From Candidatus Poribacteria bacterium (lineage in GTDB: Bacteria > Poribacteria > WGA-4E > PCPOR2b): a DNA stretch of 64,000 nt. This document shows positions 1 through 64,000 of the stretch, in pieces; position 1 is the stretch's first letter; every line of letters starts with the position of its first letter. Below the pieces are notes generated by a model, which did not search any database, had not been told where the DNA came from, and worked only from the letters and a program-made list of their open reading frames with translations. The stretch covers positions 736,001 to 800,000 of the forward strand of contig OZ220744.1 in assembly GCA_965116925.1 (NCBI GenBank), read 5' to 3'. Position numbers and translations under genes: made by a program.

Positions 1-2
1 GG

Positions 3-578
3 CTGCTCGGTAACCATCCTGTTGGTTACGCGATACCGACTAAAACGGAGCTGCCGATTGTGTTGGATATGGCGGTTGGGCAGATTGCGTGGGGACATGT
101 TGGGACGTATGCGATGGAGGGGAAACAGCTGCCGCCCGGATATGTGTTGGACGCGGACGGCAAGCCGACACAAGATCCGCGTCAAGCGAGCGGGATGCTG
201 CCCTTTGGGGGGTATAAGGGGCACGGTTTGGCAATTGTGATGAGCATCCTCAGCGGTGTGATGACCGGGGGACCGGCAGCCTGCAATCGGATGCCGGAGA
301 CACCGCCTGACTTAGCAAGACGGGGGCATTTCTTCTTCGCGCTTAAGGTCAGTAACTTCTGTCCGTTGGACGAATTTACGGAAGCGGTGGATGCAGAGAT
401 TCGTACTGTCCGCGACGCGCCACGCGCCGAAGGCGTTGAACGGATCTATCTTCCCGGCGAGCTTGAGTGGTTGCATCAGCAGGATGCGTTGCGTAATGGC
501 ATCCCGCTGCATCCGACGCATCTGAAATCGTTGGCAGCACTCGCGGATGAATTGGATGTCGAGGTTTTCTGGCGATGA
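3..578 (+). CDS. Ldh_2 family (malate/lactate/ureidoglycolate-type) oxidoreductase, 5' truncated by window
   Basis: Frame open from base 3 (LLGNHPVGYAIP...VLDMA); motifs LPFGGYKGHGLA, GHFFFAL and IYLPGE are typical of the Ldh_2 family. Confidence 0.85.
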   Translation: MLGNHPVGYAIPTKTELPIVLDMAVGQIAWGHVGTYAMEGKQLPPGYVLDADGKPTQDPRQASGMLPFGGYKGHGLAIVMSILSGVMTGGPAACNRMPETPPDLARRGHFFFALKVSNFCPLDEFTEAVDAEIRTVRDAPRAEGVERIYLPGELEWLHQQDALRNGIPLHPTHLKSLAALADELDVEVFWR

Positions 579-581
579 TAG

Positions 582-2051
582 CTACGGTTTATACCCTGAA
601 CGGTCCGTATTTCCGCCGTATTTCATCGTATAAATGAGCAGATTCGTCATGAAGCGATGGACATCTTTCGAGCGACGCATCCGCAACATGGTTCGGCTAC
701 TGATCTCCACCGTCTCCATCGCGCACAGATAGTCTTTGCGGTTATAGACGACGCCGAGCCGATTGTTGACAGTAACACCTTTTTGGTATTTGAATTTCGA
801 CGGTTTCGGATGGTTTTCAGACTTCCAGAAAACATCACCACCTGTTGGAGGCAGGGGGAGATCGTAGTAGATGGTATAGATTTGATGGGTGTGCATCAGG
901 TTCTGGAGGGGGTATTCGGGAAAGATTCTATACAACTCATTAGCAACGGTTGCGGCAAGTAATCCGTTCATACCACAGTCATCGTAAAATAGCATTCCGC
1001 CTCGCTCAACGACATATTTTCGCAGTGCTGCCCGTTCTTCCGAGGTAAAGTGCGGTGCTAGCGGTGCCTCTTTACGATCCGGCGTGGCGAGATTACGTCC
1101 AACAGTTATGTCCTTGTCGTGCCCCGTCATGATGACCATCGGCGCATTAAGGATGCGCGAATCTGTTAGATGCAGTGCTCCGCCTGCATATTTCATGTCG
1201 GCGCGGAGATTGGTATTCTCTTCAAGCCACTGTGCAAAACTGGGTATCGCGCTTGGGTCTTGCCACCAGTCAGAAAGGGAATGTTTAAGTCGGACTAGGC
1301 GAATATGGCCACGAATGTCCATACCTTCTCCCTCCAGAATTGCTCCCAAGCGATCTTCAGGGACTAGCTTTTCATCCGACAACCCGAGTGCTTCATCCGG
1401 AGCGAGTGCCAAATCTGAGCCTGCGGCTGTGCCTCCTTTCCCTTCTCCATACGTGCCGCCAATAATTGGGCCACTCGCACCTCCGCTAGGAGCAGAACGG
1501 GTATAACTCCCCCGGTCAAGTCTACGTTCTGTCGAGGAGTCAGGGAGAAGCGTTTCTGTATCCCCGCGTTGCTGTGTTTCCACTTCGCTAACTCCCAAAT
1601 CTTGGAGAACCTCCGCTTCTAACAGAGGAGGTTCTTGGGTATTGGGTGCTGAAATTATCGGCACTATCACCTTTGCCTGTGTGGGCACTGTCCTTGTATC
1701 ATCGTTTTGGGCTTTCGCTGCTTCTTCGATTGGGCGGGGCTTGACCAATGTACGAGCTGGTGGTGGCAATTCAACCCATTCAACGTGGATGACATCGTCT
1801 TCTACAATATACTCTCGGATCGATTGTATCACAAAAAACGCAGCGATAAGATGCAATATGAGGGCGGTAGCCAATGCGAACCGGTTTCGCCGTCGATGCT
1901 CGGTACGACGAACACTGTGCCGTGTATTAAAATCTGGTAAGTGCCTGATTGGTTGCTGTCTGGTTTCTTGCCTTTGTATCCACGTTTTTGAGAGACGGGA
2001 ACTGACGCGAACCCGTGGTAAGTCTTTGGTTACTTGTTTTTGGCCTTGCAC
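582..2051 (-). CDS. Membrane-anchored DUF4159-like domain protein
   Basis: Hydrophobic segment FALATALILHLIAAFFVI, Pro/Gly-rich linker, C-terminal domain SDWWQDPSA...MTGH...LRKYVVERGGMLFYDDC resembling DUF4159. Confidence 0.65.
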   Translation of the reverse strand: MQGQKQVTKDLPRVRVSSRLSKTWIQRQETRQQPIRHLPDFNTRHSVRRTEHRRRNRFALATALILHLIAAFFVIQSIREYIVEDDVIHVEWVELPPPARTLVKPRPIEEAAKAQNDDTRTVPTQAKVIVPIISAPNTQEPPLLEAEVLQDLGVSEVETQQRGDTETLLPDSSTERRLDRGSYTRSAPSGGASGPIIGGTYGEGKGGTAAGSDLALAPDEALGLSDEKLVPEDRLGAILEGEGMDIRGHIRLVRLKHSLSDWWQDPSAIPSFAQWLEENTNLRADMKYAGGALHLTDSRILNAPMVIMTGHDKDITVGRNLATPDRKEAPLAPHFTSEERAALRKYVVERGGMLFYDDCGMNGLLAATVANELYRIFPEYPLQNLMHTHQIYTIYYDLPLPPTGGDVFWKSENHPKPSKFKYQKGVTVNNRLGVVYNRKDYLCAMETVEISSRTMLRMRRSKDVHRFMTNLLIYTMKYGGNTDRSGYKP

Positions 2052-2611
2052 TGTACGTCCTTTCCAAACAGGATTGGTTCATGCACTAATGGCGCGAAGC
2101 GCAATTCGATTTGTAGGTCGGTAATTTATCGTCTGGCTCATGAATTCATTGCTCACCTTTTTGCTTTTAACATTTTTCCTCTCTGAATCGGATATGACAG
2201 GAAAATGTCGCGGGACAATTATGAGGATCTTACTATAACACAAGCTGCTAGATAACCTGTAAGTCGAGTTTTCATGCCCGATACCTATCAGAAGCGACCG
2301 AATTGACGACACACATGTCACCCCTCAGGGGCTTGGGGGAATTGGTTTACAGATGTGCTATACACATATCGCCCCGCTGGGGCTTTGTAGATCGGGCAAG
2401 ATGCCCGACCTACGGGTATAAGGGTTAATTTTATCGATCCACACATCTCTAGCAACTTAGGTTATTTTATTTCACCAACAACGTAGGTTATTGTTCCGGA
2501 AAAATATCACTTACAAATTGTTATAATTCTAACGGTTGCCTACAATGATACCAACGCCTACTAGTTCTTGGCAAATTAAATTTGTAGCTAATCGTCCAAT
2601 ATTGAGATATT

Positions 2612-2702
2612 GGCTCATATAAAAAGAAAGTGCAAAATGCGAAGCGCGGGCGGGGAGACCCCGCCCCTACGGTTTCTGTTGCACCCTTTCTTAACATGAG
2701 CC
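2612..2702. mobile_element. 91-bp MITE, IS1595-like shell, carrying a GTAG hairpin
   Basis: Ends GGCTCAT...ATGAGCC; exact 8-bp flanking duplication GAGATATT (2604-2611, 2703-2710); internal GCGGGGAGACCCCGCCCCTAC. Confidence 0.85.
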
Positions 2703-2717
2703 GAGATATTAAGTAAA

Positions 2718-4091
2718 ATGCAATCTATTCCAAGCATACCCTTACGTCAAAATCTACCGCAGCCGCAGCTAATCCGTCAACTCCATGCGTTCGCGGCAGA
2801 GCGAGGGGTTCAACTCTACCTTGTCGGCGGTTCCGTCCGAGCCTTGCTACTTAACCGGTCCCTCACGGATCTTGATTTCGCGCTTGCTGATGATGCGATT
2901 GTTTTTGCCCAAGCCTTCGCGGATAAAATTGGTGAGGCGTTTGTCAAATTGGAAGAACAACCACCAATCGCACGGATTGTCATCAGAGAAACGCGGCTCA
3001 CCTTAGACTTCGCCGGATTTCGTGCCGAGACTTTGGAGGCAGATTTGCGGCTGCGCGATTTGACAATCAACGCAATGGCACTGGATCTTTCATTACTCTT
3101 GACAAAGCCGGCGGTGAATTTGATTGATCCGTGCGGCGGTTTCTCCGACCTCAAAGCGCAAACGCTGCGCTTCCCAAGCGAAAGGGTAGTAATAGATGAT
3201 CCGTTACGGCTGCTGAGGGTATACCGTTTTGCGGCGCAGTTGGGGTTTGAAATCCCTGAAGTGACAATCGCTTTCGTTCGCCGACATAGGGATCGGTTGC
3301 CACAGGTTTCATCTGAACGCATTTGCGATGAATTGATTAAAATATTAAACGTTAAAAATGCGACTGCTTATCTGCGCCGAATGGACAAAACGCGCCTCCT
3401 TTCGCAAGTTATCCCAGAAATTGAGAAGATACGCGGGTTAGGGCAGGACACTCTTGATCATTCGCTGCTCGGTCTCGAAATGTTTGAGACAGAACCAACA
3501 CCGGATGTACTACAACCATATCAATCGCAAATTCAAGCATACCTGCGCGAAGAACTAGTTTACGATCTAGACCGGGGACAGATTCTCAAGCTAGCTCTGT
3601 TACTGTACAAAGGCGGAACAAAAATGGCTGTCCGAATAACGAATCGTTTGCGGCTCGGCAGGAGAGCCGCACAGTTGATGCGCTGCCTTGTACAGAATCA
3701 CCTGTCCTTGATGGATTTGATCAGTACTGATGGTCAAACAGAGCGTCGGACGACGATTCGTTTCTTAAGGGACACCGGAGACGACTGGTTAGGTGTCCTT
3801 TTGCTATTTTATGCAAATCTCCGAGCGTCGCATGGGGATATGCCTCAAGTCAATGAACTGATGAAACAGATTGCCGACCTGTATTATGGCGAAATCTGTC
3901 CGATAATAGAGCAAGGTAGATTAATCACTGGCGACGATATTTTACAAGCATTTGGGGTGGTGCCCGGTGTCAAAATTGGACGTATTCTACGGCACATTGA
4001 GGATCTTCAGTTTGAAGGAGAGATCCAAACACCAGAGGAGGCATTGGAGGCTGCACGCGCCTTTTTGCAAAACAATGGAACGGAGACTTAG
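2718..4091 (+). CDS. tRNA nucleotidyltransferase / poly(A) polymerase family, probably CC-adding; degenerate HD region
   Basis: LYLVGGSVR...DLDFA, RDLTINAMA, DDPLRLLRVYRFAA, VSSERI, C-terminal LITGDDI...PGVKIG. Confidence 0.85.
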   Translation: MQSIPSIPLRQNLPQPQLIRQLHAFAAERGVQLYLVGGSVRALLLNRSLTDLDFALADDAIVFAQAFADKIGEAFVKLEEQPPIARIVIRETRLTLDFAGFRAETLEADLRLRDLTINAMALDLSLLLTKPAVNLIDPCGGFSDLKAQTLRFPSERVVIDDPLRLLRVYRFAAQLGFEIPEVTIAFVRRHRDRLPQVSSERICDELIKILNVKNATAYLRRMDKTRLLSQVIPEIEKIRGLGQDTLDHSLLGLEMFETEPTPDVLQPYQSQIQAYLREELVYDLDRGQILKLALLLYKGGTKMAVRITNRLRLGRRAAQLMRCLVQNHLSLMDLISTDGQTERRTTIRFLRDTGDDWLGVLLLFYANLRASHGDMPQVNELMKQIADLYYGEICPIIEQGRLITGDDILQAFGVVPGVKIGRILRHIEDLQFEGEIQTPEEALEAARAFLQNNGTET

Positions 4092-4093
4092 TT

Positions 4094-5179
4094 ATGAAAC
4101 AGATTGAACTACACCCAGAGGATTACCTTCCGGCGGCCCCACCACAGGAGATTGTGCAACGCTATGGTATCGGCATCGTTGGATGTGGGAACATCGCCCG
4201 GAACACACATCTGCCCGCCTATCATAAGTTCGGATATCGCGTCGTTGCGGCTTGCGATGTTATTGAGGAGAAAGCGCGAGCGGTTGCCGAAGAATACGGT
4301 ATCCCCTTCTGGACTGCCAATATTGAAGCGATAATTGATCGGCGTGATGTCGATATTGTTGATCTCGCAGTGCGCCCGGAAGATCGCTTGGCAGCGGTTG
4401 AACGGTTGGCACGTGCTGGTAAGCACATTCTTTCTCAAAAGCCACTGGCACCGACATTAGCGGAAGCGGAACGCATTGTGGAGGTATGTGAAGAAGCCGG
4501 TATCACGCTGATGATCAACCAGCAAGCACGTTGGGCACCGTATCACACCGCGATGAAGGTACTGATTGACCGCGGCTGTTTCGGTCACCTATACAGCGTC
4601 TTACATGTCCATCGCCAGTTTCAAGATAGCAGTGATTCCACGTGGTTGACAACGCCTGACTTCACCATCATAGATAACGGGATTCATTATGTCGATCTCT
4701 CCCGCTACTTTACTGGTCGGACGCCGCGATGGGTGAAAACGACAACCACCCGTGTTCCGGGTCAGTATGCGATGGATCCGATGATCTACTCAATCCTTTG
4801 CGAATATGAACCGGCTGACTTGATGTCTACACTGCATTTCAACAACATCGCGCCGGCACTTCACCATAGCCCGTATCTGTGGCACATTGATGGCACAGAA
4901 GCCTCCGCTTCGATCGCGCGATATGGACCTCTCCGTGATGGACGGACGGAGCTCACCATTTCGTTCAAAGCGGATCCTGACCGGCGGCAGGTATTTCATA
5001 TCCACGGCAGCTGGTTTCCCGATGCGTGGGGCGGGACGATGGGAGAGATGCAGCGTGCGCTCGCAGCGGGTGTCGAACCGCAAGTCTCAGGACGGGACAA
5101 CTTGAATTCCATCCGTATCACCAATGCTGCGGTTGAATCGTCCAAGAGCGGTCAGACGGTAGAAATTCCGCCTGAGTAG
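4094..5179 (+). CDS. Gfo/Idh/MocA family oxidoreductase
   Basis: GIVGCGNIA Rossmann motif, HILSQKP, DNGIHYVD. Confidence 0.9.
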   Translation: MKQIELHPEDYLPAAPPQEIVQRYGIGIVGCGNIARNTHLPAYHKFGYRVVAACDVIEEKARAVAEEYGIPFWTANIEAIIDRRDVDIVDLAVRPEDRLAAVERLARAGKHILSQKPLAPTLAEAERIVEVCEEAGITLMINQQARWAPYHTAMKVLIDRGCFGHLYSVLHVHRQFQDSSDSTWLTTPDFTIIDNGIHYVDLSRYFTGRTPRWVKTTTTRVPGQYAMDPMIYSILCEYEPADLMSTLHFNNIAPALHHSPYLWHIDGTEASASIARYGPLRDGRTELTISFKADPDRRQVFHIHGSWFPDAWGGTMGEMQRALAAGVEPQVSGRDNLNSIRITNAAVESSKSGQTVEIPPE

Positions 5180-5391
5180 GACTTACGCAAATTTAGCACA
5201 CGAGGGGTAGATTTTTGATTTTTAACCCCCTAAATCACCTAACCCCTAACCCCCTAGCCCCCCTTATCAGGGGGGAATTGTTGGTCTGGCTTATCAGGAG
5301 AAAACCTTTGTCAGGGGACTTCTAGTGAGTAGATAATGAGCAGTTGAACGAGAACACCCAATCGAAAACAGAAAAACAGAGAGGATAAAAA

Positions 5392-6333
5392 ATGGAGTAT
5401 TTCCACGTCGATATACATCAACGCCCTGAACCGAAGTCAATTGCACCCCGGTTTACCAGCGTCAAGATACGGTGGAAGGGACGAGCGATAACCGATTTGA
5501 CTCAGGGCATTCACCGGTGTTATCTGTTCCCGGTATACTCCCCTGCGGGTGTATCGCTGACCTCTGAAAGCCCGGTAGATCACCCGCATCACAATTCAAT
5601 CACCGTCAGTGCTGATGTCTTTTTTGTCCAGTTGCCGCCACTCTCTCCAGCGATTTCCACATTAGTAGAGGAGGCGACATATAATTTCTACGTCAACAAT
5701 ATTTTCCAAGGGCGTGCCCCGGGCAGGATTTGGGTGGTTGGAGTTGACAGCGAGGAGATTTCCGAGAATCATCTTAGGGTTGTGCAGAGTATTCAGTGGC
5801 AGGGTCCTGAAGAGTGGGGTGCACCGGCGGACATTGGTCGTCGGGTATTGGCTGAGGAGACGCGGACCATCGACATCTATCCGGGCGAAGTTGCTAACGT
5901 CATAGACATCCGATCTCAGCTGAGGCCAACTGATTGGGATGTCACCATCGGTACGACGCGCCACGCTTATTTTACGATTCGGATGGCGGATGAGCTGCGT
6001 CCTGCCAACGGCGGAAAACTAATTGATTCGGAAGGCAGAGTCGGTCAGGAGGAGGTGTGTAATCAGCTTGCGGATTGGGTTGATATATCGGGTCCCGCGG
6101 TGGGCGGTCAAAAAGCAGGGATAACTGTGATTCCACACGCTTCCGCCACTGGCATCGAATGGTTCTGTTTTGACTACGGGACGATGTTAGTCAACCCATT
6201 TATGAGAGAGAAGGGGATACTGAATCGGGGTGATGAATTAGATCTCGGCATACGCATCTTGGCTCACGATGGGGATGCGACAGAGGCGGGTGTGGTGGAT
6301 CTGTATGCAGCGTTCAAACGGGAAGGGAAATAG
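5392..6333 (+). CDS. DUF6807 (so-called PmoA-like) family protein
   Basis: YLFPVYSPAG...DHPHHNSI and ADWVDISG motifs; RBS GAGGA upstream. Confidence 0.65.
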   Translation: MEYFHVDIHQRPEPKSIAPRFTSVKIRWKGRAITDLTQGIHRCYLFPVYSPAGVSLTSESPVDHPHHNSITVSADVFFVQLPPLSPAISTLVEEATYNFYVNNIFQGRAPGRIWVVGVDSEEISENHLRVVQSIQWQGPEEWGAPADIGRRVLAEETRTIDIYPGEVANVIDIRSQLRPTDWDVTIGTTRHAYFTIRMADELRPANGGKLIDSEGRVGQEEVCNQLADWVDISGPAVGGQKAGITVIPHASATGIEWFCFDYGTMLVNPFMREKGILNRGDELDLGIRILAHDGDATEAGVVDLYAAFKREGK

Positions 6334-6454
6334 TCTGTACTCCCCTCTATCCCCTCGCAAGCAGGAGGAAGGAAGAACGCGCAATGAATTGCGCTACTAC
6401 AAACTGAAGTGCGTAACTCCTAAATCTGTTCCGCTTTCCACTCTCCAGTGTTTG

Positions 6455-8218
6455 CTATCCTGGGGCGATCACGGTCATGTCCCAATCACCGAGGGCGAGC
6501 AGCGGTTTTGTCCAATCGCCAAGCGGGGGTTCTCCCGTCTGCACCCACTCCGCAATTTCTTCACGATGCCCAAGACGCCGGAGTGCGTTCCACATCGGCT
6601 GGTAGTTCGCTCGACCGCCCGGACCGGCGCAATCCCAGAAGAAGAGGCGATCTGCGCCTGCGCCGTAGAGCATGTGAGCGTTGCGCCGAAAATCTTCGGG
6701 ACTCTGATGGCGGGGCATGACATTCGGTGCAAGTACGCATGAAGTTCCCTGAGTCGCACGGACAAAAGGCTGAAGCTGTGATGGATTTGACCAGATGTCC
6801 TCTTCGGTTGGCATTGCGAGTGGTGCTGGACTGTACGGAATCAGGACATCGATTAATCCTTCTTTCGCCCAAGCAGCGACATCAAGACCGAAGTAGCGAT
6901 TCTCCTCCTCTAAACCCAACACGCACGCGGATACCTCAATCCTCCGCCCCCGTCCTTGTTCGCGTGTAATTGCATCCATTTCTTCGCGCACACGGCGCAT
7001 AAAGTCTGTCATGATTCCTCCGCAAAACTCAAGCCACGTTGGATCAGTATCCGCAAGTTCTCGCGGGTCGCTGCCGTGGGCGGCTGCAAACGCCTCAAGC
7101 AGCGGTGTTTCGTATGCGATGTAGGGCGGGCGTCGGTTGAAGAGCAGACAGACTCCATCGATCGGGTATTCAGCCATTTCGCGTAGCAGTGCCAGACAGT
7201 AGTCCTGTATCTCACGAAAGGCGTAGGAGAGCCGCGGCAAGCGTTTTCCGTCTCGGTCAACACAGTGTAGCTCTGGATGGTTCTGGTAGTACCCTCCTCG
7301 GAAATTATGGTCGAGCGGGGGTGGATAGGTCCACCCCGCCAGTCGATAGGCTGCGTGGAATTCAAGACCGATAGCGTGTGTGTGTTCGAGTGCTATTGCA
7401 AACGGGTCAAGTCCTGCCTTGAGGTAGCTGCGCCAGCTTTCTGCTACCAGTCGGTCACCGACCCGCGCAAACTCTATGATATTAGGAATATCGGGCGTGC
7501 GTCCAATTTTGGTGGGGTAATGCAGGACATCGCCGCTCCCGCTCTCCCAATACATGCGTGAAAAGTCGGTGTCTCGATACGGCTCAACCTCGCGGCGCAA
7601 TTCTTCAGCGGAGGTAGGACGATAGAGGAAGTGCGGTCCGTGTGAGTCGTTATGCGCGAAGAGACCATGGTGTGCACCACCTCCTTGTTCGGCGTGTAGT
7701 GCATCAACTTCGGTCGGAGTGAGTGGCACGAGTTTGATGTAGGCGATGCGTACACCGCCGCATTGCACTGAACCGAAGCCGTCCCCTGGATCAATGCGGC
7801 GCGCCAATTGGCAGAAGTCAACTGCCTGTCCGTTTAGATCCGCGACCTTCCAGAAAATCTCTTGGAGCTGCTTGCGCCGTAGGTGGTGTCCTCCGGTGTC
7901 CCATGTAAGTACGGAGTAAGTGTTATCGCCGCTTAACTTGACGAGTGCTTGAGGTAATCCCTCCTCGCTGGTTGGGTGTATACCGATGGAGATTGCATGC
8001 CAGCCGTTTATGCTTAGCGGGTAACGGATTTCTGGGGCACGGGTTTCTGGACCTGCCTTTAGCATGACACCGGAAAAGCCTTCAGCTTCATAGGGGATGG
8101 TGTGCCAGCGGTGGGCCCCGCCGTCGGGAGAGAGTCTGTCTGCGGGTTGGCAGCGTTCTAGGTCGGTCACATAGATTGGTGAGGCACTGAAACTGCGATC
8201 GGCAATGAAGTCAGCCAT
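6455..8218 (-). CDS. Glycoside-hydrolase-like (GHL10/DUF187-type) TIM-barrel protein
   Basis: HPELHC...RLSYAFREIQDY...YPIDGVCLLFNR, LDVAAWAKEGLIDVL; start moved to ATG 8218 behind GGAGG. Confidence 0.55.
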   Translation of the reverse strand: MADFIADRSFSASPIYVTDLERCQPADRLSPDGGAHRWHTIPYEAEGFSGVMLKAGPETRAPEIRYPLSINGWHAISIGIHPTSEEGLPQALVKLSGDNTYSVLTWDTGGHHLRRKQLQEIFWKVADLNGQAVDFCQLARRIDPGDGFGSVQCGGVRIAYIKLVPLTPTEVDALHAEQGGGAHHGLFAHNDSHGPHFLYRPTSAEELRREVEPYRDTDFSRMYWESGSGDVLHYPTKIGRTPDIPNIIEFARVGDRLVAESWRSYLKAGLDPFAIALEHTHAIGLEFHAAYRLAGWTYPPPLDHNFRGGYYQNHPELHCVDRDGKRLPRLSYAFREIQDYCLALLREMAEYPIDGVCLLFNRRPPYIAYETPLLEAFAAAHGSDPRELADTDPTWLEFCGGIMTDFMRRVREEMDAITREQGRGRRIEVSACVLGLEEENRYFGLDVAAWAKEGLIDVLIPYSPAPLAMPTEEDIWSNPSQLQPFVRATQGTSCVLAPNVMPRHQSPEDFRRNAHMLYGAGADRLFFWDCAGPGGRANYQPMWNALRRLGHREEIAEWVQTGEPPLGDWTKPLLALGDWDMTVIAPG

Positions 8219-8905
8219 GTGCGATCCTCCGAACGAAGGGAATAACGTGAAACGTGATGCCCCGATAAATCCCCGATACATCGGGACAGGCGGGACAGGC
8301 TGTGAAACGTGAAAACAATTTGTTCATTGGTTTCAGGATCTACGCAAATTTAGTACGCGGCGCGCGATTCTCTTGCTATTAACCCCCTAAACCCCTAACC
8401 CCCCTAGCCCCCCTTATCAGGGGGGAATTGTTCGTCTGGCTTATCGGGGGGAAACCTCTGTCAGGGGGACTTATGAGCTCGATCAGTTTCTGTTGCACGA
8501 TTGCTTAACATGAACCAAGCACACAAAACCGCAGCTCTCCTGTTCAATCTACTTCTAGTCCGAAGGTCTCAATGTGAAATTTATAGTAGATTTTAGAATT
8601 ATAGTGGACCTTAGAATAAATGAGACACTCTAAACCGGCGCAGTTGGAAACAGCGCCTACCAAACATGGGGGCGAAAGTGTCTATTTATTTTTAGAATTC
8701 ACTATCAATAAGACATTCCAAATCGGCGCAGTTGGAAACAGCGCCTACCAAACATGGGGGCGAAAGTGTCTATTTATTTTTAGAATTCACTATAATTCTC
8801 CCGTAGCTTCGATCTCCCGGTCAAGGCTACGGCGGGGAAACCCGATGCCCCGCCTACGGATTCGGGTCATTCCGATTTTGGTATTCAACAGACATAGCAC
8901 TCCTC

Positions 8906-9022
8906 ATGAAAATTAAAAAAATAATTCGGTAATTTGCTAGCGACGCCGGCGCGGTTTTCAACCGCGCCTACCGTATGTTTCGAGGAAAATAGGGATTACC
9001 GATTTAAATACTTAAACTTCAT
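8906..9022. mobile_element. 117-bp hairpin-apex element, copy 1
   Basis: Ends ATGAAAAT...AACTTCAT; near-identical copies at 14856-14972 and 28933-29049; splits hairpin GCACTCC-TCT-GGAGTGC. Confidence 0.8.
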
Positions 9023-9054
9023 CTGGAGTGCTGGTTTTGGGACATACCATCTTC

Positions 9055-9435
9055 TATAGACATATCGCTCCTTCGGAGCGAAAGCCGAATCTTATACCCA
9101 ACGGGCGAGGTGACCTCGCCCCTACGATTACAAATATGCCTCACATAACTGTCAACACGCCCTAGACGCTTATACCTTCAAATGCCCTTCATAGATATAT
9201 CGCTCCTCCAGAGCGAAAGCCGAATCCTATACCCAACGGGCGAGGTGACCTCGCCCCTACGATTACAGACATGCCTCACATAACTGTCAACACGCCCTAG
9301 ACGCTTATACCTTCAAATGCCCTTCATAGATATATCGCTCCTCCAGAGCGAAAGCCGAATCCTATACCCAACGGGCGAGGTGACCTCGCCCCTACGATTA
9401 CAAACATGCCTCATATAACTGTCAACAGAACCTAG
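9055..9435. repeat. Tandem repeat, about 2.8 x 135 bp
   Basis: CGCTCC at 9066, 9201, 9336; each unit has two hairpins and the end TGTCAACA(CGC/GAA)CCTAG. Confidence 0.9.
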
Positions 9436-9458
9436 GTGCATAGACTTTCAAGCGTCCT

Positions 9459-10526
9459 TCATGGTAGTTGAGGGATAACCTCTTTTGCCATCAGCTCCAT
9501 GGATCGGCGCATCTTCGCCTTGTCGTCCCAATCGTGACCAATCATGAGTACTGTGCCGAAACCGCCGGTCAGGTCGTAGAGGTCTTGCAGCTTTCGTGTG
9601 ACGGTGTCGACGCTGCCGACGATGGCGATGTTGTCGATGATATATTCGGCGTTGATTGCTTCGTCAGGCATCTCCGGCTCCCATTTCAGCAGATCCTGCA
9701 TCCGGGCAAGCGTGAGCATCCCGCGCAGGTAGATAAGTGAGGCGGCAAATGCACCGCTCAACGCGTGTTCCCGTGCTTCTGCATCCGATTCTGCGACGAA
9801 GATGCTGCGGGAGATACGCCATTCTGAACGGTCAGGTTCGCGTCCGGCTTCGAGGGCTCCTTGGGAGTAGAGTTCCCACTGCCGTTTCACCTTGTGCGGC
9901 GGTGCCATGTTGATGCTGATTGGAATGAATCCCCGCTGCCCGCCGGTTGTAGCAGCCATAGACTCTTCCCTGACGATACTCATCGCGATTGGTGGGTGCG
10001 GTTTCTGATACGGTTGCAGCACCTGACCGAGTCCAAGTTCGGGAATCTTTTCGTCGAGTTTGAGGTTCCAGTAATCTCCCTTGAATTCAAAGGGGCCATC
10101 CTCTTGCCAGAGTTTGAGGACGATGTCCATTGCCTCAAGGGTCATCAGTCCCTGCGTCCGTGGATCGGGTAGGTCGAACAGTGCCCAATCGGTTGGGACA
10201 CCGCCCTGCCCAAAACCGACGTTGAGTCTGCCTTTAGCGAGGTGATCGAGATAGGCAAGTCTGACGGCGACGTTGGCGGGGTGGTGTTGGGTGATGATAG
10301 TCACGCCGGTGCCCAAGCGAATGTTTTTCGTCTGGGGCAGCATGTGGGCGATGAAGACATCGTTGGAGGGAATCGGCTCCCACCCTGCGGTATGGTGCTG
10401 CCCAATCCACGCTTCACTAAATCCCAGTTGGTCTGCCCAAATGACACATTCTACGTCCTCTTCAAATGTCTGTGTCCGATCCTTTTCCGGCGGATGCAGC
10501 GGCATCATAAATGTTCCGACTTTCAT
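9459..10526 (-). CDS. LLM class flavin-dependent oxidoreductase
   Basis: GFSEAWIGQHH, IRLGTGV, HPANVA...LDHLAKGRLNVGFG, PYQKPHPPI. Confidence 0.92.
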   Translation of the reverse strand: MKVGTFMMPLHPPEKDRTQTFEEDVECVIWADQLGFSEAWIGQHHTAGWEPIPSNDVFIAHMLPQTKNIRLGTGVTIITQHHPANVAVRLAYLDHLAKGRLNVGFGQGGVPTDWALFDLPDPRTQGLMTLEAMDIVLKLWQEDGPFEFKGDYWNLKLDEKIPELGLGQVLQPYQKPHPPIAMSIVREESMAATTGGQRGFIPISINMAPPHKVKRQWELYSQGALEAGREPDRSEWRISRSIFVAESDAEAREHALSGAFAASLIYLRGMLTLARMQDLLKWEPEMPDEAINAEYIIDNIAIVGSVDTVTRKLQDLYDLTGGFGTVLMIGHDWDDKAKMRRSMELMAKEVIPQLP

Positions 10527-10923
10527 AAATTCACCTCATATCATTCAAGTCTTTTTTTTGAAATATCAAGAGAATTGCTCGACTGACGCGTGAAACGTAA
10601 AGCGTAATGAGTAATACTTAAAAAAATGAAGCATTATGTATTATTGCTTTGAATGAACTAATGAACCAACTGTGTAAGTTCTAAGTTGGTTCATTCATTC
10701 TTCTTACGTTTCCCCCTTCGGATACACATGTCGCCTCTCTGGGGCTTTGGGTATGGCGCGGGTTACGGCATACGGAGTATGCCTATTACTATTCTATAGA
10801 CATGTCGCCCCTCTGGGGCTAAATGAACCAATGGTTTTCCCATATCACATTACCAACAGTTGCAAACTCGCAAAGGTTTTAGGACTTACGCATGTGTAAC
10901 TCCTAGGTTTATTATCTCGGCGG

Positions 10924-11808
10924 TTACGTGCGAATCTCTACGCCCCCCCGTTCTTCCTGAAGCCGCGCTACCGAGACCGATGCAAGCTGTCCCCAACCTC
11001 GGTTTCGTGCTTCGGTGAAACGCTGTTCGATGATGTTGGCGAGTTCCATCGGCAGGCGTAGTTGACGGGCCAGTTCGGTTGCCAGACCGACATCTTTCGC
11101 ACCCAAGTCTAGCTGAAACCCCGGCTCAAAATTGCCTTGAAATAGACTTGCGGGAAATTCCTGCATACACTCGGTATTGCCGGAGCTGTGAGAGATCGCT
11201 TCAAACATGGTTTCTGTTTGGGCACCGGCTTTGAGTCCCAGCGTCAGTGCTTCTGATACCAGAACGTAGTTGCCAAGATTGATGAGGTTATTGACAATTT
11301 TGCAGACGGCTCCCATGCCCTGCTCGCCGCAGTACATGACTTTTTCCCCGATGAGGTCGAGGACGGGTTTGTAAGACGTATAAACCGACTCATCGCCTCC
11401 GACCATGATACACAGTGTTGCCTGCTCGGCACCGGTGACACCGCCGCTGACTGGAGCGTCTAGCACATGGACGCCTTTGGGTTTTGCGGCAGCAGCTATG
11501 CGATGGATGGTATCTGGATCGGTGGTGCTCAGGTCAAAATATGCCAAGCCGGGTGCAGCACCGCTGAGGATACCGGAATCTCCTAGGGCGACCGCTTCCA
11601 CATCTTGGGGACGGGGCAGTGCTGTGAAGACGACTTGACTCGCCACCGCTACGGCCCCTGGGCTATCCGCCCATAATGCGCCCTGTGACAGCAACTCTTC
11701 GGCTGCTTCCCTGTGTGTATCAAATATCGTTAGGGTGTGACCGCCTTTGGCAAGGTTTCGTGCCATGAAGCGTCCCATACGCCCAATACCGATGAACCCG
11801 ATATTCAT
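10924..11808 (-). CDS. 3-hydroxyisobutyrate dehydrogenase family NAD(P)-dependent oxidoreductase
   Basis: MNIGFIGIGRMG, LDAPVSGG, KIVNN, AKDVGLA; ATG 11808 overlaps the upstream stop (ATGA). Confidence 0.9.
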   Translation of the reverse strand: MNIGFIGIGRMGRFMARNLAKGGHTLTIFDTHREAAEELLSQGALWADSPGAVAVASQVVFTALPRPQDVEAVALGDSGILSGAAPGLAYFDLSTTDPDTIHRIAAAAKPKGVHVLDAPVSGGVTGAEQATLCIMVGGDESVYTSYKPVLDLIGEKVMYCGEQGMGAVCKIVNNLINLGNYVLVSEALTLGLKAGAQTETMFEAISHSSGNTECMQEFPASLFQGNFEPGFQLDLGAKDVGLATELARQLRLPMELANIIEQRFTEARNRGWGQLASVSVARLQEERGGVEIRT

Positions 11809-12713
11809 ACCTGAGCCTCCGAGTATCGGCGCAGCCCGCTCGGTAATCCCTCTTGGTCGGACGCCGGTGGTTTGACGGGGGCTTCGCAGGGCCAGCATTG
11901 ACCGCCGGTGTGTTGATAATCTTCGCCGGCTAACCAACTGAACATTTCAGCCGCGGCGATGCCACATTTGAACTGCTCAAAGTGAGGCTCGCCGCCGAAG
12001 GTGGGCCAAGAGAAGTCGAAATCGGGGTCAATGATCCAGTCACGACGCGGTTCGGTTGTCCGCCAGTAGTTATACTTGAACAGGTTGCGGAAGCCGTTGA
12101 TGGTGCTTCTGCCCTTGCGGTGCCATATTGAGTAAACGGTGATGAAGATAGAGCCTGCGGGTGCGGTGGTTGGTACGGAGAGTTTCACACTGCGTAGGTG
12201 CGCCATGTAGTTGGCTTTGGTACGAAGAAAGTGGGAGCCGGGGATTACTTCGGTGGGGCCCGCCTCCTTCGGCGTGTCCTGTGGGTAATAGAACACTTGC
12301 AGGTAGTCTAAGCGTGGGGTGTAGATTGATCCGCCGTCACGATGCCACCCTTGGGGCGGTGCTGGACATGAGGCGCGGTGATTGCACAGTGTCTGGGGCA
12401 GCTTGAAGTCTTTGCCGAGCAACGATCTGACAGCACCCGCCGCTTGTGGATTTTTGAACACGCCGTCAACAAACCAGTCTTCGGTCAGGAGTTCGAGGGG
12501 TTGATGCTCCGGGTGTTCGTCCACGAAGTCCATCATACGGTGATTGACCACGTCTTCGACCACACCTTCAAGCAGCAGATACCCTTTACGGCAAAATTCA
12601 AATACCTCTTGATCGTTCAGCGTGGGTTCACAGTCGTAGGTGCTTCCTATTGTCGTCTCGCTGTGTGGGATTCTGATTTGTTCAACCGGGGAGGATGTCG
12701 TCGGATTCATCAA
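11805..12713 (-). CDS. PhyH (phytanoyl-CoA dioxygenase) family Fe(II)/2OG dioxygenase
   Basis: GWHRDG, YYPQD...GPTEVIPGSH, IWHR facial-triad residues. Confidence 0.85.
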   Translation of the reverse strand: MMNPTTSSPVEQIRIPHSETTIGSTYDCEPTLNDQEVFEFCRKGYLLLEGVVEDVVNHRMMDFVDEHPEHQPLELLTEDWFVDGVFKNPQAAGAVRSLLGKDFKLPQTLCNHRASCPAPPQGWHRDGGSIYTPRLDYLQVFYYPQDTPKEAGPTEVIPGSHFLRTKANYMAHLRSVKLSVPTTAPAGSIFITVYSIWHRKGRSTINGFRNLFKYNYWRTTEPRRDWIIDPDFDFSWPTFGGEPHFEQFKCGIAAAEMFSWLAGEDYQHTGGQCWPCEAPVKPPASDQEGLPSGLRRYSEAQV

Positions 12714-12767
12714 AAAGCTCCTTCTTTGCGGAACGCAGATCTGCGTTCCCTACAAATGGTCACGGTT

Positions 12768-13139
12768 TCAGGTTAATTTTTCGAGGATAAATTCGCATCC
12801 GAGGCCAAAGGTTTTGTCTTCTTGGAGCAGCAGCGCCATTTCCGGGAACTTGATTATCCGCCAACCGTCGTTCATCGCTTCGAGTACGGAGTTGTAGGGC
12901 CATTCGTCCACATCGTCGGGTGCTTCGAGGATTTCACCGTTCTCTACCAGTGCCATGCCGAGGACTTGGGAATCGACACCGGTGTTGCCGGTGTTCAGAT
13001 ACAGCAGTCGCTGCTGCTTGGGTGAGTCGTCGTCCGGAGCCTTGTCGAGACAGTCTAATGCCTGTTGAAGATCTGCTTCTACTAGTGTGCCGGCGCGTAG
13101 CTTGTCTAGCCAACCTTGGATCTGTTGTTTGTCAGGCAT
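12768..13139 (-). CDS. Hypothetical protein, 123 aa
   Basis: Co-oriented first gene of the 13139-10924 unit; WPYNSVLEAMNDGWRIIKFP segment. Confidence 0.7.
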   Translation of the reverse strand: MPDKQQIQGWLDKLRAGTLVEADLQQALDCLDKAPDDDSPKQQRLLYLNTGNTGVDSQVLGMALVENGEILEAPDDVDEWPYNSVLEAMNDGWRIIKFPEMALLLQEDKTFGLGCEFILEKLT

Positions 13140-13195
13140 CCTGGACTTCCTCTATCTGGTGTTTTTCTATATTTATCATGAACCCATTTGCTGCG

Positions 13196-13945
13196 ACACA
13201 CATGTCGCCCCGCTGGGGCTTTGGTTATTAGTATAGATCGGGTTTCTATAAACATGTCGCCCCGCTGGGGCTATCGGTCGGGCAAGATGCCCGACCTACG
13301 GGTATGGGGACAGTCGGGCGAGATGCCCGACCTACGGGTGTGGTGCGGGTTACGGCATACGGAGTATGCCTACTACTAGCAATTTGCGTTGAAATAAGTT
13401 TCATCTGTTGGTTTGCAACTTGGGATCACAATCTAACAGATTGTGGTACAAAAAACTATCTACTTTTAATGTCTGCTTATTTTTAGAATTCACTATAAAC
13501 ACATGTCGCCCCGCTGGGGCTTTGGTTATTAGTATAGATCGGGTTTCTATAAACATATCGCCCCGCTGGGGCTATCGGTCGGGCAAGATGCCCGACCTAC
13601 GGGTATGGGGACAGTCGGGCGAGATGCCCGACCTACGGGTGTGGTGCGGGTTACAGCATACGGAGTATGCCTACTACTAGCAATTTGCGTTGAAATAAGT
13701 TTCATCTGTTGGTTTGCAACTTGGGATCACAATCTAACAGATTGTGGTACAAAAAACTATCTACTTTTAATGTCTGCTTATTTTTAGAATTCACTATAAA
13801 CACATGTCGCCCCGCTGGGGCTTTGGTTATTAGTATAGATCGCGTTTCTATAAACATGTCGCCCCGCTGGGGCTATGGGTCGGGCAAGATGCCCGACCTA
13901 CGGGTGTGGTGCGGGTTACGGCATACGGAGTATGCCTACTACTAG
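13196..13945. repeat. Tandem repeat, about 2.4 x 301 bp, built of REP-like hairpins
   Basis: CATGTCGCCCCGCTGGGGCTTTGG at 13201, 13502, 13803; units nearly identical. Confidence 0.92.
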
Positions 13946-13948
13946 CAG

Positions 13949-14701
13949 TTACGCGCGTCCGACATAGGGCATCTTTGTCGCCATGACGGTTATGAATAGT
14001 ACGTTTGCCTCTAAGGGTAGGCTTGCCATGAACACGACAGCACCTGCAATATCGTCCGTGTCCATCCGTGGCTCGACCATGAGCGTTCCATTCGGTTGGA
14101 GGCTGCCGGTATCGCTTCTCTGTTCGGCGTCGATCGATGCATTGCCGATGTCAATTTGTCCACACGCAATATCGTATTTACGTCCGTCAAGGGAGGTCGA
14201 TTTTGTTAGCCCGGTCAGCGCGTGTTTGGTGGAAGCGTAGGGTGCGGAGTTGACGCGCGGCACGTGTGCTGATACGGAACCGTTATTTATGATGCGCCCG
14301 CCTCTGGGGTCTTGATCCTTCATAATCTTGAACGCTTCTTGCGTACACAGGAATGAGCCGGTTAGGTTGGTGTCCACGACCGTTTTCCACTGCTCGTAGG
14401 TCAGGTCTTCTAGGTTGACGCCCGGCGCACCGACTCCTGCGTTATTAAAGAGTAGGTCGAGCCTGCCAAAGGTCTCTTTGGTTTTGGCGAATAGGGCTTT
14501 GATGGAGTCGTGATCTGTTACATCTGTGGGGACAATCAATGTTCGCGAACTCGCTTCTCCCGCTTGATTGACCGTATCCTCTAGTGCTTCCGGGCGTCGC
14601 CCAGCTAGTGTAACGGAATACCCTTCATTTAGCAGTGCAAGCACCGTTCGCTGACCGATGTTGGAACCGGCACCTGTAACGATAGCAACTTTTGTACTCA
14701 T
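13949..14701 (-). CDS. SDR family oxidoreductase
   Basis: [12 protein letters not shown], catalytic YASTK. Confidence 0.93.
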
Positions 14702-14855
14702 ATGTTATATCTCCTCATTTTATTCTATGGATTGGATATTGTTTCGAGACGATGAAACGTGAAGCGTAAAACGTGAAAGCTCTTTGTTCATTGGTACATT
14801 GGTTCATTATCGTGGATCTTGGAATTAATGAGACACTCCAAACCGGTACGGTTAG

Positions 14856-14972
14856 ATGAAGATAAAAAAACAGTTCGGTAATTTGCTAGCGACGCCGGCG
14901 CGGTTGAAAACCGCGCCTACCGTATGTTTGGAGGAAAATAGGGATTACCGATTTAAATACTTACAATCTCAT
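14856..14972. mobile_element. 117-bp hairpin-apex element, copy 2, nested in a TATAGTG-type MITE
   Basis: Splits GGTACGGTT-AGA-AACCGCACC; the intact hairpin is visible near 19339. Confidence 0.8.
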
Positions 14973-16015
14973 GAAACCGCACCTACCGGGGGCGAAAGTG
15001 TCTATTTATTTTTGGTGTTCACCATAAGTTTTTAGCACGGACCGGCGGGGAAACCAGATGCCCCGCCTACGATTTTATAGAGTAAATCCGGGCGGGGTGC
15101 AACAGAAACCGAGTTTTCGAGAAAAAACTCGGTTTCTCCTGAAAATAACGGATTTCCCCTGCCCTGATAAATCGAGACCAGGGTACATTCTAATCTATTG
15201 GAACCGACCCCTCCGTTTCGATGGCCCATCAACACGATTCGGCAATTTGGCAGGGCACTGGCAGGTCCAAAAAAAAATTTAACCTCACATCGGAGGGGTC
15301 ATCATTAGCCGATGTCTCTCTGAACCCTGATGGGGCCTAGCTTCAGCGCATTTGTAGATTTGTACCACGCAAGAGAAGGGGCGTCCAGACGGCTTTTTGA
15401 CCTGCCAAATACGCACTGTTTATGAACCGTTTTTCACTGAAATAGCACCATAACCAAGCCAAATGGCAGGATTTGGCAGGGCACTGACAGGTGAAAAAAC
15501 TATTTTACGCTCTATAAACATGTCGCCCCTCTGGGGCTAAATGAACCAACACACCTTTTCCCGTCCCGATTTGATTGAGGCTCCCAAGAATCGGGATTTT
15601 CACGCATCATGTATTGTGTTTCTATCATAGCACCGGAGGGAGAGTAGGTCAAGTGAAAATTCATAGTGCCACAGAAACCAAGTTTTCCAAAAAAAACTCG
15701 GTTTCTCTTCCCGTTTTGCACTTTCTTTTTATATGAGGGGTGTGCATGTGTAGCCATCTTAGTAGATTAACCCTATTGCTGTGCATACACATTGCGCTCC
15801 GCTGGAGCGCAGGCATTGACTTTATCGCCTTCTATAGACATATCGCTCCGCTGGAGCGAAGGTTTCTGTCGAATCACCGGGACTTCTGTGTATTCAACTT
15901 GTTGAAGGAACGTAAGTCCGGTAGCAGCTTTGTTTGCTTATCAATGTTTTCTGGGTAATCAGCTGACTCCGTGATTCAAACAATAATGATGCACCCCCCT
16001 CTTTTTATATGAATC

Positions 16016-16393
16016 TCACCTCTCCTTCTCAAAGTTCTCGACTAACTCAACCAACACCGCATAGTTCGTTGGATCCTTATCACAATCCGCAGCGTGTGTG
16101 GACAGCGGTAAGCCCTGTTTTTTACGATTCTTACAGCTGCAAACTAGTCCCGCTGCTGTGAGGGGGGCAAGATGCCATCGAAAATCCGGTTCGACACTAT
16201 CCATCACAACGTAAGGAATTGTATCCTCAGGCACCCCATCCCACCATTTTGTCTTTGGGTTATAGCGCAGCCCTTCAACATCCACCCATTCTCCCGGTGC
16301 ATGGGATCGTTTCTCAACTGGGGACTGTTGAGGTATGTCATACCGTTTTAGTGTGTTTCGTTTAACTCGCCTCACTTTCCACTCTCCTTTCAT
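16016..16393 (-). CDS. Hypothetical protein, possibly phage-derived
   Basis: Overlaps upstream ORF; CSC...HAADC possible metal ligands; start uncertain. Confidence 0.5.
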   Translation of the reverse strand: MKGEWKVRRVKRNTLKRYDIPQQSPVEKRSHAPGEWVDVEGLRYNPKTKWWDGVPEDTIPYVVMDSVEPDFRWHLAPLTAAGLVCSCKNRKKQGLPLSTHAADCDKDPTNYAVLVELVENFEKER

Positions 16394-16829
16394 CGTCTGA
16401 AATCAGACCGAGCAGCTCCTGTACCCACATACGCGTTTCCCGATAAACCATCACAACCCTTCTGAGCTCCTTCCAATCGACCTCATCTGTTTTTTGCAGT
16501 GCGGCTAATTTCTGACCCACCAAACACTGAATCTGCTGTGCATGTTCAAAGTCCATATCGGTAAAGGCGTTTACTTCCTCTTGCCTTTTTTGGATCAGTT
16601 GATTAAGGGCTTCCTGTGCCTGTTTTTTATCAAATGCTTCTGCACGCTCTACCCAATGATAATCGCTGCTATACCGATACAATGTCCGAGGTGCACTTTT
16701 TTTTCCATTGACATTTGCTTGGCATAGTTTCTCAACGGATCGAGGTGTTGGCATTCCGAGGTAAGCCTGAAAACACTCAAAAGCACGTGGACTTTCTCCA
16801 TCAATGGGTGTGTCGAATTGTATACCCAT
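16362..16829 (-). CDS. Phage terminase small subunit-like HTH / coiled-coil protein
   Basis: GESPRAFECFQAY...RSVEKL...YHWVERAEAFD followed by a coiled coil; RBS GGAGG upstream. Confidence 0.5.
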   Translation of the reverse strand: MGIQFDTPIDGESPRAFECFQAYLGMPTPRSVEKLCQANVNGKKSAPRTLYRYSSDYHWVERAEAFDKKQAQEALNQLIQKRQEEVNAFTDMDFEHAQQIQCLVGQKLAALQKTDEVDWKELRRVVMVYRETRMWVQELLGLISDDERRVESEAS

Positions 16830-17162
16830 AGTGTAATACCCTCCTTTTGCCCAATTATATCATATTGTTATGCAAGATGCAACGACGTGATATGGTCGTT
16901 ATGGTCATTTATGGTAGATTTTAGAATTAATTGAAGGGTGTTCATAATTATATTGTCTGAATCGCGGATTAGGAAGATGACACAGATTACACGGATTATT
17001 GCCTCGATGAATCCCCGGCCGGGACAGGCGGAACGGAATAGGCGGGATTCAGGGCGATCTGAATCGGGATTTTCAGGATCTGTGTCCCTCCTAAACCGTG
17101 CGTGTGACTTTTACTCCGCACGACTTTCATAGTCATAAATTGATGGTGTCGTTTAATGATTA

Positions 17163-17529
17163 GGGCGTGTTGACATTTTGAAGCTGCTCATTCAGCAGAC
17201 GCTGTAAGCATCAGGCAAGATGCCATAAGTAGCGCGAACTGTTAGTTTGCTGGCGGGGATCACAATCTAACAGATCGTGGTACAAAAGGAGATTGTCGGT
17301 TGAGATTCATATCTCGACAGAATATCCAGCGTGCCGTGCAACAATCCGGGTTTATTGAGTCAAAACTATCGCGCTATGTCCTTAGGTGGTGTCGATTTTG
17401 GAAAATCGACCTACAGAAATCCGAAGCCATCTCTGATGTGTGAACAAAAGGTTGGGTGACCTAACCCCTACGAAGGGTTATGTGTTTGTGTGCCCCCTTG
17501 ATTGTCTGATTGCGATGAAATGTCAACAG
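17163..17529. mobile_element. MITE, IS5-like shell, right tip truncated
   Basis: TA-GGGCGTGTTGACATTT...AAATGTCAACAG; co-linear with 21365-21854 but has one 40-bp unit instead of four. Confidence 0.75.
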
Positions 17530-17810
17530 CGCGGGTTACGGCATACGGAGTATGCCTATTACTATTCTATAGACATGCCGCTCCTCTGGGGCTTTGGGTA
17601 TGGCGCGGGTTACGGCATACGGAGTATGCCTATTACTATTCTATAGACATGTCGCCCCGCTGGGGCTAAATGAATCGCTGAACTAATGATTTTTACGTTT
17701 CACGTTTCACGTTATCAACAGCTGCAAACTAGCACCATCGGTTTTTTTAACCCCCCTAGCCCCCCTTATCAGGGGGGACTTATGGACTAGCTGCGTAAGT
17801 CCTATCCGTT

Positions 17811-18608
17811 TTATCCGACCCGTGCGCTTAAGCCGCCATCAACGGGCAGAAGTACCCCTGTGATGTAGCGTGCATCGTCGGAGGCGAGGAACGCGGCTGC
17901 AGCAGCGACATCCCAGCCGGTGCCCATCTTTTGGAGAAGCGGTACGTCTTCGTCGCGTTCCTTACGGATAACTTCGTGGCTCACTCCGCGCTCTGCTACC
18001 CGTCGCTCAATCGCCATAGGGGTATCCATCAGACCGGGTAAGATAGCGTTTACGCGAACCCCGTATTCCGCATTTTCGATGGCGAGGTTTTGTGTCATCG
18101 CATTGATTGCGGCTTTGCTAGTTTTGTATGCGAGCATGGTCGGTCGCGTGCAGAGCGACGCCGTCGAGGAGATATTGATAATGACTCCCGATCCTTGAGC
18201 TCGCATCACCGGCAGGACGTGCTTGATGGTGAGAAACATGCCTTTGAGGTTGACCTCCATCAATAGTTCCCAATTTGCCTCAGTCACATCAGTCGTGTCA
18301 GCATCACCCGCTGCGATCCCGACGTTGTTATGCAGGATATCGATACGTCCGTAGCGAGCAACACAGTCTTCGACGATCATCTGACAGTCCGCTTCAACGG
18401 TGATGTCCGCACCGAAAACTGAGGCTTTACCGTCAACTGCTTTTATCATCTGGGCGGTATCTTCGGCGGATTCGGGTCGTTTGTCAACGAGAAGCACCCG
18501 CGCCCCCTCCTTTGCGAAACGGATCGCGGTTGCCCTGCCGTTGCCGATGGTTTCGCCCGGTGTTTGTCCGGCACCAACGACGATTGCAACCTTGTTACTA
18601 AGCCCCAT
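17811..18608 (-). CDS. SDR family oxidoreductase
   Basis: GAGQTPGETIGNG, NNVG, YKTSK, VDGG; start moved to ATG 18608 behind AGGAG. Confidence 0.92.
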   Translation of the reverse strand: MGLSNKVAIVVGAGQTPGETIGNGRATAIRFAKEGARVLLVDKRPESAEDTAQMIKAVDGKASVFGADITVEADCQMIVEDCVARYGRIDILHNNVGIAAGDADTTDVTEANWELLMEVNLKGMFLTIKHVLPVMRAQGSGVIINISSTASLCTRPTMLAYKTSKAAINAMTQNLAIENAEYGVRVNAILPGLMDTPMAIERRVAERGVSHEVIRKERDEDVPLLQKMGTGWDVAAAAAFLASDDARYITGVLLPVDGGLSARVG

Positions 18609-18638
18609 ACACAATCTCCTTTCGTTCAAAACGTTCTG

Positions 18639-19247
18639 TTAATCTTTCTTTGCTTCAGTACCAACGAACGGTGCACTCTCACCGGTGGGGACCGGCACCT
18701 CGAATACATTTAGTGTCATTGACACGAGTGTGTAGTAACCGAGCAGGATTACTAGCTCCGCAACCCCTGTTTCACCGAGCAGCTCAATCGCTTCAGCGTA
18801 CAGATTGTCTGAGACGCGATGTTCGTCGAGCAATTCGCGGGCAAAGTTGTAGACCACCGCCTCGGTTGGATTAGAGAAATCTGGGAGTGTTTCCGCTTTG
18901 ATGCTTTCTATTACCCCTTCGTCCAAACCCTCGCGTCTTGCGATTCTTTCGTGCGCCCACCACTCGTATTGTGCCTTCCATTTGGCGGCAACGATTAAAA
19001 TTGCGAGTTCTCGTAGTTGTGGCAGGAGAGTGCTTTCAAAACGGACGGTTTCGCCGAGCCGTTGTGCTGCATCGCCCAGCACTGGGCTTCTGAGCCACGG
19101 ATTGAATGGACCGCTCATCCCTCCTTCTGAGTTGAGGAGATCTTCGGGAGCCCGTCCTTCGCCGCGCTTGCCACCGGTGATGTTTTTGAAAAGACGCTCT
19201 TGCGCTTCGGTAAAGTTTTCAGGCGTGATGTATGATATTCGACTCAT
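18639..19247 (-). CDS. Carboxymuconolactone decarboxylase (CMD/AhpD-like) family protein
   Basis: GPFNPWLRSP, LRELAIL, YEWWAH, LLGYY. Confidence 0.85.
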   Translation of the reverse strand: MSRISYITPENFTEAQERLFKNITGGKRGEGRAPEDLLNSEGGMSGPFNPWLRSPVLGDAAQRLGETVRFESTLLPQLRELAILIVAAKWKAQYEWWAHERIARREGLDEGVIESIKAETLPDFSNPTEAVVYNFARELLDEHRVSDNLYAEAIELLGETGVAELVILLGYYTLVSMTLNVFEVPVPTGESAPFVGTEAKKD

Positions 19248-19301
19248 TACTCGATTCCTTTTTGCTTACGTTAATGGTCAGGAGCTGCACATTTTCAGTT
19301 C

Positions 19302-19403
19302 TATAGTGGATCTTAGAATTAATGAGACACGCCAAACCGGTGCGGTTAGAAACCGCACCTACCGGGGGACGAAAGTGTCTATTTATTTTTAGAATTCACC
19401 ATA
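19302..19403. mobile_element. TATAGTG-ended MITE carrying a GTAG hairpin
   Basis: Ends TATAGTGGATCTTAGAATT / TTTTAGAATTCACCATA; other copies near 8600, 14808, 20130, 33828, 44765, 55137, 61697. Confidence 0.8.
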
Positions 19404-19640
19404 AAAGCAGAGAGGGACGCAGTTTCCCACGATAAGATCGGCATTCAATACAACTTGAATACTATAGACATGTCGCCCCGCTGGGGCTAAATGCACTAAT
19501 GCACCGCATCCCGTTTCACGCTTCGTTTTCTATTCTGTAAATCCTTCAATCCAGAGAATCCTGATTCAGACAATAATTATGAGCACGCCGCATATAACCA
19601 TCCGAATGATTTCGATGAACTGATGTGAAGAAAAGCGAAA

Positions 19641-19731
19641 GGCTCATGTAAAAAGAAAGTGCAAAGCACGAAGAGAAACCGAGTTTTCAAGAAAAAACTC
19701 GGTTTCTTTGCACTAAATCTTAACATGAGTG
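19641..19731. mobile_element. 91-bp MITE, IS1595-like shell
   Basis: GGCTCATG...CATGAGTG, exact 8-bp duplication AAGCGAAA; cargo hairpin AGAAACCGAG...CTCGGTTTCT. Confidence 0.82.
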
Positions 19732-19741
19732 AAGCGAAATT

Positions 19742-19770
19742 ACTGTATCACGCCCCCTACACGGCGTCAA
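19742..19770 (-). promoter_or_regulatory. Putative sigma70 promoter for the CMD-SDR genes
   Basis: Minus strand TTGACG-N17-TACAGT. Confidence 0.5.
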
Positions 19771-20302
19771 GCGTAAAGTAGTGCAACGGGCGGGGGGACC
19801 CCGCCCCTACGATTGGGGTAGGTCTTCATTTGCAGCCGTAAGGATTGGGTCTCCCAACCTATTAAGCATGGGTATTTTGTCGAGATATGAATATAGATCT
19901 ACAGTTGATGCCGGGCAAGTACAGGTTGGAAACCTGTACCCACGAGGGGATAAGGTGGAGCCCTCATTGTCGTTGAGAGGGATTTGTTTCTAGCCTTTCA
20001 ACCCAACCTACGGATTAGCAAATGTCAACCGTAGATCTGAAGTTTTTGATAGCGTCCCCACCACATTTGTGATACCATCCGAGAGAACAAAAATATACCG
20101 TGTAAGACTTTGGCACATTTTCATAAGTTTATAGTGGATCTTAGAATTAATGAGACACGCCAAACCGGTGCGGGGAAAAACGCACCGAATCGGCGCAGTT
20201 AAAAACAGTGCCTACCAAATCCCGATTTATCGAGATTGAAACCGAGTGGCGAAAGTGTCTATTTATTTTTAGAATTCACCATAATAGATGCAGGAGGAGA
20301 CA

Positions 20303-21361
20303 ATGAAGACCTACCGAGTGGCGATTGTGGGGCTGGGGCGTATGGGCAGTACACTTGATCAATCAATTGCGTCGGCGTCCCATGTGAGTGAAAGGCTTGA
20401 AGTGGTGGCAGGAGCGGAAACGATTCCGGAACGGCGGACGGCATTCCAAGAGAAATGGGGCGTAGAAACGGTTTATGAAGACTATCAAGAGATGATTGAG
20501 AAGGAGCAGCCGGATCTGGTGGGGGTGTGTACCACGGCAACAGGTTTGCCCAAACCGGGCAATCGTGCGCCATCGACCGCTTTTCGGGACGACGCACATG
20601 CGGATATGGCGGTTTATGCAGCGAACGCCGGTGTGCCGATGCTGTTCGTGGAGAAGGCGATATCCTGTTCTGTGGAGAAGGCTGATGAAGTCCTCGAAGC
20701 CTGTCGCAAACATAGCACCGCGTTCAACACCGGTGTATTAAGGCGTTTTAGCGGGCGGTACAAGCGGATACGGGAGATGATTGCGCGAGGGGATATCGGT
20801 GAACCGCAATCGGCGGTGGTCTATGGAGCTGCCAGCCTGATGCACGTGCACATCCACTGGATGGATACCCTTTCCTACCTGCTCGGCGATCCAGAGATTG
20901 CAGCAGTACGCGGGGATCTGTTGCCCAGAAGTATCGAGGTTAAGGACAATCGGCTGGAGGAAGATCCGCAGGGACTTTTTCAGCTTGTTTTCGCCAACGG
21001 AATTGAAGCGTGGTCGGTGCCGGATGGGGGGCGAGAGTATGAGATCGTCGGGACGGAAGGCACCCTCCGATCGATGTGGGATGGTGCAGCGGTGACTTTC
21101 CGGAAGCTGAATGGCGCCGATGATTGGCCCCTACAATGGGAAGGGGAGGCATTTCCAGAGGAGACTCCGGTCAGCACGGTTGTTTCTTTGCTAGAGGACT
21201 TGGTAAACTCGCATGAATCGGGAAAGCCGTCAATTGGCAATATTGAGGTCACTCATCCAATCACAGAGGCGTGCATCACTGTAGCGGAGAGCCATCGGCA
21301 GGGTGGTCGGTGGATTGATTTACCGATGCAGAATCGGGATTTGTATGTGTTTCATGTTTAG
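20303..21361 (+). CDS. Gfo/Idh/MocA family oxidoreductase
   Basis: AIVGLGRMG, LFVEKAI; start ATG 20303 behind AGGAGG. Confidence 0.88.
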   Translation: MKTYRVAIVGLGRMGSTLDQSIASASHVSERLEVVAGAETIPERRTAFQEKWGVETVYEDYQEMIEKEQPDLVGVCTTATGLPKPGNRAPSTAFRDDAHADMAVYAANAGVPMLFVEKAISCSVEKADEVLEACRKHSTAFNTGVLRRFSGRYKRIREMIARGDIGEPQSAVVYGAASLMHVHIHWMDTLSYLLGDPEIAAVRGDLLPRSIEVKDNRLEEDPQGLFQLVFANGIEAWSVPDGGREYEIVGTEGTLRSMWDGAAVTFRKLNGADDWPLQWEGEAFPEETPVSTVVSLLEDLVNSHESGKPSIGNIEVTHPITEACITVAESHRQGGRWIDLPMQNRDLYVFHV

Positions 21362-21364
21362 CTA

Positions 21365-21854
21365 GGGCGTGTTGACATTTTGATGCTGCTTATTCGGCAA
21401 ACGCTGTAAGCAGCAGGCAATTTGCCAAATGTAGCGCGAACTGTTAGTTTGCAAGCGGGGATCACAATCTAACAGATCGTGGTACAAAAGTAGATTGTAG
21501 GTCGAGATTCATATCTCAACAGAATACATAGCGTGGCGTGCAACAATCCGGGTTGATTGAGCCCAAACTATCGCGCGATATTCTCAGTGGTGTCGATTTT
21601 GGAAAATTGACCTACAGAAATCCGAAGCTATCTCTGATGTGTGAACAAAGGGTTGGGAGACCCAACCCCTACGAAGGGCTGTGAATAAAGGGTTGGGAGA
21701 CCCAACCCCTACGAAGGGCTGTGAATAAAGGGTTGGGAGACCCAACCCCTACGAAGGGCTGTGAACAAAGGGTTGGGAGACTCAACCCCTACGAAGGGCT
21801 ATGTGTCTGTGTGCCTTCTTGATTATCTGATTGCGATGAAATGTCAACAGAACC
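21365..21854. mobile_element. 490-bp MITE, IS5-like shell, TA-flanked
   Basis: GGGCGTGTTGACATTT...AAATGTCAACAGAACC with TA on both sides. Confidence 0.8.
21641..21800. repeat. 4 x 40-bp tandem of a GTAG hairpin unit
   Basis: GTGAA(C/T)AAAGGGTTGGGAGAC(C/T)CAACCCCTACGAAGGGCT at 21641, 21681, 21721, 21761; no spacers. Confidence 0.95.
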
Positions 21855-22007
21855 TAATAACCTTTGGTGCTAATTTAGTGAGAAAGTCGTTTCCACATAG
21901 TTCAAGCTGAAAATCCCGATTTATCGGGGAATCACGTTTCAAGCTATCAACAGCTGCAAGCTAGCACCATTGGTTAATATGGATGAACCTCTCGATGCTG
22001 AGGAACG

Positions 22008-23666
22008 ATGAATCGGAGCGACAACATGGCTTACCGTGACATACTAGAACAAATTCGACTTGCTTTCCCCCAACCGGTATCCGACGCAATCCATGATTCG
22101 TACTTCGTGCATTCGATTATGCGCGCCTTGGATCAGGTTGATGACTTGAAAACACATCTGCCGATGCTTGGTGAGATTGTCGCTGGTGACTTCGAGAAGG
22201 CTAGGCAAACGACGTTACCGGATACGATGACTTCGATTGAGGATGTTACGGCTGACCTTGTGAGTTACCTCCGAGGGATGACCCTGTTTGGGCATCCCCG
22301 GACGCAACAGAACGTTATTCCGCCGCCGACAATTCCAAGTGTGATAGGGGTACTCCTTGCGTCTCTGTATAATCCAAATCTGGTTTGGGATGAATACAGT
22401 CGCTTGGTGGCGTTGGCTGAAGTTGAAGCGGTCGCCATGGCGTCGCAATTGATTGGATACGATCCGGAACAGGCGAGCGGTGTGTTTACTTTTGGGGGCA
22501 CCGCAACGACGCTCTACGGTGTGAAGTTGGGTCTTGAAAAGGCTTGTCCGGGAACGATGCAGAACGGTACACCTGAAGACGCTGTCGTGTTTGTATCAGA
22601 TGCGGGTCACTACTGTGCTGCTAACATTGTCGGTTGGCTCGGAATAGGAACGAACAACCTGATTACGATTCCGACGACAGTCGAGAACGAAATGGATCTC
22701 GTGCAACTTGAGGAAGAAGCACGGACAGCATTAGAGAATGGAAAAAAGATTGCCGCCATCATTGCGACGTTGGGCACTACCGACGCGTTCGGTTTGGACG
22801 ATTTAGTACACATTGTGGCGTTACGAGACACGCTCGTTGATGACTTCCAACTTGACTATCAGCCACACATTCACACGGATGCAGCTATTGGGTGGGCTTG
22901 GTCTGTTTTCAACGACTACGATTTTGAGAATAACCCTCTCGGTTTTCGCCCGCGTACCGTCCGTGCCTTGGCAGGTGCCTCCCGGCGCATACGGCATTTA
23001 TCCCTAGCAGATTCGGTTGGCATTGACTTTCACAAAACCGGTTTTACACCTTATATCTCCAGCCTCGTCCTCTTTAAGAACCGAGCGGACTTGGAACTGG
23101 TGAAACGTCAACCGGAGCAGATGCCGTATCTCTACCAATTTGGGGAACATCGCCCTGGAATGTATACGCTTGAAACCTCTAGAGCCGGGACAGGTCCCCT
23201 TGCTGCACTCGCCAATTTTCGATTGTTCGGTGAGCAGGGGTTACGAGTCATCCTCGGACACATCGTTGAAATGACACAACTCCTGCGGGAACATCTGGAA
23301 GGGCACGAAGGTACAACCGTGCTGAACCGAGAAAATTTTGGAACTGTCACACTCTTCCGCGCCTATCCCGTCGGTGTGGATACCTTCTCAATCAAGGGGC
23401 ATGAATTTGAGGATGCCGCCTATCGCGATAGTTTGCTCGCACATAACGACTACAACCGAGAGATCTCTCAATACGTACATTCGGAGGCGATGGAGGGCAG
23501 AGGGGTTGTGATTTCTATTACAGACTGCTATCGTCGAACCCAATACGGCGAGCCGATTGTAGCCTTAAAATCTTTCATCTTATCCCCGTTTGTTGATGAA
23601 GCCGATGTCGAAATGGTCGTTTCAAAGGTCTTGGAGGCTAGGGGAAAGGTGAGTGGTTCGTGTTAA
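22008..23666 (+). CDS. Group II PLP-dependent amino acid decarboxylase
   Basis: FTFGGT, GHYC, ATLGTTDAFG, HTDAAIG, PLP lysine in DFHKTG. Confidence 0.88.
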   Translation: MNRSDNMAYRDILEQIRLAFPQPVSDAIHDSYFVHSIMRALDQVDDLKTHLPMLGEIVAGDFEKARQTTLPDTMTSIEDVTADLVSYLRGMTLFGHPRTQQNVIPPPTIPSVIGVLLASLYNPNLVWDEYSRLVALAEVEAVAMASQLIGYDPEQASGVFTFGGTATTLYGVKLGLEKACPGTMQNGTPEDAVVFVSDAGHYCAANIVGWLGIGTNNLITIPTTVENEMDLVQLEEEARTALENGKKIAAIIATLGTTDAFGLDDLVHIVALRDTLVDDFQLDYQPHIHTDAAIGWAWSVFNDYDFENNPLGFRPRTVRALAGASRRIRHLSLADSVGIDFHKTGFTPYISSLVLFKNRADLELVKRQPEQMPYLYQFGEHRPGMYTLETSRAGTGPLAALANFRLFGEQGLRVILGHIVEMTQLLREHLEGHEGTTVLNRENFGTVTLFRAYPVGVDTFSIKGHEFEDAAYRDSLLAHNDYNREISQYVHSEAMEGRGVVISITDCYRRTQYGEPIVALKSFILSPFVDEADVEMVVSKVLEARGKVSGSC

Positions 23667-23686
23667 AAGAAAAGGAGGGACATCCC

Positions 23687-24928
23687 ATGGGTGAGCGTTT
23701 GGCTATTAATGGTGGAACCCCGGTGCGTACGCAGCCGTTTGGACCGTCTCACGATTTTGGTGATGAAGATATCGCAGCACTCGCCGAAGTTATTCGTTCA
23801 GGCAACATCGGTAAGGGACCGCAGGTTGCCCAATTTGAGCGTGAGTTTGCTGCCAAACATGGCGTCAAACATGCCATCTCAGTCACTTCCGGTACGGCGG
23901 CGATGCACGTCTGCATTGGAGCGATCAATCCCGACCCCGGCGACGAGATTATCGTTTCGCCTTGGACCGCTGGCGGCAGCTTCATCGGTGCGCTGTTGCA
24001 CAACTGTGTTCCCGTATTCGCCGATATTGACGACACTTTTACCCTTGACCCGAAGGCCGTCGAGGCGAAGATCACGCCACGGACGCGGGCGATTATCGCG
24101 GTGCATCTGTTTGGCAACCCTTGCAACATGGATGCACTGCGGGAGATTGCACAACGGCACCAGCTTTTCTTGATTGAGGACTGTTGTCAGGCTCATTTTG
24201 CGGAATATCAAGGCAAGACCGTCGGCACGCTTGGCGATATCAACGGCTTTAGCTTTGGCGGAAAACACCTTTCGGCGGGCATGGGTGGTATGGTCTTGAC
24301 CAATGATGAGGGACTCTGGGAACGCGGTGTTCTCTTTGCTGATGCCGCGCTGCCTCGCGCCAACGGACCGTATGAAGGGCTGCCTTACGCGAACTATTTC
24401 CTAGCACCGAACTATAAGATTAACGACCTGATTGCGGCGGTGTTGCTCACACAACTCAAGAAGGTTGATGGCTATATTGCGAATAAGATCCGTGCTGCCC
24501 AGCAGATTATTGAGGGACTTGCTGACATTGAGGAGATTACGCCTCAGCAGGTTCGACCGGGTGACCGCCACACCTACTGGGTCCTGGGTTTTACGATTGA
24601 TACCAATCAACTCAACTGCTCCGCCGGGGAGTTCGCCGAAGCGGTAAGCAGAGAGGGAGTCCCGCTGTCGGGACCGTACATCGGATCCGGGAAGGAGGGT
24701 CCTCTTTACCGCAACCCGTTTCTCGCTGAACCGGACTGCTACGGTCGCACCCGCTTCCCATTCGACTATGAACGGGAAAAGCCGATTGACTACCGGCTTG
24801 CCGAATGTTCGTATGGCGAAGCCTTGATGTGCCGAGGTGTCAATCTCAGTATGCTCCCGAGCTTTACCGATGGGGACATTGCGGACATCGTCCGAGCAAT
24901 TCGCAAAGTAGCCCTCCATTATCGCTAG
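23687..24928 (+). CDS. DegT/DnrJ/EryC1/StrS family aminotransferase
   Basis: LAINGG, SGTAA, VHLFG, IEDCCQAH, FSFGGKHL; start ATG 23687 behind GGAGG. Confidence 0.92.
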   Translation: MGERLAINGGTPVRTQPFGPSHDFGDEDIAALAEVIRSGNIGKGPQVAQFEREFAAKHGVKHAISVTSGTAAMHVCIGAINPDPGDEIIVSPWTAGGSFIGALLHNCVPVFADIDDTFTLDPKAVEAKITPRTRAIIAVHLFGNPCNMDALREIAQRHQLFLIEDCCQAHFAEYQGKTVGTLGDINGFSFGGKHLSAGMGGMVLTNDEGLWERGVLFADAALPRANGPYEGLPYANYFLAPNYKINDLIAAVLLTQLKKVDGYIANKIRAAQQIIEGLADIEEITPQQVRPGDRHTYWVLGFTIDTNQLNCSAGEFAEAVSREGVPLSGPYIGSGKEGPLYRNPFLAEPDCYGRTRFPFDYEREKPIDYRLAECSYGEALMCRGVNLSMLPSFTDGDIADIVRAIRKVALHYR

Positions 24929-26073
24929 AACAAGCCCTCCGGCTCCAGACCTAAGAAAAACTGACCCGCTGTCTCATAGTGCGCCATCCGTCCCTGAATC
25001 TGCTGCGTGATAACATGTGCGTCTTGAAACCGGCGTTGAATCGGCTTATGCTCGAAAATGGAGTCAGAACCGCACACCTCATAGACAATATCAACTGCTG
25101 CCGCCGCCATGCGGATGGCGTGAGTTGCAGCCAGTCGTAATCGGATGCGTTCCTCAACCGTCAGGGCGTGAACCTTGCGGGCACTCTCCCACGCTGCGGT
25201 TGCGGCTTCAAGCAGAAATGCGCGCGCCGATCCCCAGATAGCCTCGGCTCTGCCGATTTCGCGTTGGACGATGGGTTTATCTCGCAATAGATTTTGATCA
25301 AAACGCGGACGCTTCCCGCCCGCCAACTCAACCGCGGCATCCAGCGCGGAACGGGCAACGCCGAGTGCCGTGCATGCAAACCCGGAAGCGAACAGCAGCA
25401 GCATCGGCATCACATACAGTGGTCCCTCCTCACGCGGAGAATCTGCCATATTGAAGGTGCGCTCGCTAGGGACGAAGACATCCTCGACCTCAAAGCTGAA
25501 AGTTCCAGTTCCCCGAAGTCCATTGACCTGCCAGACATCTACGAGAGTCACCTGTTCTTTCGGCATGATTAGCATCCGATCCTCCCTCTTGTCGGTCGAA
25601 GGATTTTTGACGGGAGCGGCTGCTGCCATCCAAGTCGCATGGCGGCAGCCGCTGCTAAAATTCCACCGGCCTGTGAGATGGTATCCCCCATTGACTGGAA
25701 CAGCAGAGGCGTTTGTTGGGGGACCGTTTGCGACCACCGCTCGCGGGGCATCCCAAATCTCTCGCGCTAACGGCTTAGGCATTTTTGCAGAGATGGTCGC
25801 AAACACATTATTTTGGTTGATGCACCAAGCGGTGCTACCGTCAACTTCAGCGAAGGTCTGAACGATGGAAAGATGCTCTAGATAGTCGATCTCTCCACCG
25901 CCAAGTGAGCGAGGTACGAGCAGGCGGAAGAAGCCCTTGTCCGCAAGTTCTGCAAAAAGTGCATCGGGTAGCTCCCGTTCGCGATCGATCTCGTCGGTGA
26001 GTGCTGCAACACGGGGCACGAGTTCACGTGCTGCGGTAAGATAGGAGGTGGGATTGTTTTGAGCGGATGCCAT
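24925..26073 (-). CDS. Acyl-CoA dehydrogenase-fold flavin-dependent monooxygenase (HsaA/DszC-like)
   Basis: VPRSLGG, GRWNFSSGCRHA, WQVNGLRGTGT, IQRRFQDAH. Confidence 0.88.
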   Translation of the reverse strand: MASAQNNPTSYLTAARELVPRVAALTDEIDRERELPDALFAELADKGFFRLLVPRSLGGGEIDYLEHLSIVQTFAEVDGSTAWCINQNNVFATISAKMPKPLAREIWDAPRAVVANGPPTNASAVPVNGGYHLTGRWNFSSGCRHATWMAAAAPVKNPSTDKREDRMLIMPKEQVTLVDVWQVNGLRGTGTFSFEVEDVFVPSERTFNMADSPREEGPLYVMPMLLLFASGFACTALGVARSALDAAVELAGGKRPRFDQNLLRDKPIVQREIGRAEAIWGSARAFLLEAATAAWESARKVHALTVEERIRLRLAATHAIRMAAAAVDIVYEVCGSDSIFEHKPIQRRFQDAHVITQQIQGRMAHYETAGQFFLGLEPEGLF

Positions 26074-26169
26074 TTTTTACCTTCACTTTCCGATTAGGGT
26101 TTTTACGGTCGATCTCAGGTCAGATTGTGCGCTATAGTATCACAGATTGGCGTAATGCTTCAACCCTTC

Positions 26170-26198
26170 TTGACAACAGACTTGCATGATGCTACACT
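26170..26198 (+). promoter_or_regulatory. Putative sigma70 promoter for the 26523 membrane gene
   Basis: TTGACA-N17-TACACT with TG at the extended -10 position. Confidence 0.65.
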
Positions 26199-26248
26199 CA
26201 TTCGGCAATGGGGATTATCGTGAATGTAGTAGAACACCAAAAATTGGT

Positions 26249-26384
26249 GGCTCATGTTAAGAAATCGTGCAACAGAAGCCGAATTTTCGTAGGGGTTGGG
26301 TCACCCAACCCCGATAAATCGGGGCGGGGCAACCCCGCCCCTACGATTTCGCTTCATATTTTGCACTTTCTTTTTATATGAGCG
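26249..26384. mobile_element. MITE, IS1595-like shell, with two GTAG hairpins
   Basis: GGCTCATG...ATGAGCG; flanks AAATTGGT / GAATTGGT (7 of 8 match). Confidence 0.78.
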
Positions 26385-26408
26385 GAATTGGTTTGAGGAC
26401 AATGGAGT

Positions 26409-26511
26409 CAGGACTTACGCAAATTTAGCACACAAGGGGTAGATTTTTGATTTTTAACCCCCTAAATCCCCCTTATCAGGGGGACTTACTGAACGTGCTG
26501 CGTGAGTCCTA
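26409..26511. mobile_element. MITE, AGGACTTACGCA shell
   Basis: CAGGACTTACGCA...TGCGTGAGTCCTA with GGAGT on both sides; cargo CCCCTAAATCCCCCTTATCAGGGGGACT. Confidence 0.75.
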
Positions 26512-26522
26512 GGAGTGCTTAA

Positions 26523-28460
26523 TTGCAAGAGACCTCTGAACGCAGAAAATATGAGGGCGCGACAGCGCGCGCAATACAGATTGGTCTGTTTTTAGTCGCC
26601 GCCAACGTCTATTGGGTGACACTTGTGGAGATGAAGTACCGTGCGGAGGCGACCGCCCTGCCGATATTCATCTATCCCATCTTTATTCTGTTCTGCCTTG
26701 TCGTTTTCAACAACTGCCTGTCAAAGGTGTGGCAGCGGATCCGTTTATCGCCTGGGGAGCTGCTTACCATCTATTCGATGCTTGTGATTTCGACTTCGAT
26801 TGCGTCGTATGGAATGTTGCAGGACCTGTTCGCCTTCTTCCTTCATCCGTACCAATTCGCCTCGCCCGAAAATGAGTGGAAGGAACTCTTTTTTCATTAT
26901 ATCCCGCCTTGGTTCACCGCCAACGCGCCTCATGACATACTCGCTGAGTACTACGAAGGCGATTCAACGCTTTACAAAGCAAAGCACCTTAACGCTTGGA
27001 TGAGACCCATATTGGTCTGGACAGTCTTCACGTTGGTGTTGCTATATATGCTTCACTGCATGAACACTCTCGTGCGTCGGCAGTGGGTGCAGACGGAACG
27101 ACTGGCGTTTCCGATCATCCAGCTGCCGGTAGCGATGGTGCAATCATCAAGCTTCCTTCGGAACGGTTTTCTATGGGTCGGTTTCGCTATCCCTGCTGTT
27201 CTTGATCTCATGAACGGGTTGCATGTTCTTTATCCCTCCGTGCCATATCTCCATCTCAAGTTGACCTCTATCAGCCAATATTTCTCCGAGAAACCGTGGA
27301 GTGCGGTAGCAGGTACGCGGCTCTCCTTTTATCCGTTCATGATCGGGCTCGGATTTTTCCTGCCGCTTGACCTCTCCTTTACCTGTTGGTTTTTCTATGT
27401 GCTGCGCCGGCTAATCAGTGTGGTGGTCACCTATTTGGGACTTACGCATCTCCCCGGTTTTCCATACTTTCATGAACAAGCTGGCGGTGGTTGGTTCTGC
27501 CTATTCTTTATTGCGGTATGGGCAACACGGAGGCATTTGGCTTTTGTATTTCGGACTGCGTTTTCTGTGACTTCATCGGTTGATGCGGATGAGCCGATGC
27601 GGTATCGAACGGCACTGATCGGGTTGGTGGGCGGATTTCTGTTCATGGCTATCTTCTCCGCTCAAGCTGGTATGTCAATGATTGCTATCCCCATCTTCTT
27701 TGCCCTCTATTTTGCCATCGCCATTGTTATCACCCGTTTACGGGCAGAATTTGGGGCACCTCACAGGATATCCAATAATCCGATGGACGTGATGGTGACC
27801 TGTTTCGGAACGCTGGCTTGGGGTGGGCGCAACCTGACTGTGATGAGTTTCTATCAGTGGTTTAACCGGAGCTATCGTTCACACGCAAATCCGAATCAGT
27901 TTGAACCGCTCAAGATGGCAGAGGTCGCTAATATCAACAGCCGCCGATTGGTTTGGGCGATGATGCTTGGATCTGCTGTCGCTCTTATTGTGGGGATGTG
28001 GACAAACCTGGACATGATGTATCGTGACGGGGCAATTGCACGGGTGTTGTTCTTCAAGATCTGGGTTGCCAATACAGCATTCCGACGTTTGGAAACATGG
28101 CTGTATCATCCGATGCCCGTCGATTCGCTGCGCATGGCGTTTATGGGAGGTGGGATGGTGCTGACCTTGATTTTGTTTGTCTTGCGAATGCGTTTCTTTT
28201 GGTGGCCTCTTCATCCTGCTGGTTATCCACTCGCCCTCAGTTCCTCAATCGATTACTTCTGGTTTACTTTTTTCATTAGCTGGGGGTTAAAAGCGGTTAT
28301 CCTGAAGTATGGCAAAGTTAGGGGGTATCAACGCGCCATTCCGTTCTTCTTCGGCTTGATTTTGGGGGATTTCATCACAGGTGGGCTCTGGATGGTGTAC
28401 GGTGTTTTGACCCAGCAGCAGGTCTATATGATCTACTTGAATGGGGGGACGTGGTATTGA
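26523..28460 (+). CDS. Multi-pass membrane protein, DUF6785/DUF6784 (OPT-like) putative transporter
   Basis: Many hydrophobic segments; ELLTIYSML, RRQWVQTERLAFPI, RFFWWPLHPAGY, PFFFGLILGD. Confidence 0.7.
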   Translation: MQETSERRKYEGATARAIQIGLFLVAANVYWVTLVEMKYRAEATALPIFIYPIFILFCLVVFNNCLSKVWQRIRLSPGELLTIYSMLVISTSIASYGMLQDLFAFFLHPYQFASPENEWKELFFHYIPPWFTANAPHDILAEYYEGDSTLYKAKHLNAWMRPILVWTVFTLVLLYMLHCMNTLVRRQWVQTERLAFPIIQLPVAMVQSSSFLRNGFLWVGFAIPAVLDLMNGLHVLYPSVPYLHLKLTSISQYFSEKPWSAVAGTRLSFYPFMIGLGFFLPLDLSFTCWFFYVLRRLISVVVTYLGLTHLPGFPYFHEQAGGGWFCLFFIAVWATRRHLAFVFRTAFSVTSSVDADEPMRYRTALIGLVGGFLFMAIFSAQAGMSMIAIPIFFALYFAIAIVITRLRAEFGAPHRISNNPMDVMVTCFGTLAWGGRNLTVMSFYQWFNRSYRSHANPNQFEPLKMAEVANINSRRLVWAMMLGSAVALIVGMWTNLDMMYRDGAIARVLFFKIWVANTAFRRLETWLYHPMPVDSLRMAFMGGGMVLTLILFVLRMRFFWWPLHPAGYPLALSSSIDYFWFTFFISWGLKAVILKYGKVRGYQRAIPFFFGLILGDFITGGLWMVYGVLTQQQVYMIYLNGGTWY

Positions 28461-28629
28461 AAAAATGCGAGCTGTCACCTCCCATCCGAATCTGGTTTTA
28501 TGGAACGTGAAACGTGAAAATTATTTGTTCATTAGTTCATTGAACTGTGCCCCGTAGACATATTGTCCGGTTAGGGTTCTGGGGGATAGCTTGAGTTAAA
28601 CTATATCGACTGTGTTAAACATTATGCAA

Positions 28630-28814
28630 TAGGACTTACGCAGTTGCACGCTCCCCCGCCCTGTTTGGAGAGTCTTAGACTTGCGGTTGGGCGATTTATC
28701 GTTACAGGACACCGTTGCCAACGCCCGATAAATTGGGCAACTCCAGCAGAGACACCCTCAAGGAGTTCGTAGGGAACGCAGATCTGCGTTCCCTACGGAA
28801 GTGCGTAACTCCTA
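28630..28814. mobile_element. 185-bp MITE, TAGGACTTACGCA shell
   Basis: TAGGACTTACGCA...TGCGTAACTCCTA with exact 6-bp duplication ATGCAA; contains the perfect palindrome 28769-28796. Confidence 0.85.
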
Positions 28815-28838
28815 ATGCAATAGAAACCGAGTTTTTGG

Positions 28839-29049
28839 CTGAAGATTAAAAAAACAGTTCGGTAATTTGTTATCGACACCAGCGCGGTTGAAAACCGCGC
28901 CTACCGGGTTGGAGTGAATACGGTGCGGTTGGATGAAAATAAAAAAAACAGTTCGGTAATTTGCTAGCGACGCCGGCGCGGTTTTCAACCGCGCCTACCG
29001 TATGTTTCGAGGAAAATAGGGATTACCGATTTAAATACTTAAACTTCAT
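28839..29049. mobile_element. Composite of hairpin-apex elements (partial copy plus full 117-bp copy 28933-29049)
   Basis: The whole block splits AGAAACCGAGTTTTT-GGC-AAAAACTTGGTTATCT; the inner copy follows the half hairpin GGTGCGGTT-GG. Confidence 0.75.
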
Positions 29050-29126
29050 GCAAAAACTTGGTTATCTTCGTCCCTTGTAATTTCTTTTTACATGAACCCA
29101 CAATTATAAAAAAAGAAGGTGTTTTT

Positions 29127-30569
29127 ATGGTATCACACATCTCGAACAGTCGACCTGATCCGGATCCGATACTTGTTGACATCGCTGCGTATGTCGCACA
29201 GGAGGTTATTGACAGCGACCTCGCTTATGAAACGGCCCGGTACTGCTTGATGGATTCGCTCGGCTGTGCGTTGTTGGCGTTGCGCTATCCCGAATGTACG
29301 AAACATTTGGGACCAACGGTTCCCGGTACATATATCCCACACGGTGCCCGCGTTCCGGGGACACAATTTGAATTAGATCCGGTACAGGCAGCCTACAATA
29401 TTGGCTGTCTGATTCGCTGGCTGGACTATAACGACACATGGCTTGCGGCAGAGTGGGGGCATCCGTCCGATAATCTAGGTGGTTTCCTTGCGGTCGCAGA
29501 TCACTTGAGTCGCCGGAATCTAGCAGATGGACATTCGCCGCTTTTGATGCGAGATCTCCTCACGGCGATGATCAAAGCGCACGAAATTCAGGGTGTCCTC
29601 GCACTGGAAAACAGTTTGAACCGCGTTGGCTTGGATCATGTACACTTTGTGAAAGTTGCATCAACTGCGGTGATAACGGGGCTGCTGGGTGGTGGAGAGG
29701 CGGAGATTATCGATGCCGTTTCCAATGCCTTCGCTGACGGGGGCAGCTTACGGGTTTATCGACAGGCACCAAACACTGGTTCACGTAAATCGTGGGCGGC
29801 GGGCGATGCGACTAGTCGTGCGGTGTGGCTGGCGTTGATGGCGATGAAGGGGGAAATGGGGTATCCGTCCGTACTGTCTGCCGAGGGGTGGGGTTTTTAT
29901 GATGTACAATTCAACGGGAAACCGTTCGTCTGCCAGCAGCCCTATGGCACTTACGTGATGGAGAATATTCTGTTCAAGATTGCGTTCCCGGCAGAATTTC
30001 ACGCCCAGACAGCGGTGGAATGTGCTTTCCAACTGCATGAGAGCGTGAAAGATCGTTTGGATGAGATCAATGAGATTACGATCACAACGCATGAGTCCGC
30101 GATTCGCATCATTTCAAAAACGGGACTGCTGCATAACCCTGCTGATCGCGATCATTGTCTTCAATACATGGCAGCGATTGGACTGATCTACGGCAGACTT
30201 ACCGCTGATCACTATGAAGATGAAGTGGCGGCGGATCCGCGCATTGACCTCTTGCGCGAAAAGATGACCGTCGTAGAAAATCCGCAGTATAGCAAAGACT
30301 ATCTCGACCCGGACAAACGCTCAATTGCCAATGCGCTCCAGATTCGTTTCAAGGATGGTTCAACCACTGAAAAGGTTGAGGTCGAATATCCGATTGGGCA
30401 TCGTCGTCGCCGCGCGGAAGGGATTCCGTTGCTAGAGGAAAAGTTTGTCAATAACCTAGCGACCCGTTTTCCGGTGAAACAGGTGGAGGCAATTATGGAG
30501 CTGTGCTTGAACAGGGAGCAACTGGAAGTTACGCCGGTGAATGAATTCATGGGGATGTTTGTTATCTAA
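29127..30569 (+). CDS. prpD: 2-methylcitrate dehydratase
   Basis: [56 protein letters not shown]. Confidence 0.96.
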
Positions 30570-30920
30570 CCACCCTAATCAGGTGGAAGCGAGGGAGCGA
30601 GTGTGTGAGGAAGCGGGGAAGCGTGTAAAAACTCACCTCCCCGCCACCTCTGGTTCTCAGGGGGTCTTTTGAGACTGCGCGAAGGTTAGAGTTATTGGTA
30701 AATGTCTACTTATTTTTACAATTCACTATGGTTATTGTTAGCCCTTCCGCTTTAATGGTTTGACGTACTTTGCATAGTAGGCGAATTTAACGAAACTGAA
30801 TGGGGGGAGCTCTCGTTTGTTAAACAGGATGTACCACAAGATATTGGGTTGTTAAGCCCAATGGCACACAAGAAAGTTGCCAAAAAACGCTGAAACCCGC
30901 ATTGCCACTGTCTTTTTCGC

Positions 30921-30949
30921 TTGACACGCTAATGTGTGTGTAGTATAAT
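30921..30949 (+). promoter_or_regulatory. Consensus sigma70 promoter of the HU gene
   Basis: Perfect TTGACA-N17-TATAAT; RBS AGGAGG at 30993. Confidence 0.85.
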
Positions 30950-31003
30950 TGGCTCAGTTTGTAGTATAATTTTTAAGTTTTTTTCATCCATTAGGAGGAT
31001 AAT

Positions 31004-31282
31004 ATGGCTGACGTTAGTAAGCAAGACGTTGTCGATGCCGTTGCTGATGCGACAGGATCGAGTAAAGCAGACGCAAATAGAGCGGTTGACGCCGTTATTG
31101 ATTGTATCAAAGGTTCTTTAGCCGCTGGTAAATCTGTGGGGCTAATTGGTTTTGGTACTTTTGAAGTTAGAGAGAGAGCCGCCCGTGAAGGTCGCAATCC
31201 CCAAACGGGAGCCACGATTAAAATTGAAGCGAAGAAGGTTCCTGCCTTCAAAGCTGGCAAAGGGCTCAGAGACGCTGTTTAA
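31004..31282 (+). CDS. hup: HU family nucleoid-associated protein
   Basis: [34 protein letters not shown]. Confidence 0.97.
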
Positions 31283-31513
31283 TAAGTAGTCATAGCGATC
31301 GCCTTGGTTTCCTTAAAATATGTTCTGAGAGTTGTTGAGTTTGTCTTAAGTAAGCCTTGGTGGTCGCTTTCCCTTCCGTCGCCTTCCCCATTACACTTCC
31401 CTCCAATCTATATCCCAAGCGAAACCTCCCAAAAACGCTGAACACTCCTCACTTTATCCTTCAATTTCACTCCCCCAATTTGTGTATTCCTTCGCTGATT
31501 CAAAAAGCAATCC

Positions 31514-31543
31514 TTGACGCCGTGTTACAAAATAGGCTACACT
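31514..31543 (+). promoter_or_regulatory. Putative sigma70 promoter upstream of MoxR
   Basis: TTGACG-N18-TACACT. Confidence 0.5.
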
Positions 31544-31647
31544 TATAGACAGATGTCGAGTGTACATGGTAGAGCAGGGCGGCCCGTCGTAGGAAGTGCC
31601 GCTGTGTGGGGTCCATTTAGAATCTACCTGTAAAAGATTAGTAATCC

Positions 31648-32685
31648 ATGGAGAACGAACAGTTGAACGCCACCAATTCCGTTGATGTACCAGATGCAGA
31701 TTTAGAAGCTGCAGAATTTCTGAAAAATGCGCGAGAATCAATTTTGAATGAACTCAAGAAACGAATCGTTGGTCAACAAGCGGTTATCGATGAATTGTTG
31801 ATTGCGCTTTTTTCGCAAGGACACTGTTTACTTGTGGGAGTGCCCGGGCTAGCCAAGACGCTGCTTATCAATAGTCTGGCTCAAATTTTAGATCTTGACT
31901 TTAGTCGTATCCAATTCACGCCGGATCTGATGCCGTCAGACATCATCGGTACTGACATCATTCAGGACGATGTGGAGACCGGCAGACGATTTTTTCGGTT
32001 TATCAAGGGACCTGTTTTTGCTAATATCGTGCTAGCAGATGAGATAAATCGTACGCCCCCCAAAACCCAAGCGGCACTATTGCAAGCTATGCAGGAGTAC
32101 AAAGTCTCCGCGGGCGGCACAACTTATGAGCTAGATCGTCCCTTCTTTGTGTTAGCGACGCAGAATCCGATTGAGCAGGAGGGCACATATCCGCTGCCTG
32201 AAGCGCAGCTGGATCGGTTCATGTTCAACATCTATCTCGACTACCCCGATCCCGCCGATGAAAAACAGGTTGTCATGACGACGACCTCCGCATACGAACC
32301 GCAGCTAGACGCTGTCATCACAAGCGAAGAGATCTTGCGCCTGCAGCAGGTTGTTCGGAAGGTTCCGATTGCGGAATCAATCGTTGATTACGCGGTTGCA
32401 TTGAGTCACCGTTCTCGTCCAAATGCGCCGGAAGCACCGGATTTCATCAAGGATTGGGTTAATTGGGGCGCAGGTCCCAGAGCATCGCAATATCTTGTGC
32501 TTGGAGCGAAAGCGCGAGCGATTACGCATGGTCGCTATCATGTCGCTTACGACGATATCCGCGCTGTTGCCAAGCCGGTGCTGCGACACCGTATCCTTAC
32601 GAACTTCAACGCCGAAGCCGATGGGATATCAAGCCTTGATATCATCGATCGATTGCTAGACTTGGTGCGACCGAATGAAACTTAG
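31648..32685 (+). CDS. MoxR family AAA+ ATPase
   Basis: [49 protein letters not shown]. Confidence 0.96.
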
Positions 32686-32902
32686 ATAGCAGTATATACA
32701 GGAAAACGGGAAGACGGGAAAACCAGAAAACGGGAGGAAGCGAGAGTGAGGAAGCAGGGGAGCGAGTTTTTGAGGACTTGCCTGCTCACACATTCGCTCC
32801 TCCGTCTGCTCATTTTCTCGTCTTATACAGACGCGCTGATGCTTTCCGAGTTACGGACTGTAACCGTCAACTCATTACACCTGAATATTGGAGGTAATTT
32901 AT

Positions 32903-33688
32903 ATGCGACGTAACAAGCTACGAGAGTTGTTGAACGAGGGAAAACCGACGCTCGGCACTCATATCCATAGCACTTGGCCCTCCGTTGTCGAAGCGATTGG
33001 GCATACAGGATTGTACGATTATGTTGAATTTGTGGCAGAATATGGTCCCTTCGATCTGCACGATCTTGATAACTTGGGTCGGGCGGCGGATTTATATGGT
33101 ATGTCTAGCATGATCAAGGTTGACCAAGAGCCGCGCGGCTTTATCGCACAACGTGCAATCGGCTCCGGTTTCCAGAGCGTGTTGTTCGCCGACTGCCATA
33201 CGGTAGAAGATGTCAAGGAATGTGTGAAGATCTCACGTCCGGATACCCCCGAAGATGGCGGTTCCTATGGTGTTGCTACTCGCCGTTTTACATACATGGG
33301 GTACGGCGGCTCCCAAACATACGTTGAGGCGATTAGGGATGTCGTCGTGGTGATTATGATCGAGAAGGCGGGCACTGTTGATAACCTAGAGGAAGTTCTT
33401 TCGGTCAATGGGGTTGACATGATCCAGTGGGGTGGATCCGACTACTCGATGAATATTGGCAAAGTCGGTGAACGGGGTTCACCCGAAATTCAAGCAGCCG
33501 AGCGTAAGGTGTTTGAAACTGCGATAAAGATGGGTGTACCACCGCGTGCCGAGGTCAATACGGTGGATTCGGCGAAAGCCTACCTTGATATGGGGGTGCG
33601 CCATTTCTGCATCGGCACCGATATTTCAATCCTTTTCGATTGGTGGAAGACACACGGTGACGATTTTAGGAAAGCACTCGAAGCGTGA
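32903..33688 (+). CDS. HpcH/HpaI aldolase family protein
   Basis: AEYGP, IMIEK, GGSDYS; start ATG 32903 behind GGAGG. Confidence 0.85.
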   Translation: MRRNKLRELLNEGKPTLGTHIHSTWPSVVEAIGHTGLYDYVEFVAEYGPFDLHDLDNLGRAADLYGMSSMIKVDQEPRGFIAQRAIGSGFQSVLFADCHTVEDVKECVKISRPDTPEDGGSYGVATRRFTYMGYGGSQTYVEAIRDVVVVIMIEKAGTVDNLEEVLSVNGVDMIQWGGSDYSMNIGKVGERGSPEIQAAERKVFETAIKMGVPPRAEVNTVDSAKAYLDMGVRHFCIGTDISILFDWWKTHGDDFRKALEA

Positions 33689-33827
33689 AACGTGATGCGT
33701 GAAGCGTGATGCACAAGCGCGGGAGCGTGGGAGCGGGTGGACGAGGGAGCGAGGGAGTGAGAAAAGACACTCGCTTCCTCGTCGGTTTGCTTCTGATCTT
33801 CCTGTTATGCTTCACGCTTCATTGATT

Positions 33828-33935
33828 TATAGTGGATCTTAGAATTAATGAGACACCCAAAATCGGCGCAGTTGGAAACAGCGCCTACCAAACATGGGGA
33901 GCGAAAGTGTTCATTTATTTTTTGAATTCACTATA
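33828..33935. mobile_element. TATAGTG-ended MITE with GGCGCAGTTGGAAACAGCGCCTAC hairpin
   Basis: Nearly identical to 61697-61803. Confidence 0.8.
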
Positions 33936-33967
33936 GAAGGAGGCGTGGCTCGTGCCACGGAGACGGT

Positions 33968-34555
33968 GTGAAACGTAAAGCTGAGGTTGTCCGCGAAACG
34001 CGGGAAACGCAAATTACGCTTAAGCTCAATATTGATGGTTCAGGAGAGTCCAATATCATTACCGGCGTTGGGTTTCTGGACCACCTACTTGAACTCTTTG
34101 CCAAACACGGATTCTTTGATCTCGAAGTAAATGCTACAGGCGACCTTCACGTTGACGCACACCACACTGTCGAAGATGTGGGCATCTGTTTAGGGGAGGC
34201 TTTCATGAACGCAATCGGAGACAAAGCCGGGATGCGTCGATTTGGCAGTTTCACCGTTCCGATGTATGAGGCACTTGCACAGGTTGATCTGGATTTCTGC
34301 GGTCGCCCCTACCTTCATTACCAAACGCCCCTCAATCATGGACAGATAGGTGCCTTCGACGTGGAACTTGCTGAGGAATTTTTCCACGGGTTTGTCAACC
34401 ATAGCGGAACGACGTTGCACATCAATGTCCCTTACGGGACCAATCGTCACCATATCATTGAAGCGATTTTTAAGGCGGTCGCAAAAGCACTTGATATTTC
34501 CACAAGTATTGATGATCGCGTGAGCGGTGTGCTTTCAACAAAAGGCACGTTATAA
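33968..34555 (+). CDS. hisB: Imidazoleglycerol-phosphate dehydratase
   Basis: [34 protein letters not shown]. Confidence 0.97.
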
Positions 34556-34852
34556 AAAAATAACGAGTAATACGTAAGGGGTTATCTGTCTAACGACGTT
34601 CTTTTTAGAGTGGACCATTATTTGCTTTCTTGTACCCACCAACTGTATAGAAGAATTGACCTATCTCTTCAACCGAAGGATTTTTTTGTAAACTAGTCCC
34701 CTCTCTCCTGCGTTTATCTCCAAATCTGGGTAAGCCATCGTGAAAGATACTTGCCGTGTATTTAAGGTCCTTATGGAATCGGCAGCTATCTTTCGGTGAT
34801 CTGCTAAATTAGTGAACGGTTTATCCGATTCCAGATCCGATGGAGAAACGCA

Positions 34853-37800
34853 TTGACTTTGATCGGTACAAAAATTTCCCGCCCGTCTTCCTTCTTCATC
34901 CTTGCGTTCATTTTTGCCACGTTACATCCTCCCGCTGCTCAAGCCGAACCTGTTCTCAAAGACGTATCGCTGACAGAATACTACATGAAACGCCGCGCCC
35001 TAGCACTTGATACGGAAGAAACGGAGCCTCCAACCCAGCTTGCCGAAGAATCGAAGACACAAGATTTCTGGGCGGCTCCAGCGGATCCGGCTACAGACCC
35101 GTGGACAACCGAGCCGCTCCCGGCAGCCGAAGAAACAGAAGAGCAGGACATCCGCCTAGAGATGTTGACGCCGTACTACGAATCGTTGCGCCGGTGGAAG
35201 AATCCACCTTTCCTCCTTGATCTCCGCGACCTTGATGACTTACGCGAGGGACAACGGGAAGAGGAGGAGAAGGGGATTGCGCTGCCCCTCCAGTCTAATC
35301 TCCAGATCACGGGTCATAAGTCGGTAACAGTTGAATTACACCAGACGCACTATTTTGGCGAAGGTGATATCAACCGTTATGGCGGCAGTTATGGAGGGGG
35401 TAGTTTTGGCTCCGGCCTGGATCTTGGGTTGACCTCCTCCTATACCTACGATAGCTTTGGTAGCGGTTTCGGTGGCGGGTATGGTGGTGGATACGGTGGC
35501 GGTTTCGGTGGCGGGTATGGTGGCGGTTTCGGCGGCGGATATGGTGGTGGATATGACAGCGGTTTTGGGAGCGGTCGTTACGGCGTGCCTCGCGATACGG
35601 GGATAAATATTCGGCAAACCCTCGAAGTAGGCTTGCATGGGCGGGTTGGAGAACATACCCATGTTGAGGTTGACTATAGCGACTCCGGTGGCGGCTATGG
35701 CGGTGGATACGGTGGCTATAGCAGCGGTTACGGCGGTGGATACGGCGGTGCAAAGGAGCAGAAAATCCGCGTTTGGTATGAAGGGTCAGAAACGAGTATC
35801 CTCAAAACGCTTTCTTTTGGCGATCTAACACTTAACCTACCCAATACCCGCTTTTTGAACGTCAATCGCAATCTGTTTGGACTTGAGGCGGTCGCCCAAC
35901 TTGGTGGGGCAAAGTTGACGGCATTTGGCTCCCGCAGCAAAGGTATCACTGATATACGCCGTTTCCGTGGGGAGTCACGACGGGCAGGCGGTGGCAGAGG
36001 TCTCCCAATTCCTGATGCGAATTATGTTAAAGAACGGTTTTACCTTATTCAACTCGGCGAAGATGAACTCCTCCACGATTCCTACCGTCCAATTCAGCGT
36101 GGCAGTGAGGAAATCTATATTGACGATAACGTCGCGAGCAACAATCAGGGCGGCGTGCGGACGGGGCGCGGCTACTTCAACCTCCAACAAGCGGGGCGGG
36201 ACTATAATATCAATTACGAAACCGGTGAAATCGAGTTCTTAACGCCGATTTCCGCTAGCTACGAGATTGTCGTCGCTTATGAATATCTCGGCGAGGGCGG
36301 TGGTATGGTTGGAAAACCGGGGAATGTCTTTGAGGACGAGAACGGTGATGGCACGGTTGATGAAGAGGGAGAGGAAATCGGCTATGTCACCCTCAAAGGG
36401 AAAAGCCTGCGAGGCACAGAATCGAGACGCGTGTATAGTCTTGGCAACCGGAATATTAGCCCACGGGATTACCAAATCGCCATTGTGCGTCAGGGGAGTG
36501 GCGAATCGTTCGATACAGGGAGCGGAGAAATTCCGTATATCCAGATCTTTGGACTAGATGAAAATGGAGATGGTATCGTTGATCCGGAGTTTATCGACTT
36601 TGACCGAGGCATCCTGACGTTTCCTGATTTGCGTCCCTTTGTCATCGATGACCCCGCAAGTCCTTACTACCAATTTCGTGAACAGTTAAGCAACGAAGCC
36701 ATCTACCTCGAAAACCCAAGGACGACCGATGCGGCTTACACGATCATCGTAGATTATTCTTTTCAATCGGAGACGTACAACGTTGGGCTGTTTGTTATCC
36801 CAAACAGTGAGAAGGTGAGACTCAATGGGCAACTGCTGCAGCGCGATGTTGATTATACAATGATCTATGAAGTAGGAAGCCTTCGTTTTTTTACGGAACT
36901 TGATGAGTTCGACGAAATCGTGGTTGAATTTGAGAGAACTCCATTCGGTGGATCGCTGCAACAAACGGTTGCCGGAGTATGGCTAGAATATTCCTATATT
37001 CCCAAACCGAAGACAGAGAAGAAAGAGCAGAAGTTCGATCGGTTTGAGCGGCTTATCGGTAGGATTGATGGCCGGGAAATAGACGATCGGTCTGACATTG
37101 AGGACAGTCCCTTCGGCCGAAGGTCCCCGGGTGGATTTGGCGGCAGTCAATTTGGTGGCGGTAGGTCCCGTGGTTTTGGCGGTGGATTTGGCGGCGGCTT
37201 TGGTGGATACTCAAGTTTAGGTGGTCGATCTAGGCGAGGATTGCGCGCCGGTGGCAGTAGCTATTTTAATCCTACATTCCAGAAAGGATTTAGCTTTGCA
37301 ACAGGTTATATCCTGAACACCGGACAAAAACCGTCTCGTATCCCCGACGTCAACGGTGCGCCGAGCCGATTGCAGGCTGTCAATTTCAACACCAGCTTTG
37401 GCAGGGATTTCAATTTAGCATGGCTGTTGAACCCACTACCATTTGTCGCAATGCGTAATTTTCCGTTGTCAATAAATTTCAGCGGGGAAACAGCATTCTC
37501 GCACAATAACCCAAACAGTGTCGGGCTTGCCCTGATTGATAGTATGGAAGGGGCGCGGGAGGCGTCAAATACTCCTACGTTCAAACATCATTGGCGTGTG
37601 AGCAGTCTACCTGTCGCAGAAGGGGTGACCTTGGATAATCGCGCCCTTTTTCGGGTGCTCGCACGGGATCGCAACGAATCCCAAGCTGTTGGCAACTATA
37701 TGCGCAATCGTGAGGTGCCTGCATCGGTGATTAATCCGCTGGCAAACTCAACGGAAGAACGCCTCATCATGGAGGTTGGTTATGATCTGACAGATGTCAT

Positions 37801-40800
37801 TGAAGAGTGGGGCGGCTTTTCATACGGTTTGTCCGCCTCCGGCGAGGATTTCTCGGAACGCCAATTCCTCGAAATTTGGTTTCGTGTGCGTGGTGACTCG
37901 GATGTGACGTTGCATATCGATCTGGGTGTGGTCAGCGAAGATAGCGACTTGGATAACCGACTTGACACCGAAGATCTGCCACCGGAGCTAGAAGATATTA
38001 ACGGGGATGGAAAAGTCGACACGTTAGACCTTGATTTGGAAAATCTGCCTGCTTCCCACAAATTCCGCGCAAATGGCTCGTTGGACACAGGTGAGGATGT
38101 CGGGTGGGAGTATAGTGCTGGGTTCCAACCGACGAAAGTTGGGCCCAACAACACGGTTATGGATACGGAAGACCTTAACGGAGATGGCGTACTAGACACT
38201 GTCGATGCCTACCTTGAGATCAAAATTCCGCTCAACGATATCCCTGAAGAGTGGCTAAAACGGCAACATCCGAATGGCTGGACATTTCTAAGCATCCCCC
38301 TTAGCGCAGCCACAACTGAAGGCAATCGTCTACCGAACCTTGGTTTTATTCAACACCTGCGTTTTTGGTTACAGAAGAACAGATCCGGAACTGTCACAGG
38401 CAAATTTGAATGGGCGTCCATTGAGGTAGTCGGGGTGCAGTGGGAGCGCGGTGTGGTGACACGAAATGACGCAATTACCAACGATGCAGCCGAGCGGTTT
38501 ACCGTTGGGACCAAAGACAACTTCAATTTCAACGATTATCAGGCTGCTTATGACCAGATTAAGGAGGAGGACGATTTCAAAAGGTTACACCCCTTTACAG
38601 AATCGACATACGGTTACCAACAACGACAGCAGCGCGAACAAACACTGACGTTGAATTATGTACTTCTGCCGGAATCCTTCGGTGTGACATCACGAGTATT
38701 GCGCGGTCTGCAACATGGCGAAGGGCAAGATTTTTCAAAACACGACACGCTCAGATTGTGGATTTACGGCGACAGAAGCGAGACGACATTTGTGTTGCGC
38801 CTTGCGCCAAGCATCCGCACCGGATTTCGGTCTACTTATCGTTCTGCAGGTCCCTTTGAGGATCCGCAGGACCAAGAGGAAGATATCAATGTCTTTGAAA
38901 ATTTGAGGGATTTCTATGAATACACACGGGTGATTGATTTTGATGGCTGGAAACTGATTGAAATTGAGTTGCACGATCTAAAGCGAAATGAATATCCTGA
39001 TGCGAGCCCACTAACCGATCTAGGCGGCGTTATACCGCAGACAGGTCAAATTAGTCAACTGGATCCAACGACCTTGACGGACCCATCAACTGAGCCAGAG
39101 ATAGATGCCAACGCACCAGATGGACATCCAGATGGTTTCGTTGTGCGGGGCACAAACAGTTCCCAACTTTCGATAAAGAATGTTGGAGGCATTTTAATTG
39201 GCATCCGCAATGACACATCGCGGGAGATTGGTGGGGAATTGTGGGTCAACGAAATTCATCTAAGCAATCCGCTGGTCCGTTCAGGTTGGGCCCGGCGCGC
39301 CAACATGAACGTCAAACTTGGCAATCTGTTCAAGGTAGACGGTGGATATGCAAGGCAAGATAAGGACTTCGAGAATTCTGCCGGCGATACAGGGCGCCAA
39401 CGTCGCCACGATCTGGGATATAGCACGACTAGCAATGACTTCAATATCAATACCGAGCTCACCCTCTTTTCTTGGCTTCCCATCCGCTACTCGGTGCGAG
39501 AGGATGAATCTGAGACAGAGAGCCGGCGCGGATCTTTTAGTTCCTTCCAAAGTGGAAAGAGTAAAACAAAGAATCGGGATTTTTCGGCGAGTTTGAATTT
39601 GCGTCCACTTCCAGTGTTGGGGTTCGCGCTCAATCGCCAAGATTTCTGGAATGAACGCCAAGGCACGGAACTCAGCGATCTCTATACCGGTTCTTTCCAG
39701 TTCGATCTCGGTTCATTTTTTGGGCTGGATGTTCAGTATCATCACGAAGACGTTGAAACGGATTCGTCAACGGCGACAGATACCTCTAGCGGCAGCAGTT
39801 CTTCCTTTGGGAGCTACTATGGGCGCAGCCGAGATGAAAAGGTGGACAGCGGCAGTATTTCGATCGATATCAGCCCGTTTGAGAGTTTTAGCCTGAATCC
39901 GCAGTACGAAGTCCGCCGCACCCTTGAGAAACAGGATCCCAGTGCTCAAGGCGGACGTGGTTTCAGCAGTTTCGCGCAATCGACGACCTCAACAATGGAG
40001 GAGACAGAAGAACCGGCAGCAGTTCCTATATTCACCATTGCGGAACGAGAACATCGAATTGCTCTGAATCCACGTTTGAATCGGGATTTGCTAGGCATCC
40101 GTCCAACGATTAATAACCGAGTTAGCCTGAACGAGAACTGGTTTGGCGATCGAAAAGATGCCCGGATCAGCGCGAATGTCAGCTTAGGCCTCAATGTCCG
40201 TCCACGGGCGTGGTTCGGTTGGTTGTTCCGAGAGCCGGAACCTGAAACATCTCCCGAAGAAGAGGGGGAACAGGGGGCAGCAAAAGAAGGAGAGGAGGAA
40301 AACAGGGAACCGGGTGGTCCAACATCTAAATCGTCCTCAGAATTTGACAGCTTTGAGGAAGAAGCGCGCCTTGAGGAGAAGCGTCAACGAGAACTTGACC
40401 GGCTTGAACGGATGGGCATCGATTCCGAGACAATTCAAGACGCAGAGGATCAGCGCGGGGACTGGATCCGTCGTGATAAGGCAGAACTGGCACGGAAACT
40501 GAAAGAGCGAGAGGGTAAGCAAGAGGAAAAGAAAGCCGGCATTATTCAACGAAGCATCGAAAGTCTTGGGTTGAACGCGAATGTTAGTCTCAACAACCAA
40601 GATTCTCTGCGGGGATTGGAGCCGGGTATGCGGATTGCGGATATTTTACAACTTCCAGATGAGGCTGAGGAGCGCACCCAGTCGCGCCAAGGGACGCGCT
40701 ACAGTTTTCGGACATCGGTTGATCCGTGGAGTTGGGCATCACTCGGCGGCAACATTGACCTCAGCAACAATTTCACCAAGTCTTCGAGTACCTCCTCCAG

Positions 40801-41371
40801 ATCCGAGTCCCTCCGTTATGAAGGGGATGTTAAGATTTTCAACTCAAAAAACACATCAAGCCTGCAGCTGAGATACGGTTATACGCTACGAGATCAGAGC
40901 AATATCAGTACCCAGATTGGTCAGAGTACCGCTCATGAACCGTCAGTGAGTTGGAGTCATACATGGGGCGAGACGACAAGAACCGCATTTGGTATCCGCC
41001 TCACGGAACGCGACGGGGAACGAAGCGGGATTGATACGACCTCGTTTATTATTACACCGAACTTTAGCATTGATTACCGGGTGCGGATAGAAGGTGGCAT
41101 TCGGCTTCCCTTTATCGGCAAGGTGCCCCTTGAGCACGACTTAGATCTCAGTAACACCCTTTCAACGGTTATCCGTCGCGAACGGTTCGGGGCGAATCGA
41201 GAAGAACGGTCTGAGCGATATGAAACGTCTCTGCGGGTTGGGTATAGATTGAGCGAACGGCTCACTGCTGATCTGAGTCTTGGCTTGAGCTACAATAACG
41301 ATCGCGTTGAAGAGGGACGGGATTTTATTTCGGTGGCGAGTGCGTTGACGGTTCGCGGCGAGTTTGAGTGA
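34853..41371 (+). CDS. Very large outer-membrane protein, SprA/Sov (type IX secretion translocon)-like
   Basis: Signal peptide ending AQA; LSFGD...LFGL, RDYNINYETG, VRLNGQLLQRDVDYTMIYEVG, ALIDSMEG, DTEDLNGDGVLDT, ELWVNEIHL...GWA; alternating beta-strand pattern ending VRGEFE. Confidence 0.7.
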   Translation: MTLIGTKISRPSSFFILAFIFATLHPPAAQAEPVLKDVSLTEYYMKRRALALDTEETEPPTQLAEESKTQDFWAAPADPATDPWTTEPLPAAEETEEQDIRLEMLTPYYESLRRWKNPPFLLDLRDLDDLREGQREEEEKGIALPLQSNLQITGHKSVTVELHQTHYFGEGDINRYGGSYGGGSFGSGLDLGLTSSYTYDSFGSGFGGGYGGGYGGGFGGGYGGGFGGGYGGGYDSGFGSGRYGVPRDTGINIRQTLEVGLHGRVGEHTHVEVDYSDSGGGYGGGYGGYSSGYGGGYGGAKEQKIRVWYEGSETSILKTLSFGDLTLNLPNTRFLNVNRNLFGLEAVAQLGGAKLTAFGSRSKGITDIRRFRGESRRAGGGRGLPIPDANYVKERFYLIQLGEDELLHDSYRPIQRGSEEIYIDDNVASNNQGGVRTGRGYFNLQQAGRDYNINYETGEIEFLTPISASYEIVVAYEYLGEGGGMVGKPGNVFEDENGDGTVDEEGEEIGYVTLKGKSLRGTESRRVYSLGNRNISPRDYQIAIVRQGSGESFDTGSGEIPYIQIFGLDENGDGIVDPEFIDFDRGILTFPDLRPFVIDDPASPYYQFREQLSNEAIYLENPRTTDAAYTIIVDYSFQSETYNVGLFVIPNSEKVRLNGQLLQRDVDYTMIYEVGSLRFFTELDEFDEIVVEFERTPFGGSLQQTVAGVWLEYSYIPKPKTEKKEQKFDRFERLIGRIDGREIDDRSDIEDSPFGRRSPGGFGGSQFGGGRSRGFGGGFGGGFGGYSSLGGRSRRGLRAGGSSYFNPTFQKGFSFATGYILNTGQKPSRIPDVNGAPSRLQAVNFNTSFGRDFNLAWLLNPLPFVAMRNFPLSINFSGETAFSHNNPNSVGLALIDSMEGAREASNTPTFKHHWRVSSLPVAEGVTLDNRALFRVLARDRNESQAVGNYMRNREVPASVINPLANSTEERLIMEVGYDLTDVIEEWGGFSYGLSASGEDFSERQFLEIWFRVRGDSDVTLHIDLGVVSEDSDLDNRLDTEDLPPELEDINGDGKVDTLDLDLENLPASHKFRANGSLDTGEDVGWEYSAGFQPTKVGPNNTVMDTEDLNGDGVLDTVDAYLEIKIPLNDIPEEWLKRQHPNGWTFLSIPLSAATTEGNRLPNLGFIQHLRFWLQKNRSGTVTGKFEWASIEVVGVQWERGVVTRNDAITNDAAERFTVGTKDNFNFNDYQAAYDQIKEEDDFKRLHPFTESTYGYQQRQQREQTLTLNYVLLPESFGVTSRVLRGLQHGEGQDFSKHDTLRLWIYGDRSETTFVLRLAPSIRTGFRSTYRSAGPFEDPQDQEEDINVFENLRDFYEYTRVIDFDGWKLIEIELHDLKRNEYPDASPLTDLGGVIPQTGQISQLDPTTLTDPSTEPEIDANAPDGHPDGFVVRGTNSSQLSIKNVGGILIGIRNDTSREIGGELWVNEIHLSNPLVRSGWARRANMNVKLGNLFKVDGGYARQDKDFENSAGDTGRQRRHDLGYSTTSNDFNINTELTLFSWLPIRYSVREDESETESRRGSFSSFQSGKSKTKNRDFSASLNLRPLPVLGFALNRQDFWNERQGTELSDLYTGSFQFDLGSFFGLDVQYHHEDVETDSSTATDTSSGSSSSFGSYYGRSRDEKVDSGSISIDISPFESFSLNPQYEVRRTLEKQDPSAQGGRGFSSFAQSTTSTMEETEEPAAVPIFTIAEREHRIALNPRLNRDLLGIRPTINNRVSLNENWFGDRKDARISANVSLGLNVRPRAWFGWLFREPEPETSPEEEGEQGAAKEGEEENREPGGPTSKSSSEFDSFEEEARLEEKRQRELDRLERMGIDSETIQDAEDQRGDWIRRDKAELARKLKEREGKQEEKKAGIIQRSIESLGLNANVSLNNQDSLRGLEPGMRIADILQLPDEAEERTQSRQGTRYSFRTSVDPWSWASLGGNIDLSNNFTKSSSTSSRSESLRYEGDVKIFNSKNTSSLQLRYGYTLRDQSNISTQIGQSTAHEPSVSWSHTWGETTRTAFGIRLTERDGERSGIDTTSFIITPNFSIDYRVRIEGGIRLPFIGKVPLEHDLDLSNTLSTVIRRERFGANREERSERYETSLRVGYRLSERLTADLSLGLSYNNDRVEEGRDFISVASALTVRGEFE

Positions 41372-43010
41372 TTGTAAGGGACTGATTCGGTTTTACATCA
41401 GCAAGCTGATCGGCGTTCCCACTGTCCCACCGGACCGTAATTGCGTCAATTTGGGAATCATCTCCAACTCCGAAGATAGCGGTGAGTTCGCTCTGTGAGC
41501 AGTAGCTTGCTCCACTTTTCAGTATGCGCCTCTGTGTCCCGGATTTGGACTGTACGGTAATTTCCGCGCCGATTCCACTCCGATTGCTCTTGGTCCCGAT
41601 CAGTTTTAGCTTAATCCAATTGTTTCGATTCCCACCATCGTTACGGTATAGACGGGCTGCTGTATTGGAAGTATTGACCAACACATCCCAATCGCCATCG
41701 TTATCAATGTCCCCATACGCCGCACCGCGTCCGACGATCGGCTGTCGGAGATCTGAGCCGACTTTTGGTGCAACATCTTCAAACTGACCGTTACCGATGT
41801 TGTGGAACAGATGCGGTGGCTGTGCATAGGTTACTTCGCTCTGCACGGCATTGATATCGTTTTCAATGTGGCCATTGGCTGCGAAAATATCGAGTTTCCC
41901 ATCTAGGTCGAAATCGAAAAAGAAACAGCCAAATGTCAACGTTAGCAAGCTTGGAAGTCCAATCTTGGCAATAGGAGCATCATCAATAAAAAGCTCCGCC
42001 TCATTACGGTAAAGATTCATCATCTCATTGGAGAAATTGCCAATAACGAGGCTTTCCCGTCCGCTGCCATCGTAGTCCCCGGTGTCAACCCCCATCGCCC
42101 CTGTCGCAACACCTCTTTCGTCGAAAGCAACGCCGGTTTCTAGCCCCCTTTCGATAAAGGTCCCATCCCCGTTGTTCTGATAGAGCTTATTCGGTTGTGT
42201 GTCATTTGCTTCAAAGATGTCGGGGAAGCCATCGTTGTTGTAGTCAAATACGCAGACGCCGAGCGATTTACTAGTTGGGTCTTCAATCAGGGCAATTCGC
42301 GAAACATCGGTGAACGTCCCATCGCCACGATTCCTGAATAGTTTGCTCGCTTGACCCGGATACGATCTGGGACCGCAGTACGATTGATTCACACCATCTA
42401 ACGTGCAGAAAAGGTTGGTCTCAGGGGTCCATTCCACGTAATTGGCGACAAAGAGATCAAGATTACCATCTTTATCGTAATCTAGCCAAGCGCAGCTTGT
42501 GCCTAAACCGGGGTTATCGATTCCGGCAGCTTCCGTTGCATCAATAAAGGTTCCATCTCCTTGATTCTGGAATAACCGATCAGCCCCCAAGCAGCTTATA
42601 TACAGATCTGCATCACCGTCGTTATCGTAGTCGGCAGCGGCAACACCAAGCCCATACAATTCCACGGCAAGCCCGGCAGTTTCTGTGACATCTGTGAACG
42701 TTCCGTCTTGGTTGTTCCGATAGAGCCCCATTGTTTGCCGCCTTCCGGTGGGGTGTCCCGCCCAATCTTTACCGTTCACCAACAGAATATCCTGCCAGCC
42801 ATCGTTGTTGTAGTCAATAAACGCACAACCAGAAGCGATCTCTTCGGGAAGGTACTTTTCGCCAAACGCACCGGTGTTGTGGACAAAATCGATCCCTGCT
42901 TTGCTTGTAATATCGACAAATTGGGGGAGTGTTTCTGCGGCAGTTGCGCTTCGTATCCAGATTAGAGATATGAAGATAAAAATCCATTGTGTTGATGAGG
43001 TGGTTTTCAT
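41325..43010 (-). CDS. CRTAC1 / ASPIC-UnbV protein with FG-GAP repeats, secreted
   Basis: Signal peptide; repeated DYDNDG/DFDLDG; GRGAAYGDIDNDGD; C-terminal SNRSGIGA...SYCSQS. Confidence 0.92.
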   Translation of the reverse strand: MKTTSSTQWIFIFISLIWIRSATAAETLPQFVDITSKAGIDFVHNTGAFGEKYLPEEIASGCAFIDYNNDGWQDILLVNGKDWAGHPTGRRQTMGLYRNNQDGTFTDVTETAGLAVELYGLGVAAADYDNDGDADLYISCLGADRLFQNQGDGTFIDATEAAGIDNPGLGTSCAWLDYDKDGNLDLFVANYVEWTPETNLFCTLDGVNQSYCGPRSYPGQASKLFRNRGDGTFTDVSRIALIEDPTSKSLGVCVFDYNNDGFPDIFEANDTQPNKLYQNNGDGTFIERGLETGVAFDERGVATGAMGVDTGDYDGSGRESLVIGNFSNEMMNLYRNEAELFIDDAPIAKIGLPSLLTLTFGCFFFDFDLDGKLDIFAANGHIENDINAVQSEVTYAQPPHLFHNIGNGQFEDVAPKVGSDLRQPIVGRGAAYGDIDNDGDWDVLVNTSNTAARLYRNDGGNRNNWIKLKLIGTKSNRSGIGAEITVQSKSGTQRRILKSGASYCSQSELTAIFGVGDDSQIDAITVRWDSGNADQLADVKPNQSLTITQTRREPSTHSPPK

Positions 43011-43087
43011 TATTGATTCATAAAAAATAAAGTGCAATACGATAAGCACGTGATGCGTGATACGTGATAACGTGATGAATAAGCTAG

Positions 43088-43198
43088 TACTCAGTCATAT
43101 AAGTTTTGCATATCAACAAGGGGGTCGGGTGACCCGACCCCTACGAAGTATTATGAGTCTCAATCCATATAGACAAGCATAATTTGCCTGACAGTGTA
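43088..43198. mobile_element. 111-bp MITE, IS701-like shell, CTAG duplication
   Basis: CTAG-TACTCAGTCA...TGACAGTGTA-CTAG; almost identical copy 57742-57852; inverted expanded copy 52710-52918. Confidence 0.82.
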
Positions 43199-43412
43199 CT
43201 AGGGCGTGCTGATATTTTGCTGTTGCTAATTCGGCAAACGTTGTAATCATCGGGCAATCTGCCATAAGTAGCGCGGACTGTTAGTTTGCGGCGGGGGATC
43301 ACAATCTAACAGATCGTGGTACAAAAGGAGCCGTCCTGATGAAAAACGGAGTTGGGTTTCACGGCTCCCGTTCAACCCAACCTACGTTCTTATCCCGTAA
43401 AAATTGCTTGTA

Positions 43413-44405
43413 TCAAGTGCCTACTTTAACTTTTGTATTATGTGTCATTGCTGCCTCAATGGCTAAACAGGTTTCAACTGTTGTAATTCCTTCGGACAGT
43501 GGGCAAGCCAGAGGTGTATTCCTCAAGATGCTATCGGCAAAGTTCTCCATTTCGTATGCCCATTCAGGTGAACCACGACCGTGTAGCGGCGTGGTCGTCA
43601 ATTGCTCTGGATTCCATTCGGCTGATTTGTGCAGATAGCCGTGCAGGACCTCTTCCTCCCACCAACAGACAATTGTCCCCTCGTGCCCGTAGACGGAAAG
43701 CGACATGATGTATGGGCGGACCACCGATGCGCTGGTAAATACCTTGCCCATCGCGCCATTCTTGAATTTTAGGATTGCGAGTCGTGCATGTTCTGTATAA
43801 TCGCCGGAGACCTCCTCAATGTCGCCGGCAACCCAGCGCAACAGGTCCACGGAGTGATAGGCGATCCCCAACCGCACCTGTGCCCGTGGGCTACGTCCCC
43901 ATGTCAGGCGGCTCGGATATTCATCCGGATCTGCTTTATGTGCGTAATTGGACGAGAGGTAGAACAGATCGCCGACCCCACCGCCGGAAACAATCTCTTT
44001 CGCGTGTGCAAAGGTGGGCCAAGAACGGCAGATATGCCCCGTGGCAGCTTTCTGGTTCGGATATTCAAACATGGCGATGCGAAGTGCCCGGCACTCCTCA
44101 ATGGTGAGGCACGCAGGTGTCTCACCAAGGACGTGCTTGCCCGCACTCAAGCACGCAAGCAGCTGTTCTGCGTGAAGGTAGTGCGGCGTGCACAGATTGA
44201 ATGCGTCGATTTCGTTATCCTTCAAGGCTTCGTCGAATGAACGATAGATTTTCGGAACGCCCCACGTCTCTGCTTTTGCCTTTGAAGCGTCAGAATGTGC
44301 TACCACAGCGGCAACCGTTGCTTTATCAGGAATTGCCTTGTAGCCGTTAAAATGGTTCGTACCTGTCCAGCCTGTGCCGACGATACAAACGTTGATTTTG
44401 TCCAT
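43413..44405 (-). CDS. Gfo/Idh/MocA family oxidoreductase
   Basis: IVGTGWTG, CTPHYLH, GKHVLGETP, HSVDL. Confidence 0.88.
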   Translation of the reverse strand: MDKINVCIVGTGWTGTNHFNGYKAIPDKATVAAVVAHSDASKAKAETWGVPKIYRSFDEALKDNEIDAFNLCTPHYLHAEQLLACLSAGKHVLGETPACLTIEECRALRIAMFEYPNQKAATGHICRSWPTFAHAKEIVSGGGVGDLFYLSSNYAHKADPDEYPSRLTWGRSPRAQVRLGIAYHSVDLLRWVAGDIEEVSGDYTEHARLAILKFKNGAMGKVFTSASVVRPYIMSLSVYGHEGTIVCWWEEEVLHGYLHKSAEWNPEQLTTTPLHGRGSPEWAYEMENFADSILRNTPLACPLSEGITTVETCLAIEAAMTHNTKVKVGT

Positions 44406-44857
44406 CGTTTAGATCTCCTTGGTTCTGGTAAACCTTTGTATATAATAAATGTAAGACTTACGCACTTCAGTTCTAAGACCAGATAGGGACGCAGATTTCG
44501 CTGATTGTCGCAGATAAAAAGAGAAGACTCATGTAAAAACGGAGTGCAATTACGGTGAACGCGTTGAGGGCGGGGCAAGATGCCCCGCCTACGGTTTGCT
44601 GCGTAAGGGATAAAAAAATTGCCCCTCACTTTGGAGGTTCTGTGATATAATACCGGCAGATGTAGTTCCAGTCGGCTTACGCTATCAATCGGCATTAAGA
44701 TTAGTGGAAAAGTTAATGTGTGTCAAGCGTAAAAGACCTACTCAATTATAGTAAATTTTAGCATTATAGTAGATTTTAGAATTAATGGGACCCTCCAAAT
44801 CGGCGCAGTTAGAAACAGCGCCTACCAAACATGGGGAGGCGCAAGTGTTTATTTATT

Positions 44858-44996
44858 TAGAACTTACGCACTTGAACGCTTAAAGCGGGCAACCACAAGG
44901 GTTGCCCCTACGGTCAGATCTTCGGTTTATAGTCGGGCGCGTGTGTCGTGACGCGCAATGAATTGCGCTACTACAAACTGAACTGCGTAACTCCTA
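44858..44996. mobile_element. 139-bp TAGGACTTACGCA-type MITE nested in TATAGTG-type MITE 44765-45018
   Basis: Exact 6-bp duplication TTTATT; same length as and similar to 63856-63994. Confidence 0.85.
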
Positions 44997-45039
44997 TTTA
45001 TTTTTTGAATTCACTATAAATACCGGAGGTATAAAAATT

Positions 45040-45852
45040 ATGCCCAAACTCGTTGAACCTGTCATCGCGGATCCGGACGACATTGAAGCGCAGATCGAAT
45101 GCTTCAAAGTCCACGGTTATGTTATTCTTCCAGATCTACTTTCGCCCGATGAAGTCGATACCCTTAACGATGCCATCGACCGAGATCGGGAGGCAAACCC
45201 TTTTATGTGGTTTTCTGGAACAGCGCCCGACTACAACTGCAATCTCCTGTTGACAGAGCCTGCGTTTGAGATGACCATCCGCCATGAAAGGCTACTCCCC
45301 CTTATCGGGGAATTGATGGGCGGTCCCATCTGCTTTGAGGAGCTCGCTGTACGCCATCGTGATGGGGAGGATGAAGCGCATGACACAGGGTGGCACCGGG
45401 ACCGTGGCTATTGGCCCGAACACCCCCTGAATCTCGATTATCCACAGGTTATCTACTATCTGAACGATGTGAACGAGACGACCCACTGTTTTTCTATCAG
45501 TCCGGAGCCTGCCGGCGGAGAAATCCTCGACGACAAAGAGGCACATCTTGAACGCGGTGGTATGCTCCATTTCTATGGCACAGCGGGTTCGGCGATCCTT
45601 TTCAATTGTGCCACTCTGCACGGTGTCACATTACGGAAAACTGATCAGGTGCGTCGTACAATTCAGGTCTATTACGGGCATCCCAACCGTCGTTCCTTGA
45701 GCGAAGTGACGCTGATGCCTCCGAGCCTGTGGCGGGATCACCCAGATCCAGAGGTTCGCCGCTTCTACAGCAAGTTCAATCGGTATACGCGAGTCATGAT
45801 GGACGGTCTTAGTATGACCGATGATAGGGAACACTCGCTCCCACAACCGTAG
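45040..45852 (+). CDS. PhyH family dioxygenase
   Basis: FKVHGYV, GWHRD, IYYLND, TLHG. Confidence 0.85.
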   Translation: MPKLVEPVIADPDDIEAQIECFKVHGYVILPDLLSPDEVDTLNDAIDRDREANPFMWFSGTAPDYNCNLLLTEPAFEMTIRHERLLPLIGELMGGPICFEELAVRHRDGEDEAHDTGWHRDRGYWPEHPLNLDYPQVIYYLNDVNETTHCFSISPEPAGGEILDDKEAHLERGGMLHFYGTAGSAILFNCATLHGVTLRKTDQVRRTIQVYYGHPNRRSLSEVTLMPPSLWRDHPDPEVRRFYSKFNRYTRVMMDGLSMTDDREHSLPQP

Positions 45853-46965
45853 GTGAAAATTATGCAATTCAAAGCACATCTTGTTGATGATACGATCAGA
45901 AGTGTTTATGGACTGGAAGTTGCCGATATGAACGGTGATGGACAGAAGGATATTGTCATGGGCTCCACCGGCGAGCCGATCATTGTTTGGTACGAAGCAC
46001 CTGATTGGAAGAGGCATCTCATTTCAGATCAGCACCCCGGCAATATCACTATCGCCGCTCAGGATCTGACGGGAAACGGCTTACCGGATCTGTTTGTTGG
46101 AAGCGCGTTTAATCGGGGTGACCGTTCTCTCATCGAATATCTACATTGGCTCGAAGCCCCTACGGACGGTGGACAGTGGAAGAGTCATTTCATTGAAGAA
46201 ATCCCATACCTTCACCGGATCGCAGTTGCCGACATTAACGGTGATGGTCAACCCCTTCTGTTTGCCGCATCAATTCAGGGACCCGAAGGTGGGTTAGATG
46301 ATTGGTACGATCCGGGCAGTCTCTGGTGTTACCCGTTTCCAAGCGATCCGGTCAATGGTCCGTGGGAACGCCGCCTAATTGACGGAAAGTTGCATCTCAA
46401 TCATGGAATGAGTGTCGGCGATGTGGACGGGGATGGCAGGCTTGATATCCTGATTGGTTGTCGGGACGGGGTCATTTGGCTTGAACCTCCTGCGGATCCG
46501 TTAGAAGGCGAGTGGAGCCGATGGGTGATTAGTGACCAAGAGAGCAGCGAGGTTTTCACGGTCGATCTGGATGGCGATGGGGTCAACGAGATTTTATCCA
46601 TTGAACCGTGGCACGGGAACACGCTATCGTGGTATAAGGCATCGGGGGATTTGCGGACAGGTCAGTGGGCGCGACACCAGATTGATGATACGTTGAATCG
46701 TGGACACTCGCTGCATGGAGTTGACGTCGATGGCGATGGAAGGGTGGAAATTATCTCCGGGTATAACGGTGAGGGCTGGAACCTTCAACTCTATCGTCCT
46801 GAAGATCTTGATTGCAACCGGTGGACGAAAGAATTCATTGACCACGGTGGTTTGGGGGTCGGTAATATGCACGTGCTTGACCTGAACGATGACGGACGGG
46901 TGGACATCATCGCAGGGGGGTTGAGTACGGGTAATGTCAAGTGGTATGAGAATGTGGGTGCGTAG
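45853..46965 (+). CDS. FG-GAP/VCBS repeat beta-propeller protein
   Basis: Repeated D(M/I/V/L)(N/D)GDG...D plus WYE/W-x-R-H-x-I-D; no clear signal peptide. Confidence 0.8.
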   Translation: MKIMQFKAHLVDDTIRSVYGLEVADMNGDGQKDIVMGSTGEPIIVWYEAPDWKRHLISDQHPGNITIAAQDLTGNGLPDLFVGSAFNRGDRSLIEYLHWLEAPTDGGQWKSHFIEEIPYLHRIAVADINGDGQPLLFAASIQGPEGGLDDWYDPGSLWCYPFPSDPVNGPWERRLIDGKLHLNHGMSVGDVDGDGRLDILIGCRDGVIWLEPPADPLEGEWSRWVISDQESSEVFTVDLDGDGVNEILSIEPWHGNTLSWYKASGDLRTGQWARHQIDDTLNRGHSLHGVDVDGDGRVEIISGYNGEGWNLQLYRPEDLDCNRWTKEFIDHGGLGVGNMHVLDLNDDGRVDIIAGGLSTGNVKWYENVGA

Positions 46966-47806
46966 CTTTTGGCATTAGTTCATTGGTGAATCAATGTACT
47001 ATGGGTAGGTTTTAGAATTAATTATACACTGAATTCACTATAATTCTCTGAGCGGGAAAACTAGATGCCCCGTCCCGATTCATCGAGAGGCAATCTGCCA
47101 AATGTAACGCAAACTGTTAGTTTGCGGGTTGGGATCACAATCTAACAGATTGTGGTACAAAAGACTATCTACTGTTAATGTCTATTTATTCTTAGAATTC
47201 ACTATAATTAACGTAAGTTGCTAGTTGCGTTACGATACCACATACATGTCGCTCCGCTGGGGCTCTAAGGCTGGTTTTATCCTGTTTTCTATACACATGT
47301 CGTCCCGCTGGGGCTATGAGTCGGGCAAGATGCTCGACCTACGGAGGGGGAACATTGTTGGGTTTCACGGTTCCCGTTCAACCCAACCTACGCACTGATG
47401 GATTTTTAATAACTAGGGCGTGTTGACATTTTGAAGCTGCTGATTCGGCAAACGCTGTAAGCATCAGGCTATCTGCCATAAGTAGCGCGAACTGCTAGTT
47501 TGCAGGCTGGATCACAATCTAACAGATTGTGGTACAGAAGATTCCTTTTATGAAATAAGTTTTTGAACGGGAGACTTCCCGATGACAAACGGAGTTGGGT
47601 TTCACTCTATCTGTGTATCAACAACAGTGTTGTTGAACGACTCAGCCCCCACTTGTCGTTGATAGGGATTGGCGTTTAACCGTTCAACCCAACCTACGGA
47701 CCGTTACTTCTTACGTTCCACCTTTAGGATACACATGTCGCCCCGCTGGGGCTAAATGAACAGATAAACCAATGATTCTTCACGTTTCACGTTATCAACA
47801 TCTATT

Positions 47807-49015
47807 ATGCTTATACTTTGTGCCAATGTTGGCAGCACTTCATTCAAATACCAGATTATTGATGTCGAAACATCGGCGTCGCTAGTCACGGGCGGTGTTG
47901 AGCGGGTCGGCAATTCGCCTTCACCGTTCACACACGCCGTGCCCGGCAAACCGCCCCTAAGCGGCGAAATCGATGCGCCAAACCATAATGCTGCGATTGT
48001 GCACGCGATAGATCTGATCACCTCCCCCGAAACAGGGGTCGTGGCGGATCTCAGCGACCTTGTGGGGATAGGGTTTAAGACCATTCTCGCCAGGGGGATT
48101 TGGCGTTCCGCGTTGATAACGGACAAAGTAGTCGATGCCCTCGAAGCGGATATTCCATTTGCCCCTACCCACAATCCTGCTTACATCGCCTCGATCCGTG
48201 CGTTTCGGGAGCGACTCCCGAACACACCGTTGGTCGCTGTTTTTGAGACATGGTTTCATCAGACGATGCCGGACTACGCCTCCGAGTTTGGTGTGCCGCG
48301 GAAGTGGGTGGAGAGGCATCATATCCGTCGTTACGGCTTCCACGGCGCATCACATCGCTACATCTCAGAGCGGGTCCCCCAACTGCTCGGCGATTCACCG
48401 GCGAATCTACGGATTATCTCCTGTCATCTCGGTGGGAGCTCATCGTTGTGTGCTATTCGCGACGGTCAGTCAATTGATACGACGATGGGCGTTTCGCCGC
48501 AATACGGTCCTATCCAATCGTCTCGGAGCGGAGATCTGGATCCGTTTGCGGTGCTTTACCTGATGGATGCGGAGGGGTGGGATACAGACGAAATTCGTCG
48601 TCAACTGATTGAGGAGTCGGGGCTGCGCGGAATTTCAGGCGTCAGCGGCGATTTGCGCGATGTCGAAGCGGCAGCAACAGAAGGGAATGACGATGCACGG
48701 CTGGCGATGGATACTTTCTTCTATCAGGTCAAGAAGCACATCGGTGCTTACATCGCCGCGCTCGGTGGGGTGGACGTGATTGCGTTCACCGGCGGGATCG
48801 GCGAAAAGAGTACAACGGCGCGTGCAGCAATTTGTGAGGGCTTGGAATGGCAGGGTATCTTGTTAGATCCACAAAGGAATGAGCGTCACACGGGCGAAGG
48901 AGAAATCTCTGCCGCTGATAGCCGGGTGAAGATTCTCGTTGTGCCAGCGGATGAGGAGGTTATCGTCGCACGAGAAACGGCGAACGTCATCGCGCAACGG
49001 AAGAACAGTGCGTGA
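47807..49015 (+). CDS. ackA: Acetate/propionate kinase family, divergent active site
   Basis: NVGSTSFK, APTHN, RRYGFHGASH, CHLGG, RSGDLDP, FTGGIGE, DEE. Confidence 0.88.
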   Translation: MLILCANVGSTSFKYQIIDVETSASLVTGGVERVGNSPSPFTHAVPGKPPLSGEIDAPNHNAAIVHAIDLITSPETGVVADLSDLVGIGFKTILARGIWRSALITDKVVDALEADIPFAPTHNPAYIASIRAFRERLPNTPLVAVFETWFHQTMPDYASEFGVPRKWVERHHIRRYGFHGASHRYISERVPQLLGDSPANLRIISCHLGGSSSLCAIRDGQSIDTTMGVSPQYGPIQSSRSGDLDPFAVLYLMDAEGWDTDEIRRQLIEESGLRGISGVSGDLRDVEAAATEGNDDARLAMDTFFYQVKKHIGAYIAALGGVDVIAFTGGIGEKSTTARAAICEGLEWQGILLDPQRNERHTGEGEISAADSRVKILVVPADEEVIVARETANVIAQRKNSA

Positions 49016-49232
49016 TGCGTAAAATCTTTTCGCTCATGTTAAAAAGCCGTGCAACAGAAATCGAGTTTGGCTCATGTTAAGAAATCGTGCAAAGAAACCG
49101 AGTTTTGAAGAAAAAACTCGGTTTCTCTTTGCGTTTTGCACTTTCTTTTTATAGTGGATCTTAGAATTATGAGACACGCCAAACCGGTGCGGTTAAAAAC
49201 CGCACCTACCGGGTTGAAGTGAATAATGGCAG

Positions 49233-50252
49233 TTATCGTTTGCCCTGTTTGATCCGTCCCCATATTGTAAACTTTTTGCCGGTGGGTGAAACCGAAAAAG
49301 GAGTGTTCAACCATGCAGGTCCAAAGTCACTATGCGGATTATTGGTGAGGTTTTGCTTATTACCCCCATCGGCATCCATGACGTAGATTTCGCTCTTCCC
49401 GTCCCTATTAGAATTGAAGACAATACGTTGACTGTCGGGTGACCATGACGGAGACCCATCCCAATCACGATGATTGGTCAGTTTCTGTTGATTACCCCCA
49501 TCGGCATCCATCACGTAGATGTCAAAATTTATAGCGTCCCCCTTCCTATCAGCCATGAAGGCAATTCGTTTGCCGTCAGGAGACCATACAGGCCGCCAGT
49601 CATTATTCCGATTTTCAGTGAGTCTGTGTTGATTCGCCCCATCGGCATCCATCACATAGATTTCATAAATGATGTCCAAGTTGTGTACAACGTGCCCCTC
49701 CCTCTGAGCACTGAAGACAATCCGTTTACCATCCGGGGACCATGCGGGATCCGTGTCCGATGTGAGGTTTTTAGTGAGGTTTAGTTGATTGCTTCCATCG
49801 GCATCCATCACGTAGATTTCAATGTTATGCCCCTTATCGTTATCCCTATCAGACTGGAAAACAATGCGTTTGCCGTCAGGGGACCATGAGGGATCTCTGT
49901 CATCAGCGGGATGGTTAGTGAGGTTTTGCTGATTCCCCCCATCGGCGTCCATCACGTAGATGTCAGAACTAAAAAAACCGGGGATACGCAAGGGGTGCCC
50001 ATCCCTATCAGATATGAAGACAATCCGTTTACCGTCGGGTGACCATGAGGGTTCATAGTCCCTAGCGAGATTATTGGTAAGTCTACGCTGATTTTTTCCA
50101 TCGGCATCCATCACGTAGATTTCAGGGTTACCATCTCTACGAGACACGAAGGCAATCTGTGCCTGTGCGTCAACGACTGCTATCAGCGGTGTCAGACTTA
50201 ATGCTACACCGGTAGCTAAAATCAGATGTGCAAACCTATATCTTCGGTGCAT
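49233..50252 (-). CDS. Secreted TolB/PD40 six-bladed propeller with WGxxK tail, paralog 1
   Basis: Signal peptide ending AQA; six IYVMDADG...PxWSPD blades; tail FSVSPTGKKFTIWGRIK. Confidence 0.9.
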   Translation of the reverse strand: MHRRYRFAHLILATGVALSLTPLIAVVDAQAQIAFVSRRDGNPEIYVMDADGKNQRRLTNNLARDYEPSWSPDGKRIVFISDRDGHPLRIPGFFSSDIYVMDADGGNQQNLTNHPADDRDPSWSPDGKRIVFQSDRDNDKGHNIEIYVMDADGSNQLNLTKNLTSDTDPAWSPDGKRIVFSAQREGHVVHNLDIIYEIYVMDADGANQHRLTENRNNDWRPVWSPDGKRIAFMADRKGDAINFDIYVMDADGGNQQKLTNHRDWDGSPSWSPDSQRIVFNSNRDGKSEIYVMDADGGNKQNLTNNPHSDFGPAWLNTPFSVSPTGKKFTIWGRIKQGKR

Positions 50253-50357
50253 TTGCTATGCCTCCTCTGGTTTCAAATCGGTTTTGGCTCAGGTCAAGAA
50301 ATAGTGCAAAGAAACCGAGTTTTGAAGAAAAAACTCGGTTTCTCTCAACAGTGGCAG

Positions 50358-51389
50358 TTAGCGATTTGCCTGTTTGACTCGTCCCCATAGCGTGAGGGTC
50401 TTACCGGCGGGAGCAACGGAGAAAGCAGGACCAAACCATGCAGGAGCAAGGTCAGCATTGGGATTATTAGTGAGTCTTTGAAGATTCCCCCCATCGGCAT
50501 CCATTACGTAGATTTCAAGGCTTTCCCAGTCCCCAGGCTTATAAGACGAGAAGGCAATCCGTTTGCTGTCCGGTGACCATGAGGGATTCCGGTCAATGAT
50601 GCGATTTTCAGTGAGTCTTTGAAGATTCCCCCCATCGGCGTCCATCACGTAAATTTCAAAGTTTTGCCAGTCCCCCTTCCTATCAGATGAGAAGGCAATC
50701 CGTTCACCGTCAGGAGACCATACGGGTGACAACTCATTATTCCGATTATTGGTGAGTCTGTGTTGATTCCCCCCATCGGCGTCCATCACGTAGATTTCAT
50801 AAGTGATGTCCAAGTTATGTACAACGTGCTCCTCCCTACGGGCACTGAAGACAATCCGTTGACCGTCGGGTGACCACGAGGGATATTGGTCCTCAGTAAG
50901 ATTGTTAGTGAGTCTTTGTTGATTCCCGCCATCGGCGTCCATCACGTAGATGTCAATGCCATGAGGCTGACCCTCCGCATCCCTATCAGACTCGAAGGCA
51001 ATGCGTTTACCGTCCGGTGACCACGAGGGATACCTATCATCAGAGGGATTGTTAGTGAGTCTTTGTTGATTATCTCCATCGGCGTCCATCACGTAGATTT
51101 CATAAGTGGACCAACCGTGTCTAGCGTGGACATGCCCATCTCTAGCAGACATGAAGACTATCCGTTTACCGTTAGGAGACCATGAGGGGTTGATGTCAGC
51201 ATGGGGATGATTGGTGAGTCTACGCGGATTACCTCCATCGGCGTTCATCACGTAGATTTCAAAGTTCCCATCCCTCTTAGACGCAAAGGCAATCTGTGCC
51301 TGTGCGTCAACGACTATCATCAGCGATGTCAGACTTAATGCTACAACGATAGTTAAAATCATACGGGCGAGACTATGTCTTCGGCGCAT
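50358..51389 (-). CDS. Secreted TolB/PD40 propeller, paralog 2
   Basis: Same architecture; tail FSVAPAGKTLTLWGRVK. Confidence 0.9.
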   Translation of the reverse strand: MRRRHSLARMILTIVVALSLTSLMIVVDAQAQIAFASKRDGNFEIYVMNADGGNPRRLTNHPHADINPSWSPNGKRIVFMSARDGHVHARHGWSTYEIYVMDADGDNQQRLTNNPSDDRYPSWSPDGKRIAFESDRDAEGQPHGIDIYVMDADGGNQQRLTNNLTEDQYPSWSPDGQRIVFSARREEHVVHNLDITYEIYVMDADGGNQHRLTNNRNNELSPVWSPDGERIAFSSDRKGDWQNFEIYVMDADGGNLQRLTENRIIDRNPSWSPDSKRIAFSSYKPGDWESLEIYVMDADGGNLQRLTNNPNADLAPAWFGPAFSVAPAGKTLTLWGRVKQANR

Positions 51390-51494
51390 CTGCTATGCCT
51401 CCTATGGTTTCAAATCGGTTTTGGCTCAGGTCAAGAAATAGTGCAAAGAAACCGAGTTTTGAAGAAAAAACTCGGTTTCTCTCAACAGTGGCAG

Positions 51495-52466
51495 TTAGCG
51501 GTTTGCCTGTTTGACCCGTCCCCATAGCGTGAGGGTCTTACCGGCGGGAGCAACGGAAAAAGCAGGACCAAACCATGCAGGAGCAAGGTCATCCTCGGGA
51601 TGATTGGTGAGGTTTTTAGGGTTACTCCCATCGGCATTCATCACAAAGATGTCAGGGTTCGCATCTACTTCTCTATCAGATACGAAGACAATCCGCCTCC
51701 CGTCAGGGGACCATGAGGGCTCCGTATCCTTAAAGGGATGATTGGTGATGTTTCGCGGATTATTCCCATCAGCATCCATCACGTAGATTTCAGCGTTCCC
51801 ATCCCTCCAGGACGCAAAGGCAATGCGCTTGCCGTCAGGAGACCAGGAGGGATTTTCATCATGACTGGCATTGTTGGTGAGGTTTTGCTTATTCCCCCCA
51901 TCGGCGTCCATCACGTAGATTTCCATGTTCCCACCTCGCCAAGAATGAAAGGCAATGCGCTTGCCGTCAGGAGACCAGGAGGGCCCATAGTCAGGAGAGC
52001 GATCATTGGTGAGATTTTTTGGTTTGCTCCCATCGGCGTTCATCACATAGATTTCAGGGCCCCCACCCCTCTGAGACGTGAAGGCAATCCGTTTGCCATC
52101 GGGAGACCATGCGGGGTCCGAGTCTTCAAAGTCATTGTCAGAAAGGTTTCGTTGATTTGCTCCATCGGCGTCCATCACGTAGATTTGCCGGTTCCAATCC
52201 TTACCACTCCTATCAGCCGTAAAGACAATCTGTTTGCCGTCAGGAGACCATGAGGGATGCCCGTCATCACCGGGGGCGTTAGTCAGGTTTCGCTGATTAC
52301 CGCCATCGGTATCCATCACGTAAATCTCCCACTCCCAATCGTTCCAATCTCTATCAGACATGAAGACAATCTGTGCCTGTGCGTCAATGACTACCATCAG
52401 CGGTGTTGGTCCCAACACGACAACGATAGTTAAAATCAGATGTGCGAGAGTGTCCCTTCGTTGCAT
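51495..52466 (-). CDS. Secreted TolB/PD40 propeller, paralog 3
   Basis: Same architecture; tail identical to paralog 2. Confidence 0.9.
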   Translation of the reverse strand: MQRRDTLAHLILTIVVVLGPTPLMVVIDAQAQIVFMSDRDWNDWEWEIYVMDTDGGNQRNLTNAPGDDGHPSWSPDGKQIVFTADRSGKDWNRQIYVMDADGANQRNLSDNDFEDSDPAWSPDGKRIAFTSQRGGGPEIYVMNADGSKPKNLTNDRSPDYGPSWSPDGKRIAFHSWRGGNMEIYVMDADGGNKQNLTNNASHDENPSWSPDGKRIAFASWRDGNAEIYVMDADGNNPRNITNHPFKDTEPSWSPDGRRIVFVSDREVDANPDIFVMNADGSNPKNLTNHPEDDLAPAWFGPAFSVAPAGKTLTLWGRVKQANR

Positions 52467-52709
52467 CTGTTATTCCACCTCTGTTCTCAAATCGGCTGTT
52501 TATTGTTTAGGGATGATAGAGGTCCGCTGGTGTTGGCAACCCCTTTACAATTATAGTTATAATATAGACACAAATTCCTGCTGGGAGTTCTCAAGTAAAG
52601 TAACAATTCGGACTATTATCACGTGAAACCTTCGCCCCTTCTTTGGTGTTTATGACATCCCCCCGGACACTCATAGATCTCAGCAAACACTGTTTTCTCA
52701 GTAATCTAG

Positions 52710-52918
52710 TACACTGTCAGGCAAATTATGATTGTCTATATGGATCGAGACTCATAATACTTCGTAGGAGTCGGGTGACCCGACCCCCGCACTGGCAAAT
52801 AAGGGCGGGGAGACCCCGCCCCTACAATTTATTTTCGTGCTTTGCACTTTCTACATGAGCCCTGATTGAAAGCAAACGATAACATATATAATAATTCCAA
52901 AACTTATATGACTGAGTA
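52710..52918. mobile_element. IS701-like MITE, inverted and expanded by an internal insertion
   Basis: CTAG at 52706 and 52919; ends are the reverse complement of 43088-43198. Confidence 0.75.
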
Positions 52919-53950
52919 CTAGTGGTCAACCTGTTTGAGCTGTCCCCATATTGTAAACTTTTTGCCGGTGGGAGAAACCGAAAAAGGAGAGTTCAACCAT
53001 GCAGGACCAACGTCACTATGTGGATTATTGGTGAGGTTTTGAAGATTTCCCCCATCGGCATCCATCACGTAGATTTCAGAGTTTCCATCCCTCCGAGACA
53101 CGAAGGCAATCCGTTCACTGTTTGGAGACCAGGAGGGTGATCCGTTCCAAGTGTGATGATTGGTGAGATTTTGAAGATTTCCCCCATCGGCGTTCATCAC
53201 ATAGATGTCAAATATTCTAACGTCCCCCTTCGTATCAGATGAGAAGGCGATTCGTTCACCATCAGGGGACCATACGGGCTGCCAATCATTATTGCGATTT
53301 TCAGTGAGTCTTTGTTCATTACCCCCATCGGCGTCCATTACGTAGATTTCATCAGTGATTCTGAGGATGTTTCTAAAGTGCCCTTCCCTACTGGAACTGA
53401 AGACAATGCGTTTACCGTCGGGAGACCAGGAGGGATACTTGTCCTCATTGGGACTGTTAGTGAGATTTTGAGGGTTGCTACCATCGGCGTTCATCACGTA
53501 GATTTCAGAGTTATGCGGATCATCCCTGCCCTGATCCCTATCAGACGAGAAGATAATGCGTTTACCGTCTGGGGACCATGAGGGTGCCCCGTCATCACCG
53601 CGATGATTGGTGAGGTTTTGCTGGTTCCCCCCATCGGCGTCCATCACGTAGATCTCAGAAGTGGGTCTACCGTGTATACCGTCTTTAGCGTGCCCATCCC
53701 TATTAGACACAAAGACAATGTGCTTGCCGTCCGGTGACCATGAGGGTGAATGGTCACTAGCGGGGTTATTGGTGAGATTTTGCTGATTCCCCCCATCGGT
53801 ATCCATCACGTAGATTTCAGCGTTCCCATCCCTACCAGACGAGAAAGCAATCCGTGCCTGTGCATCAACGCACATCATCAGCAGTGTCAGCACCAAGGCG
53901 GCTATAACGCTAGCTAAGATCAAATGTGCGCGATTGGTTTTCGGCGGCAT
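52919..53950 (-). CDS. Secreted TolB/PD40 propeller, paralog 4
   Basis: Same architecture; tail FSVSPTGKKFTIWGQLK. Confidence 0.9.
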   Translation of the reverse strand: MPPKTNRAHLILASVIAALVLTLLMMCVDAQARIAFSSGRDGNAEIYVMDTDGGNQQNLTNNPASDHSPSWSPDGKHIVFVSNRDGHAKDGIHGRPTSEIYVMDADGGNQQNLTNHRGDDGAPSWSPDGKRIIFSSDRDQGRDDPHNSEIYVMNADGSNPQNLTNSPNEDKYPSWSPDGKRIVFSSSREGHFRNILRITDEIYVMDADGGNEQRLTENRNNDWQPVWSPDGERIAFSSDTKGDVRIFDIYVMNADGGNLQNLTNHHTWNGSPSWSPNSERIAFVSRRDGNSEIYVMDADGGNLQNLTNNPHSDVGPAWLNSPFSVSPTGKKFTIWGQLKQVDH

Positions 53951-54020
53951 CCGTTATTCCTCCTCTGTTGTCAAAGCGGTTTGGTATCCTTAAACGTCAT
54001 TTTCTCAATAATAGTAGTTA

Positions 54021-55052
54021 TCAGTCACCCTGTTTGAGCCGTCCCCATATTGTAAACTTTTTGCCCGCGGGGGCAACGGCAAAAGTAGGAACAAACCATG
54101 CAGGACCACCATCATTCCTCGGATGATTAGTGAGTTGTTGCGGATTGCCCCCGTCGGCATCCATCACATAGATGTCCCCGTTCCCATTCCTATCAGAGGA
54201 AAAGATAATGCGTTTACCATCCGGTGACCATGAGGTCCCCCCATCATCATCGCGATTTTCAGTGAGTCTTTGTAGATTACCGCCATCGTCGTCCATCACA
54301 TAGATTTCATAATTTAGCCAGTCTCCCTTCCTATCGGATGAGAAGGCAATGCGTTTGCCATCGGGTGACCATGAGGGTGAGGCATCATTCTTGCGGTTTT
54401 CAGTGAGTCTCTGTTCATTACCCCCATCAACGTCCATCACATAAATTTCAGAAGTGGTGATTTCAAAATCGCCTATAAAGTGTCCATCCCTTTCAGAGGA
54501 AAAGACAATGCGTTTACCGTCGGGGGACCATGAGGGATACCTGTCATCAGTGCGATTGTTAGTGAGGTTTTGAGGATTCTCTCCATCGGCATCCATCACG
54601 TAGATTTCAGTAGTGGGGAAACCGTGTATGTCAAGGAACCTATCCCTATCAGACACGAATGCAATCCGTTTGCCGTCCGGTGACCATGAGGGAGAACTGT
54701 CACCAGCGGGATGGTTAGTGAGGTTTTGCGGATTGCCCCCGTCGGCATCCATCACATAGATTTCAAAAGTGGTCCTAACACCGTCCCTACGGACGTGCCC
54801 AGCCCTATCAGACATGAAGGCAATGCGTTTGCCGTCCGGTGACCATGAAGGAGAACTGTCCCAAGCGGGGTTATTGGTGAGGTTTCGCTGGTTTTTCCCA
54901 TCATCGTCCATCAGGTAGATTTCATAGTTCCTATCCCTATCAGACACAAAGGCAATTCGTGCCTGTGCCCCAACGACTACCATCATCAGAGTCAGCCCCA
55001 AGACTATAACGCTAGCTAAAATGAAATGGGCGAGATTATATCTCTGTTGCAT
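54021..55052 (-). CDS. Secreted TolB/PD40 propeller, paralog 5
   Basis: Same architecture; tail FAVAPAGKKFTIWGRLK. Confidence 0.9.
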   Translation of the reverse strand: MQQRYNLAHFILASVIVLGLTLMMVVVGAQARIAFVSDRDRNYEIYLMDDDGKNQRNLTNNPAWDSSPSWSPDGKRIAFMSDRAGHVRRDGVRTTFEIYVMDADGGNPQNLTNHPAGDSSPSWSPDGKRIAFVSDRDRFLDIHGFPTTEIYVMDADGENPQNLTNNRTDDRYPSWSPDGKRIVFSSERDGHFIGDFEITTSEIYVMDVDGGNEQRLTENRKNDASPSWSPDGKRIAFSSDRKGDWLNYEIYVMDDDGGNLQRLTENRDDDGGTSWSPDGKRIIFSSDRNGNGDIYVMDADGGNPQQLTNHPRNDGGPAWFVPTFAVAPAGKKFTIWGRLKQGD

Positions 55053-55359
55053 CCGTTATTCCTCCGCTATTGTCAAATCGGTTTATGTTTCTTTGGAGTG
55101 GATAGAGGTCGGCTTGTGTTGGCAACCCTTTTACAATTATGGTAGATTTTAGAATTAATTAGACACTGTAAACCAGCGAGGTTAGGGACCTTGTACGCGG
55201 AGTTACGGCACACGGAGTGTGCCTACTACTTTGAATGTCTACTTATTTTTAGGATTCACTATAAAAGAGCAATTCGGATTATTATTGTATGAACTCGTCA
55301 TCCCCTCTTTGGCGTTTATGACCCAATCTCAACGAACGCTGTTTTCACGATAATGGCGG

Positions 55360-56319
55360 TTATTGGTCAACCCGTTTGAGCTGTCCCCACATCGTGAGGG
55401 TTTTAGTTGTGGGGGGAACTGAAAGAACAGCGTTATACCATGCAGGTGCTTTCTCGTCCTCGGGGTGATTGGTGATGTTTCGCGGATTTGCCCCATCGGC
55501 GTCCATCACAAAGATGTCCGGATTAAAATCCCTCGTCCGATTCGACACAAAGGCAATCCGTTTACTGTCGGGCGACCATGAGGGTGAATAGTCCCTATCG
55601 GGGTGATTGGTGACGTTTCGCTGATTCCGCCCATCGGCGTCCATTACGTAGATATCTGTGCGAAGAGCCCCAGGTCCAAAGGCATCAAAGGCAATGTGTT
55701 TACCGTTAGGGGACCATGAGGGATTATTGTCATCAGTGTCACTAATGGTAAGGTTTCGCTGATTCTCCCCATCGGCATCCATCACGTAGATTTCTAGGTT
55801 TCCAGCGCGCTCCCTCCTAGAGGTAGCAAAGACAATGTGCCTACCGTCCGGCGACCATGAGGGTGACCTGTCTGTATGGCCCCTATTATTGGTGAGGTTT
55901 AGCCGATTTTCCCCATCGGCATCCATCACGTAGATTTGTCGGTCCCACACAAAGGCAATCTGTTTACCGTCCGGAGACCATGAAGGTTCCTTGTCGTCAA
56001 AGTCATTGTTGGAAAGGTTTCGCTGATTCCCCCCGTTGGCGTCCATCACGTAGATTTGCCGGTTCCCATTCCTATTAGACGAGAAGGCAATCCGTGTGCC
56101 GTCAGGAGACCATGAGGGGTCCCTATCATCACCAGGATTATTAGTGAGATTTCGCTGATTGCCCCCATGGTTGTCCATCACATAGATTTCCCAGTTCCAA
56201 TCCCTATCAGACATGAAGGCAATCCGTGCCTGTGCATCAACGCATACCATCAGCAGTGTCAGCCCTAGCACGACAACGATCGCTAAGATCAAATGTGCGA
56301 GAGTATGTCTCCGTTGCAT
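55360..56319 (-). CDS. Secreted TolB/PD40 propeller, paralog 6
   Basis: Start moved to ATG 56319 (MQRRHT) by comparison with paralogs; tail [17 protein letters not shown]. Confidence 0.9.
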
Positions 56320-57003
56320 CTGTCTGTCCTCCTCTGGTCTCAAATCGGTTTATTATTCTTTGGGGGTGATACGGGTCAGCTAGTGTTAGCAATCCCTTTT
56401 CAACTAAAATTATACAACCATTTAAGCAATTTATGCAACGTCGTATCCCAAAACAGGGTATCAAACAGACAAAATCACTATCGGCGCAGTTGGAAACAGC
56501 GCCTACCAAACATGGGGGGCGAAAGTGTCTGTTTATTTTTAGAATTCACTATAATTGGACTCTCCAAATCGGCGCAGTTGGAAACAGCGCCTACCAAACA
56601 TGGGGGGCGAAAGTGTCTGTTTATTTTTAGAATTCACTATGGTAATCGAAACCGAGCGCAGTGCAAAACCTGTCCCCCTACATTTTTCCAATTTCACTTG
56701 CGGATAATTGCAATCCTTGTTATAATCAGTTCATTTCCGGCTTACAATTTTTCTGGATATATGTTTGCAAATCTGTGGTTTTCTGATACGATTTTTTACG
56801 AATTGAATCATAGCAACTATCTCTCTCTGGTTCACAGGGGCATTGTGGATTGGCGATTGACTTATTGACTCATGGGGCGGGGGAACCCCGCCCCTACGAT
56901 TTCGCTTCATATTTTGCACGTTCTCTTTGCGTGAGTCGATCTATTTTGATCTTGCGGCACTAGAAAGCATACGGTATAATGTAGCCACTTTCGGGACAAC
57001 CTA

Positions 57004-57741
57004 ATGCGATACTTTATTTTTAGCGATGTTCATGCAAATCTTGAAGCATTTGATGCTGTCCTATCGGCAGTTGCTGAGGTCCAAGTGGATAGGATTATTT
57101 TTCTCGGTGATATTGTCGGTTACGGTGCCCAACCAAATGAGGTTGTTGACCGATTGAAAGAACTTAAGCCCGATGCCACGGTTCGTGGGAATCACGACAA
57201 AGTTATCGCTGGTATCGAGGATGGCAGCAGTTTCCAAGAACTCGCTCGCGCCAGTGCAATGTGGTCACGGCTTCAGATCCGACCCGATAACAAAGCATAT
57301 CTGCGGTGTATGCCTCAAGGACCGATAACGCTAGAAAAGGAGATTCAGCTATCGCACGGAAGTCCTCATGATGAAGATTTTTATATCGTGAACCGTTGGG
57401 ATGCGCGACCGATCCTGCATCAAAGTGAGAGTTGGATCGTGTTTTATGGGCACACACATCTGCCGATGATCTACTCGACGGAATCGAGATTCTCTCAGTG
57501 TTACCCGGAAGATGATGAATTTTACTACAGACTTTTGGAAGATGAGCAGTATCTAATTAACCCCGGATCCGTTGGGCAGCCACGCGATCTCAATCCCCAA
57601 GCGAGTTATGCTATCCTTGATACGGACGAAAGCATCATTTGCATAAAACGGATTGAATACGACATTCCAGCCGCACAGCGCAAAATTCGCGAAGCTGGAC
57701 TACCTGCATGGCACGCCGACCGATTGGCATCTGGGCGCTAG
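57004..57741 (+). CDS. Calcineurin-like metallophosphoesterase
   Basis: SDVHAN, LGDIVGYG, RGNHD, HGSP, GHTH, NPGSVGQPRD. Confidence 0.93.
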   Translation: MRYFIFSDVHANLEAFDAVLSAVAEVQVDRIIFLGDIVGYGAQPNEVVDRLKELKPDATVRGNHDKVIAGIEDGSSFQELARASAMWSRLQIRPDNKAYLRCMPQGPITLEKEIQLSHGSPHDEDFYIVNRWDARPILHQSESWIVFYGHTHLPMIYSTESRFSQCYPEDDEFYYRLLEDEQYLINPGSVGQPRDLNPQASYAILDTDESIICIKRIEYDIPAAQRKIREAGLPAWHADRLASGR

Positions 57742-57852
57742 TACTCAGTCATATAAGTTTTGCATATCAACAAGGGGGTCGGGTGACCCGACCCCTACGA
57801 AGTATTATGAGTCTCAATCCATATAGACAATCATAATTTGCCTGACAGTGTA
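57742..57852. mobile_element. 111-bp IS701-like MITE at the stop codon
   Basis: CTAG duplication 57738-57741 and 57853-57856. Confidence 0.82.
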
Positions 57853-57855
57853 CTA

Positions 57856-58532
57856 GGACGTGTTGACATTTTGATGTTGCTAATTCGGCAAACGCTGGGA
57901 TCACAATCTAACAGATCGTGGTACAAAGGTCCGAAATAGTTTCTGACGTGCGAGCAAAGGGTTGGGGGACTACGAAGGGTTATGTGTTTGTGCTCCCTTT
58001 GAAGCTGCTGATTCGGCAAACGCTGTAAGCATCAGGCAATCTGCCAAATGTAGCGTCCCGACATGTCGGGATTAGTTTGCAGGGTGGGATCACAATCTAA
58101 CAGATCGTGGTACAAAGGTCCGAAATAGTTTCTGTCGTGCGAGCAAAGGGTTGGGGGACCCAACCCCTACGAAGGGTTATGCGTTTGTGCTCCCTTTGAA
58201 GCTGCTGATTCGGCAAAGGCTGTAAGCATCGGAGTATCTGCCAAGTGTAGGGATCACAATCTAACAGATCGTGGTACAAAGGTCCGAAATGGTCTCTGTC
58301 GTGCGAGCAAAGGGTTGGGGGACCCAACCCCTACGAAGGGTTATGTGTTTGTGCTCCCTTTGAAGCTGCTGATTCGGCAAACGCTGTAAGCATCAGGCAA
58401 TCTGCCAAATGTAGCGTCCCGACATGTCGGGATTAGTTTGCAGGGTGGGATTACAATCTAACAGATCGTGGTACAAAGGTCCGAAATGGTCTCTGTCGTG
58501 CGAACAACGGGCTGTCAAATGTCGACAGAACC
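57856..58532. mobile_element. IS5-like MITE shell with internal fourfold amplification
   Basis: TA-GGACGTGTTGACATTT...AAATGTCGACAGAACC-TA; GAT(C/T)ACAATCTAACAGATCGTGGTACAAAGG at 57899, 58088, 58252, 58449. Confidence 0.8.
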
Positions 58533-58561
58533 TAAGTACTATCCTGAATACCTGAGTTTCA

Positions 58562-59233
58562 ATGACCATCACTCAAACCGATAAAGCTGTCATCATTGCG
58601 AGTCTCACCACCTTTTTGACATTTCTGATAAATGCCAAACTCGGTTCAATTTGGCTGCTTTATTTGAACGTTCTTGTGGTGGTGGGCGTGTTCGGTTATG
58701 CGAGCCGACCGTGGAATCAACTCTCGCATCTTTCACGCTGTGCGATTTTTGGCGTTATTGCATCAATTACCTACATCCCACTGGATTTGTTGTTCTCTAA
58801 ACACGTTGAGCTGCTTTCCTATTTAAGTCGGCGTGATATCCTGATAGCCGCTGTGCCCTTGAGTCTGTTACTCACTTGGATGATTGCCATCACGATAATC
58901 ATCTACATCTATCATCGGCTTAACGAAGTTTGGGAACGCCCCTATATCCCCGCTCTGATTGTCGGCAGCATTGCTTTCGTGGGCAGCACGATTTTCGACC
59001 AGTTCGGTTCTGTGCGCTTATGGAATTGGAACGCGCTCCGCTTTTCCGCTTTCCCCTATATCGGCTCCGTTCCGGTCTGCGTTCCGATAGGGCTTGGGCT
59101 GACCTTTTTGCTTTCTCCGTACTATCTCCGTAGCCACCACATCGTTGTGGGGTCGATACGGTGTGGTCTCTTTATTGGGATTATGCAGTTTCTCTGCTTT
59201 CTGTTGTTTCACTTCATCGGGATATTATATTGA
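58562..59233 (+). CDS. Hypothetical multi-pass membrane protein
   Basis: About seven hydrophobic segments. Confidence 0.7.
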   Translation: MTITQTDKAVIIASLTTFLTFLINAKLGSIWLLYLNVLVVVGVFGYASRPWNQLSHLSRCAIFGVIASITYIPLDLLFSKHVELLSYLSRRDILIAAVPLSLLLTWMIAITIIIYIYHRLNEVWERPYIPALIVGSIAFVGSTIFDQFGSVRLWNWNALRFSAFPYIGSVPVCVPIGLGLTFLLSPYYLRSHHIVVGSIRCGLFIGIMQFLCFLLFHFIGILY

Positions 59234-59478
59234 CGGGAGCCGTTTTCGGATTTGTTGTTAAGATTAAAGGTTTCTACCTTTCGCTCTAGAGGAGCGCAAT
59301 ACATGGGGAGCGCAAGTGTCTATTTATTTTTTGAATTCACTATAATAATCGTTTTTCCGTTCTCACGCTTCAGGTGGATTGGGAAAGGAGTTTCGTAGTA
59401 GGAACGCAGATCCGCGTTCCTACTAGTTACTTAGGTTATTATTGTATTTGTAGCACGTTTGGCGGATAAGGACTCATA

Positions 59479-60012
59479 ATGATTAGATCGACAACAATTC
59501 TTACGGTACGACGTGACAATCAAATCGCCATCGGTGGCGATGGTCAAGTTACTCTCGGAGATACCGCGATTAAACACGGGGCGAAGAAAATTCGTCGTGC
59601 TTATAGCGGTCAGGTGCTATTAGGTTTTGCCGGTTCAGCCGCAGACGCACTCACTCTGTTTGAAAACCTTGAAAAAAAACTGGATCAGTATCGCGGTAAT
59701 CTTCAAAGAGCGGCTGTTGAATTTGCGAGAGATTGGCGGGGCGATCGCGTGCTCCGCCGGACAGAGGCATTGCTAGTCGCGGTAGATGCCGCAAGGGGCT
59801 ATCTCCTCTCTGGAAGCGGCGATGTACTTGAGCCAGATGATGGGGTCTTAGGTATTGGATCCGGTGGATCAATCGCCTTGTCGGCTGCCAGAGCACTCTT
59901 GAAACACTCTGCGCTCACCGCCGAAGATATTGTCAGAGAGGCATTACAGCTAACGAGCGATATTTGTGTGTATACCAATAGCAGTATTGAAATCGAAACG
60001 CTTGAGATTTAA
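59479..60012 (+). CDS. hslV: ATP-dependent protease subunit HslV
   Basis: [33 protein letters not shown]. Confidence 0.97.
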
Positions 60013-60062
60013 CTGTAGAATCTTTGCTCCTCAATTACGAATGTAGAAAACGGAGGTACACA

Positions 60063-61559
60063 TTGTCAACACTCAATTCTTCATCGAGCGAAAGAACATT
60101 AGCGGATGCACTGACCCCCAGACAGATTGTTGAAGAACTGGATAAGTATATTATTGGTCAAGCGGAGGCGAAACGTTCGGTCGCTGTCGCGCTCCGGAAC
60201 CGGGCACGTCGGCAGATGCTCGAAGACGACATGCGGGACGAAGTCGCACCGAAAAACATTATCATGATCGGCACAACAGGGGTCGGCAAAACTGAAATAG
60301 CGAGGCGATTGGCGCGTTTGGTGGAAGCCCCATTTATTAAAGTAGAAGCGTCAAAATATACCGAGGTGGGCTATGTTGGGCGTGATGTGGAATCGATGAT
60401 TCGAGATCTGGCAGATCTGGCAGTCAATATGGTGAAGTCTGAACAGGCGGAGATAGTCAAGGAAAAAGCACTTGAGCTCACTGAAGAACGTCTCTTGGAT
60501 TTCCTGATACCGCCACCGCGGCCAAAGATGAGCCCTGAATCTATTGGAAAAAACGTCGAGATCGCGGACGAAGATGAAGAGAGGGAAGCTTCAGACGGGG
60601 TGGATCCATTGGCATTAGCAATGCAGCAGATCGATGCGGCCGAACGACCGGAAGTGAGTGAACAGGAACAGGAAAGATACCTGCGGACGCGGGAAAAATT
60701 TCGTCAACGACTGAGAGATGGAAAACTGGAAGATAAGCCTATCGAAATCAATGTAAGCAACCGAACAGTTCCTTTTGTTGAAATCTTCTCTCCAAGTGGT
60801 ATTGAGGAGATGGATATCAATCTAAAGGATATGTTTGGGAGCATTCTGCCCAAACAGGAGAAAAAACGTCGTGTACCTATCTCCGAAGCGCGTCAGATCC
60901 TTGCACAGGAAGAGGCAGAGAAGCTAATTGATATGGACAACGTCATCAGCGAAGCCGTTGCGCGTGTGGAAAACTCCGGCATCGTCTTTCTGGACGAAAT
61001 CGATAAGATTGCAGGGCGTGAATCGAAGTCGGGACCCGATGTCTCGCGAGAGGGCGTCCAACGCGACATCCTACCGATTATCGAAGGCAGTACGGTGATG
61101 ACCAAGCACGGCATGGTTCGCACGGATCACATCCTTTTCATCGCTTCCGGTGCATTTCATGTCTCCAAGCCATCTGACCTCATTCCAGAATTACAGGGAC
61201 GTTTCCCAATTCGCGTTGAACTGAAAAGCCTGAATGAAGCAGACTTCATACGCATCCTCACCGAACCGAAGAACGCGCTAGAGAAGCAGTATATCGCCAT
61301 GCTGAAAACGGAAGGCATTGATGTGACCATCACCGAAGATGCGATAGATCAGATTGCTGCTTTAGCTTTTCAGGTGAATGAATCGGTAGAAGACATTGGG
61401 GCGCGCCGGCTTCACACTATCATGGAGAAGCTTTTTGACGAACTCTCCTTTAACGCTCCCGACTTGGAGGAGAAGTCAATCACAATCAATGCGGATTACG
61501 TTACCGAGCAGTTATCGGAGATTGTGGAGGACGAGGATATCAGCAAATATATTCTCTGA
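60063..61559 (+). CDS. hslU: ATP-dependent protease ATPase subunit HslU
   Basis: [48 protein letters not shown] 60063 behind GGAGG. Confidence 0.96.
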
Positions 61560-61906
61560 TGCTCATGTTAAGAAAGCGTGCAACAGAAACTATAGTAGAT
61601 TTTAGAATTAATTAGACACCGTGAACGAGCGAGGTCAGGCACCTTGGGCGCGGAGTTACGGCACACGGCGTGTGCTTACTACTATTAATGTCTATTTATA
61701 GTGGATCTTAGAATTAACGAGACACTCCAACTCGGCGCAGTTGGAAACAGCGCCTACCAAACATGGGGGCGAAAGTGTTTATTTATTTTTAGAATTCACT
61801 ATAAGTTTTTGGCGCGGAGAGCGGGGCAAGATGCCCCGCCTACGGTTTCTTTCGGTATTTTGCACTTTCTTTTTACATTAACCTTCTCTGAATCGTTCTC
61901 TGGTGC

Positions 61907-62836
61907 TCATTGGTTATTTGCTGCAGGAACATCTGCCAAGAATTGATGAACCGCTTCCACTGTTGGTAAGCCGCTGCGTCCGCCCAGCTGACGGCAGTTG
62001 ATCGAAGCGACAGCCGAGGCAAACCGGACTATCTCCGTAACGCTCCAATCCTGCAAGACACCGTAGATAAATCCGCCGTGAAACGCGTCTCCTGCGCCGG
62101 TGGTATCTACCACATCAACGGGGAAGGCTGGAAACGTCAGGATCCCCGCTTCCGATTTTGCAACACATCCCCGTTCGCCAAGCGTTACGGCGGCGATGCG
62201 TGCGCCAAAATCGTAAAGTCTTTCTACGATTGCTTCGGGCGGCGCATCGGGCATCCAGCCGTGTGCAAATGCCTCCGATACGATAGGAATATCGACCAAC
62301 GGCAGTAACAGTTCTACCAGTTCTTCGCTGTGCCACGTGCCGTCCAACACCACAGTGACCCCCGCCGCTTTCGCCCACTTTGCCGCTTGGACCGAGGCTT
62401 CATCGGCGTCGTCTAGGTGCAAGACTTTGGCAGATTCAATCTCTTGGCGATCCAGATCTGATACAGCCAAAGGGGTGTTGGTCTCCCGACGGGAGGTGAA
62501 GCAACGCTCGCCCGTCTCCTGATCAACGAGAACCAGAACAGCGCGGGAGAAGACGTTCGGCTCAAGCATAAATCGACTGACATCTACGCCTTCCTTCTCA
62601 AATTCGTCGCGGATGAACACACCTTCGGGATCATCACCGGCTCTTCCAACGAAACGGGTGGAAACACCCAACCGGGCAAGGGTGACGAGTGCCGTTGAGA
62701 CAGGACCACCAGCCTGACGAAGGTATTGAGAAGCACGCCACGATCTCCCGTACGCTGGTGGTTGGGGAACGACAAAGAGCATATCAGCGGTGCATGTGCC
62801 AATTCCGATGACATCTGGAAAGTTGTCTTGATTCAT
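61907..62836 (-). CDS. PfkB family carbohydrate kinase
   Basis: AGGPVSTA...LARLG, VTLGERG, DTTGAGDAF. Confidence 0.93.
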   Translation of the reverse strand: MNQDNFPDVIGIGTCTADMLFVVPQPPAYGRSWRASQYLRQAGGPVSTALVTLARLGVSTRFVGRAGDDPEGVFIRDEFEKEGVDVSRFMLEPNVFSRAVLVLVDQETGERCFTSRRETNTPLAVSDLDRQEIESAKVLHLDDADEASVQAAKWAKAAGVTVVLDGTWHSEELVELLLPLVDIPIVSEAFAHGWMPDAPPEAIVERLYDFGARIAAVTLGERGCVAKSEAGILTFPAFPVDVVDTTGAGDAFHGGFIYGVLQDWSVTEIVRFASAVASINCRQLGGRSGLPTVEAVHQFLADVPAANNQ

Positions 62837-62853
62837 GGGAGGTTCCTGATTGT

Positions 62854-62881
62854 GTAGGGAACGCAGATCTGCGTTCCCTAC
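62854..62881. repeat. Perfect 28-bp palindrome (GTAG REP)
   Basis: GTAGGGAACGCAGATCTGCGTTCCCTAC; same at 28769, variants at 12729 and 59397. Confidence 0.9.
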
Positions 62882-62921
62882 GGAAATCTTTCTGATGAAT
62901 GGGGTAACTTGCCTTGTGATA

Positions 62922-63764
62922 CTATTCCAGCCCCCAAATCTCCGCAGCTGTGCCGCCCAAAATGCGTTCTCGCTGCGTGTCCGTCAAGAACGGCAGGCCT
63001 TCTTGGACAAGCCGCAACTCCTGATCCAGGGTGGGCCAACTGTGTTTAACTCGGTGATGTCCCGGGTATCCTGTCCCCCACACCATCCGCTCGGCTCCAA
63101 AGGCATCTACCAGTTTCTCGATAAACGGATGCACGTCTCTATAAGGGAAATCTTGGCTAGAACGACCGGCAACATCTGATAGTTTCAAACAGATATTGTC
63201 ATACCCGGCAAGATCGACGATTGGCTGAAATTCTGATTCGTCCTCATCGACTTGAGGGTAGCCCATGTGGTCAAGGATCAATTTCAAAGAAGGATGTCGA
63301 TCTGCAATGGCTGCTACCTGATCGGCGAACTCCGCCCGGAGATGAAATTGGATAACTGCGTCTAGTGAGGCAATCTCCTCCCACATCGGTTCATTCTGAC
63401 GGGTCAATAGAATCTTTTCGTCGGGATAATACATCGGATGAAAGCGAAAGCCAGCCAGTCCCCGATCTTTTATCCAGTAGCGCACCTGTTCTGCATTGTT
63501 TGGGTCCTGTGGGTCGATCAATCCGTGCCCGATGAAGCGGTTGGGAAATCGTTCTACGGAATCTGCGATGTAGCCGTTATCCCAAGTGGACCAACTGGTT
63601 TGTACTAACACAGTCCAATCCACACCGTGTACATCCATCTCTGTCAGCAGTTCGTCGGCGGTACCCGGCTCGTCCGGATAGGAATTCCAGGTGGGCGCAG
63701 TTGGACCGACAGGATATTTGGGCGGATCAATCTCCCAAACGTGGACGTGGGTATCAACAATCAT
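62922..63764 (-). CDS. Amidohydrolase_2 family protein
   Basis: IVDTHVHVW, GFRFH, ILDHMGYP, LKLSD, RMVWGTGYP. Confidence 0.9.
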   Translation of the reverse strand: MIVDTHVHVWEIDPPKYPVGPTAPTWNSYPDEPGTADELLTEMDVHGVDWTVLVQTSWSTWDNGYIADSVERFPNRFIGHGLIDPQDPNNAEQVRYWIKDRGLAGFRFHPMYYPDEKILLTRQNEPMWEEIASLDAVIQFHLRAEFADQVAAIADRHPSLKLILDHMGYPQVDEDESEFQPIVDLAGYDNICLKLSDVAGRSSQDFPYRDVHPFIEKLVDAFGAERMVWGTGYPGHHRVKHSWPTLDQELRLVQEGLPFLTDTQRERILGGTAAEIWGLE

Positions 63765-63855
63765 TACACAACTCCCTTCAGTCAGGTGTTGGGTTTCACT
63801 GTATTTTAAGATTTCAAGCAGAATTAACTCCTGAAATCGAATGAGAATTCTTGGT

Positions 63856-63994
63856 TAGGACTTACGCACTTGAACGTTCAAAGCGGGCAACCACAAGGGT
63901 TGCCCCTACAGTCAGATTTTCGGTTTATAGTCGGGCAAGCTTGTCAGGACGCGCAATGAATTGCGCTACTACAAACTGAACTGCGTAACTCCTA
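63856..63994. mobile_element. 139-bp TAGGACTTACGCA-type MITE with two GTAG hairpins
   Basis: TAGGACTTACGCA...TGCGTAACTCCTA with exact 6-bp duplication CTTGGT. Confidence 0.87.
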
Positions 63995-64000
63995 CTTGGT

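Follow-up and report, generated by a model that had tools for sequence, protein, structure and literature searches.

Three copies of a 117-bp repeat, MITE-A, lie on the forward strand of the 64,000-nucleotide stretch of DNA analysed here (the window), which comes from the 6.47 Mb genome (6,471,377 positions) of a sponge-symbiont member of the Poribacteria. A sequence-only reading had placed them at 8906-9022, 14856-14972 and 28933-29049, and they are found exactly there, with flanks as it described. Copy 1 (8906-9022) is intergenic, between open reading frames at 6455-8281 and 9459-10526, both on the reverse strand; it has the ends ATGAAAAT...AACTTCAT and contains a GTAG-tagged REP hairpin, GGCGCGGTT-TTC-AACCGCGCC. 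Its left flank (8896-8905) consists of the arm AGCACTCC and the loop bases T and C, position 8905 being the first copy of a duplicated C, and its right flank (9023-9032) of the second copy of that C (9023), a loop T and the arm GGAGTGCT. Read together as GCACTCC-TC|CT-GGAGTGC, the flanks form a hairpin with a stem of 8, two unpaired bases on each side and an identical junction base.

Copy 2 (14856-14972) has a more diverged right end (...CAATCTCAT) and interrupts a REP hairpin that is itself part of a TA-type MITE (the CTATAGTG-ended family; repeat family D11). The left half of this hairpin (14845-14855) is the arm GGTACGGTT followed by loop bases A and G, with the duplicated G at 14855, and the right half (14973-14983) is the second G (14973), a loop A and the arm AACCGCACC, such that the flanks read GGTACGGTT-AG|GA-AACCGCACC. 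An uninterrupted paralogue, which is also the D11 reference copy, lies at 19339-19359 as GGTGCGGTT-AGA-AACCGCACC and represents an empty site with a 3-nt loop. Copy 3 (28933-29049) has chimeric flanks, the left being a REP half hairpin, GGTGCGGTT-GG, and the right the right half of another hairpin. Directly to its left, an older member of the family survives in part (28839-28932, +; left end CTGAAGATTAAAAAAACAG...). This remnant matches MITE-A positions 2-68 at 85% (genome 764840-764906) and then carries GGTTGGAGTGAATAC and the REP left arm that was the insertion point of copy 3; its right part was probably lost via recombination between two right ends. The whole block, 28839-29049, sits in an outer, non-REP hairpin, which as read from the sequence comprises the arm AACCGAGTTTTT and loop bases G and G on the left (28825-28838, duplicated G at 28838) and the second G (29050), a loop C and the arm AAAAACTTGGTT on the right (29050-29063), giving AACCGAGTTTTT-GG|GC-AAAAACTTGGTT with one G-T wobble in the right arm relative to the left.

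A genome-wide BLAST with the three window copies as queries returned 76 full-length copies, and the complete elements with these ends number 99, of which 74 are the 117-bp MITE, 23 a 115-bp sister MITE and two an autonomous 1,241-bp insertion sequence (IS). The sequence-only reading had taken the 117-bp element to be non-autonomous and served in trans, and had looked to a longer copy with the same ends enclosing a gene; the two intact 1,241-bp copies (C1:4122211-4123451 and 1430426-1431666, 98.6% identical) bear this out, and the MITE would be mobilised in trans. These IS copies have terminal inverted repeats (TIRs) of 28 bp (ATGAAGATTAA...TTCGGTAAT) and share with the MITE ends a common ATG..TTAA..GGTAAT design. 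Being short, non-coding and multi-copy, with TIRs that match those of the IS and a 1-bp duplication, the 117-bp repeat is a MITE.

The single open reading frame of the IS encodes a 384-amino acid DDE transposase of the IS630/Tc1-mariner type, with D191, D273 and E334 as catalytic residues; both aspartates are invariant and the glutamate is at least 90% conserved in an alignment of 34 sequences. The protein scores 161.1 bits against the NCBIfam IS630 model NF033545 (cut-off 100, residues 32-368), the only other NCBIfam match being to IS481, below threshold, and Pfam reports DDE_3 (PF13358, 1.3e-19) together with HTH_32, HTH_29, HTH_28 and HTH_23. A sequence search of the PDB with the transposase gave no relevant match. 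The AlphaFold2 model (pLDDT 88.7) predicts a Tc1/mariner-like fold, nearest to Mos1 mariner, with the Mos1 complexes 3HOS and 5HOO (E ~2e-8) and the Sleeping Beauty core 5CR4 as top Foldseek matches. Elements of the IS630 family have a single open reading frame and a length of about 1.0-1.4 kb, and the second D to E spacing is about 34-36 residues family-wide. Here this spacing is 61 residues, as compared with 36 in a TA-using sister IS, and IS630 copies annotated on plasmids are 26-28% identical to this transposase. Moreover, the flanks of the elements show no TA with a 2-bp duplication, one base being duplicated at the loop centre instead. Since the TA hallmark is missing, the element is a divergent subgroup related to IS630 and not a canonical member.

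The structure-targeted integrase that the sequence-only reading had proposed thus gives way to an IS630-family DDE transposase, which is the sole gene of the long copies with these ends, and no site-specific recombinase is encoded there. It is very improbable that the element owes its mobility to a gene elsewhere for a structure-specific recombinase or integrase, whether of the tyrosine, serine, IS110 or RAYT type. The GTAG-tagged REP inside the element would suit such an enzyme, and IS110 elements are known REP hunters in the available part of PMC1525189; against this, the 28-bp TIRs are of the same design as those of the IS, which follows the same insertion rule in many genomes, whereas neither repeats of this kind nor a duplication are features of HUH and IS110 elements, as far as the available parts of the sources describe them (PMC3333891, PMC1525189). 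Assignment to IS110 (bridge-RNA) or to IS200/IS605/RAYT (HUH) was rejected, as the long copy encodes only a DDE_3 protein and TIRs and a duplication are present. An IS1182/IS1272-type element was also rejected, given that NCBIfam returns only IS630 and the sub-threshold IS481 match and that a 1-bp duplication is present.

The arrangement seen in the window recurs throughout the genome. Perfect arms of at least 5 bp on both sides, with exactly two unpaired bases per side, flank 82 of the 99 elements, and in 69 of those 82 the junction base is identical on both sides, which upholds the idea of a one-base duplication centred on the apex. When every element was excised in silico and the joined flanks were folded with DNA parameters, as had been suggested, the junction base lay at the apex of a symmetric hairpin at 93/99 sites and the loop was of 3 nt at 90. 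A 3-nt loop together with a dG of -4 kcal/mol or lower was obtained at 87/99 sites but at only 4/5000 random sites, and the hairpins had a mean dG of -8.4 as opposed to -1.8 kcal/mol for random sites. Centres of 3-nt loops with a stem of at least 5 bp make up 8054 of the 6,471,377 genome positions (0.12%), so that 82/99 insertions at such centres corresponds to a binomial P of ~1e-220. At the 69 strict sites, 15 different 6-mers adjoin the loop, in line with the earlier view that palindrome geometry and not a common sequence sets the target; since host repeats that were already occupied may have given rise to many of the copies in the commonest hairpin, the count of independent events in this genome is safely put at 15 or more, the number of different stems. 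At the remaining 13 apex sites the two bases differ, and several elements have flanks from two hairpins, both of which we infer to reflect recombination between copies or mutation.

The pre-insertion state can be read from uninterrupted paralogues. In three hairpin families 3-nt loops were found in 119/126 (the target-2 hairpin, genome-wide), 36/36 and 141/144 uninterrupted copies, and the middle base of the paralogue is the base that is duplicated (AAC to AA|AC, TCT to TC|CT, ACA to AC|CA); in uninterrupted hairpins of the GCACTCC/CGCTCC type the 3-nt loops are TCT, AGA, GCT or AGC. Nested insertions provide an internal measure. Four nested hosts were examined, and in the two with an intact 117-bp host, one interrupted by the IS and one by another MITE, the host amounts to 53 + 65 = 118 nt; of the other two, one has an internal deletion (53 + 52) and one lacks the right end. 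In addition, the termini ATGAAC...GTTCAT recur in a sister IS of the phylum (36-39% identity), where at 5/5 sites they are flanked by TA|TA within C(C)TAG(G), so the ATG...CAT belongs to the element. Boundaries placed so as to give a duplication of AT or of 3 bp, or blunt cleavage within a 4-nt loop, were ruled out by the 3-nt loops of the paralogues, and also by the 118-nt nested hosts and the shared ends of the TA-flanked sister.

These paralogues bear equally on the notion that the hairpin arms are no targets at all, being instead the outer part of longer inverted repeats of the element. The flanking inverted repeats do resemble a longer TIR, and an unanchored TIR finder extended into the arms. 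However, at least 15 unrelated arm pairs surround one and the same 117-bp core, other repeats contain numerous intact copies of each pair joined by a 3-nt loop, and the DNA outside the arms is specific to the host repeat and not inverted. We regard this explanation as hardly credible, and arms that form part of the element are refuted by the uninterrupted paralogues.

No orthologous empty sites were found when 1.4 kb around copy 1 was compared with 20 relatives, in which only the coding part matches (82-90% identity) and the intergenic DNA is unrelated. Contigs from short reads (four public runs, window 8500-28499) break at all repeats and none bridges a MITE site. For these two reasons the pre-insertion state rests on the paralogues and on the lengths of nested MITEs. 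The target families contain none of the 6-nt N-x-AT-x-N loops that excision by an IS630-type enzyme should leave as footprints, so that cut-and-paste chemistry is no more than a putative mode. There are seven 4-nt-loop variants of the AGGA/TCCT type, which could be footprints or natural variants, and for the six AG|GA sites in the main hairpin blunt insertion into such variants would be an equally good explanation.

Target choice is selective among palindromes. Those with a 3-nt spacer account for 1244 of the 4712 perfect palindromes with spacers of 0-7, yet for about 90 of the 99 insertion sites. The closing pair also matters: TA, CG, AT and GC pairs close 48, 19, 2 and 0 of the used hairpins as against 427, 366, 238 and 452 of those available (Fisher P 2e-15), and four abundant G-closed REP families were hit 0/340 times though equally stable (-9.5 to -11.4 kcal/mol). 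This avoidance of hairpins closed by G-C is a sequence component that the sequence-only reading had missed. Hairpin stability as the driver of target choice was rejected, as the unused families match the used ones in stability. A family with an imperfect stem, mismatched at the fourth pair and with the same loop-proximal GTT-NNN-AAC, has one used copy and 139 empty ones, although it folds at -7.1 kcal/mol and the well-used CACAATCT family at -6.3.

Recognition of the targets as DNA structure (a cruciform or single-stranded hairpin) would be favoured by these data because the stems are unrelated, the 3-nt spacer is strict, the imperfect stem is avoided and no common sequence exists beyond a pyrimidine-purine closing pair. 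The same transposase might instead act on a B-form duplex, a symmetric dimer picking the palindrome centre by shape or deformability and a Y-N-x-N-R core without extrusion. Such a scheme has points in its favour: cleavage of both strands around a single base pair, as a 1-bp duplication requires, comes naturally to a duplex; sequence plays some part, through the Y:R closing pair; the TA-using sister IS goes for CCTAGG, a short sequence palindrome; and the duplex target of Mos1 is bent by 147 degrees, with central bases unpaired, according to the available part of PMC5481204. We nevertheless consider it unlikely, since complementarity of the arms is not sensed in B-DNA unless the arms are read, and they are of at least 15 unrelated kinds here, with more elsewhere; since Y-NNN-R alone fits about 1/4 of positions, yet 83% of elements are in perfect palindromes; and since the fourth-pair mismatch nearly abolishes use while leaving the GTT-NNN-AAC core unchanged.

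IS200/IS605 elements locate their sites as single-stranded DNA hairpins, and a hairpin in single-stranded DNA, for example in the lagging-strand template or a transcription bubble, could likewise be the target here. The stability of the hairpins as single strands (the mean dG given above) and the occurrence of MITE-A copies in local same-orientation runs along the chromosome would agree with this. On the other hand, a DDE transposase joins 3' ends to opposite strands, both of which a 1-bp direct duplication requires, the imperfect-stem family folds well and is almost never used, and MITE-B is present in both orientations in CGCTCC hairpins (5 versus 4, read from the flanks). Cumulative GC skew shows neither a clear origin nor a clear terminus in this genome for a test of strand bias. 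All told, a single-stranded target seems improbable. The orientation of MITE-A relative to the REP tag is 38 versus 7, with 31 unclassified, a bias that may reflect copying of occupied host repeats.

We propose, with a probability of roughly 0.8, that the 117-bp element is a MITE of an IS630-type IS that is moved in trans onto the central base of palindromes with a 3-nt spacer, with a 1-bp duplication. The MITE would be a non-coding, deletion-type derivative of the 1,241-bp IS, and the transposase would bind the common ends and mobilise the IS, the 117-bp MITE and the 115-bp sister MITE. Both transposon 3' ends would then be joined to the two strands flanking the central base pair of a perfect 3-nt-spacer palindrome, and repair of the resulting 1-nt stagger would duplicate the central base. 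A suitable target would be dyad-symmetric, with at least about 5 bp of uninterrupted stem, the 3-nt spacer and a closing pair with pyrimidine 5' and purine 3'; REP hairpins would be the commonest victims because they are the commonest such palindromes. The palindrome may be read as a hairpin tip, a cruciform or a pre-opened centre. It is geometrically awkward for a compact transposase dimer to attack both tips of a cruciform simultaneously.

A TA target with a 2-bp duplication is a textbook invariant of the IS630/Tc1-mariner superfamily, and Mos1 and Sleeping Beauty are thought to bend DNA and flip the adenine at TA during target capture. The products of ISY100 in vitro were at TA with a 2-bp duplication in 34/39 cases, as given in the available part of PMC2170065. 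Like IS630, ISY100 and Mos1, the present IS is a single-gene element of about 1.2 kb with TIRs and an N-terminal HTH followed by DDE_3, but it differs from canonical IS630 in that it takes no TA, inserting instead at the central base of 3-nt hairpin loops and duplicating 1 bp. Correia elements also insert at TA. With the RUP elements of Streptococcus, the Correia elements of Neisseria are described in the available part of PMC2817692 as IS630-derived, TIR-bearing passengers of an IS630-type transposase. MITE-A resembles them in being small, non-coding, multi-copy and intergenic with an inner hairpin; unlike them, it takes hairpin apices with a 1-bp duplication, even that of the REP of a TA-type MITE (copy 2).

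Insertion into REP palindromes is known from other families, and IS1397 lands in the REP loop with a 3-4-bp duplication. IS1397 and ISKpn1 (IS3) and IS621, ISPpu9, ISPpu10 and ISPa11 (IS110) insert specifically in REP palindromes, the transposase setting the specificity, and the families that the available part of this survey covers are IS3, IS110, IS4, IS256 and IS5, with IS630 absent from it (PMC1525189). The present element shares the REP habit; however, those IS recognise one REP type by sequence, whereas it uses many unrelated palindromes, including non-REP ones. New insertions of the DDE-type IS1272 (IS1182 family) target inverted-repeat stem-loops and not a sequence, in an 'IR-replacing' mode with no target duplication, as the available part of PMC5678879 describes. 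In contrast to IS1272, the transposase here is of another family, the 1-bp duplication is clean and both arms are kept. Our search, which covered full-text literature, brought up no description of apex-centred insertion or of a 1-bp duplication for any IS630-type element, and so, as far as the searched literature shows, apex-centred insertion with a 1-bp duplication is a new behaviour within the IS630 family.

The insertion rule is kept in relatives. In another Poribacteria genome all 10 full copies of the IS follow it, as judged by eye from their flanks, a strict fit was found at 13/21 single-site loci from other genomes, including a clade at 57% protein identity, and 5/8 MITE copies in other genomes fit. 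The TA-using sister lacks an insert of about 25-28 residues between the second D and E, which makes this insert, from sequence comparison, a candidate determinant of palindrome targeting. Target choice in this fold can thus shift from sequence towards DNA geometry, as a natural lineage with unrelated stems illustrates, and the TA-using sister IS offers a matched comparison, the difference being one catalytic-domain insert. One 384-amino acid protein, 28-bp ends and synthetic palindromes make a testable system, one that bears on how DDE transposases sense DNA structure and on the extrusion of short palindromes in living cells. Moreover, part of the nested repeat mosaics in Poribacteria genomes is explained, and IS630 is added to the REP-hunting families.

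A wider reading, which we offer tentatively and hold to be somewhat doubtful, is that a whole IS630/Tc1-mariner clade with about 25-35 extra residues between D and E has swapped TA for the dyads of extruded palindromes, beyond sponge symbionts, and that its duplication depends on the spacer, being 1 bp in 3-nt loops and none or TA in even ones. If so, it would be the first structure-reading cut-and-paste DDE transposase of the superfamily, judging by the searched literature, a natural in vivo recorder of extruding palindromes and a case in which an IS630-type selfish element parasitises the repeats of another (REP/RAYT). Among the environmental loci examined there were no informative uninterrupted copies; the flanks are of the form T-N|IS|N-A, often G|A. 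The spacing from the second D to E is long (58-73 residues) in all 49 environmental loci in which it was measurable, ten more not being measurable. The catalytic-domain insert is also present in these environmental relatives, where only 17 of the 49 copies evaluated have palindromic flanks, with perfect arms of 5-20 bp abutting the ATGAA termini.

The feature in the window is real: it belongs to an IS630-related insertion sequence (IS) and its MITEs, the target of which is non-canonical and set by DNA geometry. The window corresponds to C1:736001-800000, and the genome holding it is a single contig of 6.47 Mb (49% G+C). A whole-genome BLAST with the three 117-bp copies of the window (8906-9022, 14856-14972 and 28933-29049), all of which are intergenic and agree in coordinates and flanks with the sequence-only reading, gave 76 full-length matches. 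Among the weaker matches we found a 115-bp sister element with related ends (ATGAAGATTAATTTATT...AAAACCCAT), referred to here as MITE-B, the 117-bp element being MITE-A. When everything with both ends intact was collected anew across the genome, a set of 99 elements was obtained, comprising 74 copies of MITE-A (mean pairwise identity 91%), 23 of MITE-B (95%) and two long copies of 1,241 bp.

These long copies, which are 98.6% identical to each other and have MITE-A-type ends around a 384-aa ORF, are what the sequence-only reading had proposed to look for, namely a longer version with the same ends enclosing a gene. The encoded protein is an IS630-family transposase: it scores 161 bits against NF033545 (cut-off 100), Pfam identifies DDE_3 and four HTH families, the catalytic triad is D191, D273 and E334, and the structures nearest to its predicted fold (pLDDT 88.7) are Mos1 mariner complexes and the Sleeping Beauty core. 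Because the long copies share their ends with the 117-bp element and encode this enzyme, the 117-bp element is a MITE that a DDE transposase probably mobilises in trans. Thus, of the structure-targeted integrase acting in trans that had been suggested earlier, the supply in trans appears to stand, whereas the integrase is replaced by an IS630-family DDE transposase.

It had also been claimed that insertion occurs on the middle base of a 3-nt hairpin loop and doubles that base (for example TC|CT, with the bar representing the element), and a genome-wide check by excision and folding was proposed. When elements were excised in silico and the joined flanks folded with DNA parameters, 93 of the 99 elements gave a symmetric hairpin with the junction base at its apex, 90 of these having a 3-nt loop. 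The combination of a 3-nt loop and dG <= -4 kcal/mol was found for 87/99 elements versus 4/5000 random sites, and the centres of 3-nt loops with a stem of at least 5 bp make up only 0.12% of genome positions. A perfect stem of at least 5 bp with exactly two unpaired bases per side was present at 82/99 elements (59/74 MITE-A, 21/23 MITE-B and both long copies), spread over 15 different stem 6-mers, and in 69 of these 82 the same base touches the element on both sides (48 MITE-A, 20 MITE-B and one long copy). Both IS copies are nested within the inner hairpin of a MITE-A. Outside the window, at C1:4122090-4123560, the IS lies in a MITE-A that lies in a MITE-B, itself within a CGCTCC-TCT-GGAGCG hairpin; MITE-A and MITE-B were each entered at the inner hairpin, and every junction obeys the apex rule. 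The remaining 17 elements, window copy 3 being one, depart from this arrangement mostly because they are chimeric, with arms of two hairpins, mutated in an arm, or adjoined by a second MITE insertion. Some elements have flanks from two different hairpins or unmatched loop halves, the latter at 13 of the 82 apex sites; examples of such flanks include window 28839-29049 and genome positions 3156734, 4018040, 4640041 and 5938266. Such flanks suggest frequent recombination between copies, with the intervening DNA rearranged or deleted.

The single-base duplication at the loop centre is real, as the uninterrupted target hairpins confirm. Their loop is of 3 nt in 119/126 hairpins of the GGTGCGGTT...AACCGCACC type, 36/36 of the CACAATCT family and 141/144 of the CGCTCC family, and its middle base is the one that is doubled, loops AAC/GTT corresponding to junctions AA|AC and GT|TT, loops TCT, AGA and GCT to TC|CT, AG|GA and GC|CT, and loop ACA to AC|CA. 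Moreover, the REP hairpin inside MITE-A is occasionally a target itself, and two of four nested hosts examined, one split by the IS and one by another MITE-A, are intact 117-nt elements whose halves (53 + 65) add up to 118 nt, one extra; of the others, one is internally deleted (53 + 52) and one is without its right end. Other placements of the element boundary are ruled out by the 3-nt uninterrupted loops and the 118-nt hosts, and also by a sister IS with the same ATGAAC...GTTCAT termini that is flanked TA|TA. The AG|GA sites could alternatively have originated by blunt insertion into the four-base loop of GCGGTT-AGGA/TCCT-AACCGC hairpins, seven of which occur genome-wide (e.g. C1:1152217, 2427933 and 5872664). 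Doubling the middle base of an AGA loop gives this 4-nt loop, and the seven could be scars of precise excision or natural variants; loops of the ACCA type number none genome-wide.

The insertion sites show target preferences. A 3-nt spacer is found in 1244/4712 perfect palindromes (spacers 0-7) versus about 90/99 insertion sites. The pair closing the loop is T-A at 48 used sites, C-G at 19, A-T at two and G-C at none, against 427, 366, 238 and 452 available, respectively (Fisher P 2e-15), and the closing base is a pyrimidine in 13/15 distinct stems (P = 0.002). Four abundant G-closed REP families, equal in stability to the used families, were used in 0/340 cases. The GGCGCAGTT-NNN-AACAGCGCC family has the loop-proximal bases of the favourite target, but its fourth stem pair is an A·A mismatch, and it has 1 used versus 139 empty hairpins, compared with 34 used versus 125 empty for the perfect-stem family. 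The G-closed REP type GGGTTGGG-AGA-CCCAACCC never carries an element; window 21640-21799 contains four tandem 40-bp units, each made of this REP and CTACG.

The insertion rule is a property of the IS lineage. Relatives of MITE-A are present in 27/41 related genomes searched, and, of eight foreign copies retrieved, 5/8 fit strictly, on other stems. The IS was found in 40/176 Poribacteria genomes (6/31 genera), and in one other genome 10/10 full copies, read directly from their flanks, occupy the centre base of a 3-nt loop, with five different stems represented. We examined 26 IS loci, of which 21 were single-site loci with both ends located; 13/21 fit strictly, including a clade at 57% protein identity, and five more lie at a palindrome centre with other spacing or one base missing. 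Transposase homologues of >60% identity, nearly all of 384 aa, are many in metagenomes, and plasmid-annotated IS630 copies have only 26-28% identity.

The sister IS, from the same phylum, is 36-39% identical with identical termini, but at 5/5 sites it occupies C(C)TAG(G) and has a TA at either end, which is canonical IS630 behaviour as described for ISY100 (PMC2170065). Its second D-to-E spacing is 36 versus 61 here, about 25-28 residues being absent. Environmental relatives on metagenome contigs (loci L066-L145) have conserved ATGAAC...GTTCAT ends and the long spacing (58-73) in all 49 measurable loci, it being unmeasurable in 10 others. Perfect palindromic arms of 5-20 bp were present at 17/49 environmental loci evaluated for flanks; their junctions read T-N|IS|N-A, G|A being commonest with TA|TA sometimes, and the bases adjoining the two ends vary almost independently.

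These data establish where the element ends, to which family its enzyme belongs, and where the duplication lies and how long it is. Since the targets share no sequence beyond a Y:R closing pair, and a 3-nt spacer and a perfect loop-proximal stem are required, the palindrome is probably recognised as a hairpin tip or a cruciform, if not simply by a pre-opened centre; rival forms of the target would be a B-DNA shape or a single-stranded hairpin. We propose that a transposase dimer would link one of the two 3' ends to each target strand, at the phosphate 5' of its central nucleotide, and that repair of this 1-nt stagger would double the central base. Speculatively, the first strand transfer might occur at one extruded tip, after which the nicked cruciform could be re-absorbed, bringing the second site within reach. 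The Mos1 target is already bent, by 147 degrees, with its central bases unpaired, as reported in PMC5481204, so that a further change to a looped-out centre is plausible. REP hunting has been described in the IS3, IS110, IS4, IS256 and IS5 families (PMC1525189), and IS1272 is described as targeting hairpins without duplication (PMC5678879), whereas here a 1-bp duplication is made. In the literature searched, ISfinder entries being outside the comparison, we found neither IS630-type hairpin or REP targeting nor an apex-centred 1-bp duplication.

The window also holds other repeats. A TA-type MITE with TATAGTG...GAATTCAC ends and a GTAG-tagged REP inside has about ten window copies (among them 8591-8794, 14799-15052, 19293-19429, 33819-33934, 44756-44871, 56471-56667 and 61688-61829); window copy 2 is inserted in this MITE. 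Directly after copy 1, which occupies the first, diverged hairpin of the array, 9023-9500 holds three units in tandem, about 140 bp long; every unit contains a GGGCGAGG-TGA-CCTCGCCC REP as well as a CGCTCC-type hairpin. The long stretch at 49200-56400 comprises several blocks of 132-159-nt repeats with a 57-nt core occurring 35 times, is apparently minus-strand coding and probably contains several genes for repeat-domain proteins. At 35446-35730 and 37153-37209 a GGT/GGC-rich sequence of 12-nt periodicity forms a glycine-rich coding repeat.
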